From assembly GCA_043823745.1 (NCBI GenBank), contig JBDRAN010000035.1, forward strand, positions 13,795 through 77,794: a stretch of 64,000 bases of DNA. Reading direction: 5' to 3'. This document shows positions 1-64,000 of this stretch, piece after piece; within the stretch, counting starts at the first letter, position 1, and each line of letters begins with the position of its first letter. The stretch is from Candidatus Omnitrophota bacterium. Lineage in GTDB: Bacteria > Omnitrophota > Gorgyraeia > Duberdicusellales > 4484-171. The translations under genes were made by a program, and so were the position numbers. The notes under the pieces are model-generated. The model was not told the origin of the DNA, searched no databases, and worked only from the letters and a program-made list of their open reading frames with translations.

Positions 1-379
1 GGCGCTGGGCACGTAATGAAATCTGCTCAGGCGACTCCTCGGCACTTACATATAATGTTTTATCTACAAAGGAAAGCTGCGCCGCAACCTCAAGGAGTAA
101 TGTTGACTTTCCAACCCCCGGCTCTCCTCCAAGAAGAATGACCTCTCCCTTAACCAAGCCACCGCCTAAAATCCGGTCAAGACCCTCAATGCGGGTTGAA
201 ATCCTGGTAACCTCGTTCTTACCGACTTCCTTGACCAACTGGGGTGAAGTTTTTTCTTTCACAAAAAGCGCGGCTCCTTCCACCTGCTTCTCCTCGGCGA
301 ACGTTTCCCAGCCTTCACATAAAGGGCACCTGCCCAGCCACTTCACCGATTTATATCCGCAATTTGAACAATGAAACAT
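1..379 (-). CDS. radA: DNA repair protein RadA/Sms, N-terminal part; gene runs off the window start
   Basis: The reverse-complement translation from an ATG at 377-379 gives MFHCSNCGYKSVKWLGRCPLCEGWETF, a C4 zinc ribbon, followed by GGEPGVGKSTLLL (Walker A). This is the typical RadA N-terminus. The ORF track misses it because it has no stop codon in the window. Confidence 0.8.
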   Translation of the reverse strand, partial: MFHCSNCGYKSVKWLGRCPLCEGWETFAEEKQVEGAALFVKEKTSPQLVKEVGKNEVTRISTRIEGLDRILGGGLVKGEVILLGGEPGVGKSTLLLEVAAQLSFVDKTLYVSAEESPEQISLRAQR

Positions 380-474
380 TAGTCGTGCCTCTCCTCAAAC
401 ACTAAACACGAAACCCAAAATCCGAAACATTACTTGTTTCGAGCTTCGAATCTCGTGTTTTGATTGCGAAACCC

Positions 475-1188
475 CTATTTACGCTTTCTCGACTCTCGCG
501 GTTTATATAACAGTTTCCACGGATGATTCTTCAGATCGTCAATAAGTTCTTCAGTCTTACGAAAAATAGAATCGTCGTAAAGAAACTTACCCAACGTGCC
601 CTGTTGTTTCTGAATGTCCTCGGTCATACGCTTAACGTTAAGCGTTATCGCTTCGGTATTGTTAAGAATATTTTCAAACGACACTCTCAGTTTTCCATCT
701 TTAACGAACTCGTTGACCTCACGCATGGTTTTATGAAAATTATGCACAACAGTAAAAAGCGGAAGCGGCGAAATACCTTCGACGACTTCGCCGCGCTCGA
801 AATAACCATCTATTTTGTCCGGAGGCATTATTTCAAGATATTTCTCGCCGAATAAACTCAAGCTATTGATAATAAACGATGAATTACGTGGAATACGCGT
901 ATCTTCCTGCACCTTCGCGTACACAAAAACAACCGGCTGGCCTTCTTCCTGAGCAATCTCAACGCGCTTAACCTCTCCGACATCAACACCACAGAAACGC
1001 ACCGGGGATGCCGGACGAAGACCTTCGGCGAAATAAAAACGGATCTTAAGCTCGTAGGTACCTTTCCAAAAGGTCACGTCACGGATCGAAAGAAGGGTGA
1101 TCAAGAGCACAATAAGCGCAAGGATAAAGAAACCTCCCATTTTTAGCTCGCGCATATATTTTTTCATATCCCAGGTTTCATTCTTCAT
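475..1188 (-). CDS. mlaD: MlaD (MCE-domain periplasmic component of the phospholipid ABC transporter)
   Basis: 237 aa with an N-terminal TM helix followed by an MCE domain. It lies immediately downstream of the MlaF/MlaE-like genes. Confidence 0.7.
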   Translation of the reverse strand: MKNETWDMKKYMRELKMGGFFILALIVLLITLLSIRDVTFWKGTYELKIRFYFAEGLRPASPVRFCGVDVGEVKRVEIAQEEGQPVVFVYAKVQEDTRIPRNSSFIINSLSLFGEKYLEIMPPDKIDGYFERGEVVEGISPLPLFTVVHNFHKTMREVNEFVKDGKLRVSFENILNNTEAITLNVKRMTEDIQKQQGTLGKFLYDDSIFRKTEELIDDLKNHPWKLLYKPRESRKRK

Positions 1189-1202
1189 CGCCCCACCCCC
1201 TT

Positions 1203-1270
1203 CTCTAAACGCTAATGACCGCGAATAAAAAACGCGAATTACCGCTAATTGGAAACATTAATTTACGCTA
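1203..1270. repeat. Intergenic repeat CGCTAATGACCGCGAAT...AACGCGAATT (second copy at 7550..7610)
   Basis: A near-identical ~35-bp block lies downstream of mlaF and again downstream of mcsA. Confidence 0.65.
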
Positions 1271-1280
1271 ATCAGAAGTA

Positions 1281-1360
1281 TCTAGTATTGAGTATTGAGT
1301 CTATTAAAGCGCCTTTTATTCCCTCACGCGATACTCAATACTCTGTACTCAATACGCCTT
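1281..1360. repeat. Intergenic hairpin repeat built from tandem GTATTGAGT units (family also at 9995..10095 and 12860..12935)
   Basis: The arm AGTATTGAGTATTGAGT pairs with ACTCAATACTCTGTACTCAATAC. It lies between mlaF and mlaD. Confidence 0.75.
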
Positions 1361-1377
1361 CTTTATCTGCCATCTTT

Positions 1378-1410
1378 CCCATGAGCTAACAGCTATGAGC
1401 TCATGGGCTT
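1378..1410 (-). terminator. 10-bp-stem hairpin immediately after the mlaF stop codon (no U-tract)
   Basis: CCCATGAGCT-aacagctatg-AGCTCATGGG is a perfect inverted repeat. It lacks a T-run, so it may be an attenuator or REP-like element rather than an intrinsic terminator. Confidence 0.3.
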
Positions 1411-1413
1411 TCT

Positions 1414-2181
1414 TCATACTTCCGTCTCCTTGATCGGACCCGCCGACGAACCCTTAATAAACTGTATGACCCGCGCATCGGACGTATTGTTAAGATTGTC
1501 TTTATCACCAAAGAAAATAATTCTTCCGCCCAGAAGAAACGCCAAGCGATCGGCAAGTTTCAGACCCACCTCCAGGTCGTGCGTCACCACCAATGACGTA
1601 ATGCCGAGACGTTTATGTAAATCATCAATTAAGGAAACAACCTTGTCCACCGCGATAGGGTCAATCCCGGTAGTCGGTTCATCATAAATAATGATTTTAG
1701 GGTTATAAATAATGGCGCGGGCGATCGCCACGCGCTTCTTCATGCCTCCGGAAAGCTGGTACGGGTATAAGTCCTCTATCCCCTCAAGCCCTACCAATTT
1801 TAATGTATCCTTGGCGCGCTGACGGATTTCAGGCTTTTTGAGATTTGTATGCTGATAGAAATAAAATCCCACGTTCTCCTCAATGGTAAGAAAATCAAAA
1901 AGTGCCGCACTCTGAAAGACCAATCCAAACAACAATCTAATTCTCTCAAGTTCTTTTCTGGAAAGCTGCGTAATATCTGTCCCGTCAATAAAAACCTTAC
2001 CGGAATCAGGGCGCAGGAGCCCCATGATATTTTTAAGAAGCACCGTCTTTCCGGCTCCGCTGCGGCCGATAATAAGAAAAGTTTCGCCCTTATTAATGGT
2101 AAGATTAACACCATCGAGCACTTTTTTGGCGCCAAAGAACTTAGTGATATTATCAATATGGATCATTGCTTCAGTGCTCAT
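1414..2181 (-). CDS. mlaF: MlaF-like ABC transporter ATP-binding protein
   Basis: Walker A GRSGAGKT, signature LSGGMKKRVAIARA, Walker B IIIYDEPTTGID; about 255 aa, as in MlaF. Confidence 0.75.
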   Translation of the reverse strand: MSTEAMIHIDNITKFFGAKKVLDGVNLTINKGETFLIIGRSGAGKTVLLKNIMGLLRPDSGKVFIDGTDITQLSRKELERIRLLFGLVFQSAALFDFLTIEENVGFYFYQHTNLKKPEIRQRAKDTLKLVGLEGIEDLYPYQLSGGMKKRVAIARAIIYNPKIIIYDEPTTGIDPIAVDKVVSLIDDLHKRLGITSLVVTHDLEVGLKLADRLAFLLGGRIIFFGDKDNLNNTSDARVIQFIKGSSAGPIKETEV

Positions 2182-2321
2182 AGTGGTGCCCGTTCAGCTT
2201 TCAGACCAAGACTCCCTCCCCGACAGGGGACATGAACCTCTCCGGACTAAAGTCCGGAGTTTCTTTATAATCTCACGCATGTATCCACGGGTTAAAAGCC
2301 CATGGATTTGTGCGGTGGCGA

Positions 2322-3083
2322 TTAAAAAAGGAAATAAAAAAACGCAGTTAATATGCAATCACACACAATAATAAGGATAAAAGAACGCACGACAGCTTTC
2401 GTAACCGATTCGGAAACATCGGTAGATGAAAACGGCCGAAAACCCTCATAGCAACAGACAAATGCGATGATCGAGCCAAAACAAATACTCTTAATAAAAC
2501 CATTCATAAGATCTTTCATTTTAAGAGCATCGAAGGTGAGCTTAAAATACAGGTTAAAAGGGATCCCGAACTTTGATGAGCCGACCAAATAGCCCCCAAA
2601 AATACCAAGAAGGTCAGCATAAATAATAAGCACCGGCATGGTGATCAGCAGCGCCAGGAATTTGGGAACCACCAAATAATCGATAGGATCAACGGCAAAC
2701 GCATCCAGCGCGTCAACCTGTTCGCTGATTTTCATCGAACCAATACCGGCGGTGATCGAGGCGCCGCTGCGCGCGGCCACAATCAAAGAGCCAAGCACCG
2801 GGCCAAGCTCGCGAACCAACGATAGAGCCACGAGTGACGCGATATAAATTTCCGAGGAAAATTGTTTCAATTGATAGGCTGTCTGAAAGGCGATAATAAT
2901 CCCAATAAAAAAAGAAATCAGGGAAACAAGGGGTAAGCTATCGATACCAATAAAAATAATTTCACGAACAAGGGATTTAAGACTGCGTTTCTTTCTGAAG
3001 ATCCAGGCAAATGTTTCGCTTACAAAGAAAGTCATCCTGCCGAAATAACCCAATAGGTCAAGGCTGCTTCTAATAAGCCTCAT
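2322..3083 (-). CDS. mlaE: MlaE-like ABC transporter permease
   Basis: 253-aa polytopic membrane protein of MlaE size and architecture. Its 1-nt overlap with the upstream ORF suggests translational coupling. Confidence 0.7.
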   Translation of the reverse strand: MRLIRSSLDLLGYFGRMTFFVSETFAWIFRKKRSLKSLVREIIFIGIDSLPLVSLISFFIGIIIAFQTAYQLKQFSSEIYIASLVALSLVRELGPVLGSLIVAARSGASITAGIGSMKISEQVDALDAFAVDPIDYLVVPKFLALLITMPVLIIYADLLGIFGGYLVGSSKFGIPFNLYFKLTFDALKMKDLMNGFIKSICFGSIIAFVCCYEGFRPFSSTDVSESVTKAVVRSFILIIVCDCILTAFFYFLF

Positions 3084-3961
3084 CAGAATTCTCTCCTGCG
3101 CTCAAAACCAAGAATGCTTTTATCTTCCTGCATGCGAAGCTTCAGATAATTGTCACGGTACATTTTATAGCGTAACTCGGTACCGGGTTCCATAGAGTCC
3201 TCATCCTGACGCGCTCGAGCATCAAGTAAAACGTCAAAGTTCCCCTCGACCTCTTTCCTGAACCCCACATTTTTATCTTCCTCGGCGAGCAGGCGCCATC
3301 CGTCAAGCGTTACCTCGTGGGACACAAATGCCGCGCCCGGAAAAAGATTATTGAAGTCGCGCAAACTTAACGTGCCGTCAATTGCGTAACTACTACCATT
3401 CTTTAAGACAATTTTCGAATCGGTTAGCATCAAAAGAGGAGGCTTACCTAAAAAATTAAGCGCGAAACTTGAAAACTCAACCCCTTGGTAGACTCCATCC
3501 ATAATATTAATGGATCCACTTGCAAGATAGTTGGTCAATTGTCCCCAGATTTTTGCGTGCGCGCTGATTTTTCCTTTTAACTGTGGCTCTTCTTGGAATG
3601 TATTAACGTCAACATTAAGAAATACATCCTGATTCTCAATATTCACGTTTCCCTTGACAAGAAATTCCGGCGAAGAAAAATGACTCACATAGAGTGTATC
3701 GCCGCGCTTGACGATTTTAAGTTTTATCCACGGAAACAACTTTTCTTTGACGGCAATATTTTTCCCTTCGAGATTAAAGATAAGCGCTTCGTTCTCGCTC
3801 TTAACATCAAAAGTAAAGTCACCTCTGATGTTAAGATTTCCAATCGGAAACCCGGCCATCTCTATCTTCCGATTCTGAAAATCAATCGCGACAGAATTCT
3901 GCGCATACAGCGGCATAACACAGACTGCGATGCCTAATACAGAAAGAAAAAAAATTCTCAT
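3083..3961 (-). CDS. Secreted hypothetical protein (signal peptide, beta-rich) in the clpC-mla operon
   Basis: Hydrophobic N-terminal signal sequence [21 protein letters not shown]. No recognisable catalytic motif. It overlaps both the clpC stop codon and the mlaE start codon. Confidence 0.5.
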   Translation of the reverse strand: MRIFFLSVLGIAVCVMPLYAQNSVAIDFQNRKIEMAGFPIGNLNIRGDFTFDVKSENEALIFNLEGKNIAVKEKLFPWIKLKIVKRGDTLYVSHFSSPEFLVKGNVNIENQDVFLNVDVNTFQEEPQLKGKISAHAKIWGQLTNYLASGSINIMDGVYQGVEFSSFALNFLGKPPLLMLTDSKIVLKNGSSYAIDGTLSLRDFNNLFPGAAFVSHEVTLDGWRLLAEEDKNVGFRKEVEGNFDVLLDARARQDEDSMEPGTELRYKMYRDNYLKLRMQEDKSILGFERRREF

Positions 3962-6399
3962 TCAAATTGTAACTCTTCGCCTTTCCTGCTCACTCTAATT
4001 TTTACCACTTTTTCCGTTTTTAATCGTTCCTTAAATGTTCCTTTAATAATATCCTCGGCAAGCGGATCCTCCAGGAAACGCTGGATAACCCTCTTTAAGG
4101 GGCGCGCGCCAAAAAGAGGATCAAACCCCTTATCGATAAAAAACTCTTTCGCATCAGGCAACATCTGGATCTCAAAACCCTGGTCTTTGACGCGTTCGTT
4201 GACATACGAGATTTCAATATCCACGATCTGCTCAAGATCTTCCTTGCTTAGGGGCCTGAATACAATCGTTTCGTCAAGCCGGTTTAAAAATTCAGGCTTA
4301 AACGTTTTCTTCACCTCCTCAAAAAGGAGCCGCTTCATATCCTCGTAACTAATATCATCGGTGATAGTTTTAAAACCAAGCGAGCCGCGCTTACGAATAA
4401 TTTCAGCGCCGACATTTGAAGTCATGATCAGGATCGTATTGCGAAAACTAACCCTTCGGCTAAAACTATCGGTTAATCTGCCTTCCTCTAAGATCTGCAA
4501 CAGCAGATTAAACACATCGGGATGCGCTTTTTCGATTTCATCGAGCAGGACTACCGAGTATGGCCGGCGGCGCACTTTTTCGGTAAGCTGCCCCCCCTCT
4601 TCATATCCGACATATCCCGGAGGAGCGCCGATTAAACGCGAGACATTGAACTTCTCCATATATTCACTCATGTCAAGCTGGATAAGCGCGTCCTCATCTC
4701 CAAACATAAACTCAGCCAGGGCTCGCGCGAGCAGCGTTTTACCGACACCCGTGGGGCCCATGAAAAGAAACGAACCAATAGGCCGGCGAGGAGCCTTAAT
4801 GCCCGCGCGCGCTCTGCGTATCGCGCGCGCGATTGAATCAATCGCCTCGGGTTGCCCGATAACTTTCCCGGCGAGCTCAGCCTCTGCACGCAAAAGCTTC
4901 TCTGATTCCTTCTGCTCAAGACGGTATATCGGAATACCCGTGATCTGCGCTACCAGACGCGCAATGTCTTCCTCGGTAACGGTCGGAACGATCTGATCGC
5001 GTTTTTTACTCCAATCCTTACGCAAGCTATCAAGTTTAAGTCTCAATGTTTTCTCTTCGTCACGTAAGCGTGCTGCCGCTTCAAAATCCTGTTGCTTGAT
5101 CAACGCTTCTTTTTCTTTCGTGATCTCATTAAGCTGTGTTTCGGATTCCTTAATTTCCTTGGGCGCGGTTAATACGGTAAGGCGCGCACGGGCGCCCGAT
5201 TCATCAACAAGATCAATTGCCTTATCAGGAAGAAATCTTCCGGAAACATAACGATCGGAAAATTTAGTCGCCGCCTGAAGGGCCTCATCCGTAAATTGCA
5301 CGCGATGATGAGCTTCGTATTTATCCCGAAGTCCTTGTAAAATTTCTACGGTTTCTTCCACGGTCGCAGCCTCAACATAAATCGGCTGAAATCTACGCTC
5401 AAGCGCTGCATCTTTTTCAATATGCTTCCGGTATTCATCAAGCGTCGTTGCGCCGATACATTGTATTTCCCCGCGCGAAAGTGCCGGTTTTAATATGTTA
5501 GAAGCGTCAATCGCTCCTTCAGCGGCACCGGCGCCCACCAACGTATGCAACTCATCAATAAAAATAATAACGTCCTTTGATCGTTTAATTTCCTCCATTA
5601 CCGCTTTAATGCGCTCTTCAAATTGACCGCGATATTTAGTCCCGGCGATCATCAGTGCTAAATCAAGCACGATCAGGCGTTTGCTGCGCAAAAGCTCCGG
5701 CACATCACCTTTGGTAATACTCTGAGCGAGCCCCTCGACAATTGCGGTCTTACCCACACCAGCCTCCCCCAATAACACCGGATTGTTCTTTGTCCTACGG
5801 GAGAGTATCTGGATGACCCGCTCAATTTCTAATTTCCGTCCGATGACAGGGTCAAGTTTTCCGTCTTTGGCCAGCTTCGTTAAATCACGGCCAAATGAAT
5901 CGAGCGCGGGAGTTTTTGAGGAAGTCGATGTGGCGGTCTGACTCGTTGCGCCTTGGGGATGAGCACCTCCTAAAAGCGCTGAAATTTCTTCGCGCACCTT
6001 CGCAATGTCAATACCCAATGAAAAAAGCACCTGTGAAGCAAGGCCTTCTCCTTCACGGATAAGGCCAAGGAGTATGTGCTCCGTCCCGATATAGTTATGC
6101 CCCAAATTACGTGCCTCTTCAGCCGCAAGTTCAAGCGCCTTTTTAGCGCGCGGTGTAAATGGAATATCTCCGAGCACCGAAGCCGAGCTACCCGGAGAAA
6201 TAAGCTTCTCTATCTCGATACGCAAGCGTTCAAGATCAATCCCTAAATTCTGCAACACCGCGCAGGCAACACCTTCTCCCTCACGAACAAGGCCGAGTAA
6301 AATATGTTCCGTCCCGATATAATCGTGATTAAAGCGCCTCGCTTCTTCTTTTGCCAACACCAATACTTTTCGTGCCCTTTCGGTAAATCGATTAAACAT
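3958..6399 (-). CDS. clpC: ATP-dependent Clp protease ATP-binding subunit ClpC
   Basis: 813 aa. Duplicated Clp_N repeats ([12 protein letters not shown] twice). Two AAA+ modules with Walker A GEAGVGKT and [12 protein letters not shown]-like coiled coil lies between them. Confidence 0.9.
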
Positions 6400-6494
6400 T
6401 CCTTGACCTCCTTAAAAATACAGAGAGCTCATATCGAGGAGCTCTCAATCGCTCATTATGCAATAAAACCTAAAGCCAAACGCGACAGGCAACC

Positions 6495-7553
6495 TTACTG
6501 ATTCAATACCAAACGCTCTCGTAAAATCGACGCTCTAATGAAATCGCGCTCTTCTTCCTTGAGAGGCTTATTCTCAATCTTCTGCAAATGCGCCGGCTGG
6601 ATCATTAAAAAAAGACTGTTAATAAGCTCGCGCCGTATCCCTCTAATTATACCTAAATCAAGACCCAAAGACAACATCGAAAGATGGCTCAACGCTTCTT
6701 TGCTACCGATGAGACGGCAATGTTTTAGTATTCCGAAAGCCCGCCAAACATTATCCTGGAGGCTAAATTTGTATTTTTTTACCAGGCTATCGCGAGAAGC
6801 GATCTCCTGTTCTTTTACTTGATTAACAACGCCTGAAAGATTATCAATAATTTCCTGCTCGGAAAGACCGAGCGATCCCTGATTGGAAATTTGGAAAAAA
6901 TCACCCAGAGCCTGCGTACCTTCACCAAAGAGGCCGCGCGCGGTAAAAGAAATTTTAACGAGAAGCTCTAAGATCTTATTGATACGTTTCGTTAAAACAA
7001 GTGCCGGGATATGAAGCATGCATGAAGCGCGCAGCGCTGTCCCCGTATTGGTAGGGCACGAAGTCAGATATCCCAAATCAGGTAGAAAAGCGAAATCAAC
7101 CAAATGATCAAGCTCATCATCGATTTGCCGGGCAATATTCCAGCAATGAGCCAGGTCAAACCCCGACGTAATCACTTGCAGGCGTACATGATCCTCTTCA
7201 TTTACCATAAGCGCAATGCGCTCATCGTTTGAAACGATCAAGCCCTTAGCTTTAGGAGAGATACTATGTTCCTGGCTTATAAGGTGTCTTTCAAGGAGAA
7301 GCTGACGATCGATTTCGTCAACATTCTCCATGCGCACAAATGAGCTTCTCTTAAGCAATCCAAGATTATCGATGACTCCTTCGATCGTGGCACACACATT
7401 CTCTTTTTGAGCGCCGGAAGCACGGGACGGAAAAGGAATGTCGGCAAAATTACGCGCAAGACGAACACGCGACGAAAACACGATCTCAGAGGAAGGCCCT
7501 TTGCCATTAAGCCAGCTATTTTCGTTGGTAAGAAGGTTTTCAAACATATTCAA
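6495..7553 (-). CDS. mcsB: Protein arginine kinase McsB (ATP:guanido phosphotransferase)
   Basis: Guanido-kinase active-site motif CPTNTGTALRAS; about 350 aa; positioned between mcsA and clpC as in the Firmicutes cluster. Confidence 0.8.
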   Translation of the reverse strand: MNMFENLLTNENSWLNGKGPSSEIVFSSRVRLARNFADIPFPSRASGAQKENVCATIEGVIDNLGLLKRSSFVRMENVDEIDRQLLLERHLISQEHSISPKAKGLIVSNDERIALMVNEEDHVRLQVITSGFDLAHCWNIARQIDDELDHLVDFAFLPDLGYLTSCPTNTGTALRASCMLHIPALVLTKRINKILELLVKISFTARGLFGEGTQALGDFFQISNQGSLGLSEQEIIDNLSGVVNQVKEQEIASRDSLVKKYKFSLQDNVWRAFGILKHCRLIGSKEALSHLSMLSLGLDLGIIRGIRRELINSLFLMIQPAHLQKIENKPLKEEERDFIRASILRERLVLNQ

Positions 7554-7763
7554 GCGCTAATGACCGCGAATCCAAAAGACGCGAATTTTCGCGAATGTAA
7601 AAACGTGAAGCTCCCTCTGTTATCTCCAATCTGAAATTCCGCCTCTCCGCTTGCAGCAGAGGGCGAGACCTCGCCAGCTATTGCCGGCGGGCTGCCATCT
7701 TCCTTATGAGCCATGGACTATGGACTTTCTCTCGCCCCGCATCCAATGCGCTGTCTTTAAACC

Positions 7764-8258
7764 TCACGAGGCACGTTTAGCTTCTGCCTGTTTTATTTCA
7801 TCACGCAGGCGGGCCGCTTCTTCATACTCCTCGAGATTGATTGCCCGCTGGAGCCGTTCTTTGAGCTCGCTGATTTTTGCGGACGACGTGATTTTCTTTT
7901 CTTTACGATAAGGAATTTTTCCCGCGTGACTGGTAGAACCGTGAATTTTCTTAAGTAACGGCAGGAGCACTCCTCTAAACGCGCTGTAGCAATACGCACA
8001 GCCAAGCCGCCCTTTTTTTTTGAAATCAGCGTAACTTAAGCCGCACGAAGAACATTTCAGAGCTATCTCTTCCTTTTCTTTAAGCGGGTCGAGGCCGGTC
8101 AAACCTACGAGAAAATCAGAGACATTAAGCTGATCTTTGATCTCTTCTGTTTTTGATTTAGCGCACGCCTGGCATATGTGCAGCTCCGCAATCTTATCAT
8201 GAACGATCTCGGTAAGATGCACCGTCGCTATATTTTTGTGGCAAATGTCGCAAACCAT
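7764..8258 (-). CDS. mcsA: McsA-like activator of McsB (zinc-finger plus UVR-domain protein)
   Basis: N-terminal CxxC pairs (CDICHKN, CQACA, CSSCG, CAYC); C-terminal UVR motif EEYEEAARLRDEIKQAE. Confidence 0.75.
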   Translation of the reverse strand: MVCDICHKNIATVHLTEIVHDKIAELHICQACAKSKTEEIKDQLNVSDFLVGLTGLDPLKEKEEIALKCSSCGLSYADFKKKGRLGCAYCYSAFRGVLLPLLKKIHGSTSHAGKIPYRKEKKITSSAKISELKERLQRAINLEEYEEAARLRDEIKQAEAKRAS

Positions 8259-8284
8259 ATCTCTAATATTTTGAATGACTAATT

Positions 8285-8400
8285 TCGAAGTCCCGAATGA
8301 CGAATGAATGATTGATGCTTGAATGATTAGAAATTTCTAAATTTAATCATTGAGTGGTAATTCGAAATTCGGGTTTCGTCATTCGTCATTTACAAACTAT
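8285..8400. promoter_or_regulatory. ~110-bp imperfect palindrome carrying tandem heptads (ATGACGA ATGACGA) immediately upstream of mcsA-mcsB-clpC
   Basis: AATGACGAATGA at about 8300 and its reverse complement at about 8383. The flanks CGAAGTCCCG and CGGGTTTCG pair. It ends about 30 bp before the mcsA ATG (8258). Confidence 0.35.
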
Positions 8401-9280
8401 ATTTCACTCCCTTTGTCTTGGTTGCTTTTTTGAACTCGCGCCTTAGGCGCGCCGTAAGAGGCCCTGGTTTCCCGTCACCGATCGAGCGCCCGTCAATCTT
8501 AACCACAGGAATGATTTCCGCTGCTGTTCCGGTCAAAAAACATTCTTGGCTGATATACACCTCATGACGTGTAAGCACGTGTTCGTGCGTTGGGATCTTT
8601 GCAGCTCGGGCAAGCGCAAGCACTTCATCGCGCGTTATCCCGCGTAACGTGCCCATGCATTGGGGGGGCGTATACAGGTGGCCCTTCTCCACCACGAAGA
8701 TGTTGTCTCCGGTACACTCGGCAACATACCCAAGATGATCAAGCATGAGCGCTTCCTCAAATCCACAATTACTTGCTTCGATTTTCGCTAAAATATTATT
8801 TAAATAGTTAAGCGACTTAATCTGGGGATTGAGCGCCTCCGGTATGGTGCGCACCGTGGGCACCGTCATGATCGCCATTCCCTCCTGATAGAGTTTTTCC
8901 GGATACAGCGAAACTTTGTCCGCAATAACGACGACTGTGGGCTTACCAAAACATTTCTTGGGATCAAGTCCTAAGTCACCCTCACCCCGCGAGACAATAA
9001 GACGCACATAGGCGTCTTTCAAACGATTGGCCTTCAATGTTTTGACAACCGCGTCAATACACTCCTTTTTACTCAAGGGAATCGTAAGCATGATTGAATG
9101 CGCAGACTCAAAGAGCCGGTCAATATGCTCCTGCAATTTAAACACCCGGCAATTGTAAGCCCGTATCCCCTCGAATACCCCGTCGCCGTATAAAAAGCCG
9201 TGGTCAAATACCGAGATCTTCGCTTCTGATTTTTCAACTAACTTACCGTTTAAATAAATTTTCATTGAACCCTCCTTCAT
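8390..9280 (-). CDS. Class IV aminotransferase (branched-chain amino acid / D-amino-acid aminotransferase family)
   Basis: FDHGFLYGDGVFEGIRAY and the overall ~290-aa fold-type IV pattern. The real start is probably MKIYLNG near 9265. Confidence 0.7.
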   Translation of the reverse strand: MKEGSMKIYLNGKLVEKSEAKISVFDHGFLYGDGVFEGIRAYNCRVFKLQEHIDRLFESAHSIMLTIPLSKKECIDAVVKTLKANRLKDAYVRLIVSRGEGDLGLDPKKCFGKPTVVVIADKVSLYPEKLYQEGMAIMTVPTVRTIPEALNPQIKSLNYLNNILAKIEASNCGFEEALMLDHLGYVAECTGDNIFVVEKGHLYTPPQCMGTLRGITRDEVLALARAAKIPTHEHVLTRHEVYISQECFLTGTAAEIIPVVKIDGRSIGDGKPGPLTARLRREFKKATKTKGVKYSL

Positions 9281-9286
9281 ACTAAC

Positions 9287-9994
9287 CTACTGTGTTATGA
9301 TGCCGCCCGCAAGGCGAACGATACGGTGTGCGCGACGGGCAAGCTCAAGATTATGAGTAATAAGAACGAGCGCCTTTTTTTTATCGTGATGTAACGTTTC
9401 TAAAAGATGCATTACCTTATTCTGGGAATCAATATCGAGATTGCCCGTCGGTTCATCACATAAAATGATATCCGGGTTGTTGACGAGCGCCCGCGCTATC
9501 GCCACTTTTTGCTTTTCTCCTCCGGACAGCTGCGAAGGGAAAAAATCGCGACGCTCAATAATCCCTAAATATTCTAACAACTCCTGCGCTCTTTTGGAAG
9601 AAGATTTTCGTTTCATAGAATGCGCCGCGATGGCAATATTCTCGAGAACGTCGAGCTCCTCAATCAAATGATAGAACTGAAAAACAAAACCGATAGTCCG
9701 ATTACGCCAACGCGCCAACGCTCGCTCACCCATCGCATGGATGTCACTGCCCCGGAAGAAAATCGTCCCGTGTGTCGGCTCGTCAAGGCCGCCCATCATA
9801 TGCAACAGCGTCGACTTGCCCGCGCCGGAAGGCCCAACGATAGCGCAATAATCTCCTTCAGGAATCGCCAGCGTGACCTCGCGCAACGCAGCAACGGCGC
9901 CTTGAGCTGATGCGCCGGCATCATAAATTTTTGTTACCGCAACAATGTCGAGTAAGGTATTCATGGTGTATGCAGTATAGAATGTATTTTCCAT
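9287..9994 (-). CDS. lolD: LolD/MacB-type ABC transporter ATP-binding protein
   Basis: Walker A GPSGAGKST, signature LSGGEKQKVAIARAL, Walker B ILCDEPTGNLD. The true start is probably MNTLLDIV near 9964, because the track ORF reads into an intergenic hairpin. Confidence 0.7.
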   Translation of the reverse strand: MENTFYTAYTMNTLLDIVAVTKIYDAGASAQGAVAALREVTLAIPEGDYCAIVGPSGAGKSTLLHMMGGLDEPTHGTIFFRGSDIHAMGERALARWRNRTIGFVFQFYHLIEELDVLENIAIAAHSMKRKSSSKRAQELLEYLGIIERRDFFPSQLSGGEKQKVAIARALVNNPDIILCDEPTGNLDIDSQNKVMHLLETLHHDKKKALVLITHNLELARRAHRIVRLAGGIITQ

Positions 9995-10095
9995 GTATTG
10001 AGTAGTGAGTATTGTGTATTGAGTTTATCGAAAGCGTATCTTTCATCTCCTACTCGATACTCAATACTCTGTGCTCTATACTCAATCTTGCTAAA
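9995..10095. repeat. Intergenic hairpin repeat, GTATTGAGT family, between the LolC/E-like and LolD-like genes
   Basis: The arm GTATTGAGTAGTGAGTATTGTGTATTGAGT pairs with ACTCGATACTCAATACTCTGTGCTCTATACTCAAT. Confidence 0.7.
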
Positions 10096-10102
10096 CGCTA
10101 TC

Positions 10103-11260
10103 TTATTCGTACCTGAGCGCTTCCGACGGAGCAAGGCGCGATGCGCGTATTGCCGGAAGTAAACTTGAAAAAAACGCAAGCGCTATTCCCACGAGCGCGA
10201 TGAGGCCGATATCCCGGTAGTTAAGTGCAACAGGCAGGCTTTCCACGTAATATATTTCTTCCGGCAGTTTTATAAATTGATACTTAGCAAGCGCCCAACA
10301 CAACCCCAGCCCCAGGATGAGGCCGGCTGCCACGCCGATAACGCCCAAAAGAAGCCCTTGCAGGCTGAACATCGCCAAAATCTTATTGTTGGTAAACCCC
10401 AGCGACTTGAGCACTCCAATGTCTTTGGTTTTCTCAACTGTTTTCACCGTCAGGGTCGCAAAGATGTTAAATGATGCTACCAGCACGATCAGGCTTAAAA
10501 TAACAAACATCGCGATCTTTTCAAGTTTAAGAGCCGAGAAAAGAATACGATTGGTCTCCATCCAGGTACTAGCAAAAACTCCTTCAGGGAAATCGGCGAC
10601 TATCCTTTGCTTGATACGCTCTGCGGTAAACGGGTCTTTGATACGTATCCCTAAAAATAAAAGATAATTGGGAGTCAGCGTTTTTGCTTTTGCGAGGTCC
10701 ATAATCAAATAATTATTATCAATATCGTAGATGCCCACCTTAAAAGTTCCGCGAATCTGTCCTTCCTGAAGCTCCATTTTCCGCGCCAAAGGATACCACT
10801 CAAGCTTGCGAGCCAGATAATAACGTTTTTTCAGCCCTTCACCAACAAAAAAACCATCGTTCTTCAAATCTTCTTTAACATACTTATAAAATATCGCGGC
10901 TTCCTGCGCATCGGCCAGATCAACGCCCTTAACCATAAGCGGCGCAACATAATTTTCAAATTTAGCAAATACCTGTGTCTGCAGGTATACTGAAGCGCTC
11001 TCGACTCCCTCGTAAGCCAAGACCTTTTCTTTAATGCCGCCAAGCTCCTCTGATTTGACGCTCTCAACAACAAGATGATAATTAAAACGCAGGAGTTTCT
11101 CCATCAGATCGCGGTCAAAACCGTTCATCACGGAAATAACCACGATCAGCGCCGCAACACCAAGCGCGACTCCTGTGCAAGAAATAACACCGATAAAGGA
11201 AATATGTTTGGCCTTGCCCCTAAAAAGATACCGGCGAGCTAAGAATAGTTCTGTTCTCAT
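10103..11260 (-). CDS. LolC/LolE-family (FtsX-like) ABC transporter permease
   Basis: 385 aa. N-terminal TM helix, large periplasmic domain, C-terminal three-TM FtsX-like region. Directly upstream of the LolD-like ATPase. Confidence 0.65.
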   Translation of the reverse strand: MRTELFLARRYLFRGKAKHISFIGVISCTGVALGVAALIVVISVMNGFDRDLMEKLLRFNYHLVVESVKSEELGGIKEKVLAYEGVESASVYLQTQVFAKFENYVAPLMVKGVDLADAQEAAIFYKYVKEDLKNDGFFVGEGLKKRYYLARKLEWYPLARKMELQEGQIRGTFKVGIYDIDNNYLIMDLAKAKTLTPNYLLFLGIRIKDPFTAERIKQRIVADFPEGVFASTWMETNRILFSALKLEKIAMFVILSLIVLVASFNIFATLTVKTVEKTKDIGVLKSLGFTNNKILAMFSLQGLLLGVIGVAAGLILGLGLCWALAKYQFIKLPEEIYYVESLPVALNYRDIGLIALVGIALAFFSSLLPAIRASRLAPSEALRYE

Positions 11261-11340
11261 ATATTTACACGCAGATCATCGCAGATTAACACCACCGATG
11301 AACACAGATTTCTATCTGTGCCGATCCGTTCAAGTCTGAG

Positions 11341-12774
11341 CTAATCTGTGCCTTCAAGGGGCTTAAGAAGCGGAAATAAAATTACGTCTCTGATGGAAGG
11401 CTGATTTAAAAGAATCATTACGAGCCTGTCAATGCCAATACCAAGGCCTGCCGCCGGGGGCATCCCATATTCGAGACTCGTAACAAAATCCTTATCAATC
11501 TTTTTAGGAAGCTCCTCCTCGACCTCAAGCTGCTTGGTAAAACGCGCCTCCTGCTCAATGGGATCGTTTAATTCGGAATAGGCATTCGCGACTTCAAGCC
11601 CGGCAATAAACAGCTCAAAACGCTCAACGAGCGCAGGATTATCTCTGACGGTTTTCGCCAGCGGCGAAGTCCAGGTAAAAAATTCGGTAATAAATGCCGG
11701 CTTATCTTTTGGAAAATTCTTTTCAATGAGCTCCTCGGTAATATTTAATATTTGGGTGCGGCTGACGGCTTTTGCCGAAAGATTCATTTTCTTGACCACC
11801 TTCTCGACAAACACCGACTCAACATCTCCTGATTCGACCCCAAACTCTTGCTTAAAAAGCGCCGCGAAAGAAATCCGCTGCCAGGGCGGCGTAAAATCAA
11901 TTTTGGCTCCCTGGTAGTCAATCACCAACGTTCCATGAAGCTCCTGGACCAGTTGTGAAAACAGGTCTTCGCATGTTTTCATCTGATACTCATAGTTTTC
12001 ATAGGCGCAATACGCCTCAAGCATCGTAAACTCCGGAGAATGCCGCGTAGAAACTCCTTCGTTGCGAAAGCTCCGGTTGATCTCATACACACGCTCCATA
12101 CCCCCGACCAGAAGCCGTTTTAAATAGAGCTCCGGGGCGATACGAAGATACACGTCCATATCATTGGCATTATGGTGCGTAACAAACGGTTTCCCGACAG
12201 CCCCTCCCGCTAAAGGGTGCAGCATCGGCGTTTCCACTTCAATAAACCCGCGGTTGTTAAAAAAATCACGGATACGGGCGATGATTTTCGAACGCTTAAT
12301 AAAGACTTCTCGCACTTCGGGGTTTGCGATTAAATCAAGGTAACGCTGGCGATACCTGACCTCAACATCTTTTAAACCGTGCCATTTTTCGGGTAACGGA
12401 CGCAACGCCTTGGCAAGTACCGTAATATTTTCCGCCAATACCGTCTGCTCTCCGGTACGCGTTACAAAGAGCTTTCCCTTGATGCCGATAATGTCACCGA
12501 TATCTAAATCTTTAAAAAGCTGGTAGTGCGCGCCCAGCGTGTTAAGTTGAGCGTAAAGTTGGATTTTTCCAGTATGATCGCTGATGTGGCCAAAGCTTGA
12601 TTTACCGTGCTCACGCTTGGCAATGAGCCGGCCGGCAATCGTAACTTCTTTTCCTTCCGCAAAACCATCAACTATCTCTTTGATATTCAATGGTTTAGGA
12701 AAACTCGTCTGCGCAAAAGGGTTACCAAATTCCTGAGTGATTTTATGCAATTTCTCGATACTCATAAGCCACAA
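11341..12774 (-). CDS. lysS: Lysine--tRNA ligase (class II)
   Basis: N-terminal OB anticodon-binding domain; class II motifs FRNEGVSTRHSPEFTMLE and GLGIGIDRLVMIL. Confidence 0.9.
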   Translation of the reverse strand: MWLMSIEKLHKITQEFGNPFAQTSFPKPLNIKEIVDGFAEGKEVTIAGRLIAKREHGKSSFGHISDHTGKIQLYAQLNTLGAHYQLFKDLDIGDIIGIKGKLFVTRTGEQTVLAENITVLAKALRPLPEKWHGLKDVEVRYRQRYLDLIANPEVREVFIKRSKIIARIRDFFNNRGFIEVETPMLHPLAGGAVGKPFVTHHNANDMDVYLRIAPELYLKRLLVGGMERVYEINRSFRNEGVSTRHSPEFTMLEAYCAYENYEYQMKTCEDLFSQLVQELHGTLVIDYQGAKIDFTPPWQRISFAALFKQEFGVESGDVESVFVEKVVKKMNLSAKAVSRTQILNITEELIEKNFPKDKPAFITEFFTWTSPLAKTVRDNPALVERFELFIAGLEVANAYSELNDPIEQEARFTKQLEVEEELPKKIDKDFVTSLEYGMPPAAGLGIGIDRLVMILLNQPSIRDVILFPLLKPLEGTD

Positions 12775-12859
12775 TTATATATACTATACCTATAGATGTC
12801 AAACCAAATCACTATTCAGCTTTTTCGTATTGCGTATCGCGTCCCTACCAGGAGGCTTC

Positions 12860-12935
12860 GCACTATTGAGTATTGCACTTTAGGGGTTACGCACTCAATA
12901 CTCTGTACTCGATACTCAATACTTTCTTCACTAAT
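12860..12935. repeat. Intergenic hairpin repeat, GTATTGAGT family, between oppF-like and lysS
   Basis: The arm CTATTGAGTATTGCACT pairs with ACTCAATACTCTGTACTCGATACTCAATAC. Confidence 0.7.
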
Positions 12936-12953
12936 CGCTAACCGCTATCCGCT

Positions 12954-13718
12954 CTACGCTAATACATGATTGGCCGCGGCGAGCAACCGCTTGGTGTATG
13001 AATGGACTGGATTTGTAAAGATCACCTGGCTTATACCCTGCTCAACGATTGCACCTTGATACATGATGTAGCAGAATTGAGAAATCCTTTTAAGCAGCTT
13101 TAGGTTATGAGAGATAAAAAGAAAAGTCATACTATGTTTTTTTTGCAGGTGCGCAAGAAGCCTAATAATAGTCACTGCGGTGGTAGCGTCAAGACTTGAT
13201 GTAGGTTCGTCAAAGATTACCATACGGGGCCTGTTAATGAGCGCGCGCGCAATCGCCACGCGCTGCTGCTGGCCCCCGCTTAACTCGTGAGGATACCGGG
13301 TAAGGTAGGTTTCGTCAAGCTCGACTTCCGCTAATGCCGCGCGCACCGTTGATAATGCCTCCGCACGCCTGATCCTATGCCGCACCCGAAGGACCTCATC
13401 GAGTGTCGCAAACACGGTATAGCGATGATCAAGGCTTGCGCTAGGATTTTGAAAAACGATCTGAATATTTTCGCGCACAAGGCGCTCATTACGGGGAGGT
13501 GTAATGTCGGCCCCATTACACCGAATAGAGCCACACACGGGCCGGTTAAATCCAAGGATAGTCCGTGCCAAAGTCGTTTTCCCACATCCGCTTTCCCCCG
13601 CAAGGCCGATGACGCCCTGCTGCGGAAAGCGTAACGTAACACCATCAAGCGCTTTGATCACGTCGCGTTTCTGCTTAAAATATACTTTGAGGTCTTCTAT
13701 CGTTAAAAAGTCAGCCAT
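12954..13718 (-). CDS. Opp/Dpp-type ABC transporter ATP-binding protein (F subunit)
   Basis: Walker A GESGCGKTT, signature LSGGQQQRVAIARAL, Walker B VIFDEPTSSLD. Confidence 0.75.
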   Translation of the reverse strand: MADFLTIEDLKVYFKQKRDVIKALDGVTLRFPQQGVIGLAGESGCGKTTLARTILGFNRPVCGSIRCNGADITPPRNERLVRENIQIVFQNPSASLDHRYTVFATLDEVLRVRHRIRRAEALSTVRAALAEVELDETYLTRYPHELSGGQQQRVAIARALINRPRMVIFDEPTSSLDATTAVTIIRLLAHLQKKHSMTFLFISHNLKLLKRISQFCYIMYQGAIVEQGISQVIFTNPVHSYTKRLLAAANHVLA

Positions 13719-13724
13719 TTCTAA

Positions 13725-14513
13725 TTATAATTCTCCCAATTCTTTAAAAGATGCAAGGAGACTTTTAGAATAATTCTCTCCCGGCGCACGGAAAAAGTTA
13801 TCGACTGCCGCGGCCTCTACAACTTTCCCCGCGCGCAGCACCACTAGGCGGTCGCAGAGCGCTTTTACTAAATCAAGATTATGCGTAATAAACAGCATGC
13901 TAAAACGATACTCCCGGCGCAATGCTTTGAGAAGATTTATAATTTCGCTCTCCGTGGTAACGTCAAGAGAACTCGTCGGCTCATCGGCAATAATCAACGA
14001 GGGCTCAAGCATCAGCGTCATGGCCAGCGCTACCCTTTGGAGTTGGCCTCCGCTGAGCTCGTGAGGATAACTTGCAAGCACGCGCTTTGCTTCTTTTAAG
14101 CGCACTTTATTAAACACAGTATCGATGGCCTCATTGAATTGACTTTTTGCGCGTAGCCCTTTTTTAATACGCAACACCTCGCGCACCTGATATCCAATAC
14201 TTAAAACCGGATTGAAACTTGAGGCGGGCTCCTGCATAATCAGGCCAAGATTATTTCCACGCAAGCTCTCAAGCCGGGTCTTTCTCGCCTTAAAAATACT
14301 TTCTTGACGGAAAAAAATATCGCCTTTCGTGTACGCATCGAGCGGTAAAAGGTCTAGGATCGAGAACGCGAGAGTGCTTTTACCGCTTCCTGATTCACCG
14401 ACAATACCAACGATCTCATTCTCGTTAACACTGAAACTAACATCATCAAGTGCCGCGCGGTTTTGCGGGGTTGACTGATAGTGTACGGTAAGATTTTTTA
14501 TTTCTAAAATCAT
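13725..14513 (-). CDS. Opp/Dpp-type ABC transporter ATP-binding protein (D subunit)
   Basis: Walker A GESGSGKST, signature LSGGQLQRVALAMTL, Walker B IIADEPTSSLD. Confidence 0.75.
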   Translation of the reverse strand: MILEIKNLTVHYQSTPQNRAALDDVSFSVNENEIVGIVGESGSGKSTLAFSILDLLPLDAYTKGDIFFRQESIFKARKTRLESLRGNNLGLIMQEPASSFNPVLSIGYQVREVLRIKKGLRAKSQFNEAIDTVFNKVRLKEAKRVLASYPHELSGGQLQRVALAMTLMLEPSLIIADEPTSSLDVTTESEIINLLKALRREYRFSMLFITHNLDLVKALCDRLVVLRAGKVVEAAAVDNFFRAPGENYSKSLLASFKELGEL

Positions 14514-14581
14514 ATACTATTCACCCAGACTTCAGGCTTTACGCTATAAACCTAGAACCTGTAACCTTGAGCCTACACCCC

Positions 14582-15637
14582 TTACAGGATCTTCCTCTTC
14601 GGATCCAACGCGTCCCTGAGCGCGTCTCCGACAACATTAAAACAAACGACGGTTACCAGAATAAATATTCCCGGCGTAAGTATCCAGGGAGAAAGACGAA
14701 TATTAACGATCCCGAGCGCTGACGAAAGAAGATTACCCCAGCTTGCCTGCGGCTCCTGGATACCCAGGCCCAGTAAACTCAATGCCGCCTCCGCGCCAAT
14801 ATACCCGGGAATACTTAAGAAAAACGCCGCCAATACATAAGAAAACGTGTGCGGCAAAATATGACGCGTGATGATCGCGACATGCGACAAGCCGCTTGCG
14901 CGCGCGGCATAAACAAACTCACGCTCCCGAAGCGATAAGCTCAAGCCTCTGATGATGCGGGCAATAGACGCCCAGCCAATCAAGGAAAGTATTACCACGA
15001 TAAGCAAATAAACCTCAAGCGAACGTAAATACGGCGGGAATGCGGCGCGAAGAGCAAGCATCAGATAAAATGCCGGAACGCACATGATGACTTCGCATAA
15101 ACGCATTAAAGCATTATCAACGCTACCCCCCGCGTAGCCGGCAATACCACCCACAACCATTCCGATTCCAAGCGAAAGAAGCGCTCCGACAATTCCTATG
15201 GAAAGAGAAACTTGCGCGCCATACAGAATACGGGAGAAGATATCGCGGCCGCGGCTATCTGCGCCGCATAAAAATACTTTTGTCCCCGGCGCTCCGAAAA
15301 AATGAATATCACTCTCAAACAAACCAAAAAGTTTATAACGGCTACCGCGCACAAACAACTTCACCGGACACGATTTCATTGTATCTTCAACGTATACACG
15401 CTGATAATATTCATTCAGTGAAACATTCCGCCGATAGACAAAGGGAGGGCTTACCCTATTGTTTCCATCAATCAAATGAATCTGTGAGGGCGGCGCATAT
15501 ACCGTCAAAACATCATCGTCGTCGTAATGGTAAGGCGCAAAAAAAGGAGCAAACAGAGCCATCGTATACAAAACACCTAAGACCACAAGGCTCGCCAGCG
15601 CTAACTTGTTATGAGTGATTGTTTTTAGAATGTTCAT
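14582..15637 (-). CDS. Opp/Dpp-type ABC transporter permease (C subunit)
   Basis: Polytopic permease of about 350 aa with an N-terminal extension, as in OppC/DppC. Confidence 0.7.
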   Translation of the reverse strand: MNILKTITHNKLALASLVVLGVLYTMALFAPFFAPYHYDDDDVLTVYAPPSQIHLIDGNNRVSPPFVYRRNVSLNEYYQRVYVEDTMKSCPVKLFVRGSRYKLFGLFESDIHFFGAPGTKVFLCGADSRGRDIFSRILYGAQVSLSIGIVGALLSLGIGMVVGGIAGYAGGSVDNALMRLCEVIMCVPAFYLMLALRAAFPPYLRSLEVYLLIVVILSLIGWASIARIIRGLSLSLREREFVYAARASGLSHVAIITRHILPHTFSYVLAAFFLSIPGYIGAEAALSLLGLGIQEPQASWGNLLSSALGIVNIRLSPWILTPGIFILVTVVCFNVVGDALRDALDPKRKIL

Positions 15638-15639
15638 AA

Positions 15640-15765
15640 TGAGTAAGCGTAGAGCGGTTAGCGTAGAGCGTATAGAAAAAAATTAGCGAAGATTAGAAAA
15701 TTCTAAATTCTATATTTTTCTCTAAACGCTATCCGCTCAACGCTCTACGCTAAACTTGACACCCT
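15640..15765. repeat. Intergenic palindromic repeat (GCGTAGAGCG... / ...CGCTCTACGC) between the oppB-like and oppC-like genes; related to 12935..12965
   Basis: Inverted copies of GCGTAGAGCGGTTAGCGTAGAGCG and CGCTCAACGCTCTACGC. A shared ACGCTATCCGCTC block also occurs at 12935-12960. Confidence 0.6.
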
Positions 15766-15780
15766 GTAAGCATTAGCCCC

Positions 15781-16749
15781 TCACCGCTGGTACCGTATTC
15801 GCGGATCGGCATACGCAAGTAAAATATCGCTTAAAAGGTTACCGGCGATAAGCATGATTCCGCCGATAAGCATAGCGCCCATCACTAAATATAGATCCTG
15901 ACTGCGCACCGCCTCAAGCGTTACCTGCCCTAAACCCGGCCAGCCGACAATAATTTCCACCAACGCCGCGCCGCTTAATAAATCAGCAAACTGATATCCA
16001 AAAATAGTAATCATAGGGTTAAGCGCGTTACGCAGCGCGTGGCTATACAGAATGCGCGTACGACTCAATCCTCGCGCGCGCGCGCCCAAAATATAGGTAG
16101 AGCCTAGTATTTCAAGCATATGAGCTCGCAATATCTTATGCAGGCTGGCAATACTTCCGATCGAAAGCACCAGCACAGGAATAATAAGATGCCTCAGAAG
16201 ATCGCCTGCTTTCTGCCACGGCGAAAGCTCCTCAAAAAGAAGCGAGCGCATACCTCCCAGCGGGAACCATCCCGAAAAAGTAGCGGCATAGAGAAAAATA
16301 AAAGCCCAAAAAAACGCGGGCGTTGAAATGCCTACATATGAGCATAAGGAAAGGACTTTATCGATTAACTTATTTTTATGGAGAGCCGCGGTCACACCGA
16401 GAGGAATAACGATGAGCCACGTAAAAAGAAGGGATGAAAGCGCCAAAAGGACGGTGTTAGCCGCCCGCGCTGCAATGACGCGCGCGACAGGAGCTTTGTA
16501 CGCGAATGAATAACCAAGATCTCCGGAAAAAATGTTTTTGAGCCACACTCCGTACTGGACAAGGAAAGGCTTGTTGAGGCAAAATTTCTCCTCATAAAGC
16601 CGTATCGCGTCACGCGACACTTGGGGGTTAAGACGCAGGCTATCAAGAAAATCGCCGGGAGCAATATGGATAAAAAGGAATGCGAGAAATGTTATAGTAA
16701 AAAGAAGCGGAACAACGTACAGGAGCCGCTTGACAATATAATAGCGCAT
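15781..16749 (-). CDS. Opp/Dpp-type ABC transporter permease (B subunit)
   Basis: 322 aa with a typical DppB/OppB N-terminus MRYYIVKRLLYVVPLL and about six TM segments. Confidence 0.7.
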   Translation of the reverse strand: MRYYIVKRLLYVVPLLFTITFLAFLFIHIAPGDFLDSLRLNPQVSRDAIRLYEEKFCLNKPFLVQYGVWLKNIFSGDLGYSFAYKAPVARVIAARAANTVLLALSSLLFTWLIVIPLGVTAALHKNKLIDKVLSLCSYVGISTPAFFWAFIFLYAATFSGWFPLGGMRSLLFEELSPWQKAGDLLRHLIIPVLVLSIGSIASLHKILRAHMLEILGSTYILGARARGLSRTRILYSHALRNALNPMITIFGYQFADLLSGAALVEIIVGWPGLGQVTLEAVRSQDLYLVMGAMLIGGIMLIAGNLLSDILLAYADPRIRYQR

Positions 16750-16794
16750 CGTACGATAGACCCATTATTCCTGCTACAGGAGCCGACAGAAAAG

Positions 16795-17106
16795 CTAGAC
16801 GACCTTCTCAAGCGGCTGTGCCATCTCCCTGTTAAACGCGATTCCGGCATGCCAACTCTCACCGATTTTTTTACACCAACATACTTTTCCGAGTGCTGTT
16901 ATTACATCGTACGCCCGGGCCTCGAGAGAAAGGCCGGCATACGAATCAACCGCCAAAGGCTCATTCGCGCTTACGCGCGCGCCATGAGCGCTGATATCAA
17001 GGCACTCGATTCTGCGGGAGAAATTGTCCTTTGAAAAAAATAATCCTTTCAAAGAACATGGAACGCGCGGCGATCGCCGCCTGCTACCATACAACTCTTC
17101 GCCCAT
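16795..17106 (-). CDS. PilZ-domain protein (putative c-di-GMP receptor)
   Basis: RRxxxR motif (RRRSPRV) followed by DISAHGARV...DSYAGLSL, i.e. the PilZ (D/N)xSxxG pattern. The ATG at 17104-17106 is preceded by a perfect AAGGAGG Shine-Dalgarno at 17111-17117. The track's TTG start at 17175 is unlikely. Confidence 0.65.
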   Translation of the reverse strand: MGEELYGSRRRSPRVPCSLKGLFFSKDNFSRRIECLDISAHGARVSANEPLAVDSYAGLSLEARAYDVITALGKVCWCKKIGESWHAGIAFNREMAQPLEKVV

Positions 17107-17110
17107 ACTT

Positions 17111-17117
17111 CCTCCTT
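17111..17117 (-). promoter_or_regulatory. Shine-Dalgarno AAGGAGG for the PilZ gene
   Basis: Reverse complement of CCTCCTT, 4 nt upstream of the ATG at 17104-17106. Confidence 0.6.
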
Positions 17118-17177
17118 TTTTATTGTAACATGTAAATAATTTAATAAAATATTTTTCGCATTGCGCCCTATACAATT

Positions 17178-20100
17178 CTATCGAACAACGGGTCTGGCCG
17201 GCATATCTATGCGATTCCTGAAAACAATGGTATTTTGGCGGATATGCATAGCTCTTCCGTTTGTAAGGGGCATTTCCATTGGTAACAGGGCGCTGCTGGG
17301 GCTTGACGAAGCTCCTCGGTTTTTTTCCAAAGCGTTATGTAACCCTTTTGCTTCCCACGAGATTACTTTATATTCCCATTGCAATTCAATTATCTGCCTT
17401 TTGACCTGTTCATAAGAACTTTGAAGCTGCGGGACTAAGCGGGCCACTTCTTGTTCTATTGCCTTAAGCCGCGCCTCAATCACCTGAATTCGTTTCCGCA
17501 GAGCCTCTTCTGAATCACTCGATAGAGCCGCCCTGCGCATCGTATCTATAAGTATCCGTTCATCGTCTCTTGCCGCAATGTGCGGGTCCTGGTATACTTT
17601 CTCTCTTATTGCAAGCGCTTCTTCAGGCTTGATTCTTAACGGTATGACTCCGTCATCGCCGCTTCTTACCACACCCTTGACCCCTCCCGGTAAAAGTCGA
17701 TAAAACGCAATGGCTCCTTTCGCGTTGCATTCAGCGATAATTTTTCTATCCGTATTTAAAGATTCCCTGAAATTACCTTTCTCGCCAGGAGAAGACAGCC
17801 GGTACAACTCCTGATACTGAGGGATTCTATCAAGCAGCACTACTGTCAGATAAAAACCAACCTCCCGATTACCCCACACAATACCGGCGGCTTTCGCCCC
17901 AATGCGTCTCATAACTTCACTTTCCTCCGGCCCGGGTAAAATTTCTCCCTCGGCCAGCAGTCTACTCTGACCCGTCGCTACCTGTCTATACCTCCAGAGG
18001 ATAAAGGGATGCGAATGGATAATAAACTTGCCATGAGGGACTGGCTTAATTACCTTTATGTCTCTAAACTGAGCTTCTGTCTTTTTCCCTTTATAAAAAA
18101 GTATAGGGTTAAGGGTTGCGTTCCCGGCTACTGCCGCGGTAAAGACTGACTCAATGCTTTCAGTATCAAGCACATCAACGACGGAACCAAGGGCTTGACG
18201 CAATCGCTGATCTTCTCTTAAGAAATATTCAAAATCATTACAATCGCGTAACTTCCAGACTTCAGCCGAGGATGAAGAGACCACGCTTTGAGTACTAAAA
18301 AATGATACGCTCGGTTCTTGCTTCAAGGCCTGCGTATCAGGCACTGAACTGCTTGAACTCGTAGCTGATCCGCTCAAAAACATACGCATAAAGTCCCCCG
18401 CCACTCGAAGATGCCCGTCATCTCCGGCAAATAACCTTACCTGTTCATCGCTTAAAGACTGAAAAATAGCTTTGTCTCTTGTTAAAACAAGGTTCAACAA
18501 ATTTTCAAGCGTTTCGGTTAATTGTAAATCCTTTATCCTTTTTTGTGCGTGCAACAACGAGTATCGATCTCTTCTTACTTTTCCCGCAATAGACGCTAAG
18601 CAATCCCTTATCCACTCAAGGTTACCTCGGAATTTTTTCCGTATCCCGATCGTAACAAAGCAGTTACTCACATAAATACCAACCTCCTGGGCTAGCGCAT
18701 CATCAAGAGCTATTTTTGCTGATAAGAGATTGTCCAAGGGTTCATTACTGTTGAAAGTAGGGCTTGAAACAGCTTTTCTGCTGCTGATATTTTTTGCGCT
18801 GTGAACAAAAGAAACGTCTGGCTGCACTCGTCCGAATCGGTGAGACTGATGGATTATTCCGGCTACGCGTATTTTTTTCTCAGACAAGCTTGGATTCAAC
18901 AAAGTAAATGGTCCATCCGGCAAGCTGTGAAACCAGGTGCGCAATTGATGCTGGTGAGTAACCCCAAGGGCGATTGCTGCTGGTTTTTCGGCACCCGAAG
19001 CTATAATGGTATCGAATATGCCTTCAAGCCTGGAACTCGTATAGTCTTTTGTTTCTCCACCGGCCAACACCTGAAAAGCCCGCCAGGAAATTTCGCTCTG
19101 AGTTATTTTCCAAAGCCTGATCCGTTTTGCCACGGCACCGCCACTGATAGAGTGTGGCCTGCACCAAAGCCCAACTTCCTCTTTACTGAATCGCACTGTA
19201 GCTTTTATCTTAAACAATGCTGACAGGTATGATTGCGCCAGCAGGTCTACGAAACGCTGCTGCCGGAGGTCTCTCCTACTATACGTAACCAAGGCTACAG
19301 AAGAGCTGCCACTCTCACCTTCCGGCGCATTTGGTGAGCTGGCGCGGCCTTGCCCTGAGCCTGTCGAAGGGCCGCCCTTGTCAAGACTTTCCTTATTGGC
19401 TATGGCTTCCCTTATTCGCGTAAAAATATTATCCAAGTTCTTCTGCACTGTATTTCTTAGACGCCAATAGGGGCCACTGGGCGGAACAAAAAACCGGCCT
19501 GCGGTTGGCCGTTCATCTTCATAAACAAACAACTCTTTCTCACCCAAAACAAGATAAACCATATTTGCTGATTTTGGATACTGCTTTACGAAAGCATCCC
19601 TCATCTTTTCTGTCATCACAAAGATAATAACTGCTTCTTCTATTTCTGCGCTGGTAACTTTCCGCTGCTCATGCAAAATTAAAATCGGATCGCTCTGCTT
19701 ATCTACATCTGTACCGGGATCCGAAACAACCTCACACAAGGCCGCTGACCAAACCTCTATTCTGCCTCTCAAATCATCAGGAACCATTGAACACAAGATA
19801 CCCGCCACTATCGGCGAACGCTCTTTATTTTGATTACAAAGAACCAGGACCTTATGCCTCGAGGAATCCTGCGCGCCGCTATCAAGGTTTCTTTCTTCCG
19901 GCGAGGTACGGCCGGCTTTTCTTCCCACATCTCTGGTCCCACACCCTACGCCCTTCGGATTTTCCGCCGGCGAGCTAGCCCGGCCTTTGCTATCAAGGTG
20001 TTCGAGTTGGTTTGGATTTAATTCTTTAAGCTGCCGCCAAAATGTGTATTTGATAAAATGCCAACCCTGCCTGGCATTGCGATAATCATCGTCATTCCTT

Positions 20101-23100
20101 TCTGCATCTTTAAAACATGCGTCGAGTCTAAAATAAACAGCACAGGCTCTACTAAATAATCTGCAAAAAACACCTTTGTCTTTTATTCTTTTTAAAGTAC
20201 TTCCAATACTCTTTTGCAACAAAGGCTCTACAAGCGGTATATACCAGTCAGAAGCTAAGTGTTCTACGCCGCGATCAAGATCAGAAGCCAAATTCTCAAA
20301 CAAGATTATCGCTTCTTCAGCAGCTTTCTGTAAAGCTTTTTCAATATTGGCTTGGGGATTACGAATCCGAACAGCTTCTTCATATTTTTCCTGATACATT
20401 TCTCCAAAAGCAATCGCCCAATCTCTATGGCGGCCAGGATTTAACTCTACTCCTAAATCGTGATAACCCTGTGATACCCTTCTTAATATAGAAGCATTCG
20501 TTGAACTTATTCCGGGTAACTGGGCAAAATTCCAACAGACAACAGCCATTTCTGCCAAATAACCGAGGCGGCGTTCCATGCGAAATTTATCCTTGTGCTG
20601 CTTCGCATACTCAAAACCTTCTTGAGCAAACTCCGGATAACTTTGAGCAGTCTTAGCTTGGGGGTCTGCTGCGGTCATGGCCTCAACAATTACTTCTTCG
20701 GCATACTTTCTCAAACCAACATCAGGCATATAGCCCAGTTTTGAACGGATATATTTATCGTAAGCACCTTGCGATTGCTCTATAGCATAGTGATTTCTTT
20801 CATGGATTCCCAAATGAGTAGCGGCTTTGATTGCAACACCAAGAGAATATCTTCTGTAACCAAAATTTACGGTATAAGTTTTAGAGCCCATATCTTGCCG
20901 GATAAGAAACTTTGCGGAATGGCTATCTATTTCCTCATATCGATAATCAAAAGGAATACCGCCTACAGAGCGAAGAATACTGACGAATTGCTCCTTCTGC
21001 TTCTTTGTCCAGTCCCAAGAGGAAGAGGGGCTTGAGGTTTGGCTTTCGCTACTTACTTTAGAAATAATCGAACGTAGCGTTTCTGCTTCGAATTTTTCCC
21101 TATATCTATGGGCTTCCTCTTCAAGATGTTTCAATTTCTCAGGCATATCGCTCTGTTCAAAAAGGCTTGCTAACTCCCTATATAACTCCTCACTGCCGAC
21201 GAGGAATTTGATGCGATAAAACTTTTTACATTCAAGAAGACTGTTTCTATCCTTCTTGCTCATAAGCTCTTTTATCTGCGACATTGTCATCAAGGTATGT
21301 TCTGTCTCCCTGTCAAAATTGTCGCCGAGCTCTGCTAAGCCTCCCCTGACTGCTCGAGACAATCTATTTATAGTGATTGCTTGGTCACTAAAAGCGACTT
21401 TTTTCCATTCATAATCATCAGCTACAAGGACGACAAGATCTATATCGGAACCTCTAACAATTTCACCCTGTTCATTTATTCTTTCACGGTCATGGGCCAT
21501 ACCATAGGCAACACTTCCAGTCAAAGCAAAGAAACTTTTCTCTTCTATATGCCTTCTCCGATAAGGTGCTGCATTCGCAAGAATTCCATCATAACCTGTT
21601 ACCTTGCTTTCAACAATTGAAGCCAAAAACTCGTTGTAAGATTCTAATTTTGCTTTGTGCCTTGCTAAAGCCTTTTTAAATCGTTCATCGCCTTTTAGTC
21701 CTACCACAATAAAATCCATAAACTCCTGAACAATCGTAGGCTGAATTTGCGGGCCCCTGGTGGTGAATTTGAAATATCGCTCTCCCAGCATGGCTATCTC
21801 TATCTCCGGAGTAGTTTTAGCAACTGCCCAGAGATTCAAAGCCACTAACTCTTCATTTGCCTTATCATTTAAATAAAGAACACTTTTATCTCGGTAATGC
21901 CTAGGCTTGAAACCGGCAATTTCGCTAAAAAGATCCCGGCCCAGAAGCGGCCCGGTTCTTTCAAGAACACCAAGGACTTTCTTACCTAACTTCTTTATAG
22001 CTCTGGCTCTTTCTTGGCTTGATTCGCCTGGCTCCCCCGGTGAGCTGGCCTGGCCTGTGTCCCCCATAAAAGTTCTTCTCACCTGATTCTCATCATAAGG
22101 AAAAAACATTCTATAGCTATCCATCTTCTCCGGCTTAAGGTCTGCACCAAAAAGCGATTCTCCTGATGCCGCAAAGAAATCATCCATTTGAATTGGATTA
22201 GTTGCAAAATACCTTGCTACTTCTTTACCCGCCTGACTCTTTAAATCATCATAGAAATATTTATTAGTTATACCAATAGACTCTAAAAACATACCCACAT
22301 TCCCTGAATCACCCTCAAGATCCCCAAAATCAAAGACATAGATTCTCCCGGTATCCAAATCTACGCCATAATTGCCATAAGGATAAGTAAAATCAAAGTC
22401 CATCACCCCTCTTTTGAACATCGAGATTACAAACTGTTTATAGCTGTCAATGAGACTCTTAGCCTCAGATATCCTTCCCTCTTTGCTCAAATACTTTAGG
22501 CGACTAAAAACTGGTACTACCTTTTTTTGGACAATAGCTAAATCAGTTTTCTTCACGCCACCATATTTTAAAAAATAACTGAACGGTTTCCTTGAGCCGT
22601 CGGTGGCGTTGATAATTATCGTCGGTACAGCAAGGCCGCTTAATCTTTCCTCGGCCAACTTACAGCTTCGCTTTATCCAGAAACGTAAAACATTATCTAT
22701 CTTGTCGGGATATCGGGACTTTTTTACTACAAAATCAAAACCATCTTGTGAATATGCAATGAGATGTCTGCCGACACCGACATGGCGCAGAAGATAACTC
22801 TCCGGAGAAACTTCCGCGGGGGTAATGGGTTGCTTTTGCCGTAACAACCTATCTATTTCCTTAGCTAAAAACTTACCGTCAATGGCTCTGGTTACATCTA
22901 ATCCAAATCTAATAAGAATCTCTCTTCTACCACCTAAGGCCTTTTCTTGCCGTAATTCGGCAATAGCTTTTTCGGGCAAGCCTTGAACTCCCTCTTTAAA
23001 TTGCCTCAATAATTCCCACTTGCTTACACCTGTTCTCTTCTTGCCTTTAGCCGATGGAACGTATTGAATCGAAGGTTTGGGCGGCTCCTTTGGATCGTGG

Positions 23101-26100
23101 TCATCCGTCGGCGAGCTGGCGGCTTCTATCTTACTTGTAACTTTGTGACCTTGTGGCTTGTGACTTGTCAGTGCCGGCGAGCTGGCCCCGTTAGAGATTG
23201 ACGATCCATTACCTTCTGTATCTCTAACGGGGCTGGCTCGGGACTCATCAAGTCTTGTTCGAAGCTTAGCTCCGAACAAGGCGTTCTCTGTGGCAAGGGC
23301 ATAGACCAAGGCTGCTTCTGAAAGAGCTGAGCTGCTCCGGAAAGCAGTTGGCTGATCAGCACCAGTAGGTTGCTGTAAGTAGTAAAACCATGTCTTTCCT
23401 TTTCCGGGAATTTGCAGAGATTGTAATGGGTTGGGTCTTTGCTTGGATAAGTTTATAAGATACTTTCTTGCCGTATTAGGCCTTAAACCACACCTATTTG
23501 CGATTTCGTTTACTGATATAGCTTTATCTGCTGTATCTGGCAGCACTGCCATAATTTGCTGCTCGCTTCTTTGCTTGTCTATCGCTAACTGCTCCTGCCT
23601 AGTTAATTGTGGTTTTCTAACAGCCGCCGGCACTAAGCGTTCCGGTAGCTTAGCTATTAAATCCAGTACTTTTAGTTCATCTGCCCTAAACTGCCCATCC
23701 ACATACAAAACTGGAACTTTTTCTGTTTGGTTCAATAACTTTGCTGTGATTCTAAATGCAGAAGCATCAAAATCTACAATTAATCCGGCTTTAGTTCTAG
23801 AGTCGGCTTGCTTCAGCCTATTGCGCACACCTAAATGAGCTTCCGCAAGCCCAACAGAAGCGGCTATAATAAAAAGGGGTTGAGCAAAACCAACTCTCCT
23901 AAACAAAGCTCTAAAATTATTTTTTATAGCCTTAATATGAGGTGCCTCTTCAAATCGCCCTCCTGCCTGGGTATTTGCTGCTTTAAATTCTTGCAAACCC
24001 CAGATAAGTTGTTCCAAAAATCTTCTCTTCACAATTCGCCAGGCTTCCTCTTTTAACATAAATTTGCCCTGCCTACGACAAGCTAATTTTAATTGCACCC
24101 ACTGTTTTAAATTCTTATCTATAATTTCTCTATTTTCTCCTAAACCATCAGCTAATTGTCTAATTTGGGTGAGATTTTTTGACTCTTCTTTAGATAAAAA
24201 CTGGCCAATTCTCTGCCAGCATTCAGCTTTTCTGGAGAAATCATCAATTTCTTTATCTGTTTTCTGAACAAGCCTGGCATCGACAATAAAAATGGCCTTG
24301 CCTTCTAAGCTTTGTAAATCCTGCCCAATCGTCTTCCCACCATGAACCAGGGACCGTGGCCTACTTGCACCCGCTGAGCTGGCCCGGGGGCCTGGTTTGT
24401 TTTTCCCGCCTTTTTTTCCAGAAGATGAGGTAATCCCTGTGGGGATGTATTTACATCTTTTTATAAATTTTATAGCTTGAGATATACGTAACAACTCTGA
24501 TCCCGCTCGTCTATCTCTTTCTGCATCTGTCAAATGACTATTTAGAATTTCAATAACTGCCCTTCTTATATGATAAAAATTATTATCCATGAACCTGTCT
24601 AAGCTCACTTTTTCTGAGGCAGAAACATCTCGTCCGATTTCCAAACGGCTAAAGTTTCTGAATTCTTTTTTTAAATTAGATAACATCTTCTGTCTTGCTA
24701 AAATATACACAACCCGCATGTGAATCTGGATAGGAAGAAAACCAGTATCAACATCTGCGTCTTCTCTAATGAGTTTTAAAGTTTCTACGCCTACCTTATA
24801 GTGCCTAACCGATTTTTTATGGCTGTCTTCAAGGTCATAGAGACAGGCTATGCGAATATGCAAATTGGCTATATCATTGAGGATGAGCCTCTGTTTAGGA
24901 AAATCTTCCATGGCCATTGGGCTTCTGGCCTTAATTCTTCTTAACTCCCCACCTTTTTTTGCAATTTCTTCCCGAAGGCGCCTCCTTTGCTCTCTTGCCA
25001 AGGCAAGCGTAAACATATCGCTTACAGCCATCATCCGCCTGCATCTTCTATCTATTTTTTCATAAACCCCGAAAGGATCTACCCCCATAGCCCGGCCATG
25101 AGCTTCTTCAACAGCTTCGTAGGTAACCTGCTCGCCTCTTTTAAGAATCTGAGAATACTTTTCTACCTCCATCTGGTCATGATGCAGGACCGTAGCTATA
25201 TATCTAGGATCTTCTACATCCTCCAGGAACCTTGCCGGAATATAAACTATCTTGTTTTCCTTTCCAATGTGGGTTACTTGATAGTAAGTTTGGTCGTTTG
25301 TGTCTTTTCCGTAAAGTAGAAAATGGCTCGGCACATCTACCTCGACTACTGTGGTTTCTTTCTCAAACCTACTGGCCCTTGAAATTATTTCTCTATCCCT
25401 CTTACTCTTCGGCTTAATTTTCTTCAAAGCTTCAGTTGCCTGCCGTATCTTTTCGGCATTTGACGAATTTAAAGCCAGCGGCAAATTTTCCTGCCAAAGC
25501 TTCTTTTCATAGTAACTTCCTTCCTTTATTATCTTTTTGGGAAAAGCCCGGATAATTAAATCCACCTGATGGTGACGCGGAAACACATCTCCTTGCCCAA
25601 AAGAACTGTTGGGAGAATAAAAATCTTGCCAGCGCTCTACGGCGCTTGAACCTTTCTTGCCCACGGAAAGGTGGCCGGGAATAAATTCTTTTATAAAAAA
25701 TGTAAAAAGGCCTTTTTTAGTTAAATAAGCCTTGGGGGAAATTATTTTAGCCTGTTCAAACATCTTTTTAACAAATAACTCAGATACGCATGAATTGTGC
25801 ACAGTCTTAGCCGGAGAGCTGGAAGCAATGCTTTTTATCTTTCTTTTATCAGGCGAGCTGGCGGTAGGATAGCTCATAGTTCGTAACTCATAGCTCCTCG
25901 ATGATAGGTCAGTTAGAGATGACGATCTGGTCCTGAGCTGGCCCTCTCGCCTGTAATGCTGTTCATCGTGAGCAACAGGTGAAGAGCTTTGTCTATCTTG
26001 CCTGTTAACCCTGACTCTAATTATAAAAACTTTTCCTTCTTTAGGGCCGGGTTGGACTGCAATCCTGCTTTTCCCTACAGAGAGGGAAGGACTGTCATCG

Positions 26101-29100
26101 TTTCCATCTAGAATATTAGAAATAACTCTCTCGAACTTAAAAAGAATGATCGGCAGTTTAACAATTCTTTCTCTCTCTCGGTATCGCAATATGATTGTTC
26201 CGTTATCTTGAGGTGTAGCTTCAAACCCATACTCTCTGAATACCCCGTTAAGCTTATCAATAATTTCATAAATAGAACCCGAAACATGAATGCGAATTGT
26301 GCGCTTATTAGGTAAAGTCATTCCGCAAGAATCTGGTAAAATATTAAACATTATCTGACTTGACCTTATGCCATTTTCCGGCGAGCTAGCCCGGCCGCCG
26401 TTGTCGAAGGGACCCTCTTCTGATTGGTGAGATGATGAGCTCAGCGTTGTCTGTAGCAGTTTAAGGTACGCATCGACCTTCCTCAAATAGCCCTCGTCCC
26501 CGAGTAACAATCCCCGCTGAGTCGTTAAAACTCCGGGATGCGTGGAAAGAAAATCTGTAAAATCGGTGTTTGCTCTGATCCAAATACTGACTCTCTCAGC
26601 AATATCCCCAAGGGAGAAATCATCCGATAATGAGTCGAAATAACACCATTTAATGGAAACGGCCATGCTGTCAAATCCATGAATAACGCCCAGTGTTCGT
26701 TGGAGTCGAGTCATGCTAAGGCTCGGCAGGAGGTTCATGGCTTCCTGGGCATAGTTGGTAGCCAAAAATAGGTATACACAGCAGCGGATCTCACGGCTCT
26801 TCTGCTTGCTCCATGAAATAAGTATTCTTTCAAGATCCCGAACATGAAATGTAGCCCCCCAGAGTTTCATCGTCGCATCCATATCTTTAAACCATATCCA
26901 CACATCTCTTAAGGCGCAATAGGCCGAAATGTCATCTATGCCCATAACCGCCGATTTCGCGGTCTTGAGTAATCGTTGAAGAATAGCCAAATTATCCGAA
27001 AAATTCATGAAAGCACTTTGCTCGGGCCTCTTAATCAAAGAATTATCAGCTTGACCCGAATCAACCGATGCTCGCAGGCGAGCTACCTCTTCGCTAAAAT
27101 AATCCAAGCCTTGCGATGACGAGCTGGCGGCTTCTCTCTTACTTGTGACCTTGTGACCTTGTGAGGCCGGCGAGCTGACTCTATGCTTCGTAAAATAATA
27201 CATATCTGTTGCTTTCGGAAATTGCTGATTCCGAGGCAATCCGAATTTTACCATCAGTCCGGCTTGATTTTCCTTTGATACCAACCCTGTTATAATTAAA
27301 GTTCCCGTTTGAATAAGAAGGTCATATAAATTGTCCGCTGCCGGCTCGATATCCATATCGCCACAAAAGACAAGCGCAGAATATATGGTGTCAAACCTAA
27401 GGGCTTTCCAGGACGCGGGAATGTTTTCGATACTTCCTTTTATAAAACGTCCGTCGTTATTATTAAAATTTTCTACGCCATTTCCCATTACCGGCTCTAT
27501 TGCGTGCACTTTTGCCGGATCGAAGCCAAGACGGTTAATCAAAAACAAACCGATTGAACACCGCCCGCCGCATCCTACTTCAAGAAACATCTGTTCTTTC
27601 AAAGTCTTTAACTTCTCCCCTACAACACCCAGCCCCTCATTCCCGACAAGTGCATCCACAAACTTCTTTAAATCCAGACGTTCACCATCGTCGAGCAATG
27701 CGTCCCTTTTTATCGCCGAAAATAATGTAGCAGCCATCACCGAAGGGCTAGGCGAGCTGACTGACACAATCTGCCGTTGCTGCATATCCCTAGCTAACTC
27801 TTGAATAAAAACATCGATCTTTTCTTTGGTAACGTGCTGCATAGCCATGATGTGCACAAAATCTCCATACGGGGCCAGCTGCCATCTATCTATCAACTCT
27901 TGAGAGGGCCTGGCAAATATCACAGTATTGGAAAACTCATTCAGCTCCGAAGGACATCCTATTTTCTGCAGCTTCCGGTAAAGATATTGCGCATTCTCCA
28001 TGCATAAACCCGCTTCTTTCCTGAAGCCTTCATATCCTTTTGTCGTAACAGCGTGCCATAAATAAAATAACACCTGCCCGCTCTGGGCGGTTAATAACTC
28101 TTCTACCTGTCGCATAAAATTTTGGCTAGCGCAGCTTTCGCGAACCATGAATATACCCGAAGGCATCGGCAGCCCCATAAACTTGTGCCCGGATATGGCA
28201 ACACTATGGACGCTTTTGGCTAAGTCTATCTTTGGCGCACCTTCTAAAAACGGCAGCATCATACCGGAAAGAGCGGCGTCACAATGAATATGAAAGTCGG
28301 CAACATGGCATTGGCTTAGAATACCTATTACTCTTTCCGGACTATCTATAGCGCCCCTCATAGTCGTTCCGATATTAAGGTTTAAAATGACCGGCCGACC
28401 GCGATTGGCTTTTATCGCCTTCTCCAATTTGCTATAATCGATCTCACCGTTGGGTAAAGATGGGATCTTTATCGCTATCCTTTCCTCGTTGTATATTGAA
28501 TAATCGGAATCTTCTCGGTATTTAATTATCTGCATATTCAATAGCCTAGCTATCTTGTCTATCGAATAATGCGAATCTTCGCTATAATAAAGTATTCCGG
28601 TGGGCCTGCCGGGGAAGCGTTGTATTCCGGCTAAGATTCCTATCAGATTTCCCCATGTCCCGCCAGCAGTTACTCCACTAAAAACATCCTCATCTTCGAC
28701 ACCGTACAACTTTGTGAAAAAATCAAGCGCCTCCTGTCCAAATGCTTGCGCGTCTTCTTTTCGTAAAATATATTTAAACAGATTCTGCAAGTCGCCATAC
28801 GACTCTTTGCTTGCTGTTATATTCGCGGGAAATCCCAAAAATCTTTCCATCAGCTTTTTCAAGCGTCCTTCAAGTCTATCCAAAGTATCAAGGACTTCCC
28901 GGGAAGGCTGATAGGCGATTTCTTCACTGACCTCAATATCGCCGGGAGTCAATACCCCCTGCTGTAAGGTACCACCCAAATGGTCTTTCAATAAATCGTT
29001 CACAAATTCCGCTATCTCTATGTTTGTCAAATAAGGTATGGCCTCGAAGCATGATTCCCGACCGTAAGATAAAAGCCCCCACTTTCTACGCACCTCAAAG

Positions 29101-32100
29101 GAAGGCTGTTTGAAAATTAGGGTCTGGCGATCACCAAGCCTACAAGGATACCCTTTGCTGCTAAGCGTTTTATTAATGTAGGCTGAAACCTCTATTGCCC
29201 GCCTGGCTCTAAGCTTAAATCCTGGGCTTCCCATAACTTTTACCGCCAACCAGAGATAGAGGGGAACGTGTCCACTGCGTGATCCGGGAATGGTCGTGTC
29301 TTCAGCATTAACATATTCTACCCTGTCCCGGCCGCTTGAAATATTACCCACATATTCCTTTTTCGTCAAGGCAATCGCTCCGAGAACCGACAACCCCATA
29401 AAACTGCCCAACGGCAAGGCCATGCTGTCCACACCGTGTTCAAAATCTATCTTTGAATTGCCTCCCAGAAAGGACTCGCCTATGCTTAACGGCGACATGT
29501 TGTAATGGATATGCTTTTGTTTTACGCCGGCACAACCCAGGATACCCTTGACCTTGCCTAAATCGTCTACAGCACCCAATAGCCTTCCGGCATTAAGACA
29601 CACTATGGCCGGGCCGCCGTTCTGCCCTACTTTTTCCTTTAGGTCGGCGTAATCAATTTCTCCGCTTGGCGAGGACTTGATAATCTTTATCCTGTTCTCC
29701 TTTACGCCTAATATCTGCAGCGCGTAGTAAAGAAGGCCGTCAACATGATTGGATAGATAATAGATCGCGTTCCTGGAAAACCGGCTGCGAGCGATAAGCA
29801 TCGCATAAAGTTCGGCCTGCTGCCTGTTGATAGTCACATGGCCGCCGTATCCCTCGGAAATTTTAAAATGCCCGGCCCAGAACTCCAGGAGCTCACGCTC
29901 CTGTTCTTTTGTATTATTCCTTACATAGGTTTCGTCATCCGGCTCGCCCAAGTTATTTAACTGATACTGATAAAAACGGGTTAGGATATCATAAAGCGGA
30001 TTCGCCTTCGGGGCGCTGTCTCCAATCCTTCTCTCAAACTCTTGTAGCCTTCTGGCTATTTGGCCGGAATCTACGGGGCTCAACCTGACGCCGTTGTCGG
30101 CGCTGGCGCCCGGTGAGCTTGACGATTGTCTTTCTATCTGTGTGTCAATTTGCTGCGCCAGCCTCTTAACATCCTGCGCAATAGTTGAAATATTAACTTC
30201 TAAAACTGCTATCTCAAACTCTCCCTCTAAATCGAGTTTTGCCTGACTGCTCCAGTCCCTTGCGCTTACATCCCGGCCTTCGGCTCTATGGTGTTCGATA
30301 AATTTCCTTATTTGTTCTAGATTCCTAACTTCATAAATTGCCTCTACATAGTGAAAACTTAAAGGAAGGCTTGCTTCATCATCCTCTGGAGATATTGAAG
30401 GATCGTGCCCAGCATAGAGCTCACACTCATCTTTTTCCTTAGCCACATATCCCATCAGTTGGTCGTCTGCTATCGCTTCCCATTTTCCTGTAGCAATTAA
30501 GGCCTTTTTCAATGTACTTTTTCCAGCGCTCGATAATCCTGTCAACAATATTACTTTTCCAGAACTCTTACTCCTTATTAAAACCCCAAAAATGTCAAAG
30601 GGAAGGTCTGAGGAAAGGCGTTGTAGTTGCTTTTTAGCTAACTCATCATTTCTTTTGTCTGCCTCGGATAATGCTGTTTCCAGGTTAAATATTAAATGCC
30701 CTCTTCTATCTGTTACGTTAAATCTCTTATCTATGTGCGTTATATATCTATACAATGTATTAAGACGTTCGATTGTAGCTATTCTATGCCTCGGTGCTGC
30801 GGGACTTGAGGCTCCCCTTGATAAAACAACAGGTTTACGAAGGTTTAAATCTTTAATAAAAATAACTCGGGTACCGCTTTTAACGGGGGTATCTTCATAA
30901 TGCCGCTCCTTCTCGAAGTCTTTTTCCCAATGCCGGGCTTGAGATCTTCCGGCTATATTTGTAACGGTGGTAATCAGAATATGGTCAGAATTATTTACCA
31001 TTATCGTCAGGCCGGTTCCCTCATGGCCCGACTGCCTAAAAGACTTTCTGGGCAAAATAGCTATATGTAGAGGGGCCAACTCCTGGTAGTCGTCAATAAA
31101 ACCATCGCCGCGATCAAGAAGAACAAAGGTAAAACGAACTTTACTTTTACCTATAGTTTGAATCCTTAACAGTAAGGCTCCGATATCTCCGGCCATTAAA
31201 TTCCTGGCATGCTGCCAAATGTTTTCTACGGCTTTGCCGACAGCGTTTAGCACTTCATCGTACTCATCGGCATTAAACAGGTTTTTGTTCTTTCCCAGAA
31301 AAGACCTCGCAAAGGAGTTTAGCTCACGAGTCTTGCCAACGATGATTTCCTGCAAATCTTGAGGAAATTCACAATAAAAATCTGACTGTAGTTCACTGAT
31401 AGTTTTCGCGCGAACTCCCCTGGCGGCAAGCATATCCACCCATAACCGATTGATGTGGCTGTAGCCCTCTTCATCTAGAAAGGGTAAACCGGCAGAGGGT
31501 TGATTTTTCCCGCCTGGGCGATGGGAAAGGGTTTTATCTGAAGCCGGCGAGCTGGCCCGGCCGCCGTCATTGTCGAGAGAAGCCGGTGGATTGCCTAAGT
31601 TGGATTCATTCTGTAACATGGTAAGTGCCTTAAAATACTGCAGGGCGGTACCACCCCCCTTTGCAGTATCAGCTTTAAGATAGGCTGCAGTCTTTTGTGA
31701 TGCCTTAGGCAGCCATTGATCAATAGTTTCAGCCTTAACATACCATGAAGACGGAACTTCATCCTCGAATCCTAAACAATCATATTCATCGGCTCCTAAG
31801 CCTTTTTCGCTAAGTTCTCGATAGGCTCCTGGCAGAGATAAAACAATTGCAAAACCTTCATTGGAGAGCATATATATTGTCCAAGCAAGAAGGGTTTGGG
31901 CTGAACCTCGGATAGCTTTAGAGATAGTCGTACCAAGGCCGATATCGTTCGGAAAATGTTTAAACATCTCATTTACTGGAGCATTCTGCCAATAACAGAG
32001 AATGGCCTGTTGCTTGCCGCTCGAATTCGAGAAAAGCACTTCGATAACCGCCTCCACTCCCAGAATCTCCAGCTCGTTAATATTTGTAATCTCGCGGGGA

Positions 32101-35100
32101 TCCTCTTTTACGCTTAAGGCTAAGAAGAGCTCCCGCCCCTGAGACTGTTCTTCTGCTAATGCTTTAGCTGTTGCATTCACCTGGTGCATATGGGTGGCTA
32201 ACCTTGAACAAACTGTCGTTCCTTCCAAACCTTGCCATACTTTGCTATGGCCTTTTATCGAATCAAAATCGTTACGCCAGAGGGTAAAAACATTTTGTAC
32301 GGCCTTTCGTTGCCGTCGCGAAAGCTCACTCATTCGCACAGCTAAAAGCAGGCGCGTCTGTTTTCCGGTTAAAGAATATTCATGTACGATAAGAGTATTG
32401 CTAAAGGAGGGGGCAATGAACTGGTTAACGATCGGGCTTGTGACAGGTACCGGTGAAGAGGAAGTGTCGCCGTTATCTAGGGAGCACGGCGAGCTGGCCC
32501 GTATTAGTCTATAGTCCATAGTCGATAGTCCATAGTCAGGGGAGATTAAAATAAAGGCGGGCAAGAGCAAGATTCCTTCGCCCGGGCGTCTGGATATCAG
32601 GGAAATTCTCTTGTGATAATTTCCCTGAAACGCCACGGGCATAGCCACTGCGTGGCTAGGTGGGGCTTTGTTGGACAAGCTGCTGAAGAAATCGTATTGG
32701 GTATTGGGTATTGGGTATTGGGTAAAAAATGGGTAAACGGCTGCGGCAGGTCGACCAGATCCCACCAGCCACGGAGAGGTAAACTGGTCTATAAAACCCT
32801 GCCGCAACCGAATATCTGCTTCTTGCTTATTTGCTTCTCTGCTTCTTGCTTTTGAGGCCGGGGAGCTGGCGCCTTTCCCTGGTCTTGGGCATTGAGATCC
32901 AGCCTCGGTCGTAGTATTCCTGACTTGGGTAGAAGTGAAAAATTCTTTGCCAAAAACTCTTTCACCCTCCTTTTGTAACCTCGCCAAATCCTGCTGAGAT
33001 TTCCTTAAGCGCTCAAGTAGCTCTACGGGAATTCCTGTAGGGAAATTTATACTGAAACTTGAGGCGCCTGTTTTCTCCGACGGGCTGGAGGCCCGAAGGG
33101 CCGACATCCCCGCAGGGGGGCTGGCCTCTTTTTGTCGGTCGTCGTTCATAGGTGGTCTATCTCCAGGAACAAAATCATAATCCGGACTGACCCAAGCTTT
33201 GCCGCCGGAAGCAACATCAATGCTAAGCTTCCTGCCACAAATCGTGCCGCCGGTACAGCGACTATCGACAGATAAGCCGTTACTGCGCAAAAAAGAAACA
33301 ATCTTTCGGGCGTAGGCTTGACCGCAAGCAGAATGTCCGCCGGCGACGGAGGCGATTATCCTATCCTTATTCGCTCCCAATTGTTCAAAAACTTCCAGCA
33401 CCGCCGAAAGAGTTTCTTTGGGCCAATCAGACTCTATAGCAGAAATCTTGTTACGTTTAGGGCCATCTTCGTTATTAAAAAAATGGCTTAAGAAAAATGC
33501 TTTCATTCCATTACTAAGAGAAGCGCTAAAAGTTACGCCAACACAGTTTACAAGGTTAGCGGTTAATAACTTCCTCACCTTGGCCTGAGAGGGAACGCCG
33601 ACAAAAATAACTGCTGTACGGAAATAAACAAAAAATGCACCTTCTCTTTTGGTGTATAGATAATACTCTCTTTCAGCCTGGCGAAAGCGGGAGTTTTTCA
33701 CTGAAAGATTATGAAAAACTAAAATATTGCCGCCAGCATCTTGCAGGCCTTCAATTCTTTTTTGCGGCTCAGCTAGCATTTCAAAAAGAACACTTTTTTG
33801 CGGCGAGCTGGCGTGGAACTTTGGCTGTGGTCTATTACTTTCAAGATGCGAAACTATTCCTTCATGCCTATCATACAAACGTATTGTAATTTCGGGGCGA
33901 TCATACACAATCCCGGATGTATTAGGATGCTGCGTATCATTTATAAAAAATCCAAAGGTGCGCTTTTTATCTTCAAGGAATGAATGTATTTCCCGAAGCA
34001 TCGACTGTCCATCACGCGAACCGGCCTTTTTGGCGACTAAATCGATGGGTATCAGTATTTCTAATTTATGCGCAAAATCCACGATACCTTGCAATACCAT
34101 GCGGACACAGGCCTCCCACCACCACCCATAAAGCACTACCCTAACATGTTCTGTGCGTGGTTTGTGATAACTAACATAAAACCGAGTTGCGTCAACAATG
34201 GCACCAATGTGATCTCGAGGCGGCACAGATAACACAGTATAGCCAAGACCTTTCATGCATAAGGAAAACTCTTCGTTCTCTTTTGCGTGCACTGGAACAA
34301 CTACTACTTTTATACTGTCCGCTGAGCTGGCCCTCTTCGGGTCGTGTGTATTGCGTGGTGCGTATTGCGATGATTTAAACTCTCCACTGGTGACTGGTGA
34401 CTGGTGACCTGGTAACTTTTTTAGCGCCGGTGAGCTGACCACTTGTTCGTCGTGGGTCTTGAGTATTGGGTATTGTGTTGAATCGACTTCTTCACTGGTG
34501 ACTTTGTGACTTTGTGACGTGTGACCTTGTGAGGCCGGCGAGCTGGCGGAATCCGTTTTGTTACTTTGGGAAAACGGTGGGACGCGGGTTGGAAAATTTT
34601 TGCTACTTTTCGTATTGGAAATTTGAGACCTTGATGATACCTGGCTGATTATTCTTTCAGCTGTTGAAAACGGTAAGGTGCATTCTTTAGCAATAACCGC
34701 AGGCTGTAATATCCCATCTCTGGCCAGTTTATTTTGAATATAATCCTCTATTTGAGCACAAGTCATAAGCCGGCCCTTCTCCGGTGATGCCGCGTAAAAA
34801 TCATAGTGAGATATCCCTTCTTTATCTAAAACCGGCTCCCAGTCTAACCCCAGTAATCGTAAACCCTTAAACAGTAGCCCAATATAGTGATTTCCTATTA
34901 TATGCTCTGCTTGGTATATATACATCACGGAATCGCCTCTAATGCGCCTCAAGGTAAAATTCGAAAGGTCTGGCATCCTAAAACTCTGATAATAAGGATT
35001 ATCCCGGGGAAAATTGTCAGGGTCTAATTGCCATATTCCACGCCCTCTTCGTATAATAAGATAACGGATGAGACCGGGATGGTTGGTCATCCGGGCATGG

Positions 35101-38100
35101 ATAAAAACTTCTCCCTTGACAACATCGTGTACATAACGCCGGTCAACGGCATGAGTAACGGGAACTATTCGCACTCCTTTTACATAGGAAAGCACTTCGC
35201 TCAATTCAAAGTCACCCTTTTCTACTGCCTCCTTTCGTAAGTCCTCTAAAAGATAATCAGCTCTTTCCTGAGAGGACTTATCAAAGTAAGGCTTTCTATA
35301 TTGAGAAAATGAGTGTGCTAATCTTGCTATCCTCTCTGATTTCTGAAATAGTAGACTGGAAAACATAGAGAAATAATGCCCTGTGAGGTATATAATATTC
35401 AAGGAAAGGGGTAGAAAAAATAATATTGCCACCATAGTATTCTCTAAAGGTAATAAGGAAAAAACTATGTAATAAATAGATACAAATCCTATTATTTTAT
35501 AAAAAACGAGAAAGGGCTTATAAAAAATGCTGCGCGGCTGCTTCGTATATTCATATTTCCGGAAAACATCTTTCATCAAAATCAGGTGCCAATCAAAGAT
35601 CAGCGGCAGACGCAATACGGAAAGAAGCGTATAAAAATATACACCGAATGATGACCGCGCTCTTGATAGCTCCGTGGCGTTTAAATTAACAACCCTGCTC
35701 CCCTGCGGCCGATGCGCGCGGACGGAAGAAGGAGATGAGCTTCTCCGAAAAGCAGTTGACTGGCCAGCGCCAGTAGGTTGCTCTAAATAGTAAAACCACG
35801 TCTTTCCTTTTCCGGAAACTTGCAGAGATTGTAATGGATTAGGCCTTCGCCCCAATAAGCGCTCAAGACACTTTCTTACCATACCAGAACTTAAGCCACA
35901 CCTATCTACGATTTCGCTTACTGACATAGCTCTATCTGCTGTATCGGACAGCACGGCCATAATTTGTTGCTCGGTTGACTGTTTGTTTCTCGCCAACTGC
36001 TCCTGCCTCATTAATCTTGGTTTTCGAACAGCCAGAGGCGTTAAGCTTTCCGGAAACTTAGCTATTAAATCCAATGTTTTTAGCTCAGCTGCCCCAAGTT
36101 GCCCATCAATATATAAAACAGGAACTTTTTCTGTTTGGCCAAATAATTTTACTGTGGTTCTAAACATAGAGGCATCGAAATTTACAATCAATCCTGCTTT
36201 AATCCCAGAGTCAGCTTGCTCCAGCCTATTGCGCACACATAGATGAGCCTCAGCGATCCCAACCGCAGCGGCCACAATAAAAAGAGGTTGAGCAAAACCA
36301 GCGCGCCTAAACAGAGCTTTAAAATTATTTTTTATAGCCTTAATATGGGCAGGCTCTTCAGATCGCCCCCTTCTCTGGGCCTTTGCCGCCTTTAATTCCT
36401 GCAAGCCCCAGATAAATTGTTCCAACAATCTTCTCTGCATAATTCGCCAGGCTTCCTCTTTTAACATAAATGTACCCTGCCTGTGACAAGCTAATTTTAA
36501 TCGCACCCATTCTTTTAAATCATTATCTATAATTTCTATATTTTCCCCTACATTATCAGCGAATTGTCTAATTTGGGCGAGAGTCTTTGGCCCTTGAGCT
36601 AAGAACCGGCTGATTTTCTGCCAGCGGTCAGCTTTTCTGGAGAAAGCATTCATTTCTTTATCTGTTTTTTGAACAAGCCTGGCATCAACAATGAAAATAG
36701 CCTTGCCTTTTAAGCTTTGTAAGCGCTGTACAATCATGTTCCTGCTATAACCCACACCCGAGGAACCGGCGGGAACGGGGGAACCGGCAACTGCACCTTC
36801 AACATCAGAAATAAATCTCTTTATAGATTCAGCATCGTCAGCATAACTTTTACCATTAAAGTTCTCACGCACTATGCCAATAACATAACCATTTTCATTC
36901 ACAACTGGTGCGCCGCTAAAACCAGGAGGCACCATAGTATCAATTTCAATAACCCCGCTTCTGAATATTCTTTTAGCTTTTGCGAAAATTATCTCGTTAT
37001 TGCCATTGTTACCCTTGTCTTGCCTGCCTAGAATAAATACATCTACCCCTTGTTTTTGGTCTAATCTCGGAAAATTCCGACGCGAATATCGTATGAATTT
37101 GGCCAACGGCTCTATTTTCTTCTTTTTTAAACCTTTATTTGTTAACCTAACAAGACCCTTATCAGATATTAGCACTGGAGGCTTTTGCAATCTTCTTCTT
37201 GAGCACCTGGAATAAAACCGAGAGCTTGAAAGGGTACCAAAACTTCCTTCCAAGTTGATATAGTCCGGTTGATTGTCAAATGCGTGCCCTGCGGTAACAA
37301 CATAATAATTATCGCTGCATTCGTTCCAAATAATACCGGAACAGCTATAAAAATGGTGCCTATACCCTGCCCTTCGGCGTGGCTTTACCACAACAAATAA
37401 TCTAAATATTGCCTCTAACCTTTCACGCGGTATGTTTGGAAATCTAGCTAATATGAAAGACATCAATAACTGTTCATTGACTTGTCCCGCTGAGCTGGCC
37501 TTACCTTCTCCCTCTGCGGCCTGCCGCAAATCACCGGATTCAAGCCTCCCAGCGAGTTTTCTAAGGTGCGCGTCCCTTATTTCCCGGGCAGCCGGGATGA
37601 GTCGGCTTAGATCCTCCCTGTTTAAAGCTCGGGCAATCCAAGCTAAATCGTGCTGGCTTATGTCCCGGCTCGAGGCCGCTAAAATCAGGATTTCTTCTTT
37701 TCTCCGCAGGGCTTCCTGCAAGCCCTTCATTTCCTGGAAAGAAGCTCTGGCTTCGATACAATTATAGTCGGACCATTTTCTTTCACCGGGATTTTCGTAT
37801 CTGGCCACATGGCCTATCATTTCATGAAGCACTATATCGAATAAATATGCCGGCAAACGGAACTCATCTTCCGCAATCATTATGATGTAATTCATTACCC
37901 CGGAAACTTTGCAGCTAAGGATTATCGCCCCCTTCTGTTTTGAATAAGAACTATCATGTTTGGGTATATATCCCAAAGTTTCCAAAGCAGAAGCCAATGC
38001 CTGTCTATTTGCGGTGACCACGGTCTGAATCCTCCTCTTTTTAACAAGCGTAAGCAGCAAAGAGTAATCCTGGGGTGATATGGCTTTAAGGATTCCCATA

Positions 38101-41100
38101 CTTAAGGCGATACTCCGCATCTCCTTATCCGTTACCGGCCTTACCTGCCTGCGGACTTCCCTGGGCATTATTGACATTGACAGGTAACGCCCCCCTAATC
38201 TATCCAGCTTTGAGTCCAGAAAACGCTGAGAACCTGAAGACGACGAGCTGACGGAGGAAGATGTAACTCCTAACTGTTTTAAAATCTTCTGAGCCCCCTC
38301 ATCGCCTCTCTTTGCATCTTCTTGTAAAATTTTAATAGTTTTCTCACTCGCCTTCCTCAAATAAAATTCACTCTCAGCGGGTCGCAATAATCCTGTTTTT
38401 AACTCTTCGCGTCTAAGAATGATAATCATTTTTAAATTTGAACGGATAGCAATATTCTTATTACGTGTAATATTTATTACATAACGGAGAAGTTGCCGGC
38501 CGGCACCGATAAAGAAACTATTCTTATCTTGCTTGTTGCTGGGTCTCTTTTCCAACCAAACGAGCGCATCTGTTCCATCTTTTTGCTCTTCTATTACAAT
38601 AAAACTCTCTACGGATAGTTGAGGCTCATAGCTATTCTTGCTAAAAGAAAAATATATGCGCCTTAGCGGTCTTACTTGTTGAAAATATTGCTTATAGTCA
38701 GTCCGTCTTAAACAACGGGCAACATCAGCAAGCAGTAGCGAATTCTCTGGTCCAATATCACTGACTTGATATTCTGGCCAATATTTTTCAAACTCCGCGA
38801 TAACACCCTGTCGTTCTTTTTCAGAGAGCTCTGATACTTCCCGAACCGGTAAGATCTTTTGACCGGGAACGCCTCTAAACACAAGATTCTCCTTCACGAT
38901 AATGCCTCTCTTTAAAATCTGATTATCGTATATGTTTATTCTTTCAGCCGGCGAGCTGGCCACTTGTTTTTTAAAAACCTTCGCAATAGATTCTGCTTCG
39001 GCGCTTACCTCTTGCCAAGATGTATTGCTTGTAACCGGAATTAAGATAATAAAAATCGAAGGATGCCTGGCGCGAGTTAAAATATTAGAGACGAGTGGCG
39101 GTGATTTAATAAATGAAAAATCCCTATGCCTCCTTTTACCCCCGATAAATTCATCAGCAATGGTTTTATTTTCAGAAGAAAGATCATCATAATCTAAGTT
39201 AAGCTGAGCATATTTTTTCTCTCTAGCTTCAGCTATATCCTTAACGTTTGATTCATAACCAGGACTATAAAGCCTGTCGAAAAACGACATAATCCCTAAT
39301 AGATTCTTTATATTCGCCGAAGAATATGTAGTACGTATCCGCTTTCTAAAAAAGATTTTAACTGCCGCCCGCAAAGGTAATTCAATGTTTTTATCAATAT
39401 CCCCTTCATCTTGAAAAGTTAACGCCGGCGATACCCAAATAGGTTCTATATGCATAAGCGAATCTCTAGGTGCAGTCTCTTTCATCTTTCGTATATCGTC
39501 GTTCGTATATCGTTTATCGTTTGTCGGGGAGCCAGCAGCTTCTCTCCCACTTGTGACTTTGTGACCTGGTGACTGGTGACTTTGTGAAGCTGGCGAGCTG
39601 GCGGAACTTGATTGTTCAAAAATAGCAAGATGGTGTAGTTTAAGGTATAAATCTATTGTATCTTTTGTTAACTGTTGCGGTTTAATAAGGCCTTCGAGGC
39701 TAGTTTGTTCCAATAAATCCAGAAAATCCCAAATAAAAACATCCATTTTCTCTAAAAGAACTGTTGCGTTTCCCTGTTGGCCGAATCCTCCTTCTAAATA
39801 ATCACCCACTGCTCTTTGAAGTTGAGGAATATAGGCAGCTAACACTGCCGGACATCTTCCTGATAAAGTATTTCGAATTGATCCCGCCAACCTAACCACT
39901 ATTTTCTTTTGACTCGGAAAAAAATCACCAAGATCTCTTGCGGCTGCACGAATTAAGCTTTCTATTCCCCTTCGGATATCATCCTTTGCTAAAACCTCTT
40001 CTTCAGAAAAAACATCTGCTGACAGCATTTGAAGGCTTCGAGAATCATCCATTAATTCTAATACATCGATGATGCCTTTACCGGCAGCCATTCGTACGAG
40101 CGGATTATAATCGCTTTTTATTAAGGTTTCAGAAAGATTACCAAGAAGAAGATACCTAATTGCTGGTTGTTCGATAGCTGCTAAATGCTTAGCAACTAAC
40201 TCAATCAAGGCAAACTCTAATGACCACTCACCATGTTGCAGGGCTGCATTTAAAGTGCCTAGAAGAGGGTTGATAAATTCAGACTCAGAGGCCAAGCCCG
40301 TGCTGGAAATTCTGTATGCGGCAATTGCTCGAAATCTATAATCTAAATCAGGCGAAATCATTTTACCAATCAATTGCTCTAGCGGCGCAGGACTTGACAC
40401 TTTGCCATTTTCTTCAGTACCCCCTACATCAGGATAATCGAAGTTTACCTCACCGGCTTCTTCACAAAACCTTTTAACCTGCTCAATAGTGTGTATTATC
40501 TGACTCTCTCCGGGGCTTGAAGATCCCGCCGGCGAGTTAGCCCTACTCCGCCCTTGAGACTCACCAGTCTTTTCTCCTTCTGCACCGGAAGTAGAAACAG
40601 TTTGTACATAGCGTTTCAGAAACCTCCTCACAAGAAGAAGGCCTTTCTTATTGATACGATACACCGCTAAGTTACCCCTTTTCTGCATTGTAGTCACATA
40701 TCGCCTGCTGCGGGCAACGTTGATGAGGCTGCGAACATTCCAATGTCTACCTTTGAAGATGTCTGCATGGGCAATATCATCATAGGTGCATCTTTCCCGC
40801 AGCGATGAGTCAGCCGCAACACAAAAAACAAGTATGTGATAACCGGCAAAACCTCTCGGCTCTGGATAGTGTTCAGCACTGTAATAGTCCCATATTTTTG
40901 TCAAGTCGCCGCCAAACTCTTCACTTACTATTCTGTCTATTTCTTCCTTTAGTGTTTGAACATTCGGTGAACTTACCCGTCTCCCCGGTGAGCTGGCCTT
41001 ATCGTTGTGGACGGTATTACGCCGTACGCCCGGCGTGTTGAGTCGTGAGCCTTGCGAGGAAACCTTCCTGATCTTTGACAGTATTCTTCCTATAAGATCC

Positions 41101-44100
41101 GATTCCTCATCTAGATATGGAAATCCCTCTTCGCCTTCGAGAAGATCAAGCAGGTTAACCGGATTTTTATTTGGATCAATGCCGCGGGCTAGGTCAGGCC
41201 ATACATATACTTCCAGGTTAACAGGTTGATATACGTGTTCATTCTGCACGCTTTTTGTGTCGTAGGTAACAGTTACAATACCTTCTTGCATGACTATCAT
41301 ATCGGTGTCCCCCGTAGACGGATAAGGCCGCGTCCTTATTTTTAAAGCAAGGTTTCTCTTGGAGTTTATCGCCTGAACCCTGGCCGCAACAGCATGACTA
41401 AGCTCAACATCTCGACGCGTCAAAAGCATACCGCTAATATCTCTAATTCCCATCCTTAGCAGTTCATCAACGAGTCGTTCAAGTAATCCTATCTGGCTTG
41501 TGCTCATATGGAAAAATATAAGGACATCCTTCCCTTTTCTTATTCCTCTTAAGGCAACTCCTGAACAACCGCCCATGCGATACGCGAATAGCCGATATGG
41601 ATTTTGTTTCATTTCTGTTTCAATAATTGTTACCGATTGTGTTGACACCCAGTTTTTAGGCCTGTAGCCTTTTTCCACGTCGGCTCTATCGATTCTTGTT
41701 ATTCCTTGAGAGTTGCTGTGACGAGACAGTAATCGTATATCCTTTTCATTAAACGGATCATTGCACCACATACTATCGCCATCTGCCAATTCATTACCTA
41801 GCTTTTCGAAAGGCATCCGATTGAATATTCCAATGCTGGCCCGCAATACACGCTCTATTGCTCCACCCCTTTCCGTCGGCGAGCTGGCCGGCTTCTGGCC
41901 GCTGTTGGCGGGAGGACTTAAAGATTTGCGCCTACGACGAGGATAATTCTCACTTTTCAAATCTTCAACTCTATGCTTAATCGATACCTCACGAGGAGCA
42001 TTAAGTAATATCTTGGCTTCTGTACGGCCTGATTTCGCAGATCCAACTATTCCATTAAATTGGATGATAATTTGTGGCTTTGGCTGATGTTGTTCTGGCT
42101 GATCTGGACCTAAATCTAACCAATACAGAGTCTGATAAAATAAAGCATACGGCTCACTTTGACCATTAGGCCTCTCAATCTCAACAGTAACGTTTTGGTT
42201 TCTAATATTGTCAATATCGCCGGTTAAATGCCAATCTTTTACAGTAATCGTATAATGATTTTCTCTGCTCCCACAATAAACACACTCTCCGCCAATCAAT
42301 CCTGTAATATAATTACCCCTTAGACGCATACCTTGATCGTCAACTTTTATTAATTCTTTTATCTTGCCCGGCGAGCTGGCCCCTTCTTTCTCTAAAATAA
42401 ATCCGGCCTCTGCTATTTTTGCTTCTATATCAACTCCATCTGCATCAACTCCGTCTGCAAGGAGCGCTCGCGCAACTCGATTAGTCCAGGCAGCAGACTT
42501 CATGGGTTGGCCGTTTGCGTCTTTCAATCTTGACCGCAATTTTTTCAAAGCAATAGTCCTGCTGCCTGTTTCAGTCGCAATCTGACCGAGTTCTTCCAGC
42601 ACCCTTGCGGCAAAAGCATTGTGTCCAGGGCGAGCCTTGCGCACAGCCGGAGAAGCCTGATTGGTTTTCAGCCATGCACGAAAACTCTCCAAAGAATTCC
42701 AGATACGATACCCTTCTTCGGCGTATACCAAATCAAGCAACTCCTGAAGCGTCGGCTTGACGCCTTTGTGTGCCTTGGCATATGTGGCAGAAAGCCTGTC
42801 TAGCTGAGAAATCCGTTTCTGCTTATTAAATTCGCGTACGGGAAACTCGATCCCGTTTTGCTTGGCGATATGATAAAACTGATGAAAGGTTAAGCTGCCA
42901 TCGACTCTGGGGTCAGTTTTTCCCATCGCCACTATTTGCTTATGCACTACGTTAGCCAGGGGCCGCCTGCCATCAGTCAAGACCTGATCTTTAACCCCTA
43001 AGGCAAGCCAGCCTATGCCAAATTTATATACAGTTAATTTTGGATCGCCCTTCCTACCTACCATCATCCGACGTCTTTGCTCTTCATCGGCATCACAAAC
43101 ATGCCTCTCTCTCCGGGCAGCAACTGCACGGACGAGTTGGTCTATATCGGCTATGGGCGCAGGAAACTGAGAATCCGCAATATCAAAACGAGTATCCCTT
43201 TGTATATCAAAATCATGCCACCTGCCGTTAAAGAAAAGAGACGCGAATACATACTCAACCTCAGCAGGCATATTTCTAAGGACCTGCGGGGGGTAAATCG
43301 CTTTAAAGGCGTCTTTTCTAAGCATAACAAGTTTGTAGCCAGCCGGAATCTTTGCGGCCCGGGCCACGGCAACAAACAAATTGGCCGCATTAAAAGACAT
43401 GCCAACCTCTCTATGAAACGTCTCAGAAGCCGGAGTATCCCAGTAAGCGCCATAACCAATACTATATTTGATTTTTTTACTTACCCAGTTCCAGAAAAAA
43501 GCGGCCTGGCGCGCAGAATCGTCAGGATAGTTCTTTCTTACTTTATAGGCTTTTCGCCTAATCGCCGGATCATCCCGATCGCAAAGCTCGGTTTGAGCTA
43601 AAAACCTTTCTGGATTGTCGAGGCTGACTGCACCTTGATCTGCAGGCGAGCTGGCCCTCTTTGAGTCGTGAGTCGTGGGTCGTGCGTATTGCGATGAATT
43701 AACTTCTTCACTTGTGACTTTGTGACCTTGCCTGCCCTTCGAAGCCTTGGCGAAGTAGGGTGACTTGTGACCTTGTGAGGCCGGCGAGCTGGCCTGCTTT
43801 GTCTTTACAAGAATATTATCCTTATCGCCAAAACCTTCTGCGGCTACGAATCCGCGTTTTCGCAGCAGCGATTGTATTTCCAAAGTACATTCTCTCGTAA
43901 AGAAGAGAACTCTTCTAGTCATTCCCTCTAATTCCAGTATCATTTTTTCTTCAACGTTCAGATGGCTATAGCCACCATGGCTTCTGACTTTCCGTCCTAT
44001 TATATAATCTCCATAGTGCTCAAAAGCCACAAATCCTACTACTTGATCTCTGTATGCGGCCACCATAATCTGGCCATCTCCGTATGCTCTTGGATCAAGA

Positions 44101-47100
44101 TCCGTCAGAGAAAGCTTTCTGCCGCGCCTAGCAGACTCTGATCTAACCAATAGCTTTATAAAGTCCCTTCTGTCCCATCTGCGGTCTCCCTCGGCAATTA
44201 TACTCGTTCGTTCTATATCTTCCACATCATCTAACTCTAACGACACTCTGCACCGTCGAATAACAAGCTCTGGTTTGCTCTGTGGCGCCGACGAGCTAGC
44301 TGAAGAAGCCCGACCACAAGCCGCATTCACACGAGCTGCCGACGGCGTTATAGTCGCCTGAGCCAATATCTGGCTGGCCCAACTTGTAAAATCATCGTCT
44401 ATTTTTAGATCCTGAGCCGGTATGCCGCTCGGCGCAAAGGCATCACGGAGAGAATAACCCGGGCTCTCTTTAACAAAGATTATCCCAAGCATCGTTCTTA
44501 ATACTGCTGACATATAAATATCACTTTCAAACAAATCCGTCATCACCCTGGCATTATCAATACTGTTGTCGGGCTTAACCAAATAACCAAAATACTTTAG
44601 ATATCTTTGATAATCAGCATTTTGAGACTCTTTATCAACTCTACGGCAATACGCCTTAAAATCACTTATTTGTGACATCAAATAAAGTATTTGCACGGTA
44701 CTGGCTTCAATTTCAGCGGCCCACAGGGAAAACACCGTTCGTTTTAATTTATTTCGGTATTCACCGTCCAATGCGCCGTATGAAAAGCAGTAAGTCAATG
44801 GGTTGTCGTGCCGCATAATCTCTTCATTGAGTTGGCGATACTGCTCGAACAAACCCCGCTGACGCCGCAACAGATGTGTCGCTTCATGAAGCAAAACAGC
44901 CTCAAGGTCGATATCAGTAAATTCAGAAACTGTTTTACGATTTACCTTTAAAAATATATTCTTGAGAGTAAACGGTCCTGGTTTGACGGCAATGGCCAAA
45001 TAGCCTTTTACTGCCGGCTCGAGCTGAAGTGTTGGTATTACCTTACATACTTGACCCAGCTCTAACAGCTCTTGCTGTGAAAAGTGGTTTAATCTTTTGA
45101 GTGCGTCCATGTTAGCAACTAAACGCCCAGATGCAGCAGCTATCTCTTCTTTAATAACAGTAAGAGATTTGGATGCCGGCGAGCTACTGTGAGGCTGCCC
45201 TTTTGCAGGACTTGGCGCAGACGTTTCATCTGCAAGATAGGGTTGTATCATGCCTTCAGGCAAAAAGGTAGCAACTGAAGAGCTGGTATCTTCTTGGGGC
45301 ATATCCCCGGAAACATGTTTCTTTAAAAACCTGCACACTAACGCAAGTCCTTTATTATTAATGCGATATACAGCTGTTTTTCCGCGGCGCAGAGTCGTCA
45401 AGTAGCCCCGCGTACGAGCTGAGTTAATAAGGCTTTGTACGTTCCAATTCTTACCATAAAATACGGATGCTTGCGCGATATCGTTCCATGTGCATCCTTC
45501 CTGCAACGTTGGCTCGGTCGCCACGCTGAAGAGTAAAATATGATACCCACAAAGACCTGTTTCAACAGGATAATTTTGAGCGCTATAATATTTCCAAATT
45601 CTTCCTAAATCATTACCAAACGCTTCCAGCACTATTGTATCTATGGCGTGTTTAAGTGCCTTGTTTGTTCTTGCTGGAGCCGTTAATGATCGTTTCATTT
45701 TTTTATTGTCTGCCAGTGAGCTGGCCATCTTCGGGTCGTGATTCGTGAGTCGTGAGTCTTGAGTGATAGAATACTCATGTTCACTTGTGACTGGTGACTT
45801 GTGACTGGTGACTTGCTTTGCTGGTGAGCTGGCCCCTCTCTCTAAATGCTTGTTTTCTCCCAAACCGCAGCAGAGACTCAAGATAGCTTCCGCATCTATA
45901 TACGGCTGGATCATGAAAAGTACGGCCCCGACACAACCGGTTTTTTCACCCCACTCCACGCGCAGCGCTCCCCGATCATTAAACTGAGCCTTTTCTCCAG
46001 CAACCTTTATTTTCCTAACCCCCATATCTTTCATTTCGTAGATTACTTTCTTCCAGACCAGCTTAACATCTCTTAATCCAAGCACCGGTACTATCGCATG
46101 TTCGGGTAGAATAGGAACAGGACGACTATCGGTTCTTGCCGGGATTAATACTACTATTGCTTCGGTTTTAATTCTGCTCGGAATCTTTGACAACTCTGGC
46201 CCTCGTCCTTCACAATCAGCCAATACAAATACTACTCCTTTAGCCGACTTTAAAAACTCTACCATGTTATGAAAGTATGAGCTTGCGTTGTGAGCAAGTC
46301 CGCAGGGTACAAAAATAGTTTTCCCTCTCTTTTCATGGTGCCACCGCCCAACATAACCTCCCAATATATGTACTAATAAGGTGACCTCACCACCATTGCT
46401 CCTGATTGCTTCTTTAACCGTTTTTGAACAGCGACCTAAAGCATCGTCGTAGCGAATCACTCTTTTATAAATCTCCTCTTTTTCTCCGACCCTAGGTGAA
46501 TTCTGCTTGGCCTCTCCATAATACAAATTATTCCAAAGCGTAACCAACCCCCAGTTATATTGGGGTTGATCATCCGCCCTCGGCGAGCTGGCCCGTTCTT
46601 CGATCCTCGATTCTGGATGCTCGATGCTCGATAGGAGGGTAGGCATGGCTTTTATCCCCGCTGCGCACTCGGGCATGCGAAAAGTTACAAAATCCACAAT
46701 ATCTTTTTCAAGAGTTTCCCTGTCACCGATCCACCTCAATGATGCTAACCTTTCCAGGTACTTCCAGTAACTTCTTGAGTCGAACTGGCTGAGATGATTC
46801 ACCCTCCCTGAACGGAAGAATCTTCGTAATTCCGGCAATAAGTCATCGTTGTTTCTTACACAGCTCATATATAGAATAAGATCTCGCCCAACCTGCCGCG
46901 CTTCTTCTTTCTTCTCTTTTTCGGGTGTCCTAATTGTGTTATCATGGCCTAACTCATGGAAAAGACGCTCGGCCATAATCCAAGAAGTAGCTTTCCTATA
47001 TGAAGGGCTAGCATGACGGTCTATTAAAGTAGTAACGAAATTCCTATTAAATACGATGAATACCCTTCCTGTCGAGTCAATATGTTTTATGGAGTTAAAG

Positions 47101-50100
47101 GGAAGATTCTTAGCGACAAGGATTGGTATGGTCGTACGTTGTGGCACATTTTGCTTTAATATATTTACTAATATTTCGGCGGCTTCAGTCCCCTCAACCC
47201 TTCTTTCCAGCTCGTTTAAAGCGTCGTCAAGGAGATTCTGCAGTTTATTTCTACCGATTGTTGGCTTATTTATGCGCCGCTTTATCCTTTTCTCTCTGTC
47301 AGTTTCGAGTAAGACTGGACCGAGAATGCTGTCATATATTAACTTTTCAACCGACAGCTTTTTTATTCCAGGAGTTGTAAGCATAGCCTTGAAACCGTCC
47401 CCGGATAATAAAGCCTCCTGAGTCCCTGATCTATCGGCAGCCTCAAATAGTCGCCTTGTCCCTACAGGACTATTTATTAAACTGGCGCTTTCCAGTGCCG
47501 GCGAGCTGGCCTCGTCTTTATTGTGCGTATTGTCCCCTTCGGGGAGGCTCCGCCTGCCCTTCTGGGCGGCTCCGCGCCGTATTGCGTCAGAACCCGGTGA
47601 GCTTGCCTGAAAAGGTTCCGGGGATGAGGATTCACGCCTCTTTTGTATCAACCTGGAATATTCAGGATCGCGCGGCTTCATAAGCCTCTCGTGCCGACGC
47701 TGCATTACAGAAGAAGAAGATTGTTGTAAAACATTATCTTCCCTCTTCCCGGAAGCCAAATCGTAATCCTGCTGGCTCAGTTTCTCAAGGTGCGCCGTAA
47801 CTTTAACAATTTTTCTTGTTGAAGGTTCCCCTAAAGAGCTTGAGCTCACGTTACGTTTTGTCGGAGAAACAGTTGAACCGGAAGCACTACGAGTCGCACC
47901 GAGCACATGGCTACGTATCTTTCGTTTGACTAAAGCAAGATTCCTTGGGGTATTTTTCTCAAAATCATTCTTGGTAAAATAAAACGGCGGGTACCCGTTA
48001 TTTATCAAAAAGAAGTTCATTAAAAACCAGGCAAGTCTATGGTGCCCTTCGTTGAACGGCGGAATCCCATCCCAATAGCAAAATCCCTCTCCCGATAATA
48101 TCTCCTCATGAAACCGGAACTTATCCGTAGGATAAAGATATATTTCCCTTGCGAGTTCTACGACCCTGTCTATACCTTCTGCTTGCACCCGGGAATTAAC
48201 CATTTCAACCAGATACGGCAAAGGTTTAAATGGGTTCGATAGGGTGCGAATTCTTTTCTGGCGCGTTTCATTGAGATTAAGCTTCCTCTTCTGTTTGCCT
48301 GTCCACCCTGTGGCAACCTCTGGTTGTTCTTTTACTGTTCTCTTATCTCCCATCATCAGTTCATACAAAATAGCGATATTCCTATATGTTATCCTTTCTT
48401 GTTGCGTGACGACTCTATTAAAATAAGAAACTGCTTCAAGAAAATCATTAAGAAAATTTCCTTGCCGTCTCTCTCTAAGAGACGGTACAGATGCAAATAA
48501 CGCACGTATTCTTTCGGGATCGATTGTATGTACGACTCTCTTAATAGATGAGGAACCGGTCGTGCTTGAAGCGGTGCCCTCACCTATTATAGCCGGAGCA
48601 TTTTTATCACCAAAACCCACGTCCGCGGAAAATTTATATCCCAATGCCTTGGCCCGCTCGACTACCGAGCCCATACCAATACCGATAACGACTGATGAGC
48701 TTGCTGCCTGACCAGGAACGCTTGCCGTTGGCTCTGAGATAAGTTTTTCGATGAGCTCTTCGTGCTTTCTGATAATAGGCTCATGAGCAAAGCGCTCCAT
48801 GACAAACGGCCGCGCGGCGCGGCCCATGGCTCGGGCTCGCGCGGGGTTATCCAGAAGAAACCGTAACGCACGGGTAAGCGAATTAATATCAACGCGGCTA
48901 TGGAACTTATTCGTGCATTCGATAACATCAACGAGTATGCCGGTTTTACCAGGGATAAATACTTCGAGATTCCCGCCCCGATTCGTGGTAACGATCGGTT
49001 TTCCCATAGCATGAGCTTCAAGAATAACTCCGGAAATACCTTCGTTAAAGACCGTAGGGAATGCTACGATTGACGCTGCATCAATGTGATCTCTCATTTC
49101 CTCTCTGCTATGAACCGGGTTGAGTATCTTTACCACATCGTGCAAGCCATGGCGCTGCATATAGATTTGTATATTCTGCAGGTATCTTCGTTGCAGATGT
49201 TCGCCCAGAATAATCACCAAGAAACGGTAATTCATATCCTTGAGCCGGTGTGCGGCTTTAACCAGCTCGAAGATTCCTTTACTTGCCACGATACGGCTGG
49301 GAGAAAGAATAATCGGTTTTTGATCGCACCCAAGCTTTTTACGGATCACTCCAGCGCGGGCAGGATCAGAAGAAAAAATGTCCAGGTCACGAAGGCCCGG
49401 TATGTGTACGACATCACGAGCAAACTTTTTGCGTGCGTCCCGCGCACCCCGAGCCGATATGGTCACCAATTCGCTTGCTCTGCTGATCACTTCTTCGAGG
49501 TTTCGCTGACGGCTCGAGTCATCGGTAATCAATTCTCCTTCGTGCCACTGGACTAAAAGCGGTATGGCCCGCTGGGCTGCCATGCGGCTGGCTTCAACCG
49601 CTAAACTACTTTTGGGACTGTGAATACGGACCACATCGATTATCTCCCCCCTTTTCTCTCCCATCAATGCGGCAACACGGGCAAGAATATCTTTTTTAGT
49701 AGTTTCGCCGTATTGGTGGTATCGGTGATGAATAATCCGGGAGGATCCTACCTGCTCAACAAAACCGCGGTCGGATTGCTGGCGAGGGACTTCATAGAAG
49801 ACATGTGTGGTAAGATTCTTATGGCGTGATGATAAGGCGTGGTTAAGGGCCACCAGATGCAAGGCTTGACCAGTGGGACTGGCGTAATGATTGGTCATCA
49901 TCAGGATACGTTTCCCGGAAAGGCTCGATGAAAATGCTACCCTCGGCGGGCCGCGGCGACTAATTGCACCTGACAAAGCTTCTAATCGACTACGCGCACC
50001 AGGAAATGGGCGCCGCGCAAGAGATCGATGCAGAGCTACTTCTTGATATATTCTCTTTGCTCTGGGCAATGAAAGCATATATATATAGGAAAGCGGCGAC

Positions 50101-53100
50101 AGATGGAGTCTTTCGGGCGCGGCCTCAGGAATCCCGCGATGCGTATCAGGTACCGATGTCACAACGGCTGACTTGACTGAGGTTAGTGAACTGCTGCTAT
50201 TCTTTGTAGCTCTTGTTGGGCTGCGCCCCAGCGCGTCCCGTAGGGGACTGCGCCGCAATTCAGCCATTACGTCGTCAAATATACCCCTGAAGGCTGATAT
50301 AACAGGAACAATACACCGCTCTATCTCTGCTTGCGAAGGAGCTCTGTGATGGGAGAGACGACGCGCCCATCCCGAGAATTTACCTGAGAGCGTTTTTTCT
50401 ATTTCCGTAACAAAAAGGGTAGGTAAATATTCATCTAAAGCCTGCCTCAATACAATACCAACAACATCAGAGGACAGACGACGCTCAAGCTCTTGTCTAC
50501 GGGTAGCTTTAGCTTGCTGCAATTGCCTCTTATCAGCCAATTGCGCAGGCGCACTATTCGCAAGCCAAGCCTCTACTTTCCTGTCAAGGTAGTAGCCTCT
50601 AAAAAACGTGTCGCGGTCCGGCCTGGCGTAATTCTTAAGCGCCTCCATCATGAAAGCAATAATCGACTTTTCGATAAAAAATACATTGTCCGGTTTCCTG
50701 ATGTGGTGACAATTAAAGGTAGCTCCCCACCGCGCGATGAACGGTAGAATAGTTTTTATGACTTCTGACAATCTATTTTGAGTTTTCTCCTCAAACAGCC
50801 TCATCGCTCGACTATGCTGTCTATTTTTTGTAAATACAGCAAGCGCCTCTTGTTGTACGTCACTATAAAAAACCTGAATTGACCTCTCCAAAATGTTCAG
50901 GGACTCAGGGGAAAAATTTTTCCTAAGCACACCAAGTGATTCATTTACTCCAGAGCCAGCTACTCCACTTAATCGAGCCATTCGCTTGATGAGGGAACCG
51001 ATAATCTCTAATTCTTCAACAATCTCCTTGTGAGGCTTCCTCTGCGAAGCGGAACTAGAAGAATTGCAGTTAGACTTTGAATTGTGATTTTTCAAATCTA
51101 CCGATGAGCTACTGCGCGGATACCCTTTACCCATGCGCGGATGAGTTATCTGCAAGAGATTAGTATGCGCGACCCATTCGGCTCCTTGTGGTCTTTTCCC
51201 GATCGTTGTACGGCCATCCTCTGTGCTCACCCATACGGGAAATCGCACATCGGCGGCATCAGCCGACAGTTCGGCCTGGCGTGCGGAGGTGGCTTGATCT
51301 AATGCTTTGCGTTTAAAATCATCCCACCGGCCGGGGCTCCATATTTCAAGACGGTCGCCAACGCCGACAAACACTGCGATATCGGCCAGGCCAGCGAATT
51401 CCCGTAAAGCACGCGGTATATGTAATCGAGAATTCCTGTCTATCGCAGCCATGGGTATTCTGTCTTGTGGTTTTTTATCTCCGAAACAAAGATAGCCTTC
51501 ATCTCCTTTATATAGATAAAGCTTGGAAGAAGCCAAATCCTTCCGCCAGGCCGCGGGAATTAACAGCCGGCCTCGGTCGAGTGAGCGCGAATGCGTACCG
51601 ACAAAGATTCTTGAGGAAACCGATGAGCTGCCATAACGGGGTACAATACTGCTTGAAGCAATAAATTCTTCTGCCAGACCCTTAATATAGGAAGATGCTT
51701 CTTGGTCCTCGAACTCTTGAGGTGTTTCCCCAATCAGCGCATCTTGGTATCTTCGTGGATTGATTTGTAAAAACGGGATACCTTCACGAGCATGCGAAGT
51801 TACGTAATAGCGGTGAGCGGCTTGTTTACCATAAGGCACTACATAGAGACTCTCGGCTGCGGTTTTAAGCGCTGCCAATACGGTTCTTTCTTTTTCCGAA
51901 GAGGCACGAGTAGACATCGCCTCATGCAATATCCTTTGCGCGCTGTCAAGATAGAGGGCGCCGTCATCGGCAAGATCCCCAAAACGTATTGTACTCTTAC
52001 GCCTCAATAAAGCAGTCACCTCTTTAGAAGTAACAATTTCCGCCTGCTCGCCCAAATGTTTATTCATCATGAACGTAAGCGCATGCACAAGGCTATTACG
52101 CTGTTCAAATACCTTAAGCCGTTGTAGAAAATCTTGAACGTTGCCAAGCCCTGTCTGTTGAGCGAAAAAATCACCGATTAAGCCAAAAAAACCGAGTGAA
52201 GATGCGCGAGGTTGATACTGCGGGCTTGAACTGTCTGCTGCTTGCGGCGAGCTGGCCTGGTAAAGGCGTTTTGCGTCCGCGGGGCTTTGCACCTGTTGTG
52301 CCCGAAGGTTATTCAAAGGACTAGAACTCTTAAGAGAGTCCGCTATAAGTGTTTCTATAAAACCTCCCTCATTCTCTTCCGCTCCAATCATTCGCGCACG
52401 ACCGAATTGTTCATTCCTAAACGCAGATGTTGTGTCGTTAAAACCATAGTGAAGAAAACGTCTCATGCCGGCTTCTTTTGCAGCAGGAATGTACCGGTCA
52501 ACCTGATTATCAATAAACACCGGGTATTTTGGCTCGCCATACTGCTTTCTATATTTATCAAGAGCAATCTCAAATATTTTTTTCCCGTCCGATTTCACGG
52601 TTCCATGTTCACCGGTAATCACAATTAAGTCCGGATCGATAAGGCCCGGGTAACACCGATCAAATAGTTTCATCATCCACTTTCTGCCAGCCGCCTCAAA
52701 GTTCGATATAACTCCGAATCTTATTCCTCTCTCCGATTGAACTCTCAATAAATCATCGAGCCTTTCTTGAATCCATGGATTTGCGCTCATGGGGCCGAAA
52801 TAGGCCTCCTCAAACTCATCTTGAGTAACCGGCCGAACTGCACCGTAACCTAACAAATACCTACTGATAAGGTCAACCCAACGCTTAAACGTTTCTGGGT
52901 TGCGATGTAAATCATGCCGGGCAATTATCTCAGAACCTTCATCAACTTCTTCCGGCGGAATGATCAGTCGGTGTAAACCCTCTCTGAAACTCGGCTTTTT
53001 CTCCGTTTGCCACCCTTCACTATCGGTTAAACCTGAATATGTTCCTAATCTTCTGAGTGTTTCATCGAAGAAATCTTCAATCTGAGTGCCTAAAACCCGC

Positions 53101-56100
53101 CCATAGTCAAAAAATACAATGTTGGTTTGTCTACTCTGTTGCGGAGAACTGGCAGCGGCAGGATTATAAGGTATTTTAACCGCGACAAAAGGATTTTGGC
53201 CGGTGCTTTCGGAAGGCGAGCTGCCCCTTGTTCGTCGTGCGTATTGAGTATCGAGTATTGAGTTTGAATCCGACGAACTGGCGGCAGGATCGGAAAAAGG
53301 CCGCTGTCCCATTTTTTCTGTTCTGCCATTTAGCCCTAAGCCCCTGGCCGGCGACGAGGCGGAAATAATAATATTTGGCAACATTACAGTGACTGTAGTC
53401 CCCACATTTTCCGTGCTATCAATTGTTACTGTACCGGATAACCGACAAACTATAAGTCTAACCCAATTAAGCCCTACCCCGCCTCTATGACCAGGATAAA
53501 TAAAGCTTCTTTTAGCATTTTCGGCTCGATACCCGTTCATTTTCCGAACCAGTTCTAGCTCTGCTTGAGGAATACCAATACCTTGATCTCTCACTAGAAG
53601 AGTTAAATATTTACTTTTTGAACCATAATCAATATCAATTGCAATGACCGTCTCAGGATTATCTTTTTTACAGTATTTATAGGCATTTTGAAATAAGTGA
53701 TACAAAATACTTGTCACCTGTTTAAATAAAGCTTCATCTAAAATCTTATCTGCCAGGCCATCAGGAATGGAAATCATAACTCTAAACTGCTCTAAAACCC
53801 TTGCTGTTTTGATTACCTCATCCACGGTAACACTCATAGATAAAGAAACGTTTTCACCGCTTAAACCGGCTAAAATCATATTCCTTCTAGTCGGATCTTG
53901 AGGAATAAAATGCTCCACAATTACATGCGGAACAATCTGCTGCAGAGAGCGAACATCTCCTTTATAAAGCCCCACAAGTTCTCCTATACTGTAACATTTC
54001 TCACCCGGTGAGCTGGCTTGGGTTTCAATTGCTGTTTTACCACGAATATTTCTTAGGTTGTTCGAGGAATTTTTTTGGATAAACTGTCTTAAGATTGATT
54101 CCCTGGGAATTACGACATCAACGGGGGCGAGACGAACCGGTTTCAAAAGAGAAATCAACCTCCGCATAACCGTCAACATCTCCTCCTGTCTCACTTCTTT
54201 CAAGTCACTCTGCAATATACCCCAAACTTCTCTTTTGAGTATAGGCAATTCATAAGGCGCGTAGGCTTGAACGGTCACATCGGCATGTACCCACTGCGGA
54301 TAGAGGTCATCAAGCATCTGTCCGTGTTGTTTTAAAAAAATGGCAATTGTATCTTTTGGTTTTTGCTGTTCAGTGAGCCACTTGTCCAGAATCTCCCGGA
54401 GCAGGCGCGCATGAAGAGACGTAAAGGGATAGTTTCCTTTCAATTTTAAACTGGGCGCGGTATTGACAAAAACCTTAAACACAGGTACGCTTTTTGCGGA
54501 AAGCTCTTTCAGTAATCCAGGAGAGAACGCCTCGATACCTTCAACAATCAAGGTTTCATCGGCGGCAAGCCTTAAACTGCGCGGGTTGACTGAACCGTAA
54601 TAATACTGCTCGGCGCAATTTAAGTTAACCCTGGCACCGCCTAAGAGGCCGATAACGTCAGTGGGGGCATGATAATCGAGGTGCAAGACTTTGGCTTTTT
54701 CACCGTTCCTTAGGAGCTCGCGTTTCAGATTGTGGGAAAAAGCTGCTTTTCCTACGGCCAAAGGACCGGTTACCAGAACCACCCCCCGTTCGTGAAAGAA
54801 ATTCTTGGCAATCTGGACGGTAATTGAACGCAGGCCTTCCTCAGCGCGCTCCTCCACGGCCTTGATAAGCTTCTTTAACCGCCCCTCGTCAACAAAAGAA
54901 TTTAACTCTTCAAGCGTATCTGGAAAATGCAAGCTGAATTTAGCCACGTAGGGATGACGGCCGTTCTTATACCGTACTTTCAATCGGTTATCAGCGGCCA
55001 CACAGGCGTCGCTGACTTTCATCACAGCCAGGATCATTGCCGCGGCGCGCAGGTCCACATGGTAAGCTTTTGCCACTTTTATTACCTGCTCAAAAGCATT
55101 GACCATCCGCTCCTGGAGCATCTTATCCACTGCGATCAGGTGCCAATGCTCATCCTGTATATTCTGGGCCCATTCAAAATAAGATACTGTTACCCCACCG
55201 GAATTGGCTAAGATATCCGGCACAATGAGTATGCCTCGCTCAAGAAGAACCTCTTCAGCTTCGGGTGTAGTGGGGCCGTTTGCACCCTCAACTATCAAAC
55301 GGGCTTTAATCCTTTCGGCGTTGCCGGCATGAATTTGATTTTGGACTGCCGCCGGAATTAGGATATCAACCTTGGCTTCGAGAACTGCTCCGCCCGCTAC
55401 CCGGACAACATCAGGATAATCAAAATCCTTAAGCTTCCTACCTTGAGAAAGGTATGTCTCTAAAATCGCAAGGAGTCTATTGTTTATTCCTTTAGGAATA
55501 TGAATTCCTCCAGAATCATCGCTGATATAAAAAATCTTACGGCAGCCGCTTTTCTGTAAAATTTTAATCAGCTCAAAGCCAACATTGCCTGTGCCCTGAA
55601 TAGAGTAACTACATTTTCTAAAATCTTGAGGAAGTTTAAGCTTTTGAGCGTAACACCGCACAGATTCGCGGATAATAAAATAAAGCCCCTGGCCGGTTGC
55701 TTTGCCTCTTCCCTGCGAACCGCCGGCACTAAGAGGTTTACCGGTAATTACCGCCGGTTGCGGACCTTGAGCTTTAATTTTTTCATATTCAGATCTCATC
55801 CAAGCCATATATTGAGGGTCAACGCCGACATCAGGTGCCGGTATATCGCTGAATGGACCGATTGCCTCAGGATCTTTTTTGAGCAGCTGGCGCACATAAC
55901 CGCGGCAAAGTGTTTCCATTTCAGTCAGGGAAAGCGCCTGAGGATTAACGACAATGCCTCCCTTTGCCCCGCCAAAAGGAACGCCGACCACCGCTGTTTT
56001 CCAAGTCATATCCGTAGCCAAGGCCCGTATCATACCGCTGGTAACTGCCGGATGAAACCGAATTCCACCCTTACCTGCGCCCCGGGCCTTGTTATGGCAA

Positions 56101-59100
56101 ATACGGTAGCCTTTAAAATACATGGTCATTCCCTCTTGCTTAAAACAACCGGTATTGCTACGGGTCCTTGAGCCTTTATCCGTTTTAACCGGAATATCTA
56201 CCTCAACTACTTTGGCCGCATGAAACAATTTATTAAGAATCTTTCTGTCAAGCTTTATTCTTTGAGCAATGGCAAACAGATGTCGGGAGACATTTCTAAA
56301 ATAAGCATCGTCTAAATCGTCTTTGTCCCGCCGGCTCAACCTAAGGCCTGCTTTATGGGCTAAAGCAACAACCGCGGCTTTTTCCTCTGCCGGCGAACTG
56401 GCTGCCTTCCTGGAATGGAAAAAAACGGCGATTCCAGGCATAGTGCCTGCCCCATGAATATCCACGCCATCCAGAACCTGCATATTTTCCTTCATCAATC
56501 TGCCTTGAACGGGATTAATGAATCCCATTCTTTTTTCCCCATTATCTATAGTAGCTACGGCAATGCCCAAGTGTAAATGCGGCTGCACGTCGCTGGAATT
56601 ATGGAAGGCTATATGCCCCACGATAGTTTTACCGGCCTTTACCTCATCGCCCACTCGTAAATTTCCCGGAGCAATATGCCCATAAAATATATCCGCCTTC
56701 TGCTGATAATCAACTACCACTTGCTCATTGCCAACATAAACAACACTGCCGTCGCAAACCGCTCTCACGGGCGTACCTACAGGAATCTTTTTTGCGGTAT
56801 AACGCCGGCTGCCCTTGCTATCAACCATGTAATATACCCAATCCAATCCGGTATGTGGCTGAACCCGGGAGGCAAAACCATGAAGATAATCCCAGGTCTG
56901 CGTGTGTCCGAAGAGGCTTCCCTGAGGAAAAAACCATCCTATGCAGTCATCAGGCACATCCACCCTGTCAAATGGAGAATGAATAATTATATCCCCGGGA
57001 GAACTGATCACCGAGGAAGAACCTCCACCTGATTCCCCTATCTTTATCGCTCTTTTATACAAATGACGACTACCCCGGCCTTTCAATCCCAACACACGGG
57101 TAGGAGTACTCGTTCCCGACCGGTTCCACGCTTGGGTAGTCTGCAACCCCAATTCATAATCCGGGCTGATCCAAACCCTGTTACCTGAGGCAGCGTCGAT
57201 CTGCAAGCTCCTGCAAGAGATATTTCCTCCTGTACAATAATCACAGCGTACTCCTTCATTCTGAAGAGAGGAACTTACGTTTCGAGGCATATTCTTATAT
57301 GCCTTATAATACTGAATACCGACGCGGACATCGTCCTGGCACAGTTCTACGTCAAATTTTAATTTATCCCTGAAAAATTCACCGTACCCTTGAGTATCGG
57401 AACATAACCAATACGTAACAAGCTGCTCTACGCCTATATTTTCTAAATATCTGACAAGAACGGAATACCAGGCTGTCCCGGTTTTGACTTCTTTATTGCC
57501 GCGGACGCTTTTATCTAACGCTAACCTGAAATAAGCGCTCTTTTTGTAAACACAGATAGAAAGATACGCGAGCTCATTCTGTTTGTAACGCAAACTAAAC
57601 GTAAGATAGTCATCTATAAATTCATCTAAACCAAACCACATTGCCTGCCAGTCTTCCAGTTCTAACCGGTGCCCCGGAGAAACCACAACGGTGAGTTTAT
57701 TTTCCGATTCGGGAAGACGTTTTGTTATTTCATCAACGGGGAATAACAACGCAGGGTTTTGTTTTATCTTCTCAAGAGACTCCGCGGAAAATCTATATAC
57801 ATGCTTGCTGGACACTGACGAGCTGGCTGGAGGTGAACGCCCCGGCCTGCTTTTCCAAGACAATAAATCAATCATATCGTTGGTGTCCTGAACAAAAATT
57901 ACCTTTACCGGCGAACTAGTACACTCTGCGTCTAAACTTGAAACCTGATTAATTCCGTTTATAAAATCATCCGTGCTCATCCAGTAATAGAGTTTTATCC
58001 TTACATATTTATTTTCAGTATTTTCCTGTCCCTTCCGCGTTCCGTTCAGATACACCGCCACTTCATAATCCCTAAACCCTCTTCTCAAAGCATCCTCTTG
58101 CTCTAATGTCCGGCCTTCCCCGCTCTTAACCAAAGCAATAACATCATTGATGGGGTATTTATCTCCGGAGGGAAAATGGAATACCTTATCGGCAATAATG
58201 TGATATGAAACACTTGTGTGGTCTCTCTTCTGCCAGTCGAGGATCGAGTGAAACGCGCGGCGCAGGCAAAATCCCGCATCATAATAACTACCGCAGAAAA
58301 CCACATTGCAATCCCTCTCTTTAGAACGCACCGGCCAACGGATAAATGCGCTCCTCTCGATTTCCCCGGCCGCGGAAGGAATAGCGACAGGCTTTAGTTT
58401 CTCTGCCTGTTCGAAATCTAAGGGATACATTAAAATGAGCTTCTGTCCGAAGATAACGCCTCTTTTCTCTAAAGCATTAAGAAGCCAATCATAATCCCGG
58501 TGTTGATGAGCCTCAACGCCCACCGTGAATCGTGAGTCAAGAACCACTCTACTCTCACCGGAGGCGGCAAGCTTACGTGTCACTGACGAACTGACTCCAG
58601 ACGCATCATGTGCGCCCTGCTGAGCCATGAACTTATCGAAATATGCTGCTAGCGTTTCGTGCGTCCGGGCTGCTGGAATATCGGTATCCCGAAAACCTGC
58701 GGAGCTTGCGACAGCGTACAACGGCTCTCGGGCATATTCAGGCTCGCGCCAGAAATAATCTGAAGTTACCGAGGGTTCGGCTTGGCGCCAGGCAATGAGG
58801 AGCGCCCCTCCCTGGAATTGCGAGAATGGATAGCCGACAGGAATTTTTTTACGTGCAACTACGGTAAATCCTTTGTTCTTGAGCTCGCGTTTTATTTCTT
58901 TATCTTTTCCGTTTGCAATGTCTTTTGGTTTGACAGAAACAAGCAGTAAGCCTTCATGCGCGAGAACGTTCACAGCTTGCATAAGCACTTCTGTGTCAAC
59001 CGCGCCATGAAGAATGATGATATCGCATGATGCCGGAAGATGTTTATTTTTCCCTGATACCCACCTAAGCATAATGCTCCTTGTTTCTTCACCGACCTCA

Positions 59101-62100
59101 AAAGTTTGCGGTATGTTTTCCAGTGCGCGCCTCAATTGCCTGCGGAAGAGTGTATGTGTAGTACCTAAATCAGTTATCGTAATTTCTCCATAAGGCAGGC
59201 GACTTATTACTATCTCTTGAATGCTTTTCGCACCGGCAACGGTATCTAAGAAAGTTTTCTCTTTCCTGACAGAAGAAGAGCTGGTGACCGACCGTATCTG
59301 CTCAGCAGGATCCGGCGTGTTCGCATCGACTCTGGATACACGGCCATGGCTAACGAGTTGCCTTTTGCTTTGATCCGTTGGAGATTGAATCCAGTATTCT
59401 GTCGGACGGCCGGTTTCATAATCAGGCGACTCGATTTCCTTTCGAATCTTGTGATCAACAGAAATCCACTTACTGCGAGCATAGCGGTCCTTAATCCGCC
59501 CCAAGAAAAGCACTTTTGCTTTTATTAGAACCGCGGCTGCCGGCGCTTCGGGCGGCATTCGCCAGTTAAGCCCTTCAACAACGAAAGAATTTCCTCCCCT
59601 TACCCATACCTGTGTGATCCTCTCTGATTCCTTAAGCGGCCGGAATAAATAATATGATTTATTCTTACTCACACCCGCTCTTACATAATAGACATGCTGT
59701 TTCTTGCTGGCGCACCAGAAACTTAAAAAGTCAGGGGGGCTCCTTCCAAGAACCTCGGCAGGAACCATTCTTGCACCTTCTTCCGTTACGTGCCTGCCTA
59801 TTATACTAACTTTCTTTTTTAAGATCTGGGTTAACTGTCGAGGGTTACAAATGCAAGCAGGATAAAAGTCGGCGTCTCTTGTCACTTGCGTTGTAAAATC
59901 TCTTCTCACCGCGACATGAGCGCTATGAACGTTGAAATTAATTTTCGCATTCTGAATGCTGAGTTCCCGCAACGGGCTCAGGCCTTGCCACTCAGTTGTC
60001 CCGATTCCCACTGCTGATAACCACTTCGTCAACTGCAGTTCAAACTCTCGAAACAACTTAAAATCACGCAGGTTCACGGTAACTAAACCGCTTTTAGTCG
60101 GTGCTCTCTTTGAGGAAACCACCGCCCCTGTCCTCATAAACACATTTTTTCCTTCTTTGTGGTCTCTGGCAATGACCACGTAGAGGCTTGAATTAAGCGC
60201 GTCTTGCCACACGCAATAGCGCGGTTTTTTCGAGCGGTCTGTATATACTTGCAGGAATGTATCAGACTTCACGCTTCTACTTCCCAGGGCCTCAGCACGA
60301 AGCTGCTGCTCATGAAAACGAACTACATTACCCTGGTGGGTATAGGGTTTTCTGTTCCCGGTAATCCAGGCGGCAACCCTGCTTTCCTTCTCAGCGGGCG
60401 TAAGCTCATCTCCATAAGCCCCCATCACCATATCTTCAAAGTGGTAAAATAATTTATTTTCAAATAACGATATGTTCTGTTTCTTCGCTATCCGCTGTGT
60501 TTGGGAAACACGCTCCGGGTCAGGTAAATATTCGGGTATGATCACAAAATGCTTCGGTTCCGTCTTTATGCGAATACGCTGGACGGGATTACTCTTATTT
60601 TCAAAAATAATTTCCCCTGGCCTGCTCTTAATATTTATTCCGCTCTCGATATATCGAGGGTACCTGCATACGCTGCCGGAATAGGGAAGGTTTATCTCTA
60701 CGTACCCTTGTTGATATCCTGGCGAGCTGGCGGTAGGATAGTTCGTAAGCTCATAAGCTGATAAGCTCGTAGACTTTCGAAACTGATAACGTTGTGACCT
60801 GGTCCCCTTCGGGGAGGCTTCACTTCGTTGCGCACTGCCCTGCTGGTTTTTTTGAGAAGGTGAGCTGACAACGTCTACTTCGGAATTATACGGACTGATT
60901 TTAAGGAGATATTTCGACTGAAGCGGCCCAAGCCGGCCATATCGAAATAACTGGATATAAAAAGGTAATTCAAGACTGATAAGGCCCTCAAGCTTTTGCC
61001 TGGTTTCTCTGCCAGAACACCCCTTCGCGCCAACACCCAGCCTAAAAGGCTCTTCGTTCACCCTAACGGCATGGATACGCCCATGCCGAAGGACCCAAAC
61101 ACTGACTAACGTTTCAAATTCAGGCCATGATTGAATTAGACGTACATCAGTAAGAGGTTTTTGCAGCGGGGAGCTGGCTCCGTCAGACTCAAGATTCAAA
61201 AGCGCCCGGTGGTGATCGATAAGCCACTGCATCTCATCGGCGCGCTCAGGATACCTCTTTTTTAAAGAATCGCGTAATTGCCTGTCCTGTTGCCGCGCCG
61301 CTTCGCGCGTGCTATCCGGCCCCCAGCGAGCGTATCGTTGAGAACGACCCGTATAGTGGCGGCAGTTTTCTTTCCCGGCACGTTTGCTTGCCCGCGCCTC
61401 CGGCATTACGCTCTGTTCTATTCTCGGATAATCCTGTTCTCGTCGTATAATATCAATTGCCTGCAACAGATTGCTTGCCTTGAAACTTTGCTTATATACT
61501 TCATCCAATAATTTTATTTTAGATAAAAGGGGTATTTTTCTATCCATAAAGCCTTCGAAACAGGCAAGCGCGAGAAAGAAAATATTCGCATACCACATCG
61601 TCAAGCCGTTATAAACAGGAGCATGAGCATGATAGTGGGCAATTTTTAATAGATATGTTACAAGAGGCTTTCCGCCTTCAGAGCGATGAATGATGTCAAT
61701 AACGATGGGCTTATTTTTTCTGCTCTCAAATACAGCCTCGATGTCTTTGATGGCTGCCTGAGCCTGACCGTTCATGCCCGCGGCGGTAGCGTTAATAATA
61801 ATATCGGCCTCTTTGAGCCGGCTTAACAATAGGGGGCTATCCCGGGCATCCTCTGTCTCGATCAATTCCAAATCCGGTGCAGCCTGCTGCGGCCTATTGC
61901 CCGGAACAATCGATGCAATGCTCCCCGTAAGGTGCGATGCACAGCATAATTCTTTAAAAATAGTTTTGGCATTCTCAAATGAAGCGCTTCGATGGCTGAT
62001 GCTGATGCGTAGCGGTTTATGCATCTTCTCCTGCGCAAGAGCTTGGGCAATCGCCTGGCCAGCCCCCCCGAAACCCAACACCACTACTTTTTTACCGCGC

Positions 62101-64000: not shown

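Follow-up and report, generated by a model that had tools for sequence, protein, structure and literature searches.

Introduction

A stretch of DNA from a Candidatus Omnitrophota bacterium (64,000 nucleotides; hereafter, the window) raises the question of how hairpins in the spacers between housekeeping genes are related to linker sequence that is built from the same short repeat and read in frame inside a giant gene, and of whether such a repeat could have driven the modular expansion of that gene. The minus strand carries every gene of the window, and all features described below are given on that strand. Ordinary genes occupy positions 1-17177 (mlaD/F/E, clpC-mcsB-mcsA, an aminotransferase, FtsX/ABC, lysS, the opp ABC genes and PilZ) and are followed, at 17178-63959, by a single open reading frame of 15,593 codons. 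The giant ORF is a mosaic of unrelated enzyme-like domains, including Glu dehydrogenase, HATPase_c, M23, MraZ, GT1, transglutaminase, trypsin-like and PLP decarboxylase domains, which are joined by 42 [AVGT]SSP junction motifs. It matches the "multi-enzyme" class of Omnitrophota giant proteins; in two preprints that describe these proteins, linkers, hairpins and heptamers go unmentioned.

The role and origin of heptanucleotide repeats (STRR and their kin) have been a standing question since 1990. Our results partly confirm the observation made in the original prediction for this locus and lend partial support to the interpretation placed on it. The explanation that we consider best, and hold to be probable rather than established, is that hairpin arms made of heptamers would have been built by slippage, with whole elements then being copied among spacers, and with the same unit family being present in a linker cassette of the giant ORF.

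The repeat unit

The original prediction described a 9-nt building block present in 2-4 copies per hairpin arm. The exact 9-mer, GTATTGAGT, occurs 11 times in the 64-kb window versus 0.22 times expected, a count that was reached in 0 of 100 shuffles; nine of these copies are in three intergenic hairpins and two are in the giant ORF (53241 and 53255). An origin of the 9-mer in compositional bias, which the prediction had itself raised, is thus ruled out. The unit copies at 1285 and 1292 are, however, spaced by 7 nt, and Tandem Repeats Finder assigns period 7 to every array; the unit is therefore the heptamer GTATTGA (complement TCAATAC), the "9-mer" being one unit plus two bases. The hairpin arms are composed of 2-6 degenerate heptamers, i.e. 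GTATTGA, GTAGTGA, GTATCGA, GTACAGA and GTATAGA.

Period-7 arrays number 19 in the window versus 0.7 in shuffles, and period-8 arrays 7 versus 0.1, with periods 3-6 and 9-13 being at background. At lag 7, sequence identity is 0.409 in the spacers of the window and 0.360 in those of its relatives, whereas at other lags, as well as in coding DNA and over the giant ORF as a whole, it is ~0.25. Intergenic DNA, 9.4% of the housekeeping part, contains all eight of the arrays found there (P = 6e-9). The ordinary genes covered for the source genome extend over 17 kb; there are no heptamer arrays in 15 kb of ordinary coding DNA versus 11 in the giant ORF. The motif that had been put forward as a distinctive link between the two compartments turns out not to be unique, the window having at least six heptamer/octamer families, which include GTATTGA, NNTAGCG, ATGACGA, AAACACG, AGTCCAT, GTCACAAG and others; in its GTANNGA form it is the commonest, with 3 of the ~7 hairpins in 17 kb. 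A 17-mer, GTATTGAGTATCGAGTA, is common to the giant ORF (53241) and two spacers (10051 in hairpin B and 12906 in hairpin C; see below), and keeps the same variant unit in the same order across the spacers and the linker.

Beyond this genome, a scan of 185,579 genomes revealed more than 120 loci with three GTANNGA units, the hosts of which include Bacteroidota, Ignavibacteria, Cyanobacteria, Omnitrophota and others. These are mostly direct intergenic arrays that adjoin arrays of other heptamers, and in other phyla many (TCAATAC)n arrays either precede a start codon by a few bases or immediately follow a stop. In viral contigs, the triple tandem (GTATTGA)3 is present at 8 loci versus 25, 10 and 82 for controls of the same composition and 107 for TAACTGA. 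Because control heptamers are as frequent or commoner, the spread of GTATTGA across phyla is ordinary behaviour for heptamer simple-sequence repeats, and its status as a special pan-bacterial unit is ruled out. The literature searched contains no mention of GTATTGA or TCAATAC repeats.

Intergenic hairpins

Stem-loops are present in each of the three spacers in which the original prediction had placed hairpins. Hairpin A (1277-1355) lies in the spacer between mlaF (stop at 1414) and mlaD (start at 1188). Its 5' arm, in the mRNA sense, is GTATTGA-GTACAGA-GTATTGA-GTATCGC (1328-1355), which is followed by a 27-nt gap (1301-1327) and the 3' arm, TCAATAC-TCAATAC-TAGATAC (1277-1300); the predicted RNA fold has an energy of -27.0 kcal/mol (z -4.2). 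Hairpin B (9995-10086), with arms of 4-6 degenerate GTANNGA / TCNNTAC heptamers and a similar predicted fold (-27.7 kcal/mol, z -4.45), fills the FtsX / ABC-ATPase spacer (stop at 10103, annotated ATG at 9994). Hairpin C (12863-12923) is situated between oppF (stop at 12954) and the lysS promoter. Its 5' arm is GTATTGA-GTATCGA-GTACAGA-GTATTGA and its stem is weak because the 3' arm has two units only; the predicted fold (-12.6 kcal/mol, z -1.6) has hardly any advantage in stability over those of shuffles. Just downstream of hairpin C is a sigma-70 consensus promoter for lysS (12/12, at 12802->12774), and a short direct array, GCGATAC-GCAATAC, is also located downstream, at 12826-12842; the 9-mer CGCAATACG in this array recurs in two of the linker cassettes of the giant ORF (34361 and 43685).

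Other spacers carry hairpins with arms from other families. Hairpin D (15646-15755), in the oppB-oppC spacer, exceeds all other stem-loops of the region in stability (-51.2 kcal/mol, z -6.7) and belongs to the family NNTAGCG / CGCTANN; hairpin E (8262-8389), in the aminotransferase-mcsA spacer, belongs to ATGACGA / TCGTCAT (-25.7 kcal/mol, z -2.65), and hairpin F (395-470), downstream of mlaD, to AAACACG / CGTGTTT (-30.8 kcal/mol, z -5.3). Four of the six folded hairpins (A, B, D and F) are far above shuffles in predicted stability (z -4.2 to -6.7). The elements are 60-135 nt long, and their arms, of 14-43 nt each, enclose ~16-65 nt. The homology between hairpins A and B extends through the loop (shuffle p = 0.003).

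A U-tract or T-run follows the stem in none of the heptamer hairpins of the window and none is terminator-like, which rules out their identity as intrinsic (Rho-independent) terminators; as the hairpins have neither a U-tract nor a terminator score, any role at RNA 3' ends would be conjectural. The hairpins have no match among Rfam families, sub-threshold look-alikes of miRNA precursors being restricted to hairpin D. We also considered a rule in which the array that stops all frames forms the arm beside the upstream gene; this fits hairpins A-E of the window, but is reversed in a related genome (L122, below), and the rule was rejected. A metagenome scan with the hairpin core returned nine loci, none of them related to the window.

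The 3' arm of hairpin B adjoins the annotated start codon, which is itself uncertain, there being an alternative ATG 10 codons downstream. Such a placement, together with the start- and stop-proximal (TCAATAC)n arrays of other phyla, would be in keeping with heptamers that act as putative sites for RNA- or DNA-binding proteins, as has been proposed for the start-adjacent TAACTGA repeats (PMC4679880), the copies in the linkers then being incidental. We regard this as very improbable. The units vary by spacer and by genome while the architecture is constant, which speaks against a single sequence-specific binder; moreover, hairpins A and C are ~90-100 nt from the next start and the units are degenerate even within an arm.

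Comparison with related genomes

Three syntenic Omnitrophota loci were compared with the window (L122, L123 and L124, with LysS sequences that are 83%, 86% and 77% identical, respectively), as were two genomes at a greater distance whose contigs are complete or nearly so (L369 and L370). The LysS of the window is 100% identical to a protein that is annotated as Candidatus Omnitrophota and lies on a 107-kb contig, and its ClpC is identical to the ClpC of GCA_018827245.1. At the three syntenic loci, hairpins of the same architecture recur in nearly all spacers, with different units, including GCTNTCA, CAGGCNN, GCTCATAA, CAGAGGN and AAACCCT; in the window as in L122, L123 and L124, two heptamer arrays in inverted orientation make up nearly every spacer of more than 60 nt. 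Tandem pairs of GTANNGA, or of its complement, are present at 10 sites in the window and at none in the three relatives, and pairs of GCTNTCA are present in L122 only. The heptamer families are genome-specific.

The copies within a family are related over their whole length. Just as the window has three extragenic copies of its family in 17 kb, L122 has three copies of another family in 21 kb, which are 82-88% identical including the loop (64/73, 67/82), and the element between oppC and oppD in L122 is identical at 65 of 85 positions (76%) to that between oppD and oppF in L123, a non-orthologous spacer, the flanking genes being 73-80% identical. The gene order is kept in both L369 and L370. 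The spacers of L370 total 273 nt over 14 junctions, versus ~1.4 kb over nearly the same junctions in the window; period-7 arrays are absent from L370 and few in L369, which is intermediate. The same gene block is thus available with tiny, array-free spacers in one genome and with spacers that are ~5x longer and consist almost wholly of heptamer hairpins in another, i.e. as a natural experiment. Because the copies are paralogous with the loop included, their sites are non-orthologous and compact relatives are without hairpins, we view the hairpins as dispersed, REP/STRR-like palindromic insertions; on comparative grounds they appear to have been inserted, or to have expanded, within this lineage, and they behave as dispersed families. 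The presence of genome-specific families in differing spacers of sister genomes makes their origin, spread and cost testable by comparative genomics and transcript mapping.

It might be argued that no dispersed element is needed and that spacers and linkers independently generated GTATTGA-type arrays by slippage, given that tandem heptamers of any sequence are common, as the counts in viral contigs reveal, and that GTATTGA arrays are found at more than 120 loci in genomes of many phyla. This argument has, in our opinion, little chance of being right. The loop homology of hairpins A and B and the whole-element identity in L122 are beyond what slippage alone would produce, within one genome the same rare family is found in spacers and linkers alike while all three relatives lack it, and the 17-mer holds the same variant unit in both.

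A possibility that takes the dispersal of the hairpins further is that a REP/MITE-type mobile element has spread in this genome, has become domesticated to serve as linker DNA in frame, and drives the modular expansion of the giant gene. REP/BIME elements are repetitive extragenic palindromes mobilised by RAYT transposases. The likeness to REP/MITE elements suggested in the original prediction holds with respect to copies that are dispersed, genome-specific and paralogous through the loop; the related copy in a non-orthologous spacer of a sister genome, the compact relatives without hairpins, as insertions would predict, the 17-nt identity between spacers and one linker, and the breaks of two short-read contigs (L126 and L127), both at hairpin A, are in line with it. 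The likeness fails with respect to the hallmarks of mobility. No target-site duplication was found flanking hairpins A, B or C, the flanks of A instead being complementary and extending the stem; hairpins A, B and C do not consistently end in a GTAG/CGTC tag, and GTAG is found only inside B, as part of GTAGTGA; and no transposase, Y1/RAYT or other, is present among the ORFs of the window. We consider mobile-element domestication unlikely, a view that is strengthened by the organisation of the giant ORF.

Linker cassettes in the giant gene

The original prediction that the unit is read in frame in the giant ORF, giving T-Q-Y, is borne out: SNSILDTQY (53241-53267), FTQYPIPNTQY (32694-32724) and QYPILKTH (34453-34475) are encoded there, T-Q-Y being the product of the heptamer array read through its three frames. 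The orientation and arrangement of the arrays differ from those in the spacers in that the giant ORF holds only the stop-free orientation (TCAATAC in the sense strand), as direct arrays of ~4 units. GTATTGA contains TGA, and a tandem array of it stops all three frames; whichever way round the palindrome is read, its GTATTGA arm comes first. In-frame sequence is thus open to direct arrays in the TCAATAC sense and closed to whole hairpins. The domestication of a whole element as an in-frame linker is thereby excluded.

The arrays lie in linker cassettes of ~90-200 nt, which have ASSP-coding motifs at their bounds and of which there are ~9 paralogous copies between unrelated domains, 8 of them carrying a heptamer array of the GTATTGA family. 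The cassettes align with each other as paralogous DNA, lie outside all Pfam domains and follow a common plan, ASSPA-(GTCACAAG)n-GAAGAAGT (EEV)-(NCAATAC/NCACGAC)x4-AAGAG (K-R)-ASSPA. The cassette at 53208-53294 (aa 3556-3584), just after the HATPase_c domain (aa 3415-3528), ends in GSSP and holds the two exact 9-mers of the ORF and the 17-mer; its sense strand reads TCAATAC-TCGATAC-TCAATAC-GCACGAC (SNSILDTQYARR), and it has a 17-nt flanking inverted repeat that is 82% complementary. The linker region at 32682-32879 (aa 10361-10426) contains a perfect (CCAATAC)x4.4 array, at 32694-32724 (GTATTGG x4.4, 100% identity, Tandem Repeats Finder score 62). Two cassettes are in tandem at 34308-34556 (aa 9802-9884), the first with the peptide SQGHTSQSHKVTSEEVDSTQYPILKTHDEQVVSSPA; in these, the array of four units draws on NCAAGAC as well as NCAATAC and NCACGAC. 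A paralogue of this pair is found at 43626-43802 (aa 6720-6778; ASSPASQGHK...QGHKVTSEEVNSSQYARPTTHDSKRASSPAD), upstream of the Transglut_core domain (aa 6807-6918); BLASTP of aa 6719-6773 against aa 9801-9845 gave 56% identity.

The remaining cassettes are at 45696-45842 (aa 6040-6088), the domain after which has a paralogue (from ~aa 7667) preceded by ASSPGRRVSSP only and without a cassette; at 39474-39611 (aa 8117-8162; ASSPASQSHQSPGHKVTS...PTNDKRYTNDDIRK), with a diverged array, GATAAAC / GATATAC; at 27090-27188 (aa 12258-12290; VSSPASQGHKVTSKREAASSSS), which is short and has the GTCACAAG array only; and at 23070-23195 (aa 13589-13630; ASSPALTSHKPQGHKVTSKIEAASSPTDDHDPK), with a 21-nt inverted repeat, 90% complementary, at the ASSP end. 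An inverted repeat is absent from five of the eight linker regions scanned, which rules out the linkers being hidden hairpins. This, the restriction of the ORF to direct arrays, and the finding that the cassettes are paralogous to each other and not to the hairpins, also argue against domestication of a mobile element.

The proposal that the repeat drives the modular expansion of the giant gene gains no support from the positions at which its duplications end. The internal module duplications stop at ASSP-like motifs (a few to ~20 residues away); the five domain-duplication pairs have a single boundary that coincides with a heptamer array, and the linker cassette itself makes up the sixth pair. 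ASSP is kept as a peptide and not as DNA; its codons vary in L122, by which a conserved signal at the DNA level is ruled out. There is likewise no sign of copies at domain boundaries of other large genes, for which the original prediction had proposed a test: none of 5.8 billion proteins shares three 5-residue words with the double-cassette peptide encoded at 34308-34556, and a segment round a linker (aa 5851-6230) has no homologues among the same 5.8 billion. The recurrent junction signal of the giant gene is the ASSP motif, and the heptamer is a passenger within a linker cassette private to that gene. A role for the heptamer in modular expansion is not supported; the outcome for the giant gene is largely negative, yet useful.

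How the cassettes came to hold heptamers is a separate matter. They could be relics of gene fusion, in which neighbouring genes fused and deletions took away the stop together with the 5' arm and the loop, so that (TCAATAC)n, the stop-free 3' arm, stayed behind as a linker. The arrays are otherwise confined to spacers, the linkers sit between unrelated enzyme-like domains, the GTATTGA family is present in the ORF only in the 3'-arm orientation and at least three of the array families in the ORF (NCAATAC, AGTCCAT and GAGCTTAT) are also found in spacers of this or related genomes, all of which such fusions would explain. We nevertheless think fusion improbable, since the cassettes share one composite architecture and conserved peptides, which implies a single origin followed by spread and not a set of independent relics; remnants of promoters, ribosome-binding sites or start codons are absent after the cassettes, and at most junctions the ASSP motif stands alone, with no array. 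Similarly doubtful is a broader scheme in which an active, lineage-specific system that makes or moves heptamer palindromes, neither RAYT/REP nor a classical MITE, invaded almost all spacers of the clade, with stop-free half-elements being captured in frame and giving rise to the linker cassettes that join unrelated enzymes in the giant ORF; if it were true, the invasion of spacers and gene fusion into giant genes would be mechanistically linked.

The sharing of a unit between spacers and linkers would reflect either sequence exchange or the same slippage in two unconstrained compartments. That the shared unit family, which includes a 17-nt identity, is genome-specific suggests a common source. 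Against the parallel between spacers and linkers stands the giant gene of L122, where the 5-kb tail covered has ASSP junctions and is free of heptamer arrays, so that the parallel is confined to one genome.

Proposed origin of the hairpins

Slippage-built arms, with whole-element copying among spacers, would account for the hairpins as follows. Formerly short spacers between co-directional genes would have been filled with palindromic elements of 60-135 nt, the arms of which are tandem degenerate heptamers, such that the transcript, or single-stranded DNA, may fold as an imperfect stem-loop. Replication slippage of 7-nt units, in line with the general bias of bacteria towards heptameric simple-sequence repeats, would make and resize the arms, and whole elements, i.e. 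arms plus loop, would then be copied to new spacers by recombination/gene conversion or by a transposition-like activity. The elements may persist because a palindrome would be the least harmful insertion in an operon, its stem looping out the DNA and keeping the stop and start close. The stem-loop may also protect the 3' end or cause pausing, as has been proposed for the cyanobacterial STRR hairpins and for the REPs of E. coli.

With respect to slippage, one second assembly was available for comparison (L001), in which hairpin B is identical (0 indels, 99.98% identity) and no copy-number difference is present; as none was seen, we infer slippage from the periodicity alone. The paralogous cassettes mostly hold the same number of units (4), which is evidence against frequent slippage in the ORF.

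Relationship to known repeat systems

The hairpins are closest to the cyanobacterial STRR hairpins and are REP-like, loosely, in their behaviour. The 7-bp STRR hairpins of cyanobacteria lie between hupS and hupL and upstream of hoxW; their function is unknown, with roles in transcript stability, translational coupling and termination having been proposed (PMC2670836). As with STRR, the window has a tandem 7-nt unit above chance, several unit families in one genome, an almost exclusively intergenic location in the housekeeping part, and hairpins between co-transcribed genes. The differences are that the host is a member of the Omnitrophota, arrays come as inverted pairs in almost every spacer, the units show far more degeneracy, paralogous copies of entire hairpins, with both arms and loop, are dispersed, and the unit family is also present in frame in a giant ORF.

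The roles proposed for REP/BIME elements include mRNA stabilisation and termination (PMC3733652). The elements of the window resemble them in being short, imperfect extragenic palindromes that are often within operons and that would form multi-copy, species-specific families. They differ in size and construction: REP/BIME elements are of 20-40 bp, with a terminal GTAG or CGTC tag and no 7-nt periodicity, whereas those reported here are of 60-135 nt, with arms that are heptamer arrays and ends that have no consistent tag. With respect to MITEs, which have terminal inverted repeats and a target-site duplication, the arms serve as inverted repeats and the flanking duplication is missing from hairpins A, B and C.

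TAACTGA heptamers occur as direct repeats in marine Beggiatoaceae, Cyanobacteria and Bacteroidetes (MacGregor 2015, PMC4679880). The forward orientation of TAACTGA stops three frames, and ORFs hold reverse copies only, as 7-residue repeats at the periphery of domains (PMC4679880). Intergenic heptamer arrays and the exclusion from ORFs of the stop-bearing orientation are features that the window has in common with this system. However, the TAACTGA repeats are direct, lie a few bases upstream of starts and have one dominant unit, whereas the arrays of the window hairpins are all in inverted pairs, only the 3' arm of hairpin B adjoins an ATG (uncertain, as above), there are many families, and the copies in the ORF belong to a linker cassette that recurs within the gene.

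Heptamers are the most abundant long simple-sequence repeats in many bacteria and are ascribed to polymerase slippage (Mrazek 2007, as summarised in PMC4679880). Compared with such repeats, the arrays reported here are short (2-5 units) and degenerate, with no copy-number polymorphism in the one second assembly, and ordinary simple-sequence repeats have neither the palindromic arrangement nor the whole-element paralogy of the hairpins. The array at 32694-32724 stands apart in resembling a contingency locus, with a non-triplet unit in perfect tandem inside an ORF. Perfect non-triplet arrays within ORFs are a classical substrate for frameshift phase variation.

Junction motifs and duplicated modules in the giant ORF

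The giant ORF (17178-63959, minus strand) carries 42 [AVGT]SSP motifs, 32 of them exactly ASSP, which lie at the junctions of unrelated domains. The codons GCC AGC TCG CCG are common to 13 of the 42, and the 11-mer GCCAGCTCGCC has 17 copies in the window, every one within the giant ORF and in the coding sense only. In the syntenic Omnitrophota relative L122 (positions 1-5087) the SSP motif is retained with codons that differ between copies, and because the motif is kept while its codons vary, it is a signal at the peptide level. It could be a processing site, a modification site or a stretch of microhomology for module shuffling.

Whole modules are duplicated within the giant ORF, in pairs that are 41-88% identical and have their boundaries close to ASSP-like motifs. 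The pairs comprise residues 6066-6273 and 7635-7828, 9076-9404 and 13211-13540, 11421-11500 and 11825-11907, and 1-91 and 13083-13173, such that the first 91 residues of the protein recur from approximately residue 13,083.

Neither a 380-residue segment spanning a domain, a linker and a second domain (45270-46409, minus strand) nor a double linker cassette (34308-34556, minus strand) returned any homologue, the self-hit included, among 5.8 billion proteins. Since two segments of the giant ORF lack even a self-hit, the giant protein itself seems to be missing from the public protein collection.

Two linker cassettes contain inverted repeats in coding DNA (23178-23240 and 53221-53287) beside their ASSP ends, one of 21 nt with 90% complementarity and the other of 17 nt with 82%; a TCAATAC array sits within the loop of the 17-nt repeat (53221-53287).

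Hairpins and heptamer repeats outside the giant ORF

Hairpin A, the heptamer hairpin of the mlaF-mlaD spacer, coincides with contig ends in two short-read assemblies, GCA_018827245.1 and Logan SRR10598176, which are independent but sample one population. Both break at the hairpin or within it, with position 1 of contig L126 falling at approximately 1362 of the window and that of contig L127 at approximately 1351, the pattern to be expected of an element with further copies in the genome. A 17-mer composed of the heptamers ATTCGCG and ATTAGCG, ATTCGCGGTCATTAGCG, is identical at 1210-1226 and 7555-7571 (minus strand), in each case shortly upstream of a start codon (those of mlaD and mcsB, respectively), with no such repeat expected by chance.

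Immediately upstream of lysS lies a perfect promoter, TTGACA-17-TATAAT (12774-12802, minus strand), which is nearly identical base for base in three relatives (L122, approximately 9950-10000; L123, approximately 2740-2790; L124, 9950-10000). Unlike the promoter itself, the hairpins adjoining it are wholly different among the window and these relatives. In L122 (11417-11911), an ORF of 144 residues belonging to the 23S_rRNA_IVP family (PF05635) lies in the loop of the lysS-FtsX heptamer hairpin, flanked by its arms (CAGAGGA... and ...TCCTCTG), and a second IVP-like ORF is present upstream of oppB (5627-5827) in L369, a more distant genome.

Among the loci recovered by a metagenome scan for the hairpin core (L128-L136), hairpins occur in eight unrelated contigs with a G+C content of 37-51%, their arms comprising GTACAGA, GTATTGA and GTAGTGA opposite TCAATAC and TCACTAC; this mix of units is that of the window, and the flanks have no similarity to it. 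The control heptamer array (TGTTGAA)x3 was found at 82 viral loci (L180-L259), the majority from a single IMG/VR sample (3300045988). These contigs represent a group of phages in which a single heptamer repeat is abundant, several of approximately 100 kb carrying 3-5 (TGTTGAA) arrays apiece.

Follow-up and report, generated by a model that had tools for sequence, protein, structure and literature searches.

Gene content and host of the locus

The stretch of DNA analysed here (the window, 64 kb in length) carries all of its genes on one strand, among them a giant open reading frame (ORF) that crosses the right window edge and whose 5' end therefore lies beyond it. Downstream of the giant ORF follow genes for a PilZ protein and for Opp-type transporter components (Table 1), and the 17-kb downstream flank also encodes a class II aminoacyl-tRNA synthetase (LysRS-type), a Lol-type ABC transporter, an aminotransferase, McsA/McsB/ClpC and MlaDEF, while type II secretion genes, pilus genes and glycoside hydrolases were not found in these 17 kb. 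The order of a giant ORF followed by OppB recurs in four other Omnitrophota-type loci, and the syntenic giant ORFs of loci L002, L005, L010 and L013 show no similarity to the C-terminus of the giant ORF at E < 1e-5. An identical OppB protein is also encoded on a 107,409-bp contig, the one that carries protein MFH1876569.1.

The host is an uncultured Candidatus Omnitrophota bacterium, in line with the Omnitrophota-type giant gene proposed in the initial annotation. Exact copies of the flanking OppB exist among NCBI proteins under the label Candidatus Omnitrophota bacterium, and the relatives that come next, with 66-69% identity, stem nearly all from Omnitrophota MAGs or from contigs bearing other labels. 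Moreover, two fragments of the giant ORF correspond to NCBI proteins of 'Candidatus Omnitrophota/Omnitrophica bacterium'.

Table 1. Positions of the genes, modules, linkers and motif copies discussed in the text (window coordinates; residues counted along the visible part of the giant protein).
Feature	Position	Strand	Residues	Remarks
Giant ORF	17178-64000	-		15,606 sense codons + TAG; at least 17,320 codons with the known extension
PilZ	16795-17175	-		directly downstream of giant ORF
OppB	15781-16749	-		downstream of giant ORF
OppC	14582-15637	-		downstream of giant ORF
Opp-type ATPase	13725-14513	-		downstream of giant ORF
Opp-type ATPase	12954-13718	-		downstream of giant ORF
Peptidase M23	56559-56786	-	2405-2480	Pfam PF01551, E 2.6e-9
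Glutamate dehydrogenase	54018-56390	-		PF00208, E 1.5e-66; PF02812, E 2.2e-40
Histidine-kinase-type ATPase	53376-53717	-	3428-3541	between ASSP linkers at 3328 and 3547
MraZ-type DNA-binding domain	51288-51446	-	4185-4237	PF02381, E 2.6e-13
GT4/GT1 glycosyltransferase	48732-49685	-	4772-5089	Pfam and PDB match
Long linker cassette	43605-43805	-	6732-6798	ASSP at each end
Transglutaminase-core (papain-like)	43206-43541	-	6820-6931	PF01841, E 2.6e-7
Trypsin-like (Trypsin_2) serine peptidase	36873-37343	-	8886-9042	Pfam
Module B, copy 1	35721-36779	-	9074-9426	tiled BLAST
Hydrophobic transmembrane-like helix pair	35379-35510	-	9497-9540	Kyte-Doolittle scan
Second linker cassette	34308-34592	-	9803-9897	homologous to cassette at 43605-43805
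Example copy of 12-mer GCCAGCTCGCCG	31545-31556	-		encodes A-S-S-P
Tandem PLP-dependent decarboxylase	27789-29699	-		serine decarboxylase 8jg7, E 8e-70
Module A	24393-25631	-	12790-13202	alpha/beta domain of no recognised family with TPR-like tail
Module B, copy 2	23313-24395	-	13202-13562	69% identical to copy 1
Example linker	23061-23261	-	13580-13646	two ASSP (23175-23186, 23109-23120)
Module C	22059-23033	-	13656-13980	predicted protein-kinase-like fold, pLDDT >90

Extent and authenticity of the giant ORF

A six-frame stop scan of the window agrees with the initial annotation, which had described an open minus-strand frame running from the window edge to a TAG: minus-strand frame 2 is stop-free from position 63998 to 17181 and terminates, in minus-strand reading, at 17180-17178. 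The gene had also been expected to be longer than the window, and this is confirmed by contig JAHJZK010000305.1 (L044) of the MAG GCA_018827245.1, which equals positions 61586-64000 at 100% identity and carries the frame on, stop-free, for another 5,142 nt (1,714 codons). No start codon was identified in these 1,714 codons, and in an attempt to extend the 5' end further a 40-mer from the end of L044 gave zero matches in metagenome contigs. Window and extension together thus amount to at least 51,960 nt with the frame still open.

Each of the other five frames contains 826-1,464 stops, and the runner-up open stretch in the window has 817 codons; an origin of the giant ORF by chance is therefore excluded, as had been claimed. 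A codon model trained on 16 flanking genes favours the giant-ORF frame in all 103 sliding windows of 300 codons. The amino-acid composition resembles that of an ordinary globular protein, free of low-complexity bias, and no significant tandem repeats occur in the ORF. Furthermore, three short public contigs of GCA_018827245.1, namely L042, L044 and the contig encoding protein P0007, match the window at 100% over 3.4, 2.4 and 6.8 kb, with the frame intact in all three, although they may originate from the same sample. Together with the uniform coding potential, these exact matches rule out a frameshifted pile-up of genes, in line with the initial annotation.

The ORF could nevertheless be imagined as an artefact, either a chimeric or collapsed assembly, separate genes fused by errors, or a result of stop-codon reassignment, given that the sequence is metagenome-derived and that internal paralogous modules could in principle mislead an assembler. 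However, all three stop codons are absent over 46.8 kb while the 16 flanking genes have standard stops and normal lengths, coding statistics do not change along the ORF, and the public contigs are identical to it. The paralogous modules are just 34-69% identical at the protein level, too divergent for a collapse to be plausible. Moreover, OppB is preceded in four other genomes by syntenic ORFs that exceed 2,800 codons and are clipped by the locus edges, and complete relatives of 5,692 aa and 6,089 aa are known with their starts and stops. An artefact is extremely improbable and already largely refuted, and the giant ORF is almost certainly a real multi-module giant gene of Omnitrophota. The argument that proteins of this size are very rare is nonetheless weaker than initially put, since very long genes are common in this phylum: of 116 Velamenicoccia species, 77 have ORFs longer than 20 kb according to passages of PMC10066038, and the catalogue described in passages of 10.64898/2026.06.07.730766 comprises 5,761 proteins that reach or exceed 10 kAA.

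Modular composition of the giant protein

The visible part of the giant protein consists of about 55 modules with a median length of 229 aa (range 74-795). Pfam recognises 11 families along the chain, in agreement with PDB sequence matches, and at least nine distinct families lie above the Pfam curated cut-offs, each present once or twice. The recurrence of recognisable domains noted in the initial annotation is thereby upheld, with the qualification that Pfam leaves the greater part of the length unmatched. The wall-active, proteolytic and metabolic enzymes announced there are likewise all found (M23, GT4/GT1, transglutaminase-core, trypsin-like, glutamate dehydrogenase (GDH) and PLP decarboxylase).

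The GDH module, which has an ASSP linker on either side (residues 2533 and 3328), looks intact as judged from its sequence: it aligns to residues 10-411 of the 419-residue GDH 1gtm (E 9e-97), and in its core (residues 2571-3000) the signature of the catalytic Lys is present as VPFGGAKGGIVVNP and the Rossmann motif as GTGNVG. The PLP decarboxylase occurs as a partial copy (residues 11434-11672) followed by a full copy (residues 11689-12070) with an SGHK lysine motif at about residue 11936, and the entire module is also found in another giant ORF, L171, at 62% identity. Three modules are of protease type (M23, transglutaminase-core and trypsin-like); the M23 module has a homologue in protein P0049, and TAGHA and GFSGAP of the trypsin-like module can be read as putative catalytic His and Ser motifs. 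Module A, present in about 25 long proteins, has invariant His/Asp/Glu residues; however, its conserved N-terminal domain gave zero PDB matches, only the generic TPR-like tail being recognised, and it cannot therefore be called a protease. A second copy of module A spans the 5' edge of the window, its tail forming residues 1-115, and a response regulator domain lies directly upstream of the window. Module C, flanked by disordered linkers on both sides, is present in about 40 long proteins. The identifiable modules are mostly cytoplasmic-type enzymes and regulators.

Tiled BLAST revealed four paralogous module pairs within the protein (34-69% identity), which overturned the absence of internal repeats first suggested by a whole-chain self-BLAST. 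A Kyte-Doolittle scan gave six transmembrane (TM) candidates in 15,606 aa, two of them strong and forming the only convincing pair in the visible part, and the upstream extension P0005 shows, by eye, long hydrophobic stretches resembling membrane segments. In the 15,606 visible residues, Pfam detected no SecA-type domain (PF07517 or other), which might lie in the unseen 5' part or have diverged too far for Pfam, and no C39 domain; dockerin type I (PF00404), TSP3 repeats and lectin domains are equally without a Pfam match in the visible part, which includes the true C-terminus, and so are carrier-protein, condensation and KS domains.

Linkers and the ASSP motif

Short linkers, poor in hydrophobic residues, rich in Ser and predicted to be disordered, connect the modules and carry the motif [R/G/Q]-A-S-S-P-[A/G]. 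In the visible part of the protein, ASSP occurs 32 times against 0.36 expected and SSP 56 times against 4.5, a 12- to 90-fold enrichment, and runs of SSS or longer number 44 against 7.6 expected. Hydrophobic-poor segments, which make up 10% of the chain, hold 35 of the 56 SSP sites, and Pfam domains sit between successive motifs, e.g., the histidine-kinase-type ATPase between residues 3328 and 3547. Consistently, an AlphaFold model of residues 13606-14000 predicts a core with pLDDT >90 and two motif-bearing ends with pLDDT <50, one of which, residues 13606-13646, is the modelled portion of the example linker in Table 1; this linker also includes the extended motif form ASSPALTSHKPQGHKVTS. The model of module A repeats the pattern of an ordered core and motif-bearing ends of low pLDDT.

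The giant protein is thus modular, with the motif at its module boundaries, and the label 'polyprotein-like' given to it at the outset is apt, since a conserved linker motif punctuates the chain. Neither this boundary motif nor its lineage specificity and codon identity (see below) are described in the passages of 10.64898/2026.06.07.730766, 10.1101/2023.11.21.568195 and PMC10066038.

Shared modules and lineage-specific motifs in relatives

When residues 12790-13985 were compared by HMMER with 1.84 billion representative proteins, three separate match sets were obtained, one per module. The matches lie at varied positions in long proteins of up to 7,135 aa, most of which have one module only. 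Homologues from the databases have single modules of about 300 aa in common with the giant protein, the ends of which fall within about 21 residues of its SSP sites, and related giant proteins contain the same modules in different orders. In these relatives the modules are flanked by lineage motifs such as SSSP, SLDNGG, RSExR and ARMA. Wherever module ends could be measured, in 14 module-C proteins and several module-A proteins, they fall within 23 aa of the protein's own enriched motif, be it SSP, R[SA]ExR, ARM[AS], RAELR or DNGG, at densities of 1-5 per 1,000 aa. No strong punctuation motif was found in the related giant ORFs L168, L169 and L010, and the scanned GG-motif fragments of relatives contain no C39 domain. 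An alignment search of metagenomes with module C yielded four loci, of which L170 was informative. The protease region, used as a query, retrieved no homologue at E <= 1e-5, not even the identical fragment P0007, and word-index searches are thus insensitive for this protein.

The composition of the chain and of its relatives bears on an alternative in which the giant protein stays uncleaved, as a membrane-anchored or surface scaffold that attaches to prey or host cells and degrades walls, the motif being a spacer or a modification site for, possibly, O-glycosylation or Ser-Pro phosphorylation. Ser/Ala/Pro-rich linkers are typical targets of bacterial O-glycosylation, and the wall-active-type modules (M23, glycosyltransferase, transglutaminase-core), the TM hairpin and the membrane-like stretches of P0005 would suit such a scaffold. 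This model is proposed in passages on Velamenicoccus archaeovorus (PMC10066038) and in passages of West-Roberts et al. (10.1101/2023.11.21.568195). Passages of the literature also report that peptides of a 39,678-aa ORF are enriched in attached cells, where an extracellular coat was proposed (PMC10066038), and that 94% of long proteins have TM helices or a signal peptide (10.64898/2026.06.07.730766). However, most identifiable modules here are of cytoplasmic type (NAD(P)-dependent GDH with intact active-site motifs, PLP decarboxylase, histidine-kinase-type ATPase, MraZ, kinase-like module and response regulator), sigma-70 and Cro/C1 HTH domains occur in relatives, and TM candidates amount to just two or three in 15,606 aa. 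Moreover, the 17 kb downstream are devoid of secretion, pilus and glycoside hydrolase genes, and a strict lineage-specific pentapeptide at every boundary would be abnormal for plain spacers. An uncleaved scaffold, with or without such modification of its motif, is therefore considered unlikely, and the predatory or cell-wall-degrading role initially envisaged for the gene finds no specific support, because the identifiable modules are mostly cytoplasmic-type enzymes and regulators.

Codon conservation at the motif

ASSP is nearly always encoded by GCC AGC TCG CCG (GCC in 29, AGC in 27, TCG in 21 and CCG in 25 of the 32 copies; p from 2e-7 to 1e-12). Allowing one mismatch, the 12-mer GCCAGCTCGCCG has 26 copies in the ORF, all on the coding strand and in one frame, that span positions 19968 to 61178; the whole window holds 27 matches against 0.25 expected, the sole match in the flank being a 1-mismatch copy. 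The giant ORFs of L002 and L005 also use the codons AGC TCG CCG, despite being otherwise unalignable. In about 0.5 Mb of Omnitrophota-type loci searched on both strands, the core CAGCTCGCCG is confined to giant ORFs of four genomes, and none of 41 SSP sites in normal-length ORFs of such loci is encoded by AGC TCG CCG. Since near-invariant codons are not needed for a pure peptide signal and AGC TCG CCG is common to L002 and L005, a DNA- or RNA-level factor also acts on the ASSP codons. Matches of the 14-mer GCCAGCTCGCCGGC to viral contigs were single ones per contig only, which is the chance level for a 14-mer.

These observations raise the question of whether the linker acts first of all as an element of the nucleic acid, with the peptide as a by-product. 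Such an element might be a 12-13-nt in-frame junction, GCCAGCTCGCCGG, for the recombinational insertion, duplication or swapping of modules, or a strand-specific signal in a message of more than 50 kb, serving ops-like anti-termination re-loading or a programmed ribosome pause. The restriction of the 12-mer to one strand and one frame, its near absence from the 17-kb flank, the nearly fixed synonymous positions and the confinement of the core to giant ORFs speak for this possibility, and so do Pro-to-Ser variants in L005 that retain the surrounding nucleotides. In L170, moreover, the RAEVR subfamily is encoded by GCG GAG GTG in 10 of 10 copies grouped in one part of the gene, a uniformity and clustering that give these sites the appearance of copies of one DNA source. 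By contrast, the motifs of other lineages, i.e., RSExR (L046), SLDNGG (L001) and SSSP (L043, L045), show free synonymous variation, in which even the two families of serine codons replace each other; this shows selection on the peptide to be the general constraint. Furthermore, a site acting purely as DNA should occur in each of the three frames, 12 nt are short for homologous recombination, and neither a recombinase nor a specialised NusG paralogue is seen in the 17-kb flank. RNA explanations were rejected: no Rfam families or tRNAs occur in the window, no conservation extends beyond about 13 nt around the motif, and no local RNA structure is found there, the MFE equalling that of controls (p = 0.84). 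Internal translation starts after the linkers were similarly discarded, a Shine-Dalgarno sequence with a start codon not being enriched at these places (3 observed against 2.4 expected). A linker that acts primarily as nucleic acid thus appears quite improbable.

Proposed processing as a polyprotein

The reading preferred here, with a probability of roughly 55%, is that of a multi-enzyme giant gene encoding a string of modules made as a polyprotein that is cut at the linker motifs. One polyprotein chain would be synthesised from the gene, and a dedicated endopeptidase, which may be among the protease modules of the chain itself, would cut it at the motifs to give a fixed-ratio set of ordinary-sized proteins; over evolution the linkers would be the places where modules come and go and are traded as cassettes. 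That the linker motifs are themselves processing sites is, judging from the sequence, a serious candidate explanation at somewhat less than even odds. The wider generalisation, namely that the 'multi-enzyme' giant genes of Omnitrophota encode cellular polyproteins, in which dozens of everyday cytoplasmic enzymes and regulators form in-frame cassettes and a lineage-specific motif, here conserved down to its synonymous sites, co-evolves with a processing factor and doubles as the junction for shuffling cassettes among giant genes, is speculative and less likely than not.

Cleavage is favoured by the behaviour of the modules as separate evolutionary units, as seen in the HMMER match sets and in L171, combined with lineage-specific punctuation. 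The active form of GDH is a hexamer and that of PLP decarboxylases a dimer, which argues for their release from the chain, and DNA-binding regulators (MraZ here; sigma-70 and Cro/C1 HTH domains in relatives) would need freedom to act. In addition, GG-ending motifs, among them SLDNGG and RLGG, are similar to the double-glycine sites at which C39 and papain-like peptidases cut. On the other hand, we know of no documented protease that cuts at ASSP. The trypsin-like peptidase, which keeps His- and Ser-type motifs, the transglutaminase-core module and M23 lie within the giant protein and are candidates for the processing enzyme. The lack of C39 in the visible part and of a strong motif in L168, L169 and L010 also counts against a polyprotein, while the near-invariance of the ASSP codons counts against a pure peptide signal. 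Among Omnitrophota long proteins, C39 domains are a recurrent architecture according to passages of 10.64898/2026.06.07.730766, and autoproteolysis is suspected in passages of West-Roberts et al. (10.1101/2023.11.21.568195), with 'no information about cleavage points'.

The giant ORF adds one gene to a phylum in which thousands are already catalogued and is itself not new in kind. What goes beyond the initial annotation is the build of modules and linkers with a recurring lineage-specific motif, in an example clean enough to reveal how such genes are constructed, with modules acting as independent evolutionary and folding units split at the motif. Missing cleavage points block structure prediction and functional interpretation of giant proteins, as stated in passages of West-Roberts et al. 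2023 (10.1101/2023.11.21.568195). Punctuation motifs provide explicit candidate cut points that can be checked in existing proteomes; they also offer a principled basis for dividing giant proteins during annotation and an approach to the growth of such genes. Should processing prove to take place at the motifs, giant proteins would have to be viewed as polyprotein expression units rather than giant adhesins.

Comparison with known systems

Among the long proteins of Omnitrophota, the giant ORF fits as another case of class 1, the 'multi-enzyme metabolic cluster' (Nielsen & Lui 2026): its chain is tiled by many distinct Pfam families, none of which dominates by copy number. As characterised in passages of 10.64898/2026.06.07.730766, that class shares with it the phylum, a length above 10,000 aa, low conservation, a mostly unannotated chain and a one-strand arrangement of genes, and its signature families HATPase_c and GT1 are present here too. 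The resemblance to Omnitrophota giant genes proposed initially is borne out by host, length and multi-family tiling. By the definitions in passages of West-Roberts et al. (10.1101/2023.11.21.568195), proteins of at least 10,000 aa are 'large' and those of at least 30,000 aa 'giant'; with at least 17,320 codons the present one qualifies as 'large', its known length, from which the 5' end is missing, not reaching 30,000 aa. In the same passages, 'all full-length giant genes' have numerous TM helices and 'most' a divergent SecA DEAD-like helicase domain. The Omnitrophota giant genes so described differ from the present gene in several respects: SecA DEAD-like, C39, dockerin and lectin domains do not occur in the visible part here, its TM candidates are very few, and their neighbourhoods contain type II secretion/pilus genes and glycoside hydrolases or carbohydrate import, whereas Opp, PilZ and housekeeping genes are found in the 17 kb downstream here. 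Similarly, the archaeovorin/dockerin type, represented by the 39,678-aa ORF of V. archaeovorus, has the phylum, the gene scale and a suspected cleavage in common with the giant ORF, but that type is defined by dockerin and TSP3 repeats, by numerous TM helices and by SecA-like and C39 domains at the C-terminus, and Pfam detects none of these repeats and domains in the visible part here.

Outside the phylum, NRPS/PKS megasynthases and the eukaryotic multi-enzyme fusions AROM, CAD and FAS are likewise very long modular ORFs with inter-module linkers and shuffling at these linkers. Their modules, however, are repeated, serve a single pathway and work in cis on a substrate that is tethered, unlike the functionally unrelated and mostly unique modules of the giant protein. 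Viral polyproteins (picornavirus, flavivirus, coronavirus pp1ab) also consist of one ORF with unrelated units including proteases, separated by short motifs that vary between lineages, and their units are swapped as modules, as is the case here. The giant ORF, however, is a cellular chromosomal gene at least 10 times longer, and the cleavage of its product is putative. By analogy, this likeness may concern the possible working of the giant gene, not its membership in the viral group. If the reading as a cellular polyprotein is true, the organisation and expression of part of the bacterial proteome would here be closer to viral polyproteins or exon shuffling than to operons.

Coding Capacity and Length of the Giant Gene

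The minus-strand frame running from 63998 to 17181 contains no stop codon of any of the three kinds across 15,606 sense codons and terminates at a TAG (17180-17178), with its 5' side open past the right edge of the window. Each of the five other frames carries 826-1,464 stops, and the second-longest open stretch spans 817 codons, which confirms the huge stop-free ORF described in the initial annotation. Moreover, a codon model trained on 16 flanking genes and scored in sliding windows of 300 codons ranked this frame best in all 103 windows, with a mean score of 0.06, whereas the shifted frames scored -0.33 and -0.45. The amino acid composition is like that of an ordinary globular protein, no notable tandem repeats were detected in the ORF, and the window yielded neither Rfam matches nor tRNAs. 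An artefactual origin of the frame is essentially excluded. The gene had also been claimed to exceed the window, and this holds: contig JAHJZK010000305.1 (MAG GCA_018827245.1), 100% identical to window 61586-64000, prolongs the frame by 1,714 codons and ends before it closes. Thus, the gene comprises at least 17,320 codons. A second contig of the same MAG is identical to window 14763-18149, and two fragments of the ORF have been deposited as 'response regulator, partial' and 'hypothetical protein, partial'.

Modules and Linker Motif

Pfam domains recognized in the giant ORF include M23, both domains of glutamate dehydrogenase, HATPase_c, MraZ, GT4/GT1, transglutaminase-core, Trypsin_2, and a PLP decarboxylase, besides a few weak matches, and the upstream extension contributes a response-regulator receiver domain. 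Against the glutamate dehydrogenase 1gtm (419 residues), the alignment of the corresponding part spans residues 10-411 (E 9e-97), and both the Rossmann motif and the signature of the catalytic lysine are retained. For the decarboxylase, the serine decarboxylase 8jg7 (418 residues) is matched across residues 9-386 (E 8e-70), with the S-x-H-K lysine conserved. Module C (residues 13656-13980, counted from the right edge of the window) gives no Pfam signal and is predicted to adopt a protein-kinase-like fold (pLDDT above 90), with AceK and PknB as the best PDB matches. Module A (12790-13202) combines an alpha/beta domain of unknown kind, bearing invariant His, Asp, and Glu residues, with a TPR-like tail. 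It has about 25 relatives, found in long proteins, and occurs twice in the giant gene (24393-25631, and 63654-63998 continued on JAHJZK010000305.1). The conserved part is the N-terminal domain (invariant RH.Q, THIG, and HHDQxE), which has no match in the PDB and may represent a new metal-dependent enzyme. Across the 15,606 residues, a single convincing transmembrane hairpin is present.

The protein chain is interrupted by Ser-rich stretches, with 44 runs of SSS or longer versus 7.6 expected, 56 SSP versus 4.5, and 32 ASSP versus 0.36. The motif usually reads [R/G/Q]-A-S-S-P-[A/G], at times lengthened to ASSPASQGHKVTS. Segments poor in hydrophobic residues make up 10% of the chain and hold 35 of the 56 SSP sites, Pfam domains fall between successive motifs, and two AlphaFold models show confident cores and motif-bearing ends with pLDDT below 50. 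Clustering of sites gives 56 linker positions and, therefore, about 55 modules with a median of 229 aa. Two linker cassettes of 60-90 aa, at residues 6732-6798 (43605-43805) and 9803-9897 (34308-34592), are homologous to each other (ASSPASQGH..HKVTSEEV.S.QY..THD.KRASSP); both start with ASSP, the former ending in ASSP and the latter in ASSA, and they resemble spacer peptides between two putative sites.

Punctuation in Relatives and Codon Identity

A word-index search recovered few homologues, which are long protein fragments each sharing one module of about 300 aa, whose ends lie at most about 21 residues from SSP sites of the giant protein. When residues 12790-13985 were used for an exhaustive HMMER search, 79 proteins matched in three sets, one per module, at differing positions within proteins of up to 7,135 aa, most of which carry a single module; moreover, the complete tandem decarboxylase module recurs in another giant ORF at 62% identity. 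Many relatives have strongly enriched motifs of their own (SSSP[LVI], SLDNGG, R[SA]E[VIML]R, [AG]ARMA, RAELR, EQDMA, or RLGG). In 14 module C proteins and several module A proteins, measurable module ends lie within 23 residues of the protein's own motif, despite a frequency of just 1-5 motifs per 1,000 residues. Thus, the punctuation flanking one and the same domain differs between lineages. In four related loci (L046, L001, L043, and L045), motif codons vary freely among synonyms and, therefore, the general constraint is on the peptide.

In the giant gene, the ASSP codons are themselves nearly fixed, as GCC (29/32), AGC (27/32), TCG (21/32), and CCG (25/32), versus background usages of 31, 24, 13, and 33% (p-values 2e-7 to 1e-12). 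The corresponding 12-mer, with one mismatch allowed, occurs 26 times in the ORF, always on the coding strand and in a single frame. Among approximately 0.5 Mb of Omnitrophota-type loci, the core CAGCTCGCCG is confined to giant ORFs of four genomes, and normal-length ORFs never encode SSP by those codons. The syntenic, unalignable ORFs of L002 and L005 use identical motif codons. A parallel fixation is found in the RAEVR subfamily of L170 (Ga0209515_10000091; giant ORF residues 2639-4778), where GCG GAG GTG appears in 10/10 copies clustered in one part of the gene; this triplet series yields a Shine-Dalgarno-like GGAGGUG in the mRNA, and the RSEVR linkers that this gene carries elsewhere have variable codons. 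Around the linker motif, neither conservation beyond the motif itself nor local RNA structure was detected. Copy-and-paste spread of the linker, cassette recombination at the linker, and a signal acting during transcription or translation are candidate explanations for the codon identity.

Host and Genomic Neighbourhood

The window's 17 ORFs are all encoded on the same strand, an arrangement likewise reported for complete Omnitrophota genomes. The OppB encoded a short way downstream exactly matches an NCBI protein of 'Candidatus Omnitrophota bacterium' and is also present on a 107,409-bp contig. The next-nearest OppB proteins (66-69% identity) belong almost entirely to Omnitrophota MAGs or to contigs with other labels. 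The position of the giant ORF is syntenic, since in four of these loci an ORF exceeding 2,800 codons runs off the locus edge and ends shortly before OppB; these ORFs are not alignable to the C-terminus of the giant protein. Giant ORFs repeatedly adjoin an Opp-type oligopeptide ABC importer.

Locations of genes adjoining giant ORFs and of other genes in the window
Feature	Location	Strand	Remark
Giant gene, PilZ, OppBCDF order	window 12954-17175		no substrate-binding-protein gene between
ARMA-type giant, 5,692 aa	L047 4844-9938		directly after full Opp operon including binding protein
Long ORF	L002, L005, L010, L013 around 10001		ends just upstream of OppB
McsA-like (UVR motif)	window 7764-8258	minus	
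McsB arginine kinase	window 6495-7553	minus	
ClpC	window 3958-6399	minus	
ORF of 292 aa	window 3083-3961	minus	between MlaE and ClpC; no Pfam match

On JAIWAR010000005.1 (L013), labelled as a Methanosarcinales archaeon MAG, an ORF that stays open for more than 3,149 codons lies upstream of an Omnitrophota-like OppB (66% identity). The contig probably comes from an Omnitrophota genome and was binned with an archaeon, which is noteworthy because V. archaeovorus, a cultured episymbiont of the Omnitrophota, is described as attached to the methanogen Methanosaeta. In the complete chromosome CP070684.1 (Omnitrophota bin66; 4229-9652), the syntenic ORF has just 1,808 codons, with the block AYDFYLNS repeated six times and a masked N run; therefore, gene size at this locus differs greatly among genomes. 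In this Omnitrophota genome, the McsA-like/McsB/ClpC cluster (3958-8258) lies downstream of the giant gene at a distance of about 9 kb; such proteins form an arginine-phosphorylation system for protein quality control that is best known from Firmicutes. The neighbouring 292-aa ORF holds the sole copy of the linker 12-mer in the 17-kb flank (3283-3294, one mismatch).

A Putative Polyprotein

Taken together, module content, punctuation, and modular evolution make a polyprotein the most economical reading. Unrelated, mostly cytoplasmic-type enzymes and regulators, many of which need oligomerisation or DNA binding to function, would be translated as a single chain, which a dedicated peptidase would then cleave at the lineage-specific motif. 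Such cleavage at the linker motifs is given a probability of roughly 0.4. Linkers in the giant ORF are not followed by an excess of start signals, which argues against operon-like internal initiation and fits a polyprotein. The embedded protease-type modules also fit, and the GG-ending motifs of some lineages, by analogy with double-glycine sites, would do so too. So do the C39 domains reported as recurrent in the long-protein class (10.64898/2026.06.07.730766) and the autoproteolysis suspected by earlier authors, who had no cleavage points at hand (10.1101/2023.11.21.568195). The main rival, an uncleaved membrane or surface scaffold, has a precedent in the proposal made for V. archaeovorus (PMC10066038); however, it is disfavoured here by the kinds of module present, the paucity of transmembrane helices, and the nature of the nearby genes (Opp, PilZ, and housekeeping functions).

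Relation to Known Giant Genes

The Omnitrophota are already characterised by giant ORFs as a hallmark of the phylum (PMC10066038, 10.1101/2023.11.21.568195, and 10.64898/2026.06.07.730766), and the ORF itself is a giant gene of this already known sort. The text of these papers, so far as it was searched, contains no mention of boundary motifs, their lineage specificity, or codon identity, which may be new, and no paper joining 'Omnitrophota' and 'polyprotein' was found in the literature searched. The boundary-motif proposal is directly testable with existing proteomes and catalogues. Among the classes of Omnitrophota long proteins, the giant ORF does not match the dockerin/Archaeovorin class but rather the 'multi-enzyme metabolic cluster' class.

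Follow-up and report, generated by a model that had tools for sequence, protein, structure and literature searches.

A recurrent, peptide-selected Ala-Ser-Ser-Pro word at the module seams of a giant Omnitrophota gene as a proposed hinge and probable processing site

The 64,000-nt stretch of Candidatus Omnitrophota DNA analysed here (the window) carries a giant gene that forms one ORF on the minus strand (17178..64000), with 15,593 codons within the window. The ORF is still open at position 64000 and runs off the edge of the window, where it is incomplete; its upstream continuation was found on L162, another contig of the same MAG, and adds at least 1,727 further codons, so that the gene encodes at least 17,300 aa. 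The best matches of the gene neighbouring the giant ORF are in Omnitrophota MAGs (up to 69% identity). Many unrelated Pfam domains tile the ORF, a single frame exceeding 10,000 aa. Giant “multi-enzyme” proteins have been described in Omnitrophota (West-Roberts et al. 2023, bioRxiv 10.1101/2023.11.21.568195; 2026 preprint, 10.64898/2026.06.07.730766), and the present one matches their “class 1, multi-enzyme metabolic clusters”, although it has just 3 TM-like segments, whereas most giants described so far have many.

Within the giant ORF, complete proteins are joined without stop codons, including glutamate dehydrogenase (GDH), MraZ, S1 protease and ATPase-type modules, together with many modules of unknown function. 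The embedded GDH keeps all invariant GDH alignment columns and is aligned by residues 8-415 of a free-standing 421-aa GDH, while the MraZ module fills a 173-aa seam-to-seam interval and the S1 protease module carries TAGH and GFSGAP motifs. At the seam between the M23 and GDH modules, the AlphaFold confidence climbs from values under 50 to values over 87. The concatenated modules are thus whole proteins of independent origin, separated by short, hydrophilic, low-confidence linkers that hold a recurrent word. The positions of the words, linker islands and modules are presented in Table 1.

Table 1 Seam words, linker islands and modules of the giant ORF, 5' to 3' on the coding strand
Feature	Position	Strand	Details
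Seam word	61171..61178	-	aa 928, DG-ASSP-LQ
Seam word	60724..60731	-	aa 1077, PT-ASSP-GY; (ATGAGCT)n array before word
Seam word	57820..57827	-	aa 2045, PP-ASSS-VS
M23/GDH seam	56391..56402	-	ASSP aa 2520-2523; GCC-AGT-TCG-CCG, one-base synonymous variant of 12-mer
Complete GDH module	54981..56321	-	aa ~2547-2993
Seam word	54010..54017	-	aa 3315, TQ-ASSP-GE; HATPase module N-terminal edge
Seam word	52249..52256	-	aa 3902, YQ-ASSP-QA
MraZ module	51111..51632	-	between GSSSV (aa 4110) and SSSSV (aa 4283), AGC-TCA-TCG-GTN seam variants
Seam word	47503..47510	-	aa 5484, DE-ASSP-AL
Seam word	46585..46592	-	aa 5790, ER-ASSP-RA; (GCATCGA)n array before word
Linker island	45718..45833	-	word (aa 6043) - (GTCACCA/GTCACAA)n - core - (CACGACT)n - word (aa 6079, ASSL)
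Linker island	43648..43793	-	word at each end (aa 6723, 6769); opens with 24-mer AGCTCGCCGGCCTCACAAGGTCAC
Seam word	42373..42380	-	aa 7194, EG-ASSP-GK; transglutaminase-core module C-terminal edge
Seam word	41881..41888	-	aa 7358, KP-ASSP-TE
Seam word	40990..40997	-	aa 7655, DK-ASSP-GR
Seam word with (GTCACMA)n array	39548..39606	-	aa 8120; degenerate word GCT-GGC-TCC-CCG at end
Seam word	38953..38960	-	aa 8334, QV-ASSP-AE
Seam word	37492..37499	-	aa 8821, GK-ASSA-GQ; S1 protease module N-terminal edge
Paralogous module A	35733..36770	-	aa 9064-9409; AGSSG start, RSSS end
Double linker island	34324..34547	-	three words (aa 9805, 9841, 9877), four heptamer arrays
Seam word	33805..33812	-	aa 10050, FH-ASSP-QK
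Seam word	32863..32870	-	aa 10364, KG-ASSP-AS; array after word
Seam word	32491..32498	-	aa 10488, IR-ASSP-CS; (CTATGGA)n array before word
Extended word GGCGGCCGGGCCAGCTCGCCGG	31544..31565	-	aa 10798-10805, D-G-G-R-A-S-S-P
Short linker island	27121..27179	-	GTC-AGC-TCG-CCG (aa 12261) - (GTCACAA)n - GCC-AGC-TCG (aa 12278)
Second copy of GGCGGCCGGGCCAGCTCGCCGG	26378-26399		one mismatch
80-nt island	25855..25942	-	out-of-frame copy (25935-25942, frame +1) to in-frame copy (aa 12700)
Paralogous module B	23325..24383	-	aa 13193-13545; 69% identical to A; word ASSAG at start, SSSA at end
Short linker island	23113..23186	-	exact 12-mer at either end (aa 13592, 13614)
Shared module	22042..23120	-	aa 13614-13971, word at both ends
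Seam word	19336..19343	-	aa 14873, GR-ASSP-NA

The full word on the coding strand is G-GCC-AGC-TCG-CCG-GC, an in-frame sequence of 12-15 nt encoding (R/G/Q)-A-S-S-P-(A/G). Its core, GAGCTGGC, occurs 31 times in the window, compared with 1.95 +/- 1.29 copies expected from 100 dinucleotide-preserving shuffles, none of which reached 31; the preliminary description had put this at about 30 copies against 1-2 by chance, and the excess was borne out. All copies lie on the plus strand, corresponding to GCCAGCTC on the coding strand, and all are within the giant ORF. The 28 coordinates listed earlier each fell within 12 nt of a true copy, with three copies missed (19336, 25935 and 32863), and the claim of a constant reading frame held for 30 of the 31 copies, which read Ala-Ser-Ser in frame 0, but not for the copy at 25935-25942. 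One-mismatch 8-mers number 36 (25 in frame 0) rather than the roughly 10 first reported. A longer word, GCCAGCTCGCCG, has 13 exact copies, whose flanks are unrelated, and 44 copies at two mismatches or fewer, all in frame 0. The R/G-ASSP-A/G context was also described correctly: the residue at -1 is R in 7 cases, G in 5 and Q in 4, among others, and that at +4 is A in 11 and G in 7. When the specificity of the word was checked on the flanking 17.2 kb of ordinary genes, no GAGCTGGC copy was found, although 11.4 would be expected at the density of the giant gene (P ~1e-5).

The peptide itself is strongly over-represented, with 57 occurrences of ASS in the giant protein against 8 expected and 32 of ASSP against 0.36. 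GCC-AGC-TCN is used in 30 of the 57 ASS (53%), whereas the codon usage of the gene itself predicts 4.5%, and the choice of codon is non-random for each of the word's four residues. A Ser/Pro-rich, low-complexity protein that reuses favoured codons might be suspected here, as the giant protein contains 8% Ser and SSSS runs. However, such a composition or codon-bias artefact is refuted by the shuffle, codon-usage and flanking-gene counts and fits poorly with the position-specific tie to module boundaries, leaving it practically no probability.

The proposal that the sites are module junctions was supported by several measurements. The hydrophobic fraction at word sites is 0.20, compared with 0.33 at randomly chosen positions, and none of 2000 random sets reached so low a value. 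Pfam envelopes are avoided, with no site inside under strict criteria and 1 of 59 under relaxed criteria (P = 0.02); because Pfam annotation covers only ~10% of the giant protein, the location between domains rests on a limited domain set together with homology breakpoints. Among the ends of internal paralogues, 16 of 28 lie within 25 aa of a site (4.9 expected). Homology to other long proteins falls into three site-bounded blocks, and 36 of 116 shared-homology ends are found no more than 25 aa from a site (20.4 expected, P = 0.0004). The module at aa 13614-13971 is common to at least 15 other long proteins, with homology stopping ~7 aa or less from the word at 13971, while one shared module starts ~65-70 aa downstream of the nearest site. 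The partner proteins hold the same modules at other positions and among other neighbours. These edges, and the linker location of the sites, fit the earlier idea of cassette boundaries used in duplication and shuffling.

We also compared the seams of other giant genes, for which the comparative DNA comprises gene ends or fragments. No protein similarity was detected between this giant and the syntenic giant genes of other Omnitrophota. In two of these relatives, L121 and L124, x-AGC-TCG-CCG-GT seams are 5-7 times as frequent as expected from codon usage, and AGCTCGCC is 47 times denser in relatives' giant frames than in the rest of those loci; the SSP word is missing from two of the five syntenic relatives (L129 and L132) in the 9-10 kb available. 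The partner proteins have seam peptides of their own, namely GSSPV, TSSVAGGVSSPA, SLDNGG, KPGEQDMA and RSEMR, and those checked at the DNA level, including SLDNGG and KPGEQDMA, are written in scattered codons. Other giant genes thus have their own, genome-specific seam peptides.

To what level the word is constrained was judged from its variation. Single-base variants of the 12-mer are synonymous in 12 cases and non-synonymous in 1, with 28% synonymous expected. The giant protein has 106 instances of the class [AVSGT]SS[PSA], where we estimate roughly 7 from composition, with non-canonical codons in 55 of the 106, and the upstream 5 kb of the same giant gene contains SSS, SSP and SSA seams in mixed codons without GCCAGCTC. 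Given the 12:1 synonymous variation, the same peptide class in other codons and the scattered codons of other lineages, the constrained unit is the peptide and not an RNA or DNA signal. Thus, the conservation at the DNA/RNA level that had been proposed stands in so far as codon identity is far above expectation, but not as regards the variation, which is almost purely synonymous, nor the peptide class, which other codons also encode. The G-ending codons AGC-TCG-CCG are common to three genomes of 38-46% GC, which peptide selection and recent copying do not fully explain; a constraint at the nucleotide level, or a shared source sequence, may lie behind them.

These data also bear on a pure DNA recombination signal, in which the word would be a site-specific recombinase core or a microhomology for cassette capture and shuffling, and Ala-Ser-Ser-Pro would be incidental. 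The 13 identical 12-mers between unrelated flanks, the direct orientation of every copy, the breaks of duplicated and shared modules at the word, and the AGC-TCG-CCG codons in the unrelated proteins of L121 and L124 all speak for it, as does the intact out-of-frame copy, where the DNA word is present without the peptide. We nevertheless consider it unlikely, as a site for DNA binding or pairing would not leave precisely the third positions of codons free to vary; the other codons encoding the same peptide class and the scattered codons in other lineages' seams count against it as well, no recombinase gene was present among the ORFs scanned in the window, and the word has no dyad symmetry like that of attC or dif sites.

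An RNA-level signal, either an endonucleolytic processing mark on the ~50-kb mRNA or a codon-specific translational pause for module folding, is quite improbable. It would suit the non-random choice at all four codons and the G-ending UCG-CCG shared by lower-GC genomes, and the cutting of giant transcripts is an open question in the literature. However, no Rfam family was found for the word, RNA structure at 12 sites was neither consistent nor significant (z-scores -2.0 to +1.7, mostly positive), and SD-like 4-mers are not enriched upstream of the word (9 sites, with 7.1 expected). Neither UCG nor CCG is a rare codon in this genome, where CCG is the commonest for Pro, and third positions drift freely.

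Many words are accompanied by tandem 7-nt arrays of the same kind as those filling this genome's intergenic spacers. Within the ORF, 20 of the 24 arrays lie at most 75 nt from a word. Composite units recur, including islands flanked by two words and an exact 24-mer found 3 times, and the fixed island core GTGAAGAAGT is also present in one intergenic array element. The island at 25855..25942 is a compensated frameshift inside a linker. Each of these observations would fit a miniature mobile or expanding repeat made of the word and its arrays, inserting anywhere and surviving in the ORF only where it keeps the frame, brings no stop codon and falls in a linker that tolerates it, with solo words as collapsed remnants; read on the opposite strand, the arrays contain TGA, which would account for there being only one orientation and one frame. 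We regard this possibility as even less likely than a recombination signal, though less remote than an RNA signal: the window's intergenic heptamer elements never bear the word, roughly half the words lack an array beside them, L121 and L124 carry the word but no in-ORF arrays, and the word is under peptide-level purifying selection.

The explanation we favour, with reasonable though not high confidence, is that the ASSP word is a peptide-selected seam or hinge and probably a processing site, its codon identity being a footprint of growth at the seams. The seam peptide would be the gene's standard module boundary, acting as a hinge and most probably as a recognition or processing site for separating modules. 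The breakpoints of module duplication, insertion and exchange would lie in the seams, so that seam DNA would be repeatedly copied or homogenised; the excess codon identity would then be the footprint of recent gene growth and shuffling. The short direct repeats at the seams may themselves promote more duplication and deletion, and slippage-prone 7-nt arrays may have colonised the same unconstrained seams. Proteolytic cutting at the seams, perhaps by the embedded proteases, is plausible, but no simple trypsin-like rule would fit the variable residue that precedes the motif, and Pro directly after Ser-Ser is unfavourable to many proteases; the word could also serve as a hinge only.

Several known systems share parts of this arrangement. 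Viral polyproteins likewise carry complete proteins and embedded proteases in one ORF, with a short, lineage-specific boundary peptide whose amino acids are conserved under synonymous drift. There, the boundary motifs are protease-specific cleavage sites, whereas here cleavage is a candidate, the host is bacterial, the seams number dozens, the P1-like residue is not fixed and codon identity between seams goes far beyond the needs of peptide selection. In polymorphic toxins, VENN (CdiA) and PxxxxDPxGL (Rhs) are pre-toxin or boundary motifs, and PKS/NRPS megasynthases have conserved linkers; such boundary sequences delimit exchangeable modules and are thought to be recombination points, in Rhs also a cleavage point. 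The giant gene similarly has a short conserved sequence between exchangeable modules, but there each protein has a single boundary or its repeated modules are homologous, whereas dozens of unrelated whole enzymes are joined here and the conserved DNA is only ~12-15 nt.

Work by Elhai et al. in 2008 is said to have described the STRR heptamer arrays of cyanobacteria, in which small dispersed repeats are nested. Like the islands here, these are numerous, dispersed tandem arrays of 7-nt units whose edges embed a small conserved sequence; they differ in phylum, while the word here is in-frame within an ORF and peptide-selected, the intergenic arrays lack it and there is no conserved hairpin. Integron attC arrays also place a recurring short site at the boundaries of unrelated cassettes in one orientation, but no integrase was found in the window, there is no imperfect-palindromic attC structure, and the cassettes here are translationally fused.

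No description of the seam words was found in the literature searched, and recurrent seam peptides or words, heptamer arrays and cleavage points are unreported in both studies of Omnitrophota giants (10.1101/2023.11.21.568195 and 10.64898/2026.06.07.730766). West-Roberts et al. (10.1101/2023.11.21.568195) reported that their analysis was blocked for want of cleavage-point information. The seam words and peptides presented here are the first concrete candidates for where Omnitrophota giants are joined, shuffled or cut.

The recurrent 8-mer reported in the preliminary description was borne out by an exact count, which gave 31 copies of GAGCTGGC in the window against 1.95 expected (sd 1.29; at most 5 in any shuffle). 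For each of the 28 coordinates listed at that stage a true copy lies no more than 12 nt away; three further copies had been overlooked. All 31 copies are on the plus strand, reading GCCAGCTC on the coding strand, and all fall within a single minus-strand ORF of 15,593 codons. The word had been said to keep always to one frame and to encode Ala-Ser-Ser, which holds for 30 of the 31 copies (frame 0) and fails for one copy in frame +1. The 12-mer GCCAGCTCGCCG is present in 13 exact copies, the word thus being longer than eight bases; the longer consensus is G-GCC-AGC-TCG-CCG-GC, and the 44 copies within two mismatches of the 12-mer are all in frame 0. A relaxed definition (any codon followed by AGC-TCN, in frame) yielded 59 sites, with the consensus [R/G/K/Q]-[A/V/S/G]-S-S-[P/S/A]-[A/G/S/V]. 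In the 17.2 kb of co-oriented housekeeping genes beside the ORF the word is absent, where 11.4 copies would be expected at the density of the giant gene, so it is not equally frequent in these unrelated flanking genes. Given this specificity for the giant gene and the single frame of nearly all copies, a strand-biased octamer of the Chi/KOPS type was rejected. An artefact of composition is ranked below a constrained seam peptide, that is, a peptide of the linkers between protein modules.

The genes next to the giant ORF encode Mla, ClpC, McsB, a class IV aminotransferase, FtsX-type and oligopeptide ABC-transporter components, and a class II aminoacyl-tRNA synthetase that we take to be LysS. 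The best matches of the adjacent OppB-like permease (59-69% identity) are mostly from Candidatus Omnitrophota MAGs, including Ca. Susulua stagnicola, the remaining ones being labelled generically "uncultured Planctomycetia", and five of the OppB-matched loci have a long ORF at the equivalent position. Upstream of the McsB-like gene, an 836-nt "intergenic" stretch holds an unlisted small ORF, too short for the 200-aa ORF filter. It has a UVR-like C-terminus and paired CxxC motifs and is probably McsA. The giant ORF itself is tiled by many unrelated Pfam families with none dominant, among them M23, glutamate dehydrogenase (GDH), HATPase_c, MraZ, GT4/GT1, transglutaminase core, Trypsin_2 and PLP decarboxylase, and a simple hydropathy scan revealed only three TM-like segments. 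No start codon for the ORF lies in the window; the frame stays open through the 41 nt upstream of the listed GTG, and these match a 7.5-kb contig (L162) of MAG GCA_018827245.1. The product of that contig is 100% identical to window aa 1-791 and adds at least 1,727 upstream codons. The giant gene totals at least 17,300 aa, and the public assembly splits it into fragments. An Omnitrophota host, a single ORF of at least 10,000 aa and tiling by unrelated Pfam families are thus found together, as in an Omnitrophota giant multi-enzyme protein gene, and the ORF fits the class of giant Omnitrophota proteins that the 2026 preprint terms "multi-enzyme metabolic cluster".

The sites had been placed between domains, and this was upheld by four independent tests, based on composition, Pfam envelopes, internal paralogues and external homologues: the word sites mark module boundaries. 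The hydrophobic fraction within 12 aa of the 59 sites is 0.20, compared with 0.33 at random positions, and none of 2,000 random sets was this low. No strict site and only one relaxed site fall inside a Pfam envelope (P about 0.02), and MraZ, HATPase, transglutaminase core and PLP decarboxylase occupy one site-to-site interval apiece. The alignment of two 350-aa internal paralogous modules (69% identical) begins at AGSSG/ASSAG and ends at RSSS/SSSA, and when all internal paralogues are taken together, a site is found within 25 aa of 16 of the 28 alignment ends, where 4.9 would be expected. When part of the ORF was searched with HMMER without a profile, three separate homology blocks were obtained, with limits coinciding with sites. 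A further module, module A (aa 13,614-13,971), was found in at least 15 other long proteins, and most of these alignments stop, in this protein, within about 7 aa of the ASSP at its end. Another, module B (aa ~12,780-13,173), is among the most widely shared modules and has no Pfam match; it is present in at least two copies in the giant gene, the second (60% identical) lying upstream in L162, and in about 30 other long proteins. Much shorter proteins, e.g. the 662-aa partner P0037, likewise carry shared modules close to their N-terminus. Duplicated and shared modules alike break at seams.

The modules, which evolved independently, are by alignment complete proteins joined in one reading frame, with the seam peptide in the linkers between them. 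The embedded GDH can be aligned with residues 8-415 of a free-standing GDH of 421 aa and keeps all invariant columns of a 35-sequence alignment; most of the closest relatives listed are free-standing enzymes about 400-450 aa long. The MraZ interval is likewise an MraZ-sized module. In an AlphaFold model of the M23|GDH seam, which is a one-base synonymous variant of the word (GCC-AGT-TCG-CCG), confidence climbs from <50 to >87; only this rise was used, because the M23 half has no alignment depth and its low confidence is uninformative.

Both the codon level and the peptide level depart from chance. GCC-AGC-TCN writes 53% of the ASS tripeptides against 4.5% expected from the gene's codon usage, and ASSP is the commonest tetrapeptide of the ORF, with 32 copies against 0.36 expected. 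Single-base variants of the 12-mer are synonymous in 12 cases and non-synonymous in one (28% synonymous expected), and 4 of 18 two-base variants are fully synonymous (6% expected). [AVSGT]SS[PSA] is present 106 times, where composition would by our own estimate give about 7, and other codons write more than half of these occurrences. The upstream 5 kb of the same gene have seams of the same peptide class in mixed codons, with GCCAGCTC absent. The preliminary description is supported as to module boundaries, and its conservation at the DNA or RNA level stands only in part: the codon identity is indeed extreme, but the variants are overwhelmingly synonymous and the peptide recurs in other codons, so that the nucleotide sequence is not the main unit.

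Several forms of a signal acting at the RNA level were considered. There was no Rfam match at gathering score and no consistent or significant fold at the 12 sites folded (z-scores not significant), and a structured RNA or Rfam element was rejected on these grounds. An internal Shine-Dalgarno sequence or restart was rejected as well, since SD-like 4-mers upstream are not enriched (9 against 7.1) and GCC, not a start codon, comes after the purine-rich stretch. A rare-codon pause was rejected, UCG and CCG not being rare in this genome. Because the variants are mostly synonymous, the peptide class is enriched regardless of codon and no RNA signal was found, the seam peptide is the constrained unit, under amino-acid-level selection, and the codon-identical copies appear to form a subset that is younger or has been homogenised. 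An RNA-level signal and a purely DNA-level recombination site are both ranked lower than this selected peptide.

Within the giant ORF, 20 of 24 heptamer arrays lie within 75 nt of a word. Array islands are framed by two words, in the order word - (GTCACAA)n - GTGAAGAAGT... - (CACGACY)n - AAGAGG - word. The exact 24-mer AGCTCGCCGGCCTCACAAGGTCAC, a composite of word and array, is present three times and was not found in reference genomes or JGI metagenomes; a 15-mer scan of viral contigs gave only single matches, one per contig, apparently by chance, and was uninformative. The association with arrays is strong, and the word might be part of a miniature mobile repeat comparable to small dispersed repeats of the STRR/SDR type. 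On the other side, the intergenic arrays of the window contain no word, the giant ORFs of two syntenic Omnitrophota loci (L121 and L124) have the word without in-ORF arrays, and there is no conserved structure. In view of L121 and L124, the arrays look secondary, as if they had colonised seams free of constraint, and not like the source from which the word arose; a miniature mobile repeat is ranked lower than the peptide. Target-site duplication by the islands received no clear support, as the left and right words share no consistent variant bases. An integron-like cassette array was rejected: no integrase or recombinase was found among window ORFs of at least 200 aa or in the giant ORF, and the word lacks the dyad symmetry and consistent hairpin of attC-type ends.

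The coding strand of the arrays is stop-free in all frames and the reverse complement contains TGA, which would explain their single orientation. The out-of-frame word lies between islands of 49 and 80 nt (1 + 2 mod 3); this is a compensated frameshift in a linker, consistent with heptamer slippage inside tolerant linkers. The intergenic spacers of the window have paired 7-nt tandem arrays, mutually inverted (e.g. GAGTATT...AATACTC), around a short core, and arrays are also found in equivalent spacers of relatives. To our knowledge, paired inverted heptamer spacers have not been described for the phylum Omnitrophota.

The syntenic Omnitrophota giant genes have no detectable protein similarity to the window's giant or to one another. 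A count in homologous giant genes had been proposed, and its outcome is divided. L121 and L124 (38-40% GC) carry a related word, TCC/ACC-AGC-TCG-CCG-GT (x-SSP-V/I) and AGC-TCG-TCG-GT (SSSV), with AGC-TCG at 5-7 times codon expectation; the syntenic giant gene of L132 lacks the SSP word and has ten in-frame GAY-GGC-GGN sites (DGG, often K-DGG-R/D). The relatives' giant frames hold AGCTCGCC at 47 times its density in the rest of their loci, and the DGG and ASSP words are fused as D-G-G-R-A-S-S-P twice in the window's gene. G-ending codons common to three genomes hint that the nucleotides are under some further constraint or come from a shared source sequence. Partner proteins found with HMMER, which share modules with the giant ORF, are long and multi-module, each with its own recurrent seam peptide, and in each the shared module is flanked by that partner's own seam word. 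Giant genes of this kind appear in general to have genome-specific seam peptides. At the DNA level, two of the partner seam words, SLDNGG and KPGEQDMA, use scattered synonymous codons; strong codon identity is a feature of the window's genome, and less so of L121 and L124. In seam peptides of several other giants, Met follows an acidic or Gly residue (KPGEQDMA, GGQDMGQ, RSEMR, KDMPGG), and these seams may represent internal translation starts, either fossil or still live, of the kind a "stop-less operon" would have.

Coordinates of the giant ORF, its seams and modules, and related features (window positions unless stated)
Feature	Location	Basis or remark
Giant ORF	17178..63959	minus strand
Open stretch upstream of listed GTG	63960-64000	
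Contig with upstream part of gene (L162)	1-7557	JAHJZK010000305.1
Word copy in frame +1	25935-25942	
Compensated frameshift	25855-25990	
Fused D-G-G-R-A-S-S-P	31544-31565; 26378-26399	
Trypsin_2 / S1 protease module	36773-37379	aa ~8,862-9,062
HExxH motifs	aa 5668, 6358, 14386	
Stretch without homologue	aa 6040-7200	none at E <= 1e-5 in database searched
Stretch with three homology blocks	aa 12,500-13,699	profile-free HMMER search
Module A	aa 13,614-13,971	ASSP at 13,971
Module B	aa ~12,780-13,173	
Coordinates tied to duplication of module B	aa 1-91 (63689-63959); aa 13083-13173; L162	
Small ORF, probably McsA	7554-8389	
Intergenic paired arrays	9995-10102; 12775-12953; 1189-1413; 15638-15780	
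Spacer arrays of relatives	L121 18430-18537; L129 10971-11020	equivalent spacers; paired AGTTATA / AAAACTT (L121), one heptamer array (L129, a syntenic locus)
Syntenic giant gene with DGG sites	L132 3-9449	
Partner seam peptides		GSSPV; TSSVAGG(V/A)SSPA; SLDNGG; KPGEQDMA; RSEMR; recurrence in partner protein sequences
Met-bearing seam peptides	P0013/L163 (its DNA locus) 7168-19200; P0044; P0046; P0025	partner-protein sequences

We propose that the seam peptide would serve as the gene's standard boundary signal, acting as a hinge. It would most probably be a processing site as well, because MraZ and GDH normally act as free proteins or oligomers, the peptide is genome-specific, and an S1 protease module is embedded in the ORF. 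The protease sites of viral polyproteins are likewise genome-specific. The embedded Trypsin_2 module keeps TAGH and GFSGAP, plausibly its catalytic motifs, and the other candidate proteases are an M23 domain with HLH and the HExxH motifs. Two traits of a polyprotein were found: complete proteins concatenated in one frame (GDH, the MraZ-sized module and P0037-type shared modules), and a conserved boundary peptide under amino-acid-level selection (12:1 synonymous variants; boundary location). Against processing, the residue preceding the motif is variable. The excess codon identity may have been left by recent events that broke within the seams (duplication, insertion or exchange), and short direct repeats at seams would themselves promote such events. 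A wider reading, possible if on balance unlikely, is that Omnitrophota multi-enzyme ORFs are true bacterial polyproteins, or "stop-less operons", in which a cognate, possibly embedded, protease cuts a genome-specific seam peptide and so frees complete enzymes and regulators by the dozen, and that giants trade modules by recombination at these very seams.

The Omnitrophota giant multi-enzyme gene class was already known (bioRxiv 10.1101/2023.11.21.568195; 10.64898/2026.06.07.730766). West-Roberts et al. leave open if giant products are cleaved or act as one chain, and missing information on cleavage points prevented them from splitting giant proteins for structural analysis (10.1101/2023.11.21.568195). 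Linkers, junction motifs, heptamers and ASSP go unmentioned in both key papers (10.1101/2023.11.21.568195; 10.64898/2026.06.07.730766), and our literature search found no paper coupling Omnitrophota with polyproteins; seam words that are specific to a genome thus add a new and directly testable feature to a kind of gene already known. Giant bacterial genes were discovered only recently, and for them the seam peptides supply exact, testable coordinates, showing where to split giants for structure prediction and guiding the search for neo-termini in proteomics and for breakpoints in population data from long reads. Cleavage at the seams would amount to the first large-scale polyprotein strategy in bacteria; seams that serve only as hinges and recombination anchors would still explain how dozens of unrelated complete enzymes are fused and reshuffled in one ORF.

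Follow-up and report, generated by a model that had tools for sequence, protein, structure and literature searches.

The question raised by this locus is whether a direct repeat of about 1 kb, lying inside a giant open reading frame (ORF), reflects a genuine duplication within one gene or an error of assembly, and, if it is genuine, what unit was copied and how its two copies (A and B) have evolved. The window, that is the whole stretch of 64,000 nucleotides that was analysed, is occupied for the most part by this ORF.

The giant ORF and its host

An ORF scan identified a giant ORF of at least 15,606 codons, which is still open where the window ends. The main features of the ORF are as follows.

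17178..64000, minus strand: giant ORF, N-terminus past the window edge; the sole stop lies at the end of 46.8 kb
36873..37343, minus strand: Trypsin_2 peptidase domain adjoining copy A on its N-terminal side (E 1.9e-8, over the gathering score)
35343..35651, minus strand: about four clustered hydrophobic helices directly C-terminal to copy A (Kyte-Doolittle scan and sequence)

The ORF is a mosaic of unrelated enzyme modules with Ser-Ser linkers between them. The profile search identified in-frame matches to Peptidase_M23, Glu dehydrogenase, HATPase_c, MraZ, GT1 and transglutaminase, as well as Trypsin_2, two PLP decarboxylases, a methyltransferase and LMWPc. More than 10 unrelated Pfam families were present along the ORF in one or two copies each, with none dominant by copy number. 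Three HExxH motifs in the polypeptide could mark zincin-like peptidases. By Kyte-Doolittle scan only, all except one of the TM-like segments of the 15.6-kaa portion lie in a cluster at aa ~9450-9552. The Rfam and tRNA scans of the whole window were empty. The joining of several genes by an altered genetic code was rejected, as the neighbouring genes stop normally and the ORF is open in the standard table.

The host was placed from its LysS matches, which were 66-77% identical. Candidatus Omnitrophota MAGs were among the best matches and included the top one, and three of the six best matches were deposited as uncultured Planctomycetia. Window positions 14763-18149 and 35051-41808 showed 100% identity to two contigs of MAG GCA_018827245.1. 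Judged from these matches, the host is an uncultured Omnitrophota bacterium. The giant gene is of the known "multi-enzyme" kind.

Giant multi-enzyme ORFs with repeated domains are known in Omnitrophota, and repeated domains occur in 65% of the Pfam-positive giants, with nucleotide similarity that has mostly decayed (10.64898/2026.06.07.730766; 10.1101/2023.11.21.568195; PMC10066038). The present gene resembles these giants in its Omnitrophota host, its length of more than 10 kaa, its many Pfam families with none dominant, its poorly conserved and mostly unannotated sequence, and its HATPase_c, GT1, methyltransferase, PLP decarboxylase and peptidase domains. The "multi-enzyme metabolic cluster" class of giant genes was described by Nielsen & Lui (2026, bioRxiv 10.64898/2026.06.07.730766). 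In contrast to the Archaeovorin-type (West-Roberts et al. 2023, bioRxiv 10.1101/2023.11.21.568195; Seymour et al. 2023, PMC10066038) and dockerin-type giants, no HEAT or dockerin/TSP3 repeats and no C39 or S8 peptidase were found by profile search in the 15.6 kaa within the window, which carries one TM cluster. Internal duplication as such is ordinary among Omnitrophota giant genes; unlike in those described, the unit duplicated in this gene belongs to no Pfam family, and we could find no homologue of it.

The duplicated module

The alignment of positions 35728-36742 with 23320-24337 (blastn) showed 82.5% identity over 1018 nt, with 175 mismatches, one 3-nt gap and E = 0. A repeat scan returned A/B blocks at 81-82% identity with a spacing of 12,405-12,408 nt. 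Both copies are in frame within one minus-strand ORF, and the encoded segments (329 and 330 aa) are 72% identical, with the invariant blocks GKAIFIVDARLVQKTDKE and GKGKTWFYYL common to both.

35748..36734, minus strand: module copy A, covering aa 9089-9417 (nucleotide match 35728-36742)
23340..24329, minus strand: module copy B, covering aa 13224-13553 (nucleotide match 23320-24337)
24408..25781, minus strand: module X, an orphan (aa ~12740-13197), directly N-terminal of copy B
63654..63998, minus strand: module X' (aa 1-115), incomplete at the window edge and an old paralogue of the last part of module X

The sequence-only reading had described a ~1-kb direct repeat, 12.4 kb apart at ~85% identity, that encodes paralogous ~340-aa modules; its coordinates agree with ours to within about 30 nt, and the peptides it quoted were found. 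On the sequence evidence, the A/B pair is confirmed as a real intragenic duplication of a ~330-aa module.

The same reading had placed a third partial copy at the window edge. The edge stretch is indeed paralogous to the 24400-24790 region: positions 63654-63998 and 24408-24752 (the last 115 aa of module X) share 56% amino acid identity (E 1e-39) and 70% nucleotide identity over 212 nt (blastn), and the 21-mer quoted as shared matches in 20 of 21 positions at 24720-24740. However, this stretch belongs to module X, a different family, and because its dS is saturated, the X/X' pair is much older than A/B. The edge sequence that follows X' has no relation to the A/B module, and a profile of A and B, taken to E values as high as 10, found two copies and no third in the window; the gene continues past the window edge. 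No homologues of module X were found in a word-indexed search of 5.8 billion proteins.

The repeat could also have been an assembly artefact, a misjoined or collapsed high-copy repeat, with further true copies in the 23-37 kb region. Two points favour this explanation: the public MAG from this organism is itself highly fragmented, with contigs of 3.4 and 6.8 kb, and the gene is rich in short repeated linker elements. Against it, the longest exact word shared by the copies is 31 nt and 175 of 1018 positions differ, so no collapse is expected at the usual k-mer sizes; any k-mer longer than 31 tells the copies apart. A separately deposited MAG contig of 6758 bp (JAHJZK010000179.1), identical to window positions 35051-41808, runs across copy A with unique flanks of 677 and 5066 nt, and the frame is open across every junction. 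The earlier concern over assembly collapse and hidden extra copies is thus set aside, an artefact is extremely unlikely, and the worry over misassembly at the repeat is lifted.

The word-indexed searches of 5.8 billion proteins returned no homologue of copy B or of the C-terminal 707 aa, and an exhaustive profile search of 1.84 billion representative proteins recovered only a fragment of the same protein. One match to a repetitive epimerase-like protein in the profile search was spurious. No relatives of the A/B module were found in GTDB genomes, JGI metagenomes, viral contigs, plasmids or phages. By these searches, the module is a lineage-specific orphan, comprised of a ~240-aa N-terminal domain of no recognisable family and a predicted ~75-aa winged helix.

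35790..36008, minus strand: predicted winged helix in copy A, at module residues ~244-316 (sub-threshold HTH profiles and AF2/fold matches)
23382..23600, minus strand: predicted winged-helix domain of copy B (HTH_IclR E 0.0017; phrog_2030 E 4e-4; AF2/fold matches)

Copy A showed sub-threshold matches to HTH_24, HTH_IclR and MarR_2, and a match to LrpA1 (E 0.0016). The best family models were HTH_IclR (18.5 bits, cut-off 22) and HTH_24 (17.8 bits, cut-off 21.9), and no wHTH family model exceeded its curated cut-off. The HTH matches agree on residues ~245-298 in five libraries (Pfam, NCBIfam, PHROGs, PADLOC and PDB profiles). The AF2 model of the C-terminal part (mean pLDDT 64, core 63-79) has the topology H-b-H-H-b-b (a1-b1-a2-a3-b2-wing-b3), with elements H9-27, E35-37, H38-45, H49-62, E67-71 and E78-82. 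A fold search with the 95-aa C-terminal model only gave a best E of 3e-3, and winged-helix domains were present in nearly all of the 50 best PDB matches. The best folds were MarR, NolR/HlyU (ArsR), Zalpha and the RPC39 winged helix, with the MarR, Zalpha and RPC39 matches at TM 0.45-0.59 and rmsd 1.8-3.6 A over 64-72 residues.

The model topology and the weak profile matches on the same residues resemble the MarR, ArsR-SmtB, IclR and GntR winged helices; Zalpha, RPC39/RPC3 and SelB provide a comparison with winged helices that do not bind DNA. Unlike in the ~150-aa dimeric wHTH regulators, the winged helix sits behind a 240-aa orphan domain in a giant polypeptide. The winged helix that the sequence-only reading had seen at the C-terminus of the module is therefore retained with moderate confidence as a prediction for the last ~75 aa, the sole classifiable part of the module. 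A DNA-binding domain would be odd in a giant, partly membrane-embedded protein unless it were released. Of all 14-aa windows compared between the copies, the one at the predicted recognition helix is conserved least (4 of 14 identical), but this excess of divergence was not significant once the choice of window was corrected for (permutation p = 0.088).

The N-terminal 240 aa, for which the sequence-only reading had proposed a putative alpha/beta core with conserved acidic residues, had no profile match, and their AF2 model was unreliable (pLDDT 24-58; whole module 41.6). A candidate acidic motif is D-F-D in copy B, whereas copy A has N-F-D, with Asn at the place of the first Asp. Toprim, CARF (Csa3-like) and receiver assignments of this domain were rejected: they had no profile support, the PADLOC matches to Csa3/CasR cover the HTH alone, and the DxD-like motif is not kept in copy A.

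The nucleotide divergence between the copies (17.5%) is even along the module, with differences at all three codon positions, and the longest identical run of 31 nt compares with ~27 nt expected under uniform divergence. Synonymous differences were present at 61.8 of 215 sites and nonsynonymous differences at 108.2 of 772 sites, which gives a dS of 0.36 and an omega of 0.43 (Fisher p = 1.2e-6). The duplication had been called recent, which a dS of 0.36, the evenly spread divergence and the shortness of the longest identical run contradict. It had also been called a recombination hotspot; sequences of 82.5% identity are a poor substrate for homologous recombination, and no conversion tracts were seen between the copies. 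From the dS and omega values, the frame is translated and constrained, and the purifying selection on it is relaxed but significant. By this measure at least one copy is constrained, and probably both; omega, being pairwise, could average one constrained and one decaying copy. The open frame does not in itself imply a function of the module, because any stop would cut off all of the downstream modules.

Ser-Ser linkers at the module boundaries

The linkers are Ser-rich, mostly A-S-S-P, and the A/B paralogy stops at them.

35730..35747, minus strand: linker R-R-S-S-S-P (AGC TCA) closing copy A on its C-terminal side, where homology stops
23325..23339, minus strand: linker R-S-S-S-A (AGC TCA) closing copy B on its C-terminal side, where homology stops
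24369..24386, minus strand: canonical linker R-A-S-S-A-G (GCC AGC TCA), 17 codons upstream of copy B, between B and module X
36756..36770, minus strand: degenerate Ser-Ser linker A-G-S-S-G at the junction of the trypsin-like domain and copy A
23178..23240, minus strand: strong hairpin in the ORF, ~100 nt beyond copy B, whose 3' arm is the linker motif GGGGCCAGCUCG (dG -38.6 kcal/mol, z -5.6)

On the C-terminal side, the A/B homology stops at most three codons from an in-frame AGCTC Ser-Ser site; on the N-terminal side, it begins 9-17 codons past a Ser-Ser linker. All three paralogue pairs in the ORF, A/B included, stop at linkers. The linkers are also conserved as DNA. The motif GCCAGCTCRCC was present 22 times versus 0.07 expected, on the coding strand every time, and GCCAGCTC keeps its codon phase in 30 of 31 cases. 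An identical 12-mer was observed at 13 of the 32 ASSP sites, where codon usage predicts ~0.1. The DNA pattern of linker plus short repeat gave no matches in the JGI metagenomes, and text searches of three Omnitrophota giant-gene papers found no mention of the A-S-S-P linker or its conserved DNA. The linker motif GCCAGCTCRCC is a more interesting lead than the duplication.

History and meaning of the duplication

We consider it quite probable that the pair arose by the duplication of a single cassette inside the giant ORF, with the orphan and winged-helix make-up and the later evolution described above. The cassette was copied once, as a whole unit, between inter-module linker regions 12.4 kb apart; the copying was dispersed rather than tandem, with the reading frame preserved, and near-identical linker DNA may have supplied the microhomology for it. 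From then on, divergence between the copies built up evenly to its present level. The structural and evolutionary part of this explanation is well supported. The functional part is tentative: the module may be a binding unit rather than an enzyme, with a winged helix predicted to bind nucleic acid or a partner protein and, by analogy with one-component regulators, an N-terminal domain with a sensor or oligomerisation role. The recognition helices may have diverged after the duplication to give two specificities. The Ser-Ser linkers would be flexible spacers and possibly putative protease processing sites, at which cleavage would free the module from the polyprotein.

Of the other histories, the strongest is that one copy is a decaying passenger, kept open because a stop would truncate thousands of codons downstream. 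For a bacterial protein, an omega of 0.43 is high and would fit the average of a constrained and a neutral lineage, the differences fall at all three codon positions, and the acidic motif candidate differs between the copies at its first residue, Asp in B and Asn in A; the two branches are inseparable, as no outgroup was found in the protein or metagenome searches. However, a single 3-nt indel in 1018 nt, the long invariant blocks in both copies and the excess of synonymous over nonsynonymous changes per site (p = 1e-6) argue against decay, and we hold it to be improbable, if a serious contender. A selfish or mobile insertion is very unlikely. An in-frame IS-like HTH protein, intein-like element or phage regulator inserted twice could account for the weak matches of the HTH region to an IS21 transposase HTH (E 0.058) and to the phage regulator phrog_2030, but the module lacks its own start and stop codons, the searches of viral contigs, phages and plasmids yielded no relatives, the copies are 17.5% diverged, no inverted repeats or target duplications were found bounding either copy, and transposase, recombinase and intein domains were not found.

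The linkers bear on a further alternative, in which their near-invariant in-frame DNA (GCCAGCTCGCCGG) serves specifically as a recombination joint that preserves codon phase, and A/B is one event of cassette shuffling; its counterpart is an ordinary illegitimate or tandem duplication, with insertions separating the copies later. The numbers, strand and codon phase of the linker motifs, the shared 12-mer, the linkers at the ends of all three paralogue pairs and the dispersed, in-frame copying of A/B are consistent with shuffling. However, the linker upstream of copy A is degenerate (GGT TCC TCG) and lacks the motif, neither a recombinase nor a repeat signature was identified at the junctions, the linker element was absent from the JGI metagenome search, and the conservation of the linker DNA could come from common descent or from a protein or RNA constraint. 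Shuffling is accordingly unlikely, and the single-cassette duplication remains our preferred reading.

In a class of proteins that otherwise cannot be aligned, the A/B pair is a clean natural experiment. Its omega is the only within-gene estimate of selection for an unannotated module, and it shows that "dark" parts of the giant ORF are translated and constrained. Published work on giant genes calls information on cleavage points missing; as the unit of duplication is a cassette from linker to linker, the A-S-S-P linker is the place to seek processing sites.

By analogy only, the gene recalls exon shuffling at phase-compatible junctions and the polyproteins of viruses and eukaryotes: gene-sized units share one frame and short conserved junctions, the polypeptide has peptidase domains of its own (M23 and Trypsin_2, besides the three candidate HExxH motifs), and a unit was copied between junctions with the frame unbroken. 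Unlike in those systems, the junction is neither an intron nor a defined protease site but a codon-phase DNA motif within the ORF of a bacterium. A broader and still less likely proposal is that A/B is a snapshot of how giant genes are built, with gene-sized cassettes passing between near-invariant linkers in codon phase (GCCAGCTCGCCGG, which encodes [R/G]-A-S-S-P-[A/G]) that would serve both as frame-preserving recombination joints and as processing sites for the polyprotein's own peptidase domains. Some linkers may derive from the intergenic short-tandem-repeat hairpin elements of the genome. If true, linkers with both roles would amount to a bacterial counterpart of exon shuffling and polyprotein maturation in one.

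A dispersed duplication within a giant ORF

The duplicated module lies in a giant minus-strand ORF of 46.8 kb, which runs from 17178 past the right edge of the window and has its sole stop at the end (first nucleotide of codon i at 63998 − 3(i − 1)). The in-frame Pfam matches make up a patchwork of enzymes that are unrelated to one another: Peptidase_M23, a complete Glu/Leu/Phe/Val dehydrogenase, HATPase_c, MraZ, glycosyltransferase 1, transglutaminase, Trypsin_2, two PLP-dependent decarboxylases, a methyltransferase and an LMW phosphatase. The lysyl-tRNA synthetase of the window is 66–77% identical to those of Candidatus Omnitrophota MAGs, and two contigs of MAG GCA_018827245.1 match 14763–18149 and 35051–41808 at 100% identity. 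In that MAG the gene is present only as short fragments (contigs of 3387 and 6758 bp). As these contigs end within the ORF, public protein sets hold the gene only in pieces, such as the 2252-aa fragment P0001. The ORF is an instance of the known Omnitrophota giant-gene phenomenon. ORFs exceeding 20 kb are common across the phylum and weakly conserved (PMC10066038); a catalogue of 916 giant proteins includes a class termed "multi-enzyme metabolic cluster", and 65% of the Pfam-positive giants carry at least one repeated Pfam, the copies having mostly lost nucleotide similarity (10.64898/2026.06.07.730766).

Copy A (35728–36742, aa 9089–9417) and copy B (23320–24337, aa 13224–13553) are 82.5% identical over 1018 nt (175 mismatches, a single 3-nt gap) and 72% identical in protein, at a spacing of 12,405–12,408 nt. 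The main repeat was thus described essentially correctly by the sequence-only reading (coordinates, spacing, peptides, about 85% identity), as was its origin by duplication within one ORF. A profile built from A and B found exactly two copies and no third in the window (next match E 0.6); additional copies may be present in the N-terminal part of the gene outside it. The partial copy proposed at the window edge is a genuine paralogue, but of a different module: 63654–63998 (X') resembles the C-terminal end of module X (aa ~12740–13197), directly N-terminal of copy B, with 56% amino acid identity to 24408–24752 (E 1e-39) and 70% nucleotide identity over 212 nt. A 21-mer quoted earlier matches at 20 of 21 positions in this pair. 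Synonymous sites of X and X' are saturated, and the sequence following X' is not A/B-like.

The duplication had also been called recent, and a hotspot for recombination and assembly collapse; none of this was supported. A/B identity is even along the module (67–93% per 20 codons), and the longest stretch without a difference is 31 nt, compared with ~27 calculated for uniform 82.5% identity; signs of gene conversion are thus lacking, and the duplication was not a recent event. Sequences diverged by 17.5% are a poor substrate for homologous recombination. Against collapse, A and B share no exact word longer than 31 nt, and the independently deposited contig JAHJZK010000179.1 spans copy A at 100% identity with unique flanks of 677 and 5066 nt.

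Nei–Gojobori analysis gave 61.8 synonymous differences over 215 sites and 108.2 nonsynonymous differences over 772 sites (dS 0.36, dN 0.155, omega 0.43; Fisher p = 1.2e-6). The frame is therefore translated and constrained, though loosely; averaging over a constrained copy and a decaying one could also yield this omega. The intact frame does not by itself argue for function, since a stop would cut off everything downstream.

Relatives and fold of the module

A word-indexed protein search found no relatives of the A/B module. When 1.84 billion representatives were searched exhaustively by profile, the sole true match was P0001, a fragment of the same protein from JAHJZK010000179.1; a repetitive epimerase-like protein was also matched and judged spurious. 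No relatives were found in GTDB genomes, JGI metagenomes, IMG/VR, plasmids or phages. The same orphan status was found for module X and for the ORF's C-terminal 707 aa.

Only the last ~75 residues of the module are classifiable. In both copies, residues ~245–298 gave sub-threshold matches from several profile libraries, including Pfam (HTH_IclR, HTH_24, Rrf2, DeoR, MarR_2, DprA_WH) and NCBIfam (LrpA1). The same residues matched a family of transcriptional regulators in PHROGs (E 4e-4), PADLOC's CasR and Csa3 in their HTH parts, and GntR-like Lmo2241 and the RPC3 winged helix in a PDB profile search. Modelled with AF2, the final 95 aa (mean pLDDT 64; winged-helix core 63–79) showed the canonical order α1-β1-α2-α3-β2-wing-β3. 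Winged helices were present in almost all of the model's top fold matches in the PDB (MarR, NolR/HlyU, Zalpha, RPC39, SelB, PapI; best E 3e-3, TM ~0.45–0.59), with an rmsd of 1.8–3.6 Å over 64–72 residues for MarR, Zalpha and RPC39. The profile matches, predicted topology and fold matches agree on the C-terminal winged helix noted earlier. The alpha/beta core with conserved acidic residues of the sequence-only reading is a possibility for the first 240 aa, which matched no profile library and were unreliable in the whole-module model (pLDDT 24–58); one candidate acidic motif reads DFD in copy B but NFD in copy A. The predicted recognition helix is the least conserved 14-aa window between the copies (4/14 identical), which is suggestive of diverged specificity, although not significant after correction (p = 0.088).

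Linkers at the cassette boundaries

At their C-terminal edge, both copies carry an R-[R/S]-S-S-[S/A] linker (codons CGG AGN AGC TCA), and homology ends at most three codons on. Copy B is preceded by a canonical R-A-S-S-A-G linker (GCC AGC TCA) and copy A by a degenerate A-G-S-S-G. The X/X' pair likewise ends at Ser-Ser linkers, as does the pair aa 6079–6229/7648–7798; the duplicated unit is therefore a linker-to-linker cassette. The latter pair (45312–45764/40605–41057) is older, with 49% amino acid identity and saturated dS; by eye, its modules have an apparent C-terminal winged-helix wing, RGxxAVYRINxKGL, and ASS[LP] and SSS linkers on both sides.

Fifty-nine in-frame AGCTC Ser-Ser sites split the ORF into gene-sized pieces. 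ASSP occurs 32 times, 13 of them encoded by the identical 12-mer GCCAGCTCGCCG, for which the codon usage of the gene predicts ~0.1. GCCAGCTCRCC was observed 22 times where 0.07 were expected, in every case on the coding strand and confined to the giant ORF, and GCCAGCTC keeps its codon phase in 30 of 31 occurrences. By these counts, the linker DNA is conserved beyond the peptide requirement, its codon choice being far more uniform. Text searches of three giant-gene papers (PMC10066038, 10.64898/2026.06.07.730766, 10.1101/2023.11.21.568195) returned no mention of the linkers.

Linkers and hairpins
43783–43793, 34537–34547, 23176–23186 (examples), minus strand: GCCAGCTCRCC(GG), near-invariant and codon-phased, encoding [R/G/K]-A-S-S-P-[A/G]
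43641–43805, 34425–34559, 45700–45850, 39520–39610, 27110–27200, 23100–23190, in the giant ORF: long linkers
23178–23240, inside the giant ORF, ~100 nt past copy B: 21-bp-stem hairpin (dG −38.6, z −5.6)
1270–1365, 8262–8389, 9995–10102, 12775–12953, 15640–15760, between ordinary upstream genes: intergenic long hairpins

The long linkers are a repeat family within the ORF (~50–140 nt), in which two ASSP motifs surround short tandem 7–8-mers, GTCACAAR and then CAATACN/CACGACN (translation ...SQGHKVTSEE...SQYA..THDPKRASSP); JGI metagenomes yielded no match to this pattern. The intergenic hairpins, with arms of short 7–8-nt tandem repeats (dG to −50 kcal/mol, z to −7.3), may be terminators or REP-like elements. 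Their GAGTATT/AATACTC units (1270–1365, 9995–10102, 12775–12953) resemble the CAATACN units, and they are a possible source of the in-ORF repeats. Only two strong hairpins were found in the 46.8-kb ORF, 35232–35286 and 23178–23240, the latter with the linker motif GGGGCCAGCUCG as its 3' arm.

A tandem pair of PLP-dependent decarboxylase-like modules (33% amino acid identity) is followed by a methyltransferase-like module (27786–29663). The short, conserved Cys-containing motif CTGGxI(S/C)(C/G)RxLxIDxASGxxxW(I/V)SPDY occurs twice, 24 kb apart, within otherwise unrelated modules (57150–57284 and 33171–33308).

Cassette copying and candidate processing

Copy A neighbours a Trypsin_2 domain and the main hydrophobic cluster of the ORF (all TM-like segments but one), and copy B neighbours module X and an unannotated module. 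As these neighbours are unlike, only the cassette itself was copied. We infer that the A/B module would be a binding unit and not catalytic: its N-terminal part may be a sensor or oligomerisation domain specific to this lineage, and the winged helix behind it would bind nucleic acid or a partner. On this reading, duplication placed the cassette as a unit in a second linker, and its copies are now diverging, perhaps in specificity.

Proteolytic processing of giants has been proposed as possible, with cleavage points unknown (10.1101/2023.11.21.568195). Here, Arg most often precedes the ASS linkers (13/57 ASS sites; background 7.8%), and otherwise unannotated modules carry three HExxH motifs.

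HExxH motifs of the giant ORF
~46950, minus strand: LFHELGHD (aa ~5680)
~44850, minus strand: LLHEATHLL (aa ~6383)
~37830, minus strand: VLHEMIGHV (aa ~8724)

These motifs and the M23 and Trypsin_2 domains are candidates for polyprotein processing. Since one polypeptide combines them with Arg before ASS, cleavage at the linkers, as candidate sites, is a reasonable idea.

In an Omnitrophota multi-enzyme giant gene, an orphan winged-helix module has been duplicated internally; the A/B duplication is real, dispersed and moderately old. The duplication itself belongs to a known kind and is of modest interest; of greater interest as a lead is that the codon-phased A-S-S-P linker around the cassette is conserved at the DNA level. 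If the linkers are processed, a DNA-binding module within a giant protein would be easier to understand.

Follow-up and report, generated by a model that had tools for sequence, protein, structure and literature searches.

Among the closest described relatives of the locus analysed here are the homodimeric group II PLP decarboxylases AtSerDC (8JG7), CsAlaDC (8JIK) and Photobacterium HDC (7ERV), with which it shares both family and fold. In AtSerDC the cis-acting residues are His201, Asp282, Ala284, Thr252, His313, Lys314 and Gly174/Thr175; the adjacent subunit supplies Ser352 together with the loop residue Tyr341, and the Y341F variant is inactive (PMC11407765). The loop tyrosine of plant AAADs likewise acts in trans (10.1101/404970). 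Substrate specificity is associated with the YPX motif, in which X is Tyr for serine and Phe for alanine; the Y111A substitution abolishes the serine activity of AtSerDC, and a C-terminal Cys3His zinc finger is a feature of plant SerDC and AlaDC enzymes (PMC11407765).

The glycine decarboxylase P-protein (GcvP/GLDC), which occurs in fused alpha2 and split alpha-beta types, contains two homologous fold-type I halves per chain. This two-half, one-site architecture was reportedly described by Nakai in 2005 and Hasse in 2013. Natural LCB2-LCB1 fusions exist for serine palmitoyltransferase, and in the trypanosomatid AdoMetDC-prozyme and DHS pairs the live enzyme depends for its activity on a dead paralogue. 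The N-terminal half of P-protein lacks the lysine and the C-terminal half bears it (PMC7259800), and LCB1/LCB2 is described as a heterodimer (PMC3794620).

The window, meaning the whole 64,000-nucleotide stretch of DNA that was analysed, contains a giant open reading frame on the minus strand (17178-63959, 46.8 kb, at least 15,593 aa) that houses a decarboxylase pair. Since no in-frame stop was found in positions 63960-64000, this reading frame probably runs on beyond the window end. Two NCBI fragments from Candidatus Omnitrophica bacterium (P0001 and P0004) are 99.8-100% identical to it. The encoded protein is rich in SSP linkers (56 counted against 4.7 expected), two of which delimit a module of two homologous HDC/SDC-like fold-type I domains lying head to tail, termed copy A and copy B; no SSP linker occurs between the copies. 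The modules are as follows.

30120-30806, minus strand: P-loop (Walker A) kinase-like module, aa 11052-11280, a separate module.
27759-30116, minus strand: A+B tandem module, aa 11282-12067, with an SSP linker on either side (aa 11281 and aa 12068).
28956-30062, minus strand: copy A, aa 11300-11668, an HDC/SDC-like pseudo-half in which PLP-anchoring residues are gone and putative trans-acting elements are kept.
28905-28976, minus strand: A-B linker GGTLQQGVLTPGDIEVSEEIAYQP, poorly conserved (dN/dS 0.28-0.53, amino-acid identity 29-41%).
27774-28904, minus strand: copy B, aa 11686-12062, the predicted PLP-binding half.
27177-27755, minus strand: class I SAM methyltransferase-like module, aa 12069-12261, a separate module.

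Sequence comparison places both copies in the HDC/SDC family of group II PLP decarboxylases. They are 34% identical to each other over 243 aa (BLASTP, E=1e-31). In comparisons with PDB sequences copy A hits HDC 7erv (1e-37), and the best solved relative of copy B is the serine decarboxylase 8jg7 (1.9e-72). Copy B scores 71.9 bits against Pfam PF00282 (Pyridoxal_deC), above the cut-off of 27, and copy A alone scores 13 bits, below it. Neither copy reaches the curated cut-off of 305 bits for the HDC equivalog NCBIfam NF002748, copy B falling just short at 297.7 bits and copy A scoring 179.3. A preliminary description of this DNA had recognised tandem HDC-like PLP domains and placed them correctly to about 60 bases; the upstream region, on whose homology to fold-type I decarboxylases that description depended, is clearly homologous to them by the 7erv and NF002748 matches.

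Inspection of the active-site motifs revealed a different set of losses in each copy. In copy B, the canonical S-x-H-K motif that had been reported for the downstream copy was recovered in the minus-strand translation, together with the other predicted PLP contacts.

28818-28838, minus strand: LGFPANI, in which Ala takes the X position of the YPX motif for substrate specificity.
28749-28775, minus strand: site of an 11-residue deletion between KYILR and KEDA, which removes the NNxGDP loop.
28647-28670, minus strand: TAGGTWGN, with the predicted phosphate-binding Gly-Thr.
28563-28583, minus strand: SEDSHYS, with the His predicted to stack on the PLP ring.
28263-28292, minus strand: HIHCDAALSG, with the Asp predicted to pair with the PLP pyridine N.
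28155-28205, minus strand: SVAISGHKFMGLPMPSG, aa 11919-11935, containing SGHK and the putative Schiff-base Lys11926 (28182-28184).
28074-28127, minus strand: shortened, degenerate catalytic loop SQNFMRQVEELLTAQSGQ, without Tyr and with Ser-Arg changed to Ala-Gln.

The corresponding motifs of copy A, which the preliminary description had correctly called lysine-less, are the following.

29913-29960, minus strand: NNLGEP loop LNNLGEPDDETYVRNN, corresponding to the family NNxGDP loop, kept in copy A and deleted in copy B.
29811-29837, minus strand: degenerate phosphate-binding motif, VTINRQQAE in place of GGTxGN.
29484-29513, minus strand: degenerate HxDAA motif, HIHYNMSPLS, with Asn at the position of Asp282 and Ser at that of Ala284.
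29385-29426, minus strand: degenerate S-x-H-K motif SMALPLGSFMGLSV, aa 11512-11525, with His-Lys changed to Gly-Ser and Ser at the Lys position (29403-29405).
29268-29321, minus strand: catalytic loop VEYVNAEDTTIPGSRSGH, VEY...GSRSGH, with Tyr and Ser-Arg present.

Because VTINRQQAE substitutes for GGTxGN, the equivalents of Gly174/Thr175 are lost from copy A. Its catalytic loop retains Tyr11549 (29313-29315), the equivalent of AtSerDC Tyr341, and Ser11560 (29280-29282) with the following Arg, the equivalents of Ser352/Arg353. By analogy with Ile101'/Phe103' of DDC, the NNLGEP loop, as the counterpart of the NNxGDP loop, may also act in trans.

The same pattern was found among relatives that keep both copies, as the preliminary description had asked of other homologues. 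The tandem set comprised nine members (six aligned proteins and loci L007-L009) at 30-69% identity. In all nine, copy A has lost every cis residue and kept Ser-Arg, and copy B has kept every cis residue and lost the Tyr and Arg. The loop Tyr of copy A is kept in eight of the nine; the distant member P0007 has Val, and some lineages may therefore catalyse a different chemistry. The Ser column of copy B is replaced in eight of nine, with P0005_B aligning a Ser there. Single-domain relatives (n=110) carry the Lys in 109 cases, the Asp in 110, the Tyr in 96, the Ser in 106 and the Arg in 108. In these alignments the loss is reciprocal, A and B each being without the opposite half of the active-site parts, and since copy A keeps the trans residues that copy B lacks, both halves would be needed for a single site. 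The residue pattern does not fit a symmetric homodimer with two sites, since each A+B pair could complete no more than one. This reciprocity had been overlooked in the preliminary description. Its proposal of an intact enzyme paired with a pseudo-enzyme was borne out as far as it went, but copy A appears to be more than a regulatory dead partner, keeping the trans Tyr and Ser-Arg that are lost from B.

Both halves are under equal purifying selection. In the three closest homologues (that of the window, P0002 and P0003; 68-72% identity), dN/dS is 0.10-0.15 for copy A and 0.09-0.12 for copy B, with amino-acid identities of 68-70% and 68-72%, respectively, while the A-B linker is relaxed. In a rough NJ tree the A copies grouped together, as did five of the six B copies in a separate clade, suggesting that the pair arose once and long ago.

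The A+B pair moves as one cassette. It is also found as stand-alone proteins of 759-1213 aa and within ORFs of 4,365-4,670 aa that have nothing else in common with the giant protein. By BLAST, homologues share at most aa 11292-12064 with the giant protein, and L007-L009 share aa 11305-12063. The stand-alone homologues have signal-peptide-like sequences at their start.

AlphaFold2 produced a confident single-body model of the 780-residue pair (pLDDT 92.4, pTM 0.92), for which the alignment of the copy A half held only six sequences; a predicted structure of the pair had been suggested by the preliminary description. The pLDDT falls to 68-77 in the catalytic loop of copy A, as is expected of a mobile loop. 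In Foldseek searches single halves matched SDC/HDC structures with a TMq of 0.44, and the whole model matched glycine decarboxylase P-proteins (4lhd, 9uz6, 6i35) with a TMq of 0.66-0.67 over about 915 columns at an rmsd of about 7 A. This superposition is supportive rather than decisive for a pseudo-dimer.

By its layout the modelled pair should thus work like P-protein without belonging to that family. Both have two homologous fold-type I halves per chain, a Lys-less N-terminal half, a Lys-bearing C-terminal half and, as predicted here, one active site per pseudo-dimer. Unlike P-protein, however, the A+B pair is of an unrelated sequence family (12-14% identity in the Foldseek alignment): Pfam gave no GDC-P match at E<=1, and the sequence matches in the PDB included no P-protein. 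It is also smaller, at about 780 compared with about 950 aa, and does not imply a lipoyl-H-protein partner. A and B are both HDC/SDC-like and 34% identical, so their duplication was independent of that of P-protein. Among the Pfam matches in the giant ORF, an H-, T- or L-protein was not evident. A search for a split form of the pair returned canonical single-domain enzymes only, although it was insensitive enough to miss known tandems too.

The pair resembles LCB1/LCB2 in being a fold-type I PLP enzyme with one Lys-less paralogue and a single predicted interface site, but LCB1/LCB2 belong to the alpha-oxoamine synthase subfamily and are usually separate, membrane-bound polypeptides. As in the AdoMetDC-prozyme and DHS pairs, a catalytically dead paralogue would be required by a live one; those enzymes, however, have another fold and a pyruvoyl or NAD cofactor, and their separate subunits provide activation rather than a split site. 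With the HDC/SDC homodimers the pair shares the same cis and trans residues, here spread over two copies. Whereas those homodimers are symmetric, with two sites and both sets of residues in each chain, here the sets are split between fused, diverged copies. The design of the A+B pair, a fusion of a Lys-less with a PLP-binding half, is known from P-protein.

A and B probably act as one unit, a group II (HDC/SDC-type) PLP decarboxylase whose pseudo-homodimer is intramolecular and contains a single composite active site. Ordinary members of the family assemble two sites from two identical chains; each site combines the PLP anchors of one chain with a mobile loop of the other, which brings the proton-donating Tyr and the Ser-Arg that binds phosphate. 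In the present pair, reciprocal loss would have followed an ancient tandem duplication. Copy B has kept the predicted PLP pocket (Lys11926, the Asp, the stacking His, the Gly-Thr and the Thr), and what remains in copy A are the elements that it would donate across the interface (the NNLGEP loop, Tyr11549 and Ser11560-Arg), such that the second potential site, formed by the A pocket and the B loop, would be dead on both sides. Each fused chain would bind a single PLP and could decarboxylate an amino acid by itself, and this independence would turn it into a portable cassette suited to insertion into giant multi-enzyme proteins. We infer the A-to-B trans geometry, the decarboxylase chemistry, the single PLP per chain and this rationale for portability.

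The substrate is less readily assigned. The giant-protein pair fits the YPX motif of neither plant SerDC nor AlaDC, copy B reading F-P-A and its homologues F-P-A or F-P-V, where the plant type would have Tyr or Phe at the last position. The C-terminal Cys3His zinc finger of the plant type is also absent from copy B, as its tail (...ELARDMQQRQIVSVSSP) contains no Cys. Given the score below the HDC cut-off, the Ala in the YPX motif and the inactivity of AtSerDC Y111A on serine, neither histidine nor serine can be assumed as substrate. The composite site could be real and yet catalyse something other than simple decarboxylation, such as decarboxylation-dependent oxidative deamination (as an aldehyde synthase) or a different PLP reaction, or the module could act on an amino acid bound to peptide or cell wall in prey cells. 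The YPX Ala, the signal-peptide-like starts of the stand-alone homologues and the proposal that Omnitrophota giant proteins are effectors all agree with this, and loop Tyr substitutions turn plant AAADs into aldehyde synthases (10.1101/404970), P0007 having Val at that position. We nevertheless regard it as unlikely, because the window, like eight of nine tandems overall, retains an intact Tyr and partner His, as canonical decarboxylases do.

The preliminary description had also combined the pair with its kinase and methyltransferase neighbours into an amine sub-unit. Both modules are present, with weak support: the kinase-like module contains LLTGLSSAGKST as its Walker A and scores 24 bits against Pfam CPT (cut-off 22), and the methyltransferase-like module contains LEVGCGG and scores 21.0 bits against Methyltransf_11 (cut-off 21.2). 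The sub-unit itself was not supported, since SSP linkers part the A+B module from both neighbours and its flanks elsewhere are unrelated. Because A+B recurs alone and with unrelated flanks, the two modules are non-conserved partners. It is doubtful that the cassette, mobile and pre-fused, feeds them as an amine assembly line on one 15-kaa chain, or that its shuffling among the giant and multi-enzyme proteins of Omnitrophota reflects the inability of a tethered chain to rely on homodimerisation; if so, a single chain would make a small-molecule amine such as a phospho- or methyl-amine head group.

Copy A might instead serve only to regulate or scaffold copy B, as a pseudoenzyme comparable to the AdoMetDC prozyme or an antizyme inhibitor, acting by allostery or ligand binding and contributing no catalytic residues. 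This was the view of the preliminary description; such partners are common, and the residual pocket of copy A could bind a ligand, as has been suggested for the N-half of GLDC (PMC7259800). Yet the residues conserved in copy A are those that are catalytic in trans, and copy B, having lost its own, cannot be self-sufficient. We consider a regulatory role alone improbable.

A specific three-step pathway, for example from serine through ethanolamine and phosphoethanolamine to phosphocholine, would match the module order of kinase, decarboxylase and methyltransferase, as well as the plant serine decarboxylase being the best solved relative of copy B. It is nonetheless highly improbable: the adjacency is seen in this gene only, the stand-alone and other large-protein homologues having unrelated flanks; the kinase is of the P-loop type with matches at the Walker A level only, and the methyltransferase match is borderline; and the YPX residue is Ala, a change that costs AtSerDC its serine activity in Y111A (PMC11407765).

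That copy A is a functionless, decaying duplication relic, with B working alone or as a B-B' homodimer, would suit its sub-threshold Pfam score (13 bits) and the loss of all its PLP-anchoring residues, but is hardly credible, as copy A is as conserved as B (dN/dS 0.10-0.15), its trans residues vary little or not at all across nine tandems of 30-69% identity, and a B-B' dimer would lack the catalytic Tyr and Arg in either site, and the Ser too except in one lineage; the equivalent Y341F variant of AtSerDC is inactive (PMC11407765). With the composite A+B site as the probable catalytic unit, B-B' pairing between two giant proteins may also take place.

Two fused decarboxylase-like domains, here called copy A and copy B, are encoded on the minus strand within one giant open reading frame (ORF).

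17178–63959, minus strand: giant ORF, a single reading frame of 15,593 codons that holds the pair.
28956–30062, minus strand: copy A (aa 11300–11668); the aligned site is SMALPLGSFMGLSV, with serine in the lysine position.
27774–28904, minus strand: copy B (aa 11686–12062); it reads SVAISGHKFMGLPMPSG, with the lysine at 28182–28184.

The preliminary description had proposed an intact domain beside one that has lost its PLP-binding lysine, and both motif strings that it quoted were found, with lysine in copy B and without it in copy A. Copy A and copy B share 34% identity over 243 residues (E=1e-31), and copy A matches its best solved relative, Photobacterium histidine decarboxylase (7ERV), at 1e-37; its homology to fold-type I decarboxylases therefore stands. 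The best solved relative of copy B is the Arabidopsis serine decarboxylase AtSerDC (8JG7; 1.9e-72). Judged by sequence, both copies fall in the short HDC/SDC branch within the group II decarboxylases, although their scores against NCBIfam NF002748 (179 bits for copy A, 298 bits for copy B) lie below the 305-bit equivalog cut-off. Because of this score and because the YPX specificity residue of copy B is alanine (F-P-A), at a position that is highly variable across the family, neither serine nor histidine would be assignable as the substrate. The Y111A variant of AtSerDC is inactive on serine (PMC11407765).

In AtSerDC and CsAlaDC, the PLP-bearing chain contributes the residues that anchor the cofactor in cis, namely His201 (stacking), Asp282 (N1), Ala284, Thr252 (O3), His313, Lys314 and Gly174/Thr175 (phosphate), while the adjacent subunit supplies Ser352* together with catalytic loop 328-341, which bears the proton donor Tyr341*; the Y341F variant is inactive (PMC11407765). 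In plant aromatic amino-acid decarboxylases the loop tyrosine likewise works in trans on the histidine of the partner (10.1101/404970). When AtSerDC numbering was rebuilt from the alignment of copy B with 8JG7, and all copies were aligned to the family HMM, copy B was found to keep the full cis set, with Asn/Ala/Gln at the trans positions and a loop shorter by 8-10 residues. Copy A retains zero cis residues: Gly-Thr is changed to Arg-Gln, His to Asp, Thr to a gap, Asp to Asn, Ala to Ser and His-Lys to Gly-Ser. Its VEY...GSRSGH segment is intact, with Tyr11549 at 29313–29315 and Ser11560-Arg from 29280. The N-terminal NNxGDP loop, which we take to line the substrate pocket of the partner by comparison with Ile101'/Phe103' of DOPA decarboxylase, is also retained in copy A (29913–29960) and is represented in copy B by an 11-residue gap (28749–28775). 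As aligned, the losses in copy A and copy B are reciprocal, a feature that the preliminary description had missed.

An exhaustive search of representative proteins returned 1,850 relatives at E<=0.001, and the best 150 were inspected for domain number. Two HDC-like domains were present in 7 of these 150, including P0001 (a fragment of the same gene) and P0008. Word-indexed protein searches, using the tandem, a six-sequence tandem profile or copy A alone, gave very few relatives; the distant tandems P0005-P0007 surfaced in the exhaustive search. Subtracting P0001 and P0008 from the seven, and adding P0003 from a separate homologue search, left five other tandem proteins:

P0002: 923 aa; tandem, in the 65-69% identity range together with P0003.
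P0003: 1213 aa, from an Omnitrophota MAG; tandem, in the 65-69% identity range together with P0002.
P0005: 1028 aa; tandem, 30-40% identity.
P0006: 759 aa, from a TARA ocean contig (L004); tandem, 30-40% identity.
P0007: 762 aa, from sea-louse data (eukprot Caligus rogercresseyi; NCBI QQP56517.1, partial); tandem, 30-40% identity.

P0008, from the alga Picocystis, was rejected as a member since both of its copies are intact, which makes it a different thing. Scanning metagenomes with the close-homologue alignment added three loci, L007, L008 and L009, the last two being near-identical, and scanning GTDB with the same alignment gave nothing beyond the contig already known. The reciprocal pattern was conserved across nine tandem proteins or loci (the window, P0002, P0003, P0005-P0007 and L007-L009, with L008 and L009 both counted despite their near-identity). 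In copy A, the cis set is missing and Ser-Arg is kept in 9/9, and the loop tyrosine is present in 8/9 (valine in P0007). In copy B, all nine keep the cis set and lack the tyrosine and arginine, and the serine column is replaced in eight (P0005_B aligns a serine). Since the same columns are almost invariant among 110 single-domain relatives (Lys 109, Asp 110, His 109, Tyr 96, Ser 106, Arg 108), the reciprocal pattern does not reflect drift.

Two alternative explanations were considered. A recent tandem duplication was rejected, as identity between copy A and copy B is as low as 34% and A copies from different lineages make up a monophyletic group. A rough neighbour-joining tree places the A copies together in one clade and five of six B copies in a second, with P0007_B elsewhere on a long branch, which indicates that the duplication is old and predates the split of the tandem-bearing lineages. 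The possibility that copy A is a relic was likewise rejected, because its conservation equals that of copy B. In comparisons of the window, P0002 and P0003, amino-acid identity is 68-70% for copy A and 68-72% for copy B, and dN/dS is 0.10-0.15 for copy A versus 0.09-0.12 for copy B (Nei-Gojobori; dS is saturated and the values are rough). Among the same three sequences the 17-residue A-B linker is relaxed, with dN/dS of 0.28-0.53.

The 780-residue pair was modelled with AlphaFold2 from a 51-sequence alignment that is shallow over copy A, giving a mean pLDDT of 92.4 and a pTM of 0.92; over two 380-residue halves, this pTM points to a confident fixed arrangement. The sole notable dip in pLDDT (68-77, residues 241-260) corresponds to the catalytic loop of copy A and fits a mobile element. 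Foldseek searches of the PDB with single halves matched 8JG7, 8JIK and 7ERV (TMq 0.42-0.44, TMt 0.80-0.86), and the whole model matched the glycine decarboxylase P-proteins 4LHD, 9UZ6 and 6I35 (~915 columns, TMq 0.66-0.67, 12-14% identity). In the model copies A and B are placed like a fold-type I dimer, and with an rmsd of ~7 Å this is supportive rather than decisive. Copy B also carries a 19-residue insertion, IIKYREDSDYSIYNEERIA (28473–28529, aa 11811–11829), which is absent in P0002 and P0003 and where AlphaFold2 confidence dips to 76.

These observations suggest a model in which a homodimeric HDC/SDC-like decarboxylase underwent tandem duplication, after which one of the two symmetric sites would have decayed on both contributing sides. 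The outcome would be an obligate intramolecular heterodimer with a single site, in which PLP is bound on Lys11926 of copy B, while Tyr11549 of copy A donates the proton and Ser11560 of copy A contacts the phosphate. With the partner built in, no second chain would be required, which may explain the presence of the fused version inside very large proteins. Conceptually, the SPT LCB1/LCB2 heterodimer is related, as are trypanosomatid prozyme pairs.

By analogy, the A+B pair would work like P-protein, which joins an N-terminal half lacking the lysine to a C-terminal PLP half, is divided into separate alpha and beta subunits in some prokaryotes, and has been described as an unusual case within the fold-type I PLP enzymes, the rest of that family being alpha2 homodimers (PMC7259800). 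The order of a dead N-terminal half and a live C-terminal half is common to both. However, the A+B pair has no GDC-P match in Pfam or PDB sequence searches and both of its halves are HDC/SDC-like; it is therefore a parallel invention, independent of P-protein. The pair falls within the group II decarboxylase superfamily but departs from its symmetric-homodimer rule. Literature searches of incomplete coverage gave nothing relevant on tandem or pseudo-enzyme group II decarboxylases, and no description of a tandem with reciprocal loss was found. The pair is a clear example from nature of reciprocal loss following duplication and fusion of a homodimeric enzyme, with a cis-only half and a trans-only half, and at ~87 kDa it is experimentally tractable for studying how symmetric dimers become asymmetric. 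It also suggests a route for building dimerisation-dependent enzymes into giant single-chain proteins. Pfam detects copy B only (71.9 bits, against 13 bits for copy A), so that current domain catalogues of giant proteins undercount such architectures; annotators name these proteins merely 'histidine decarboxylase'.

The region shared with homologues is confined to aa 11292–12064 (aa 11305–12063 in L007-L009). P0002 and P0003 are stand-alone proteins whose N- and C-terminal extensions differ, whereas the pair is embedded in a 4,670-aa ORF in L007 (2909–16921), in a 4,365-aa ORF in L008 (3779–16876), and in L009 in an open frame of at least ~3,620 codons that reaches the contig end. Outside the pair, no segment of the large L007 and L008 ORFs matches the giant protein of the window. 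By this comparison the pair is a cassette. Since the homologues share the A+B region alone, the adjacent kinase-like and methyltransferase-like modules are not conserved partners; PDB sequence searches with these two modules gave marginal matches only, and both assignments are weak. The amine-producing or amine-modifying sub-unit suggested in the preliminary description is an idea drawn from an arrangement seen in one gene. A pathway from serine to phosphocholine involving the neighbours was rejected, as the adjacency is not conserved, YPX is alanine and the kinase fold is wrong. Other Pfam domains in the large ORFs are PALP (fold-type II PLP) in both L007 and L008, and a PRK-type kinase and GNAT in L007, placing several amino-acid-chemistry modules on one chain.

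The N-termini of P0002, P0003 and P0005 (loci L002, L001 and L005) resemble a signal peptide or membrane anchor (one example is MKKIISVLMVTALLWQGNVYASS), which hints at export and would be unusual in a PLP enzyme. In L002, P0002 (5642–8413) is preceded by a gene for a 1,477-aa protein with an intein-splicing domain (1231–5664), the end of which extends 23 bases into P0002. Because a hydrophobic segment follows a Met inside P0002, it is uncertain where P0002 really begins or whether it is linked to the preceding ORF. On the marine contig of P0006, 0/6 fully called neighbour genes have a recorded Pfam match.

The limits of the cassette coincide with a recurrent tripeptide. SSP occurs 56 times in the giant protein, where 4.7 would be expected and 200 shuffles gave at most 13; it is mostly found as (R/G)ASSP, at a median spacing of 212 residues and coinciding with module boundaries.

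30809, 30119, 27758, 27176 and 26387, minus strand: SSP linkers at aa 11051, 11281, 12068, 12262 and 12525, respectively.
aa 11052–11280: P-loop module, SSP-delimited.
aa 11282–12067: A+B module, SSP-delimited; the A-B junction has no SSP linker.
aa 12069–12261: methyltransferase-like module, SSP-delimited.

SSP resembles a standard linker between modules, or a processing site. A second peptide, (Q/P)GHKVTS, is present in four copies (43710–43727, 39549–39566, 27141–27158 and 23133–23150), three of them within ~10 residues after an SSP linker (example context SSPASQGHKVTSKREAASS).

Omnitrophota is a phylum noted for giant genes (bioRxiv 10.1101/2023.11.21.568195; 10.64898/2026.06.07.730766), and these two papers make no mention of a PLP decarboxylase domain. 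Two partial NCBI proteins from 'Candidatus Omnitrophica bacterium', P0001 and P0004, match stretches of the giant ORF at 99.8-100% identity, which places the window in an Omnitrophota genome. Its other contents include:

~55000–56140, minus strand: complete glutamate dehydrogenase (Glu/Leu/Phe/Val dehydrogenase; aa 2607–2986); Pfam, 227 bits + 139 bits.
aa ~4172–4224, minus strand: MraZ domain; Pfam.
Elsewhere in the ORF: M23 peptidase, GT1 glycosyltransferase, HATPase_c, trypsin-like peptidase and transglutaminase core; Pfam.

Glu/Leu/Phe/Val dehydrogenase and MraZ are usually oligomeric stand-alone proteins. The 41 bases 5' of the called GTG start (63960–64000) contain no in-frame stop, and aa 1–91 (63687–63959) are 54% identical to internal aa 13083–13173 (24441–24713), a segment that has further ORF before it; the giant gene therefore probably extends past the window end and encodes more than 15,593 aa. 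Paralogous segments are also found between aa 9061–9413 (35721–36779) and aa 13189–13549 (23313–24395; 69% identity), and between aa 6066–6216 (45312–45764) and aa 7635–7785 (40605–41057; 50% identity); by their similarity these are read as internal segmental duplications. In a simple Kyte-Doolittle scan, the only strongly hydrophobic, TM-like stretches were aa 9482–9528 (35376–35516) and aa 8678–8696, mid-protein and some 1,800 residues N-terminal to the decarboxylase pair. Downstream of the giant gene, every sizeable gene shares its strand (475–16749, minus); by eye these resemble housekeeping genes, including a ClpC-like ATPase, McsB/McsA-like proteins, a branched-chain aminotransferase, LolDE-like proteins, lysyl-tRNA synthetase and oligopeptide ABC transporter components.
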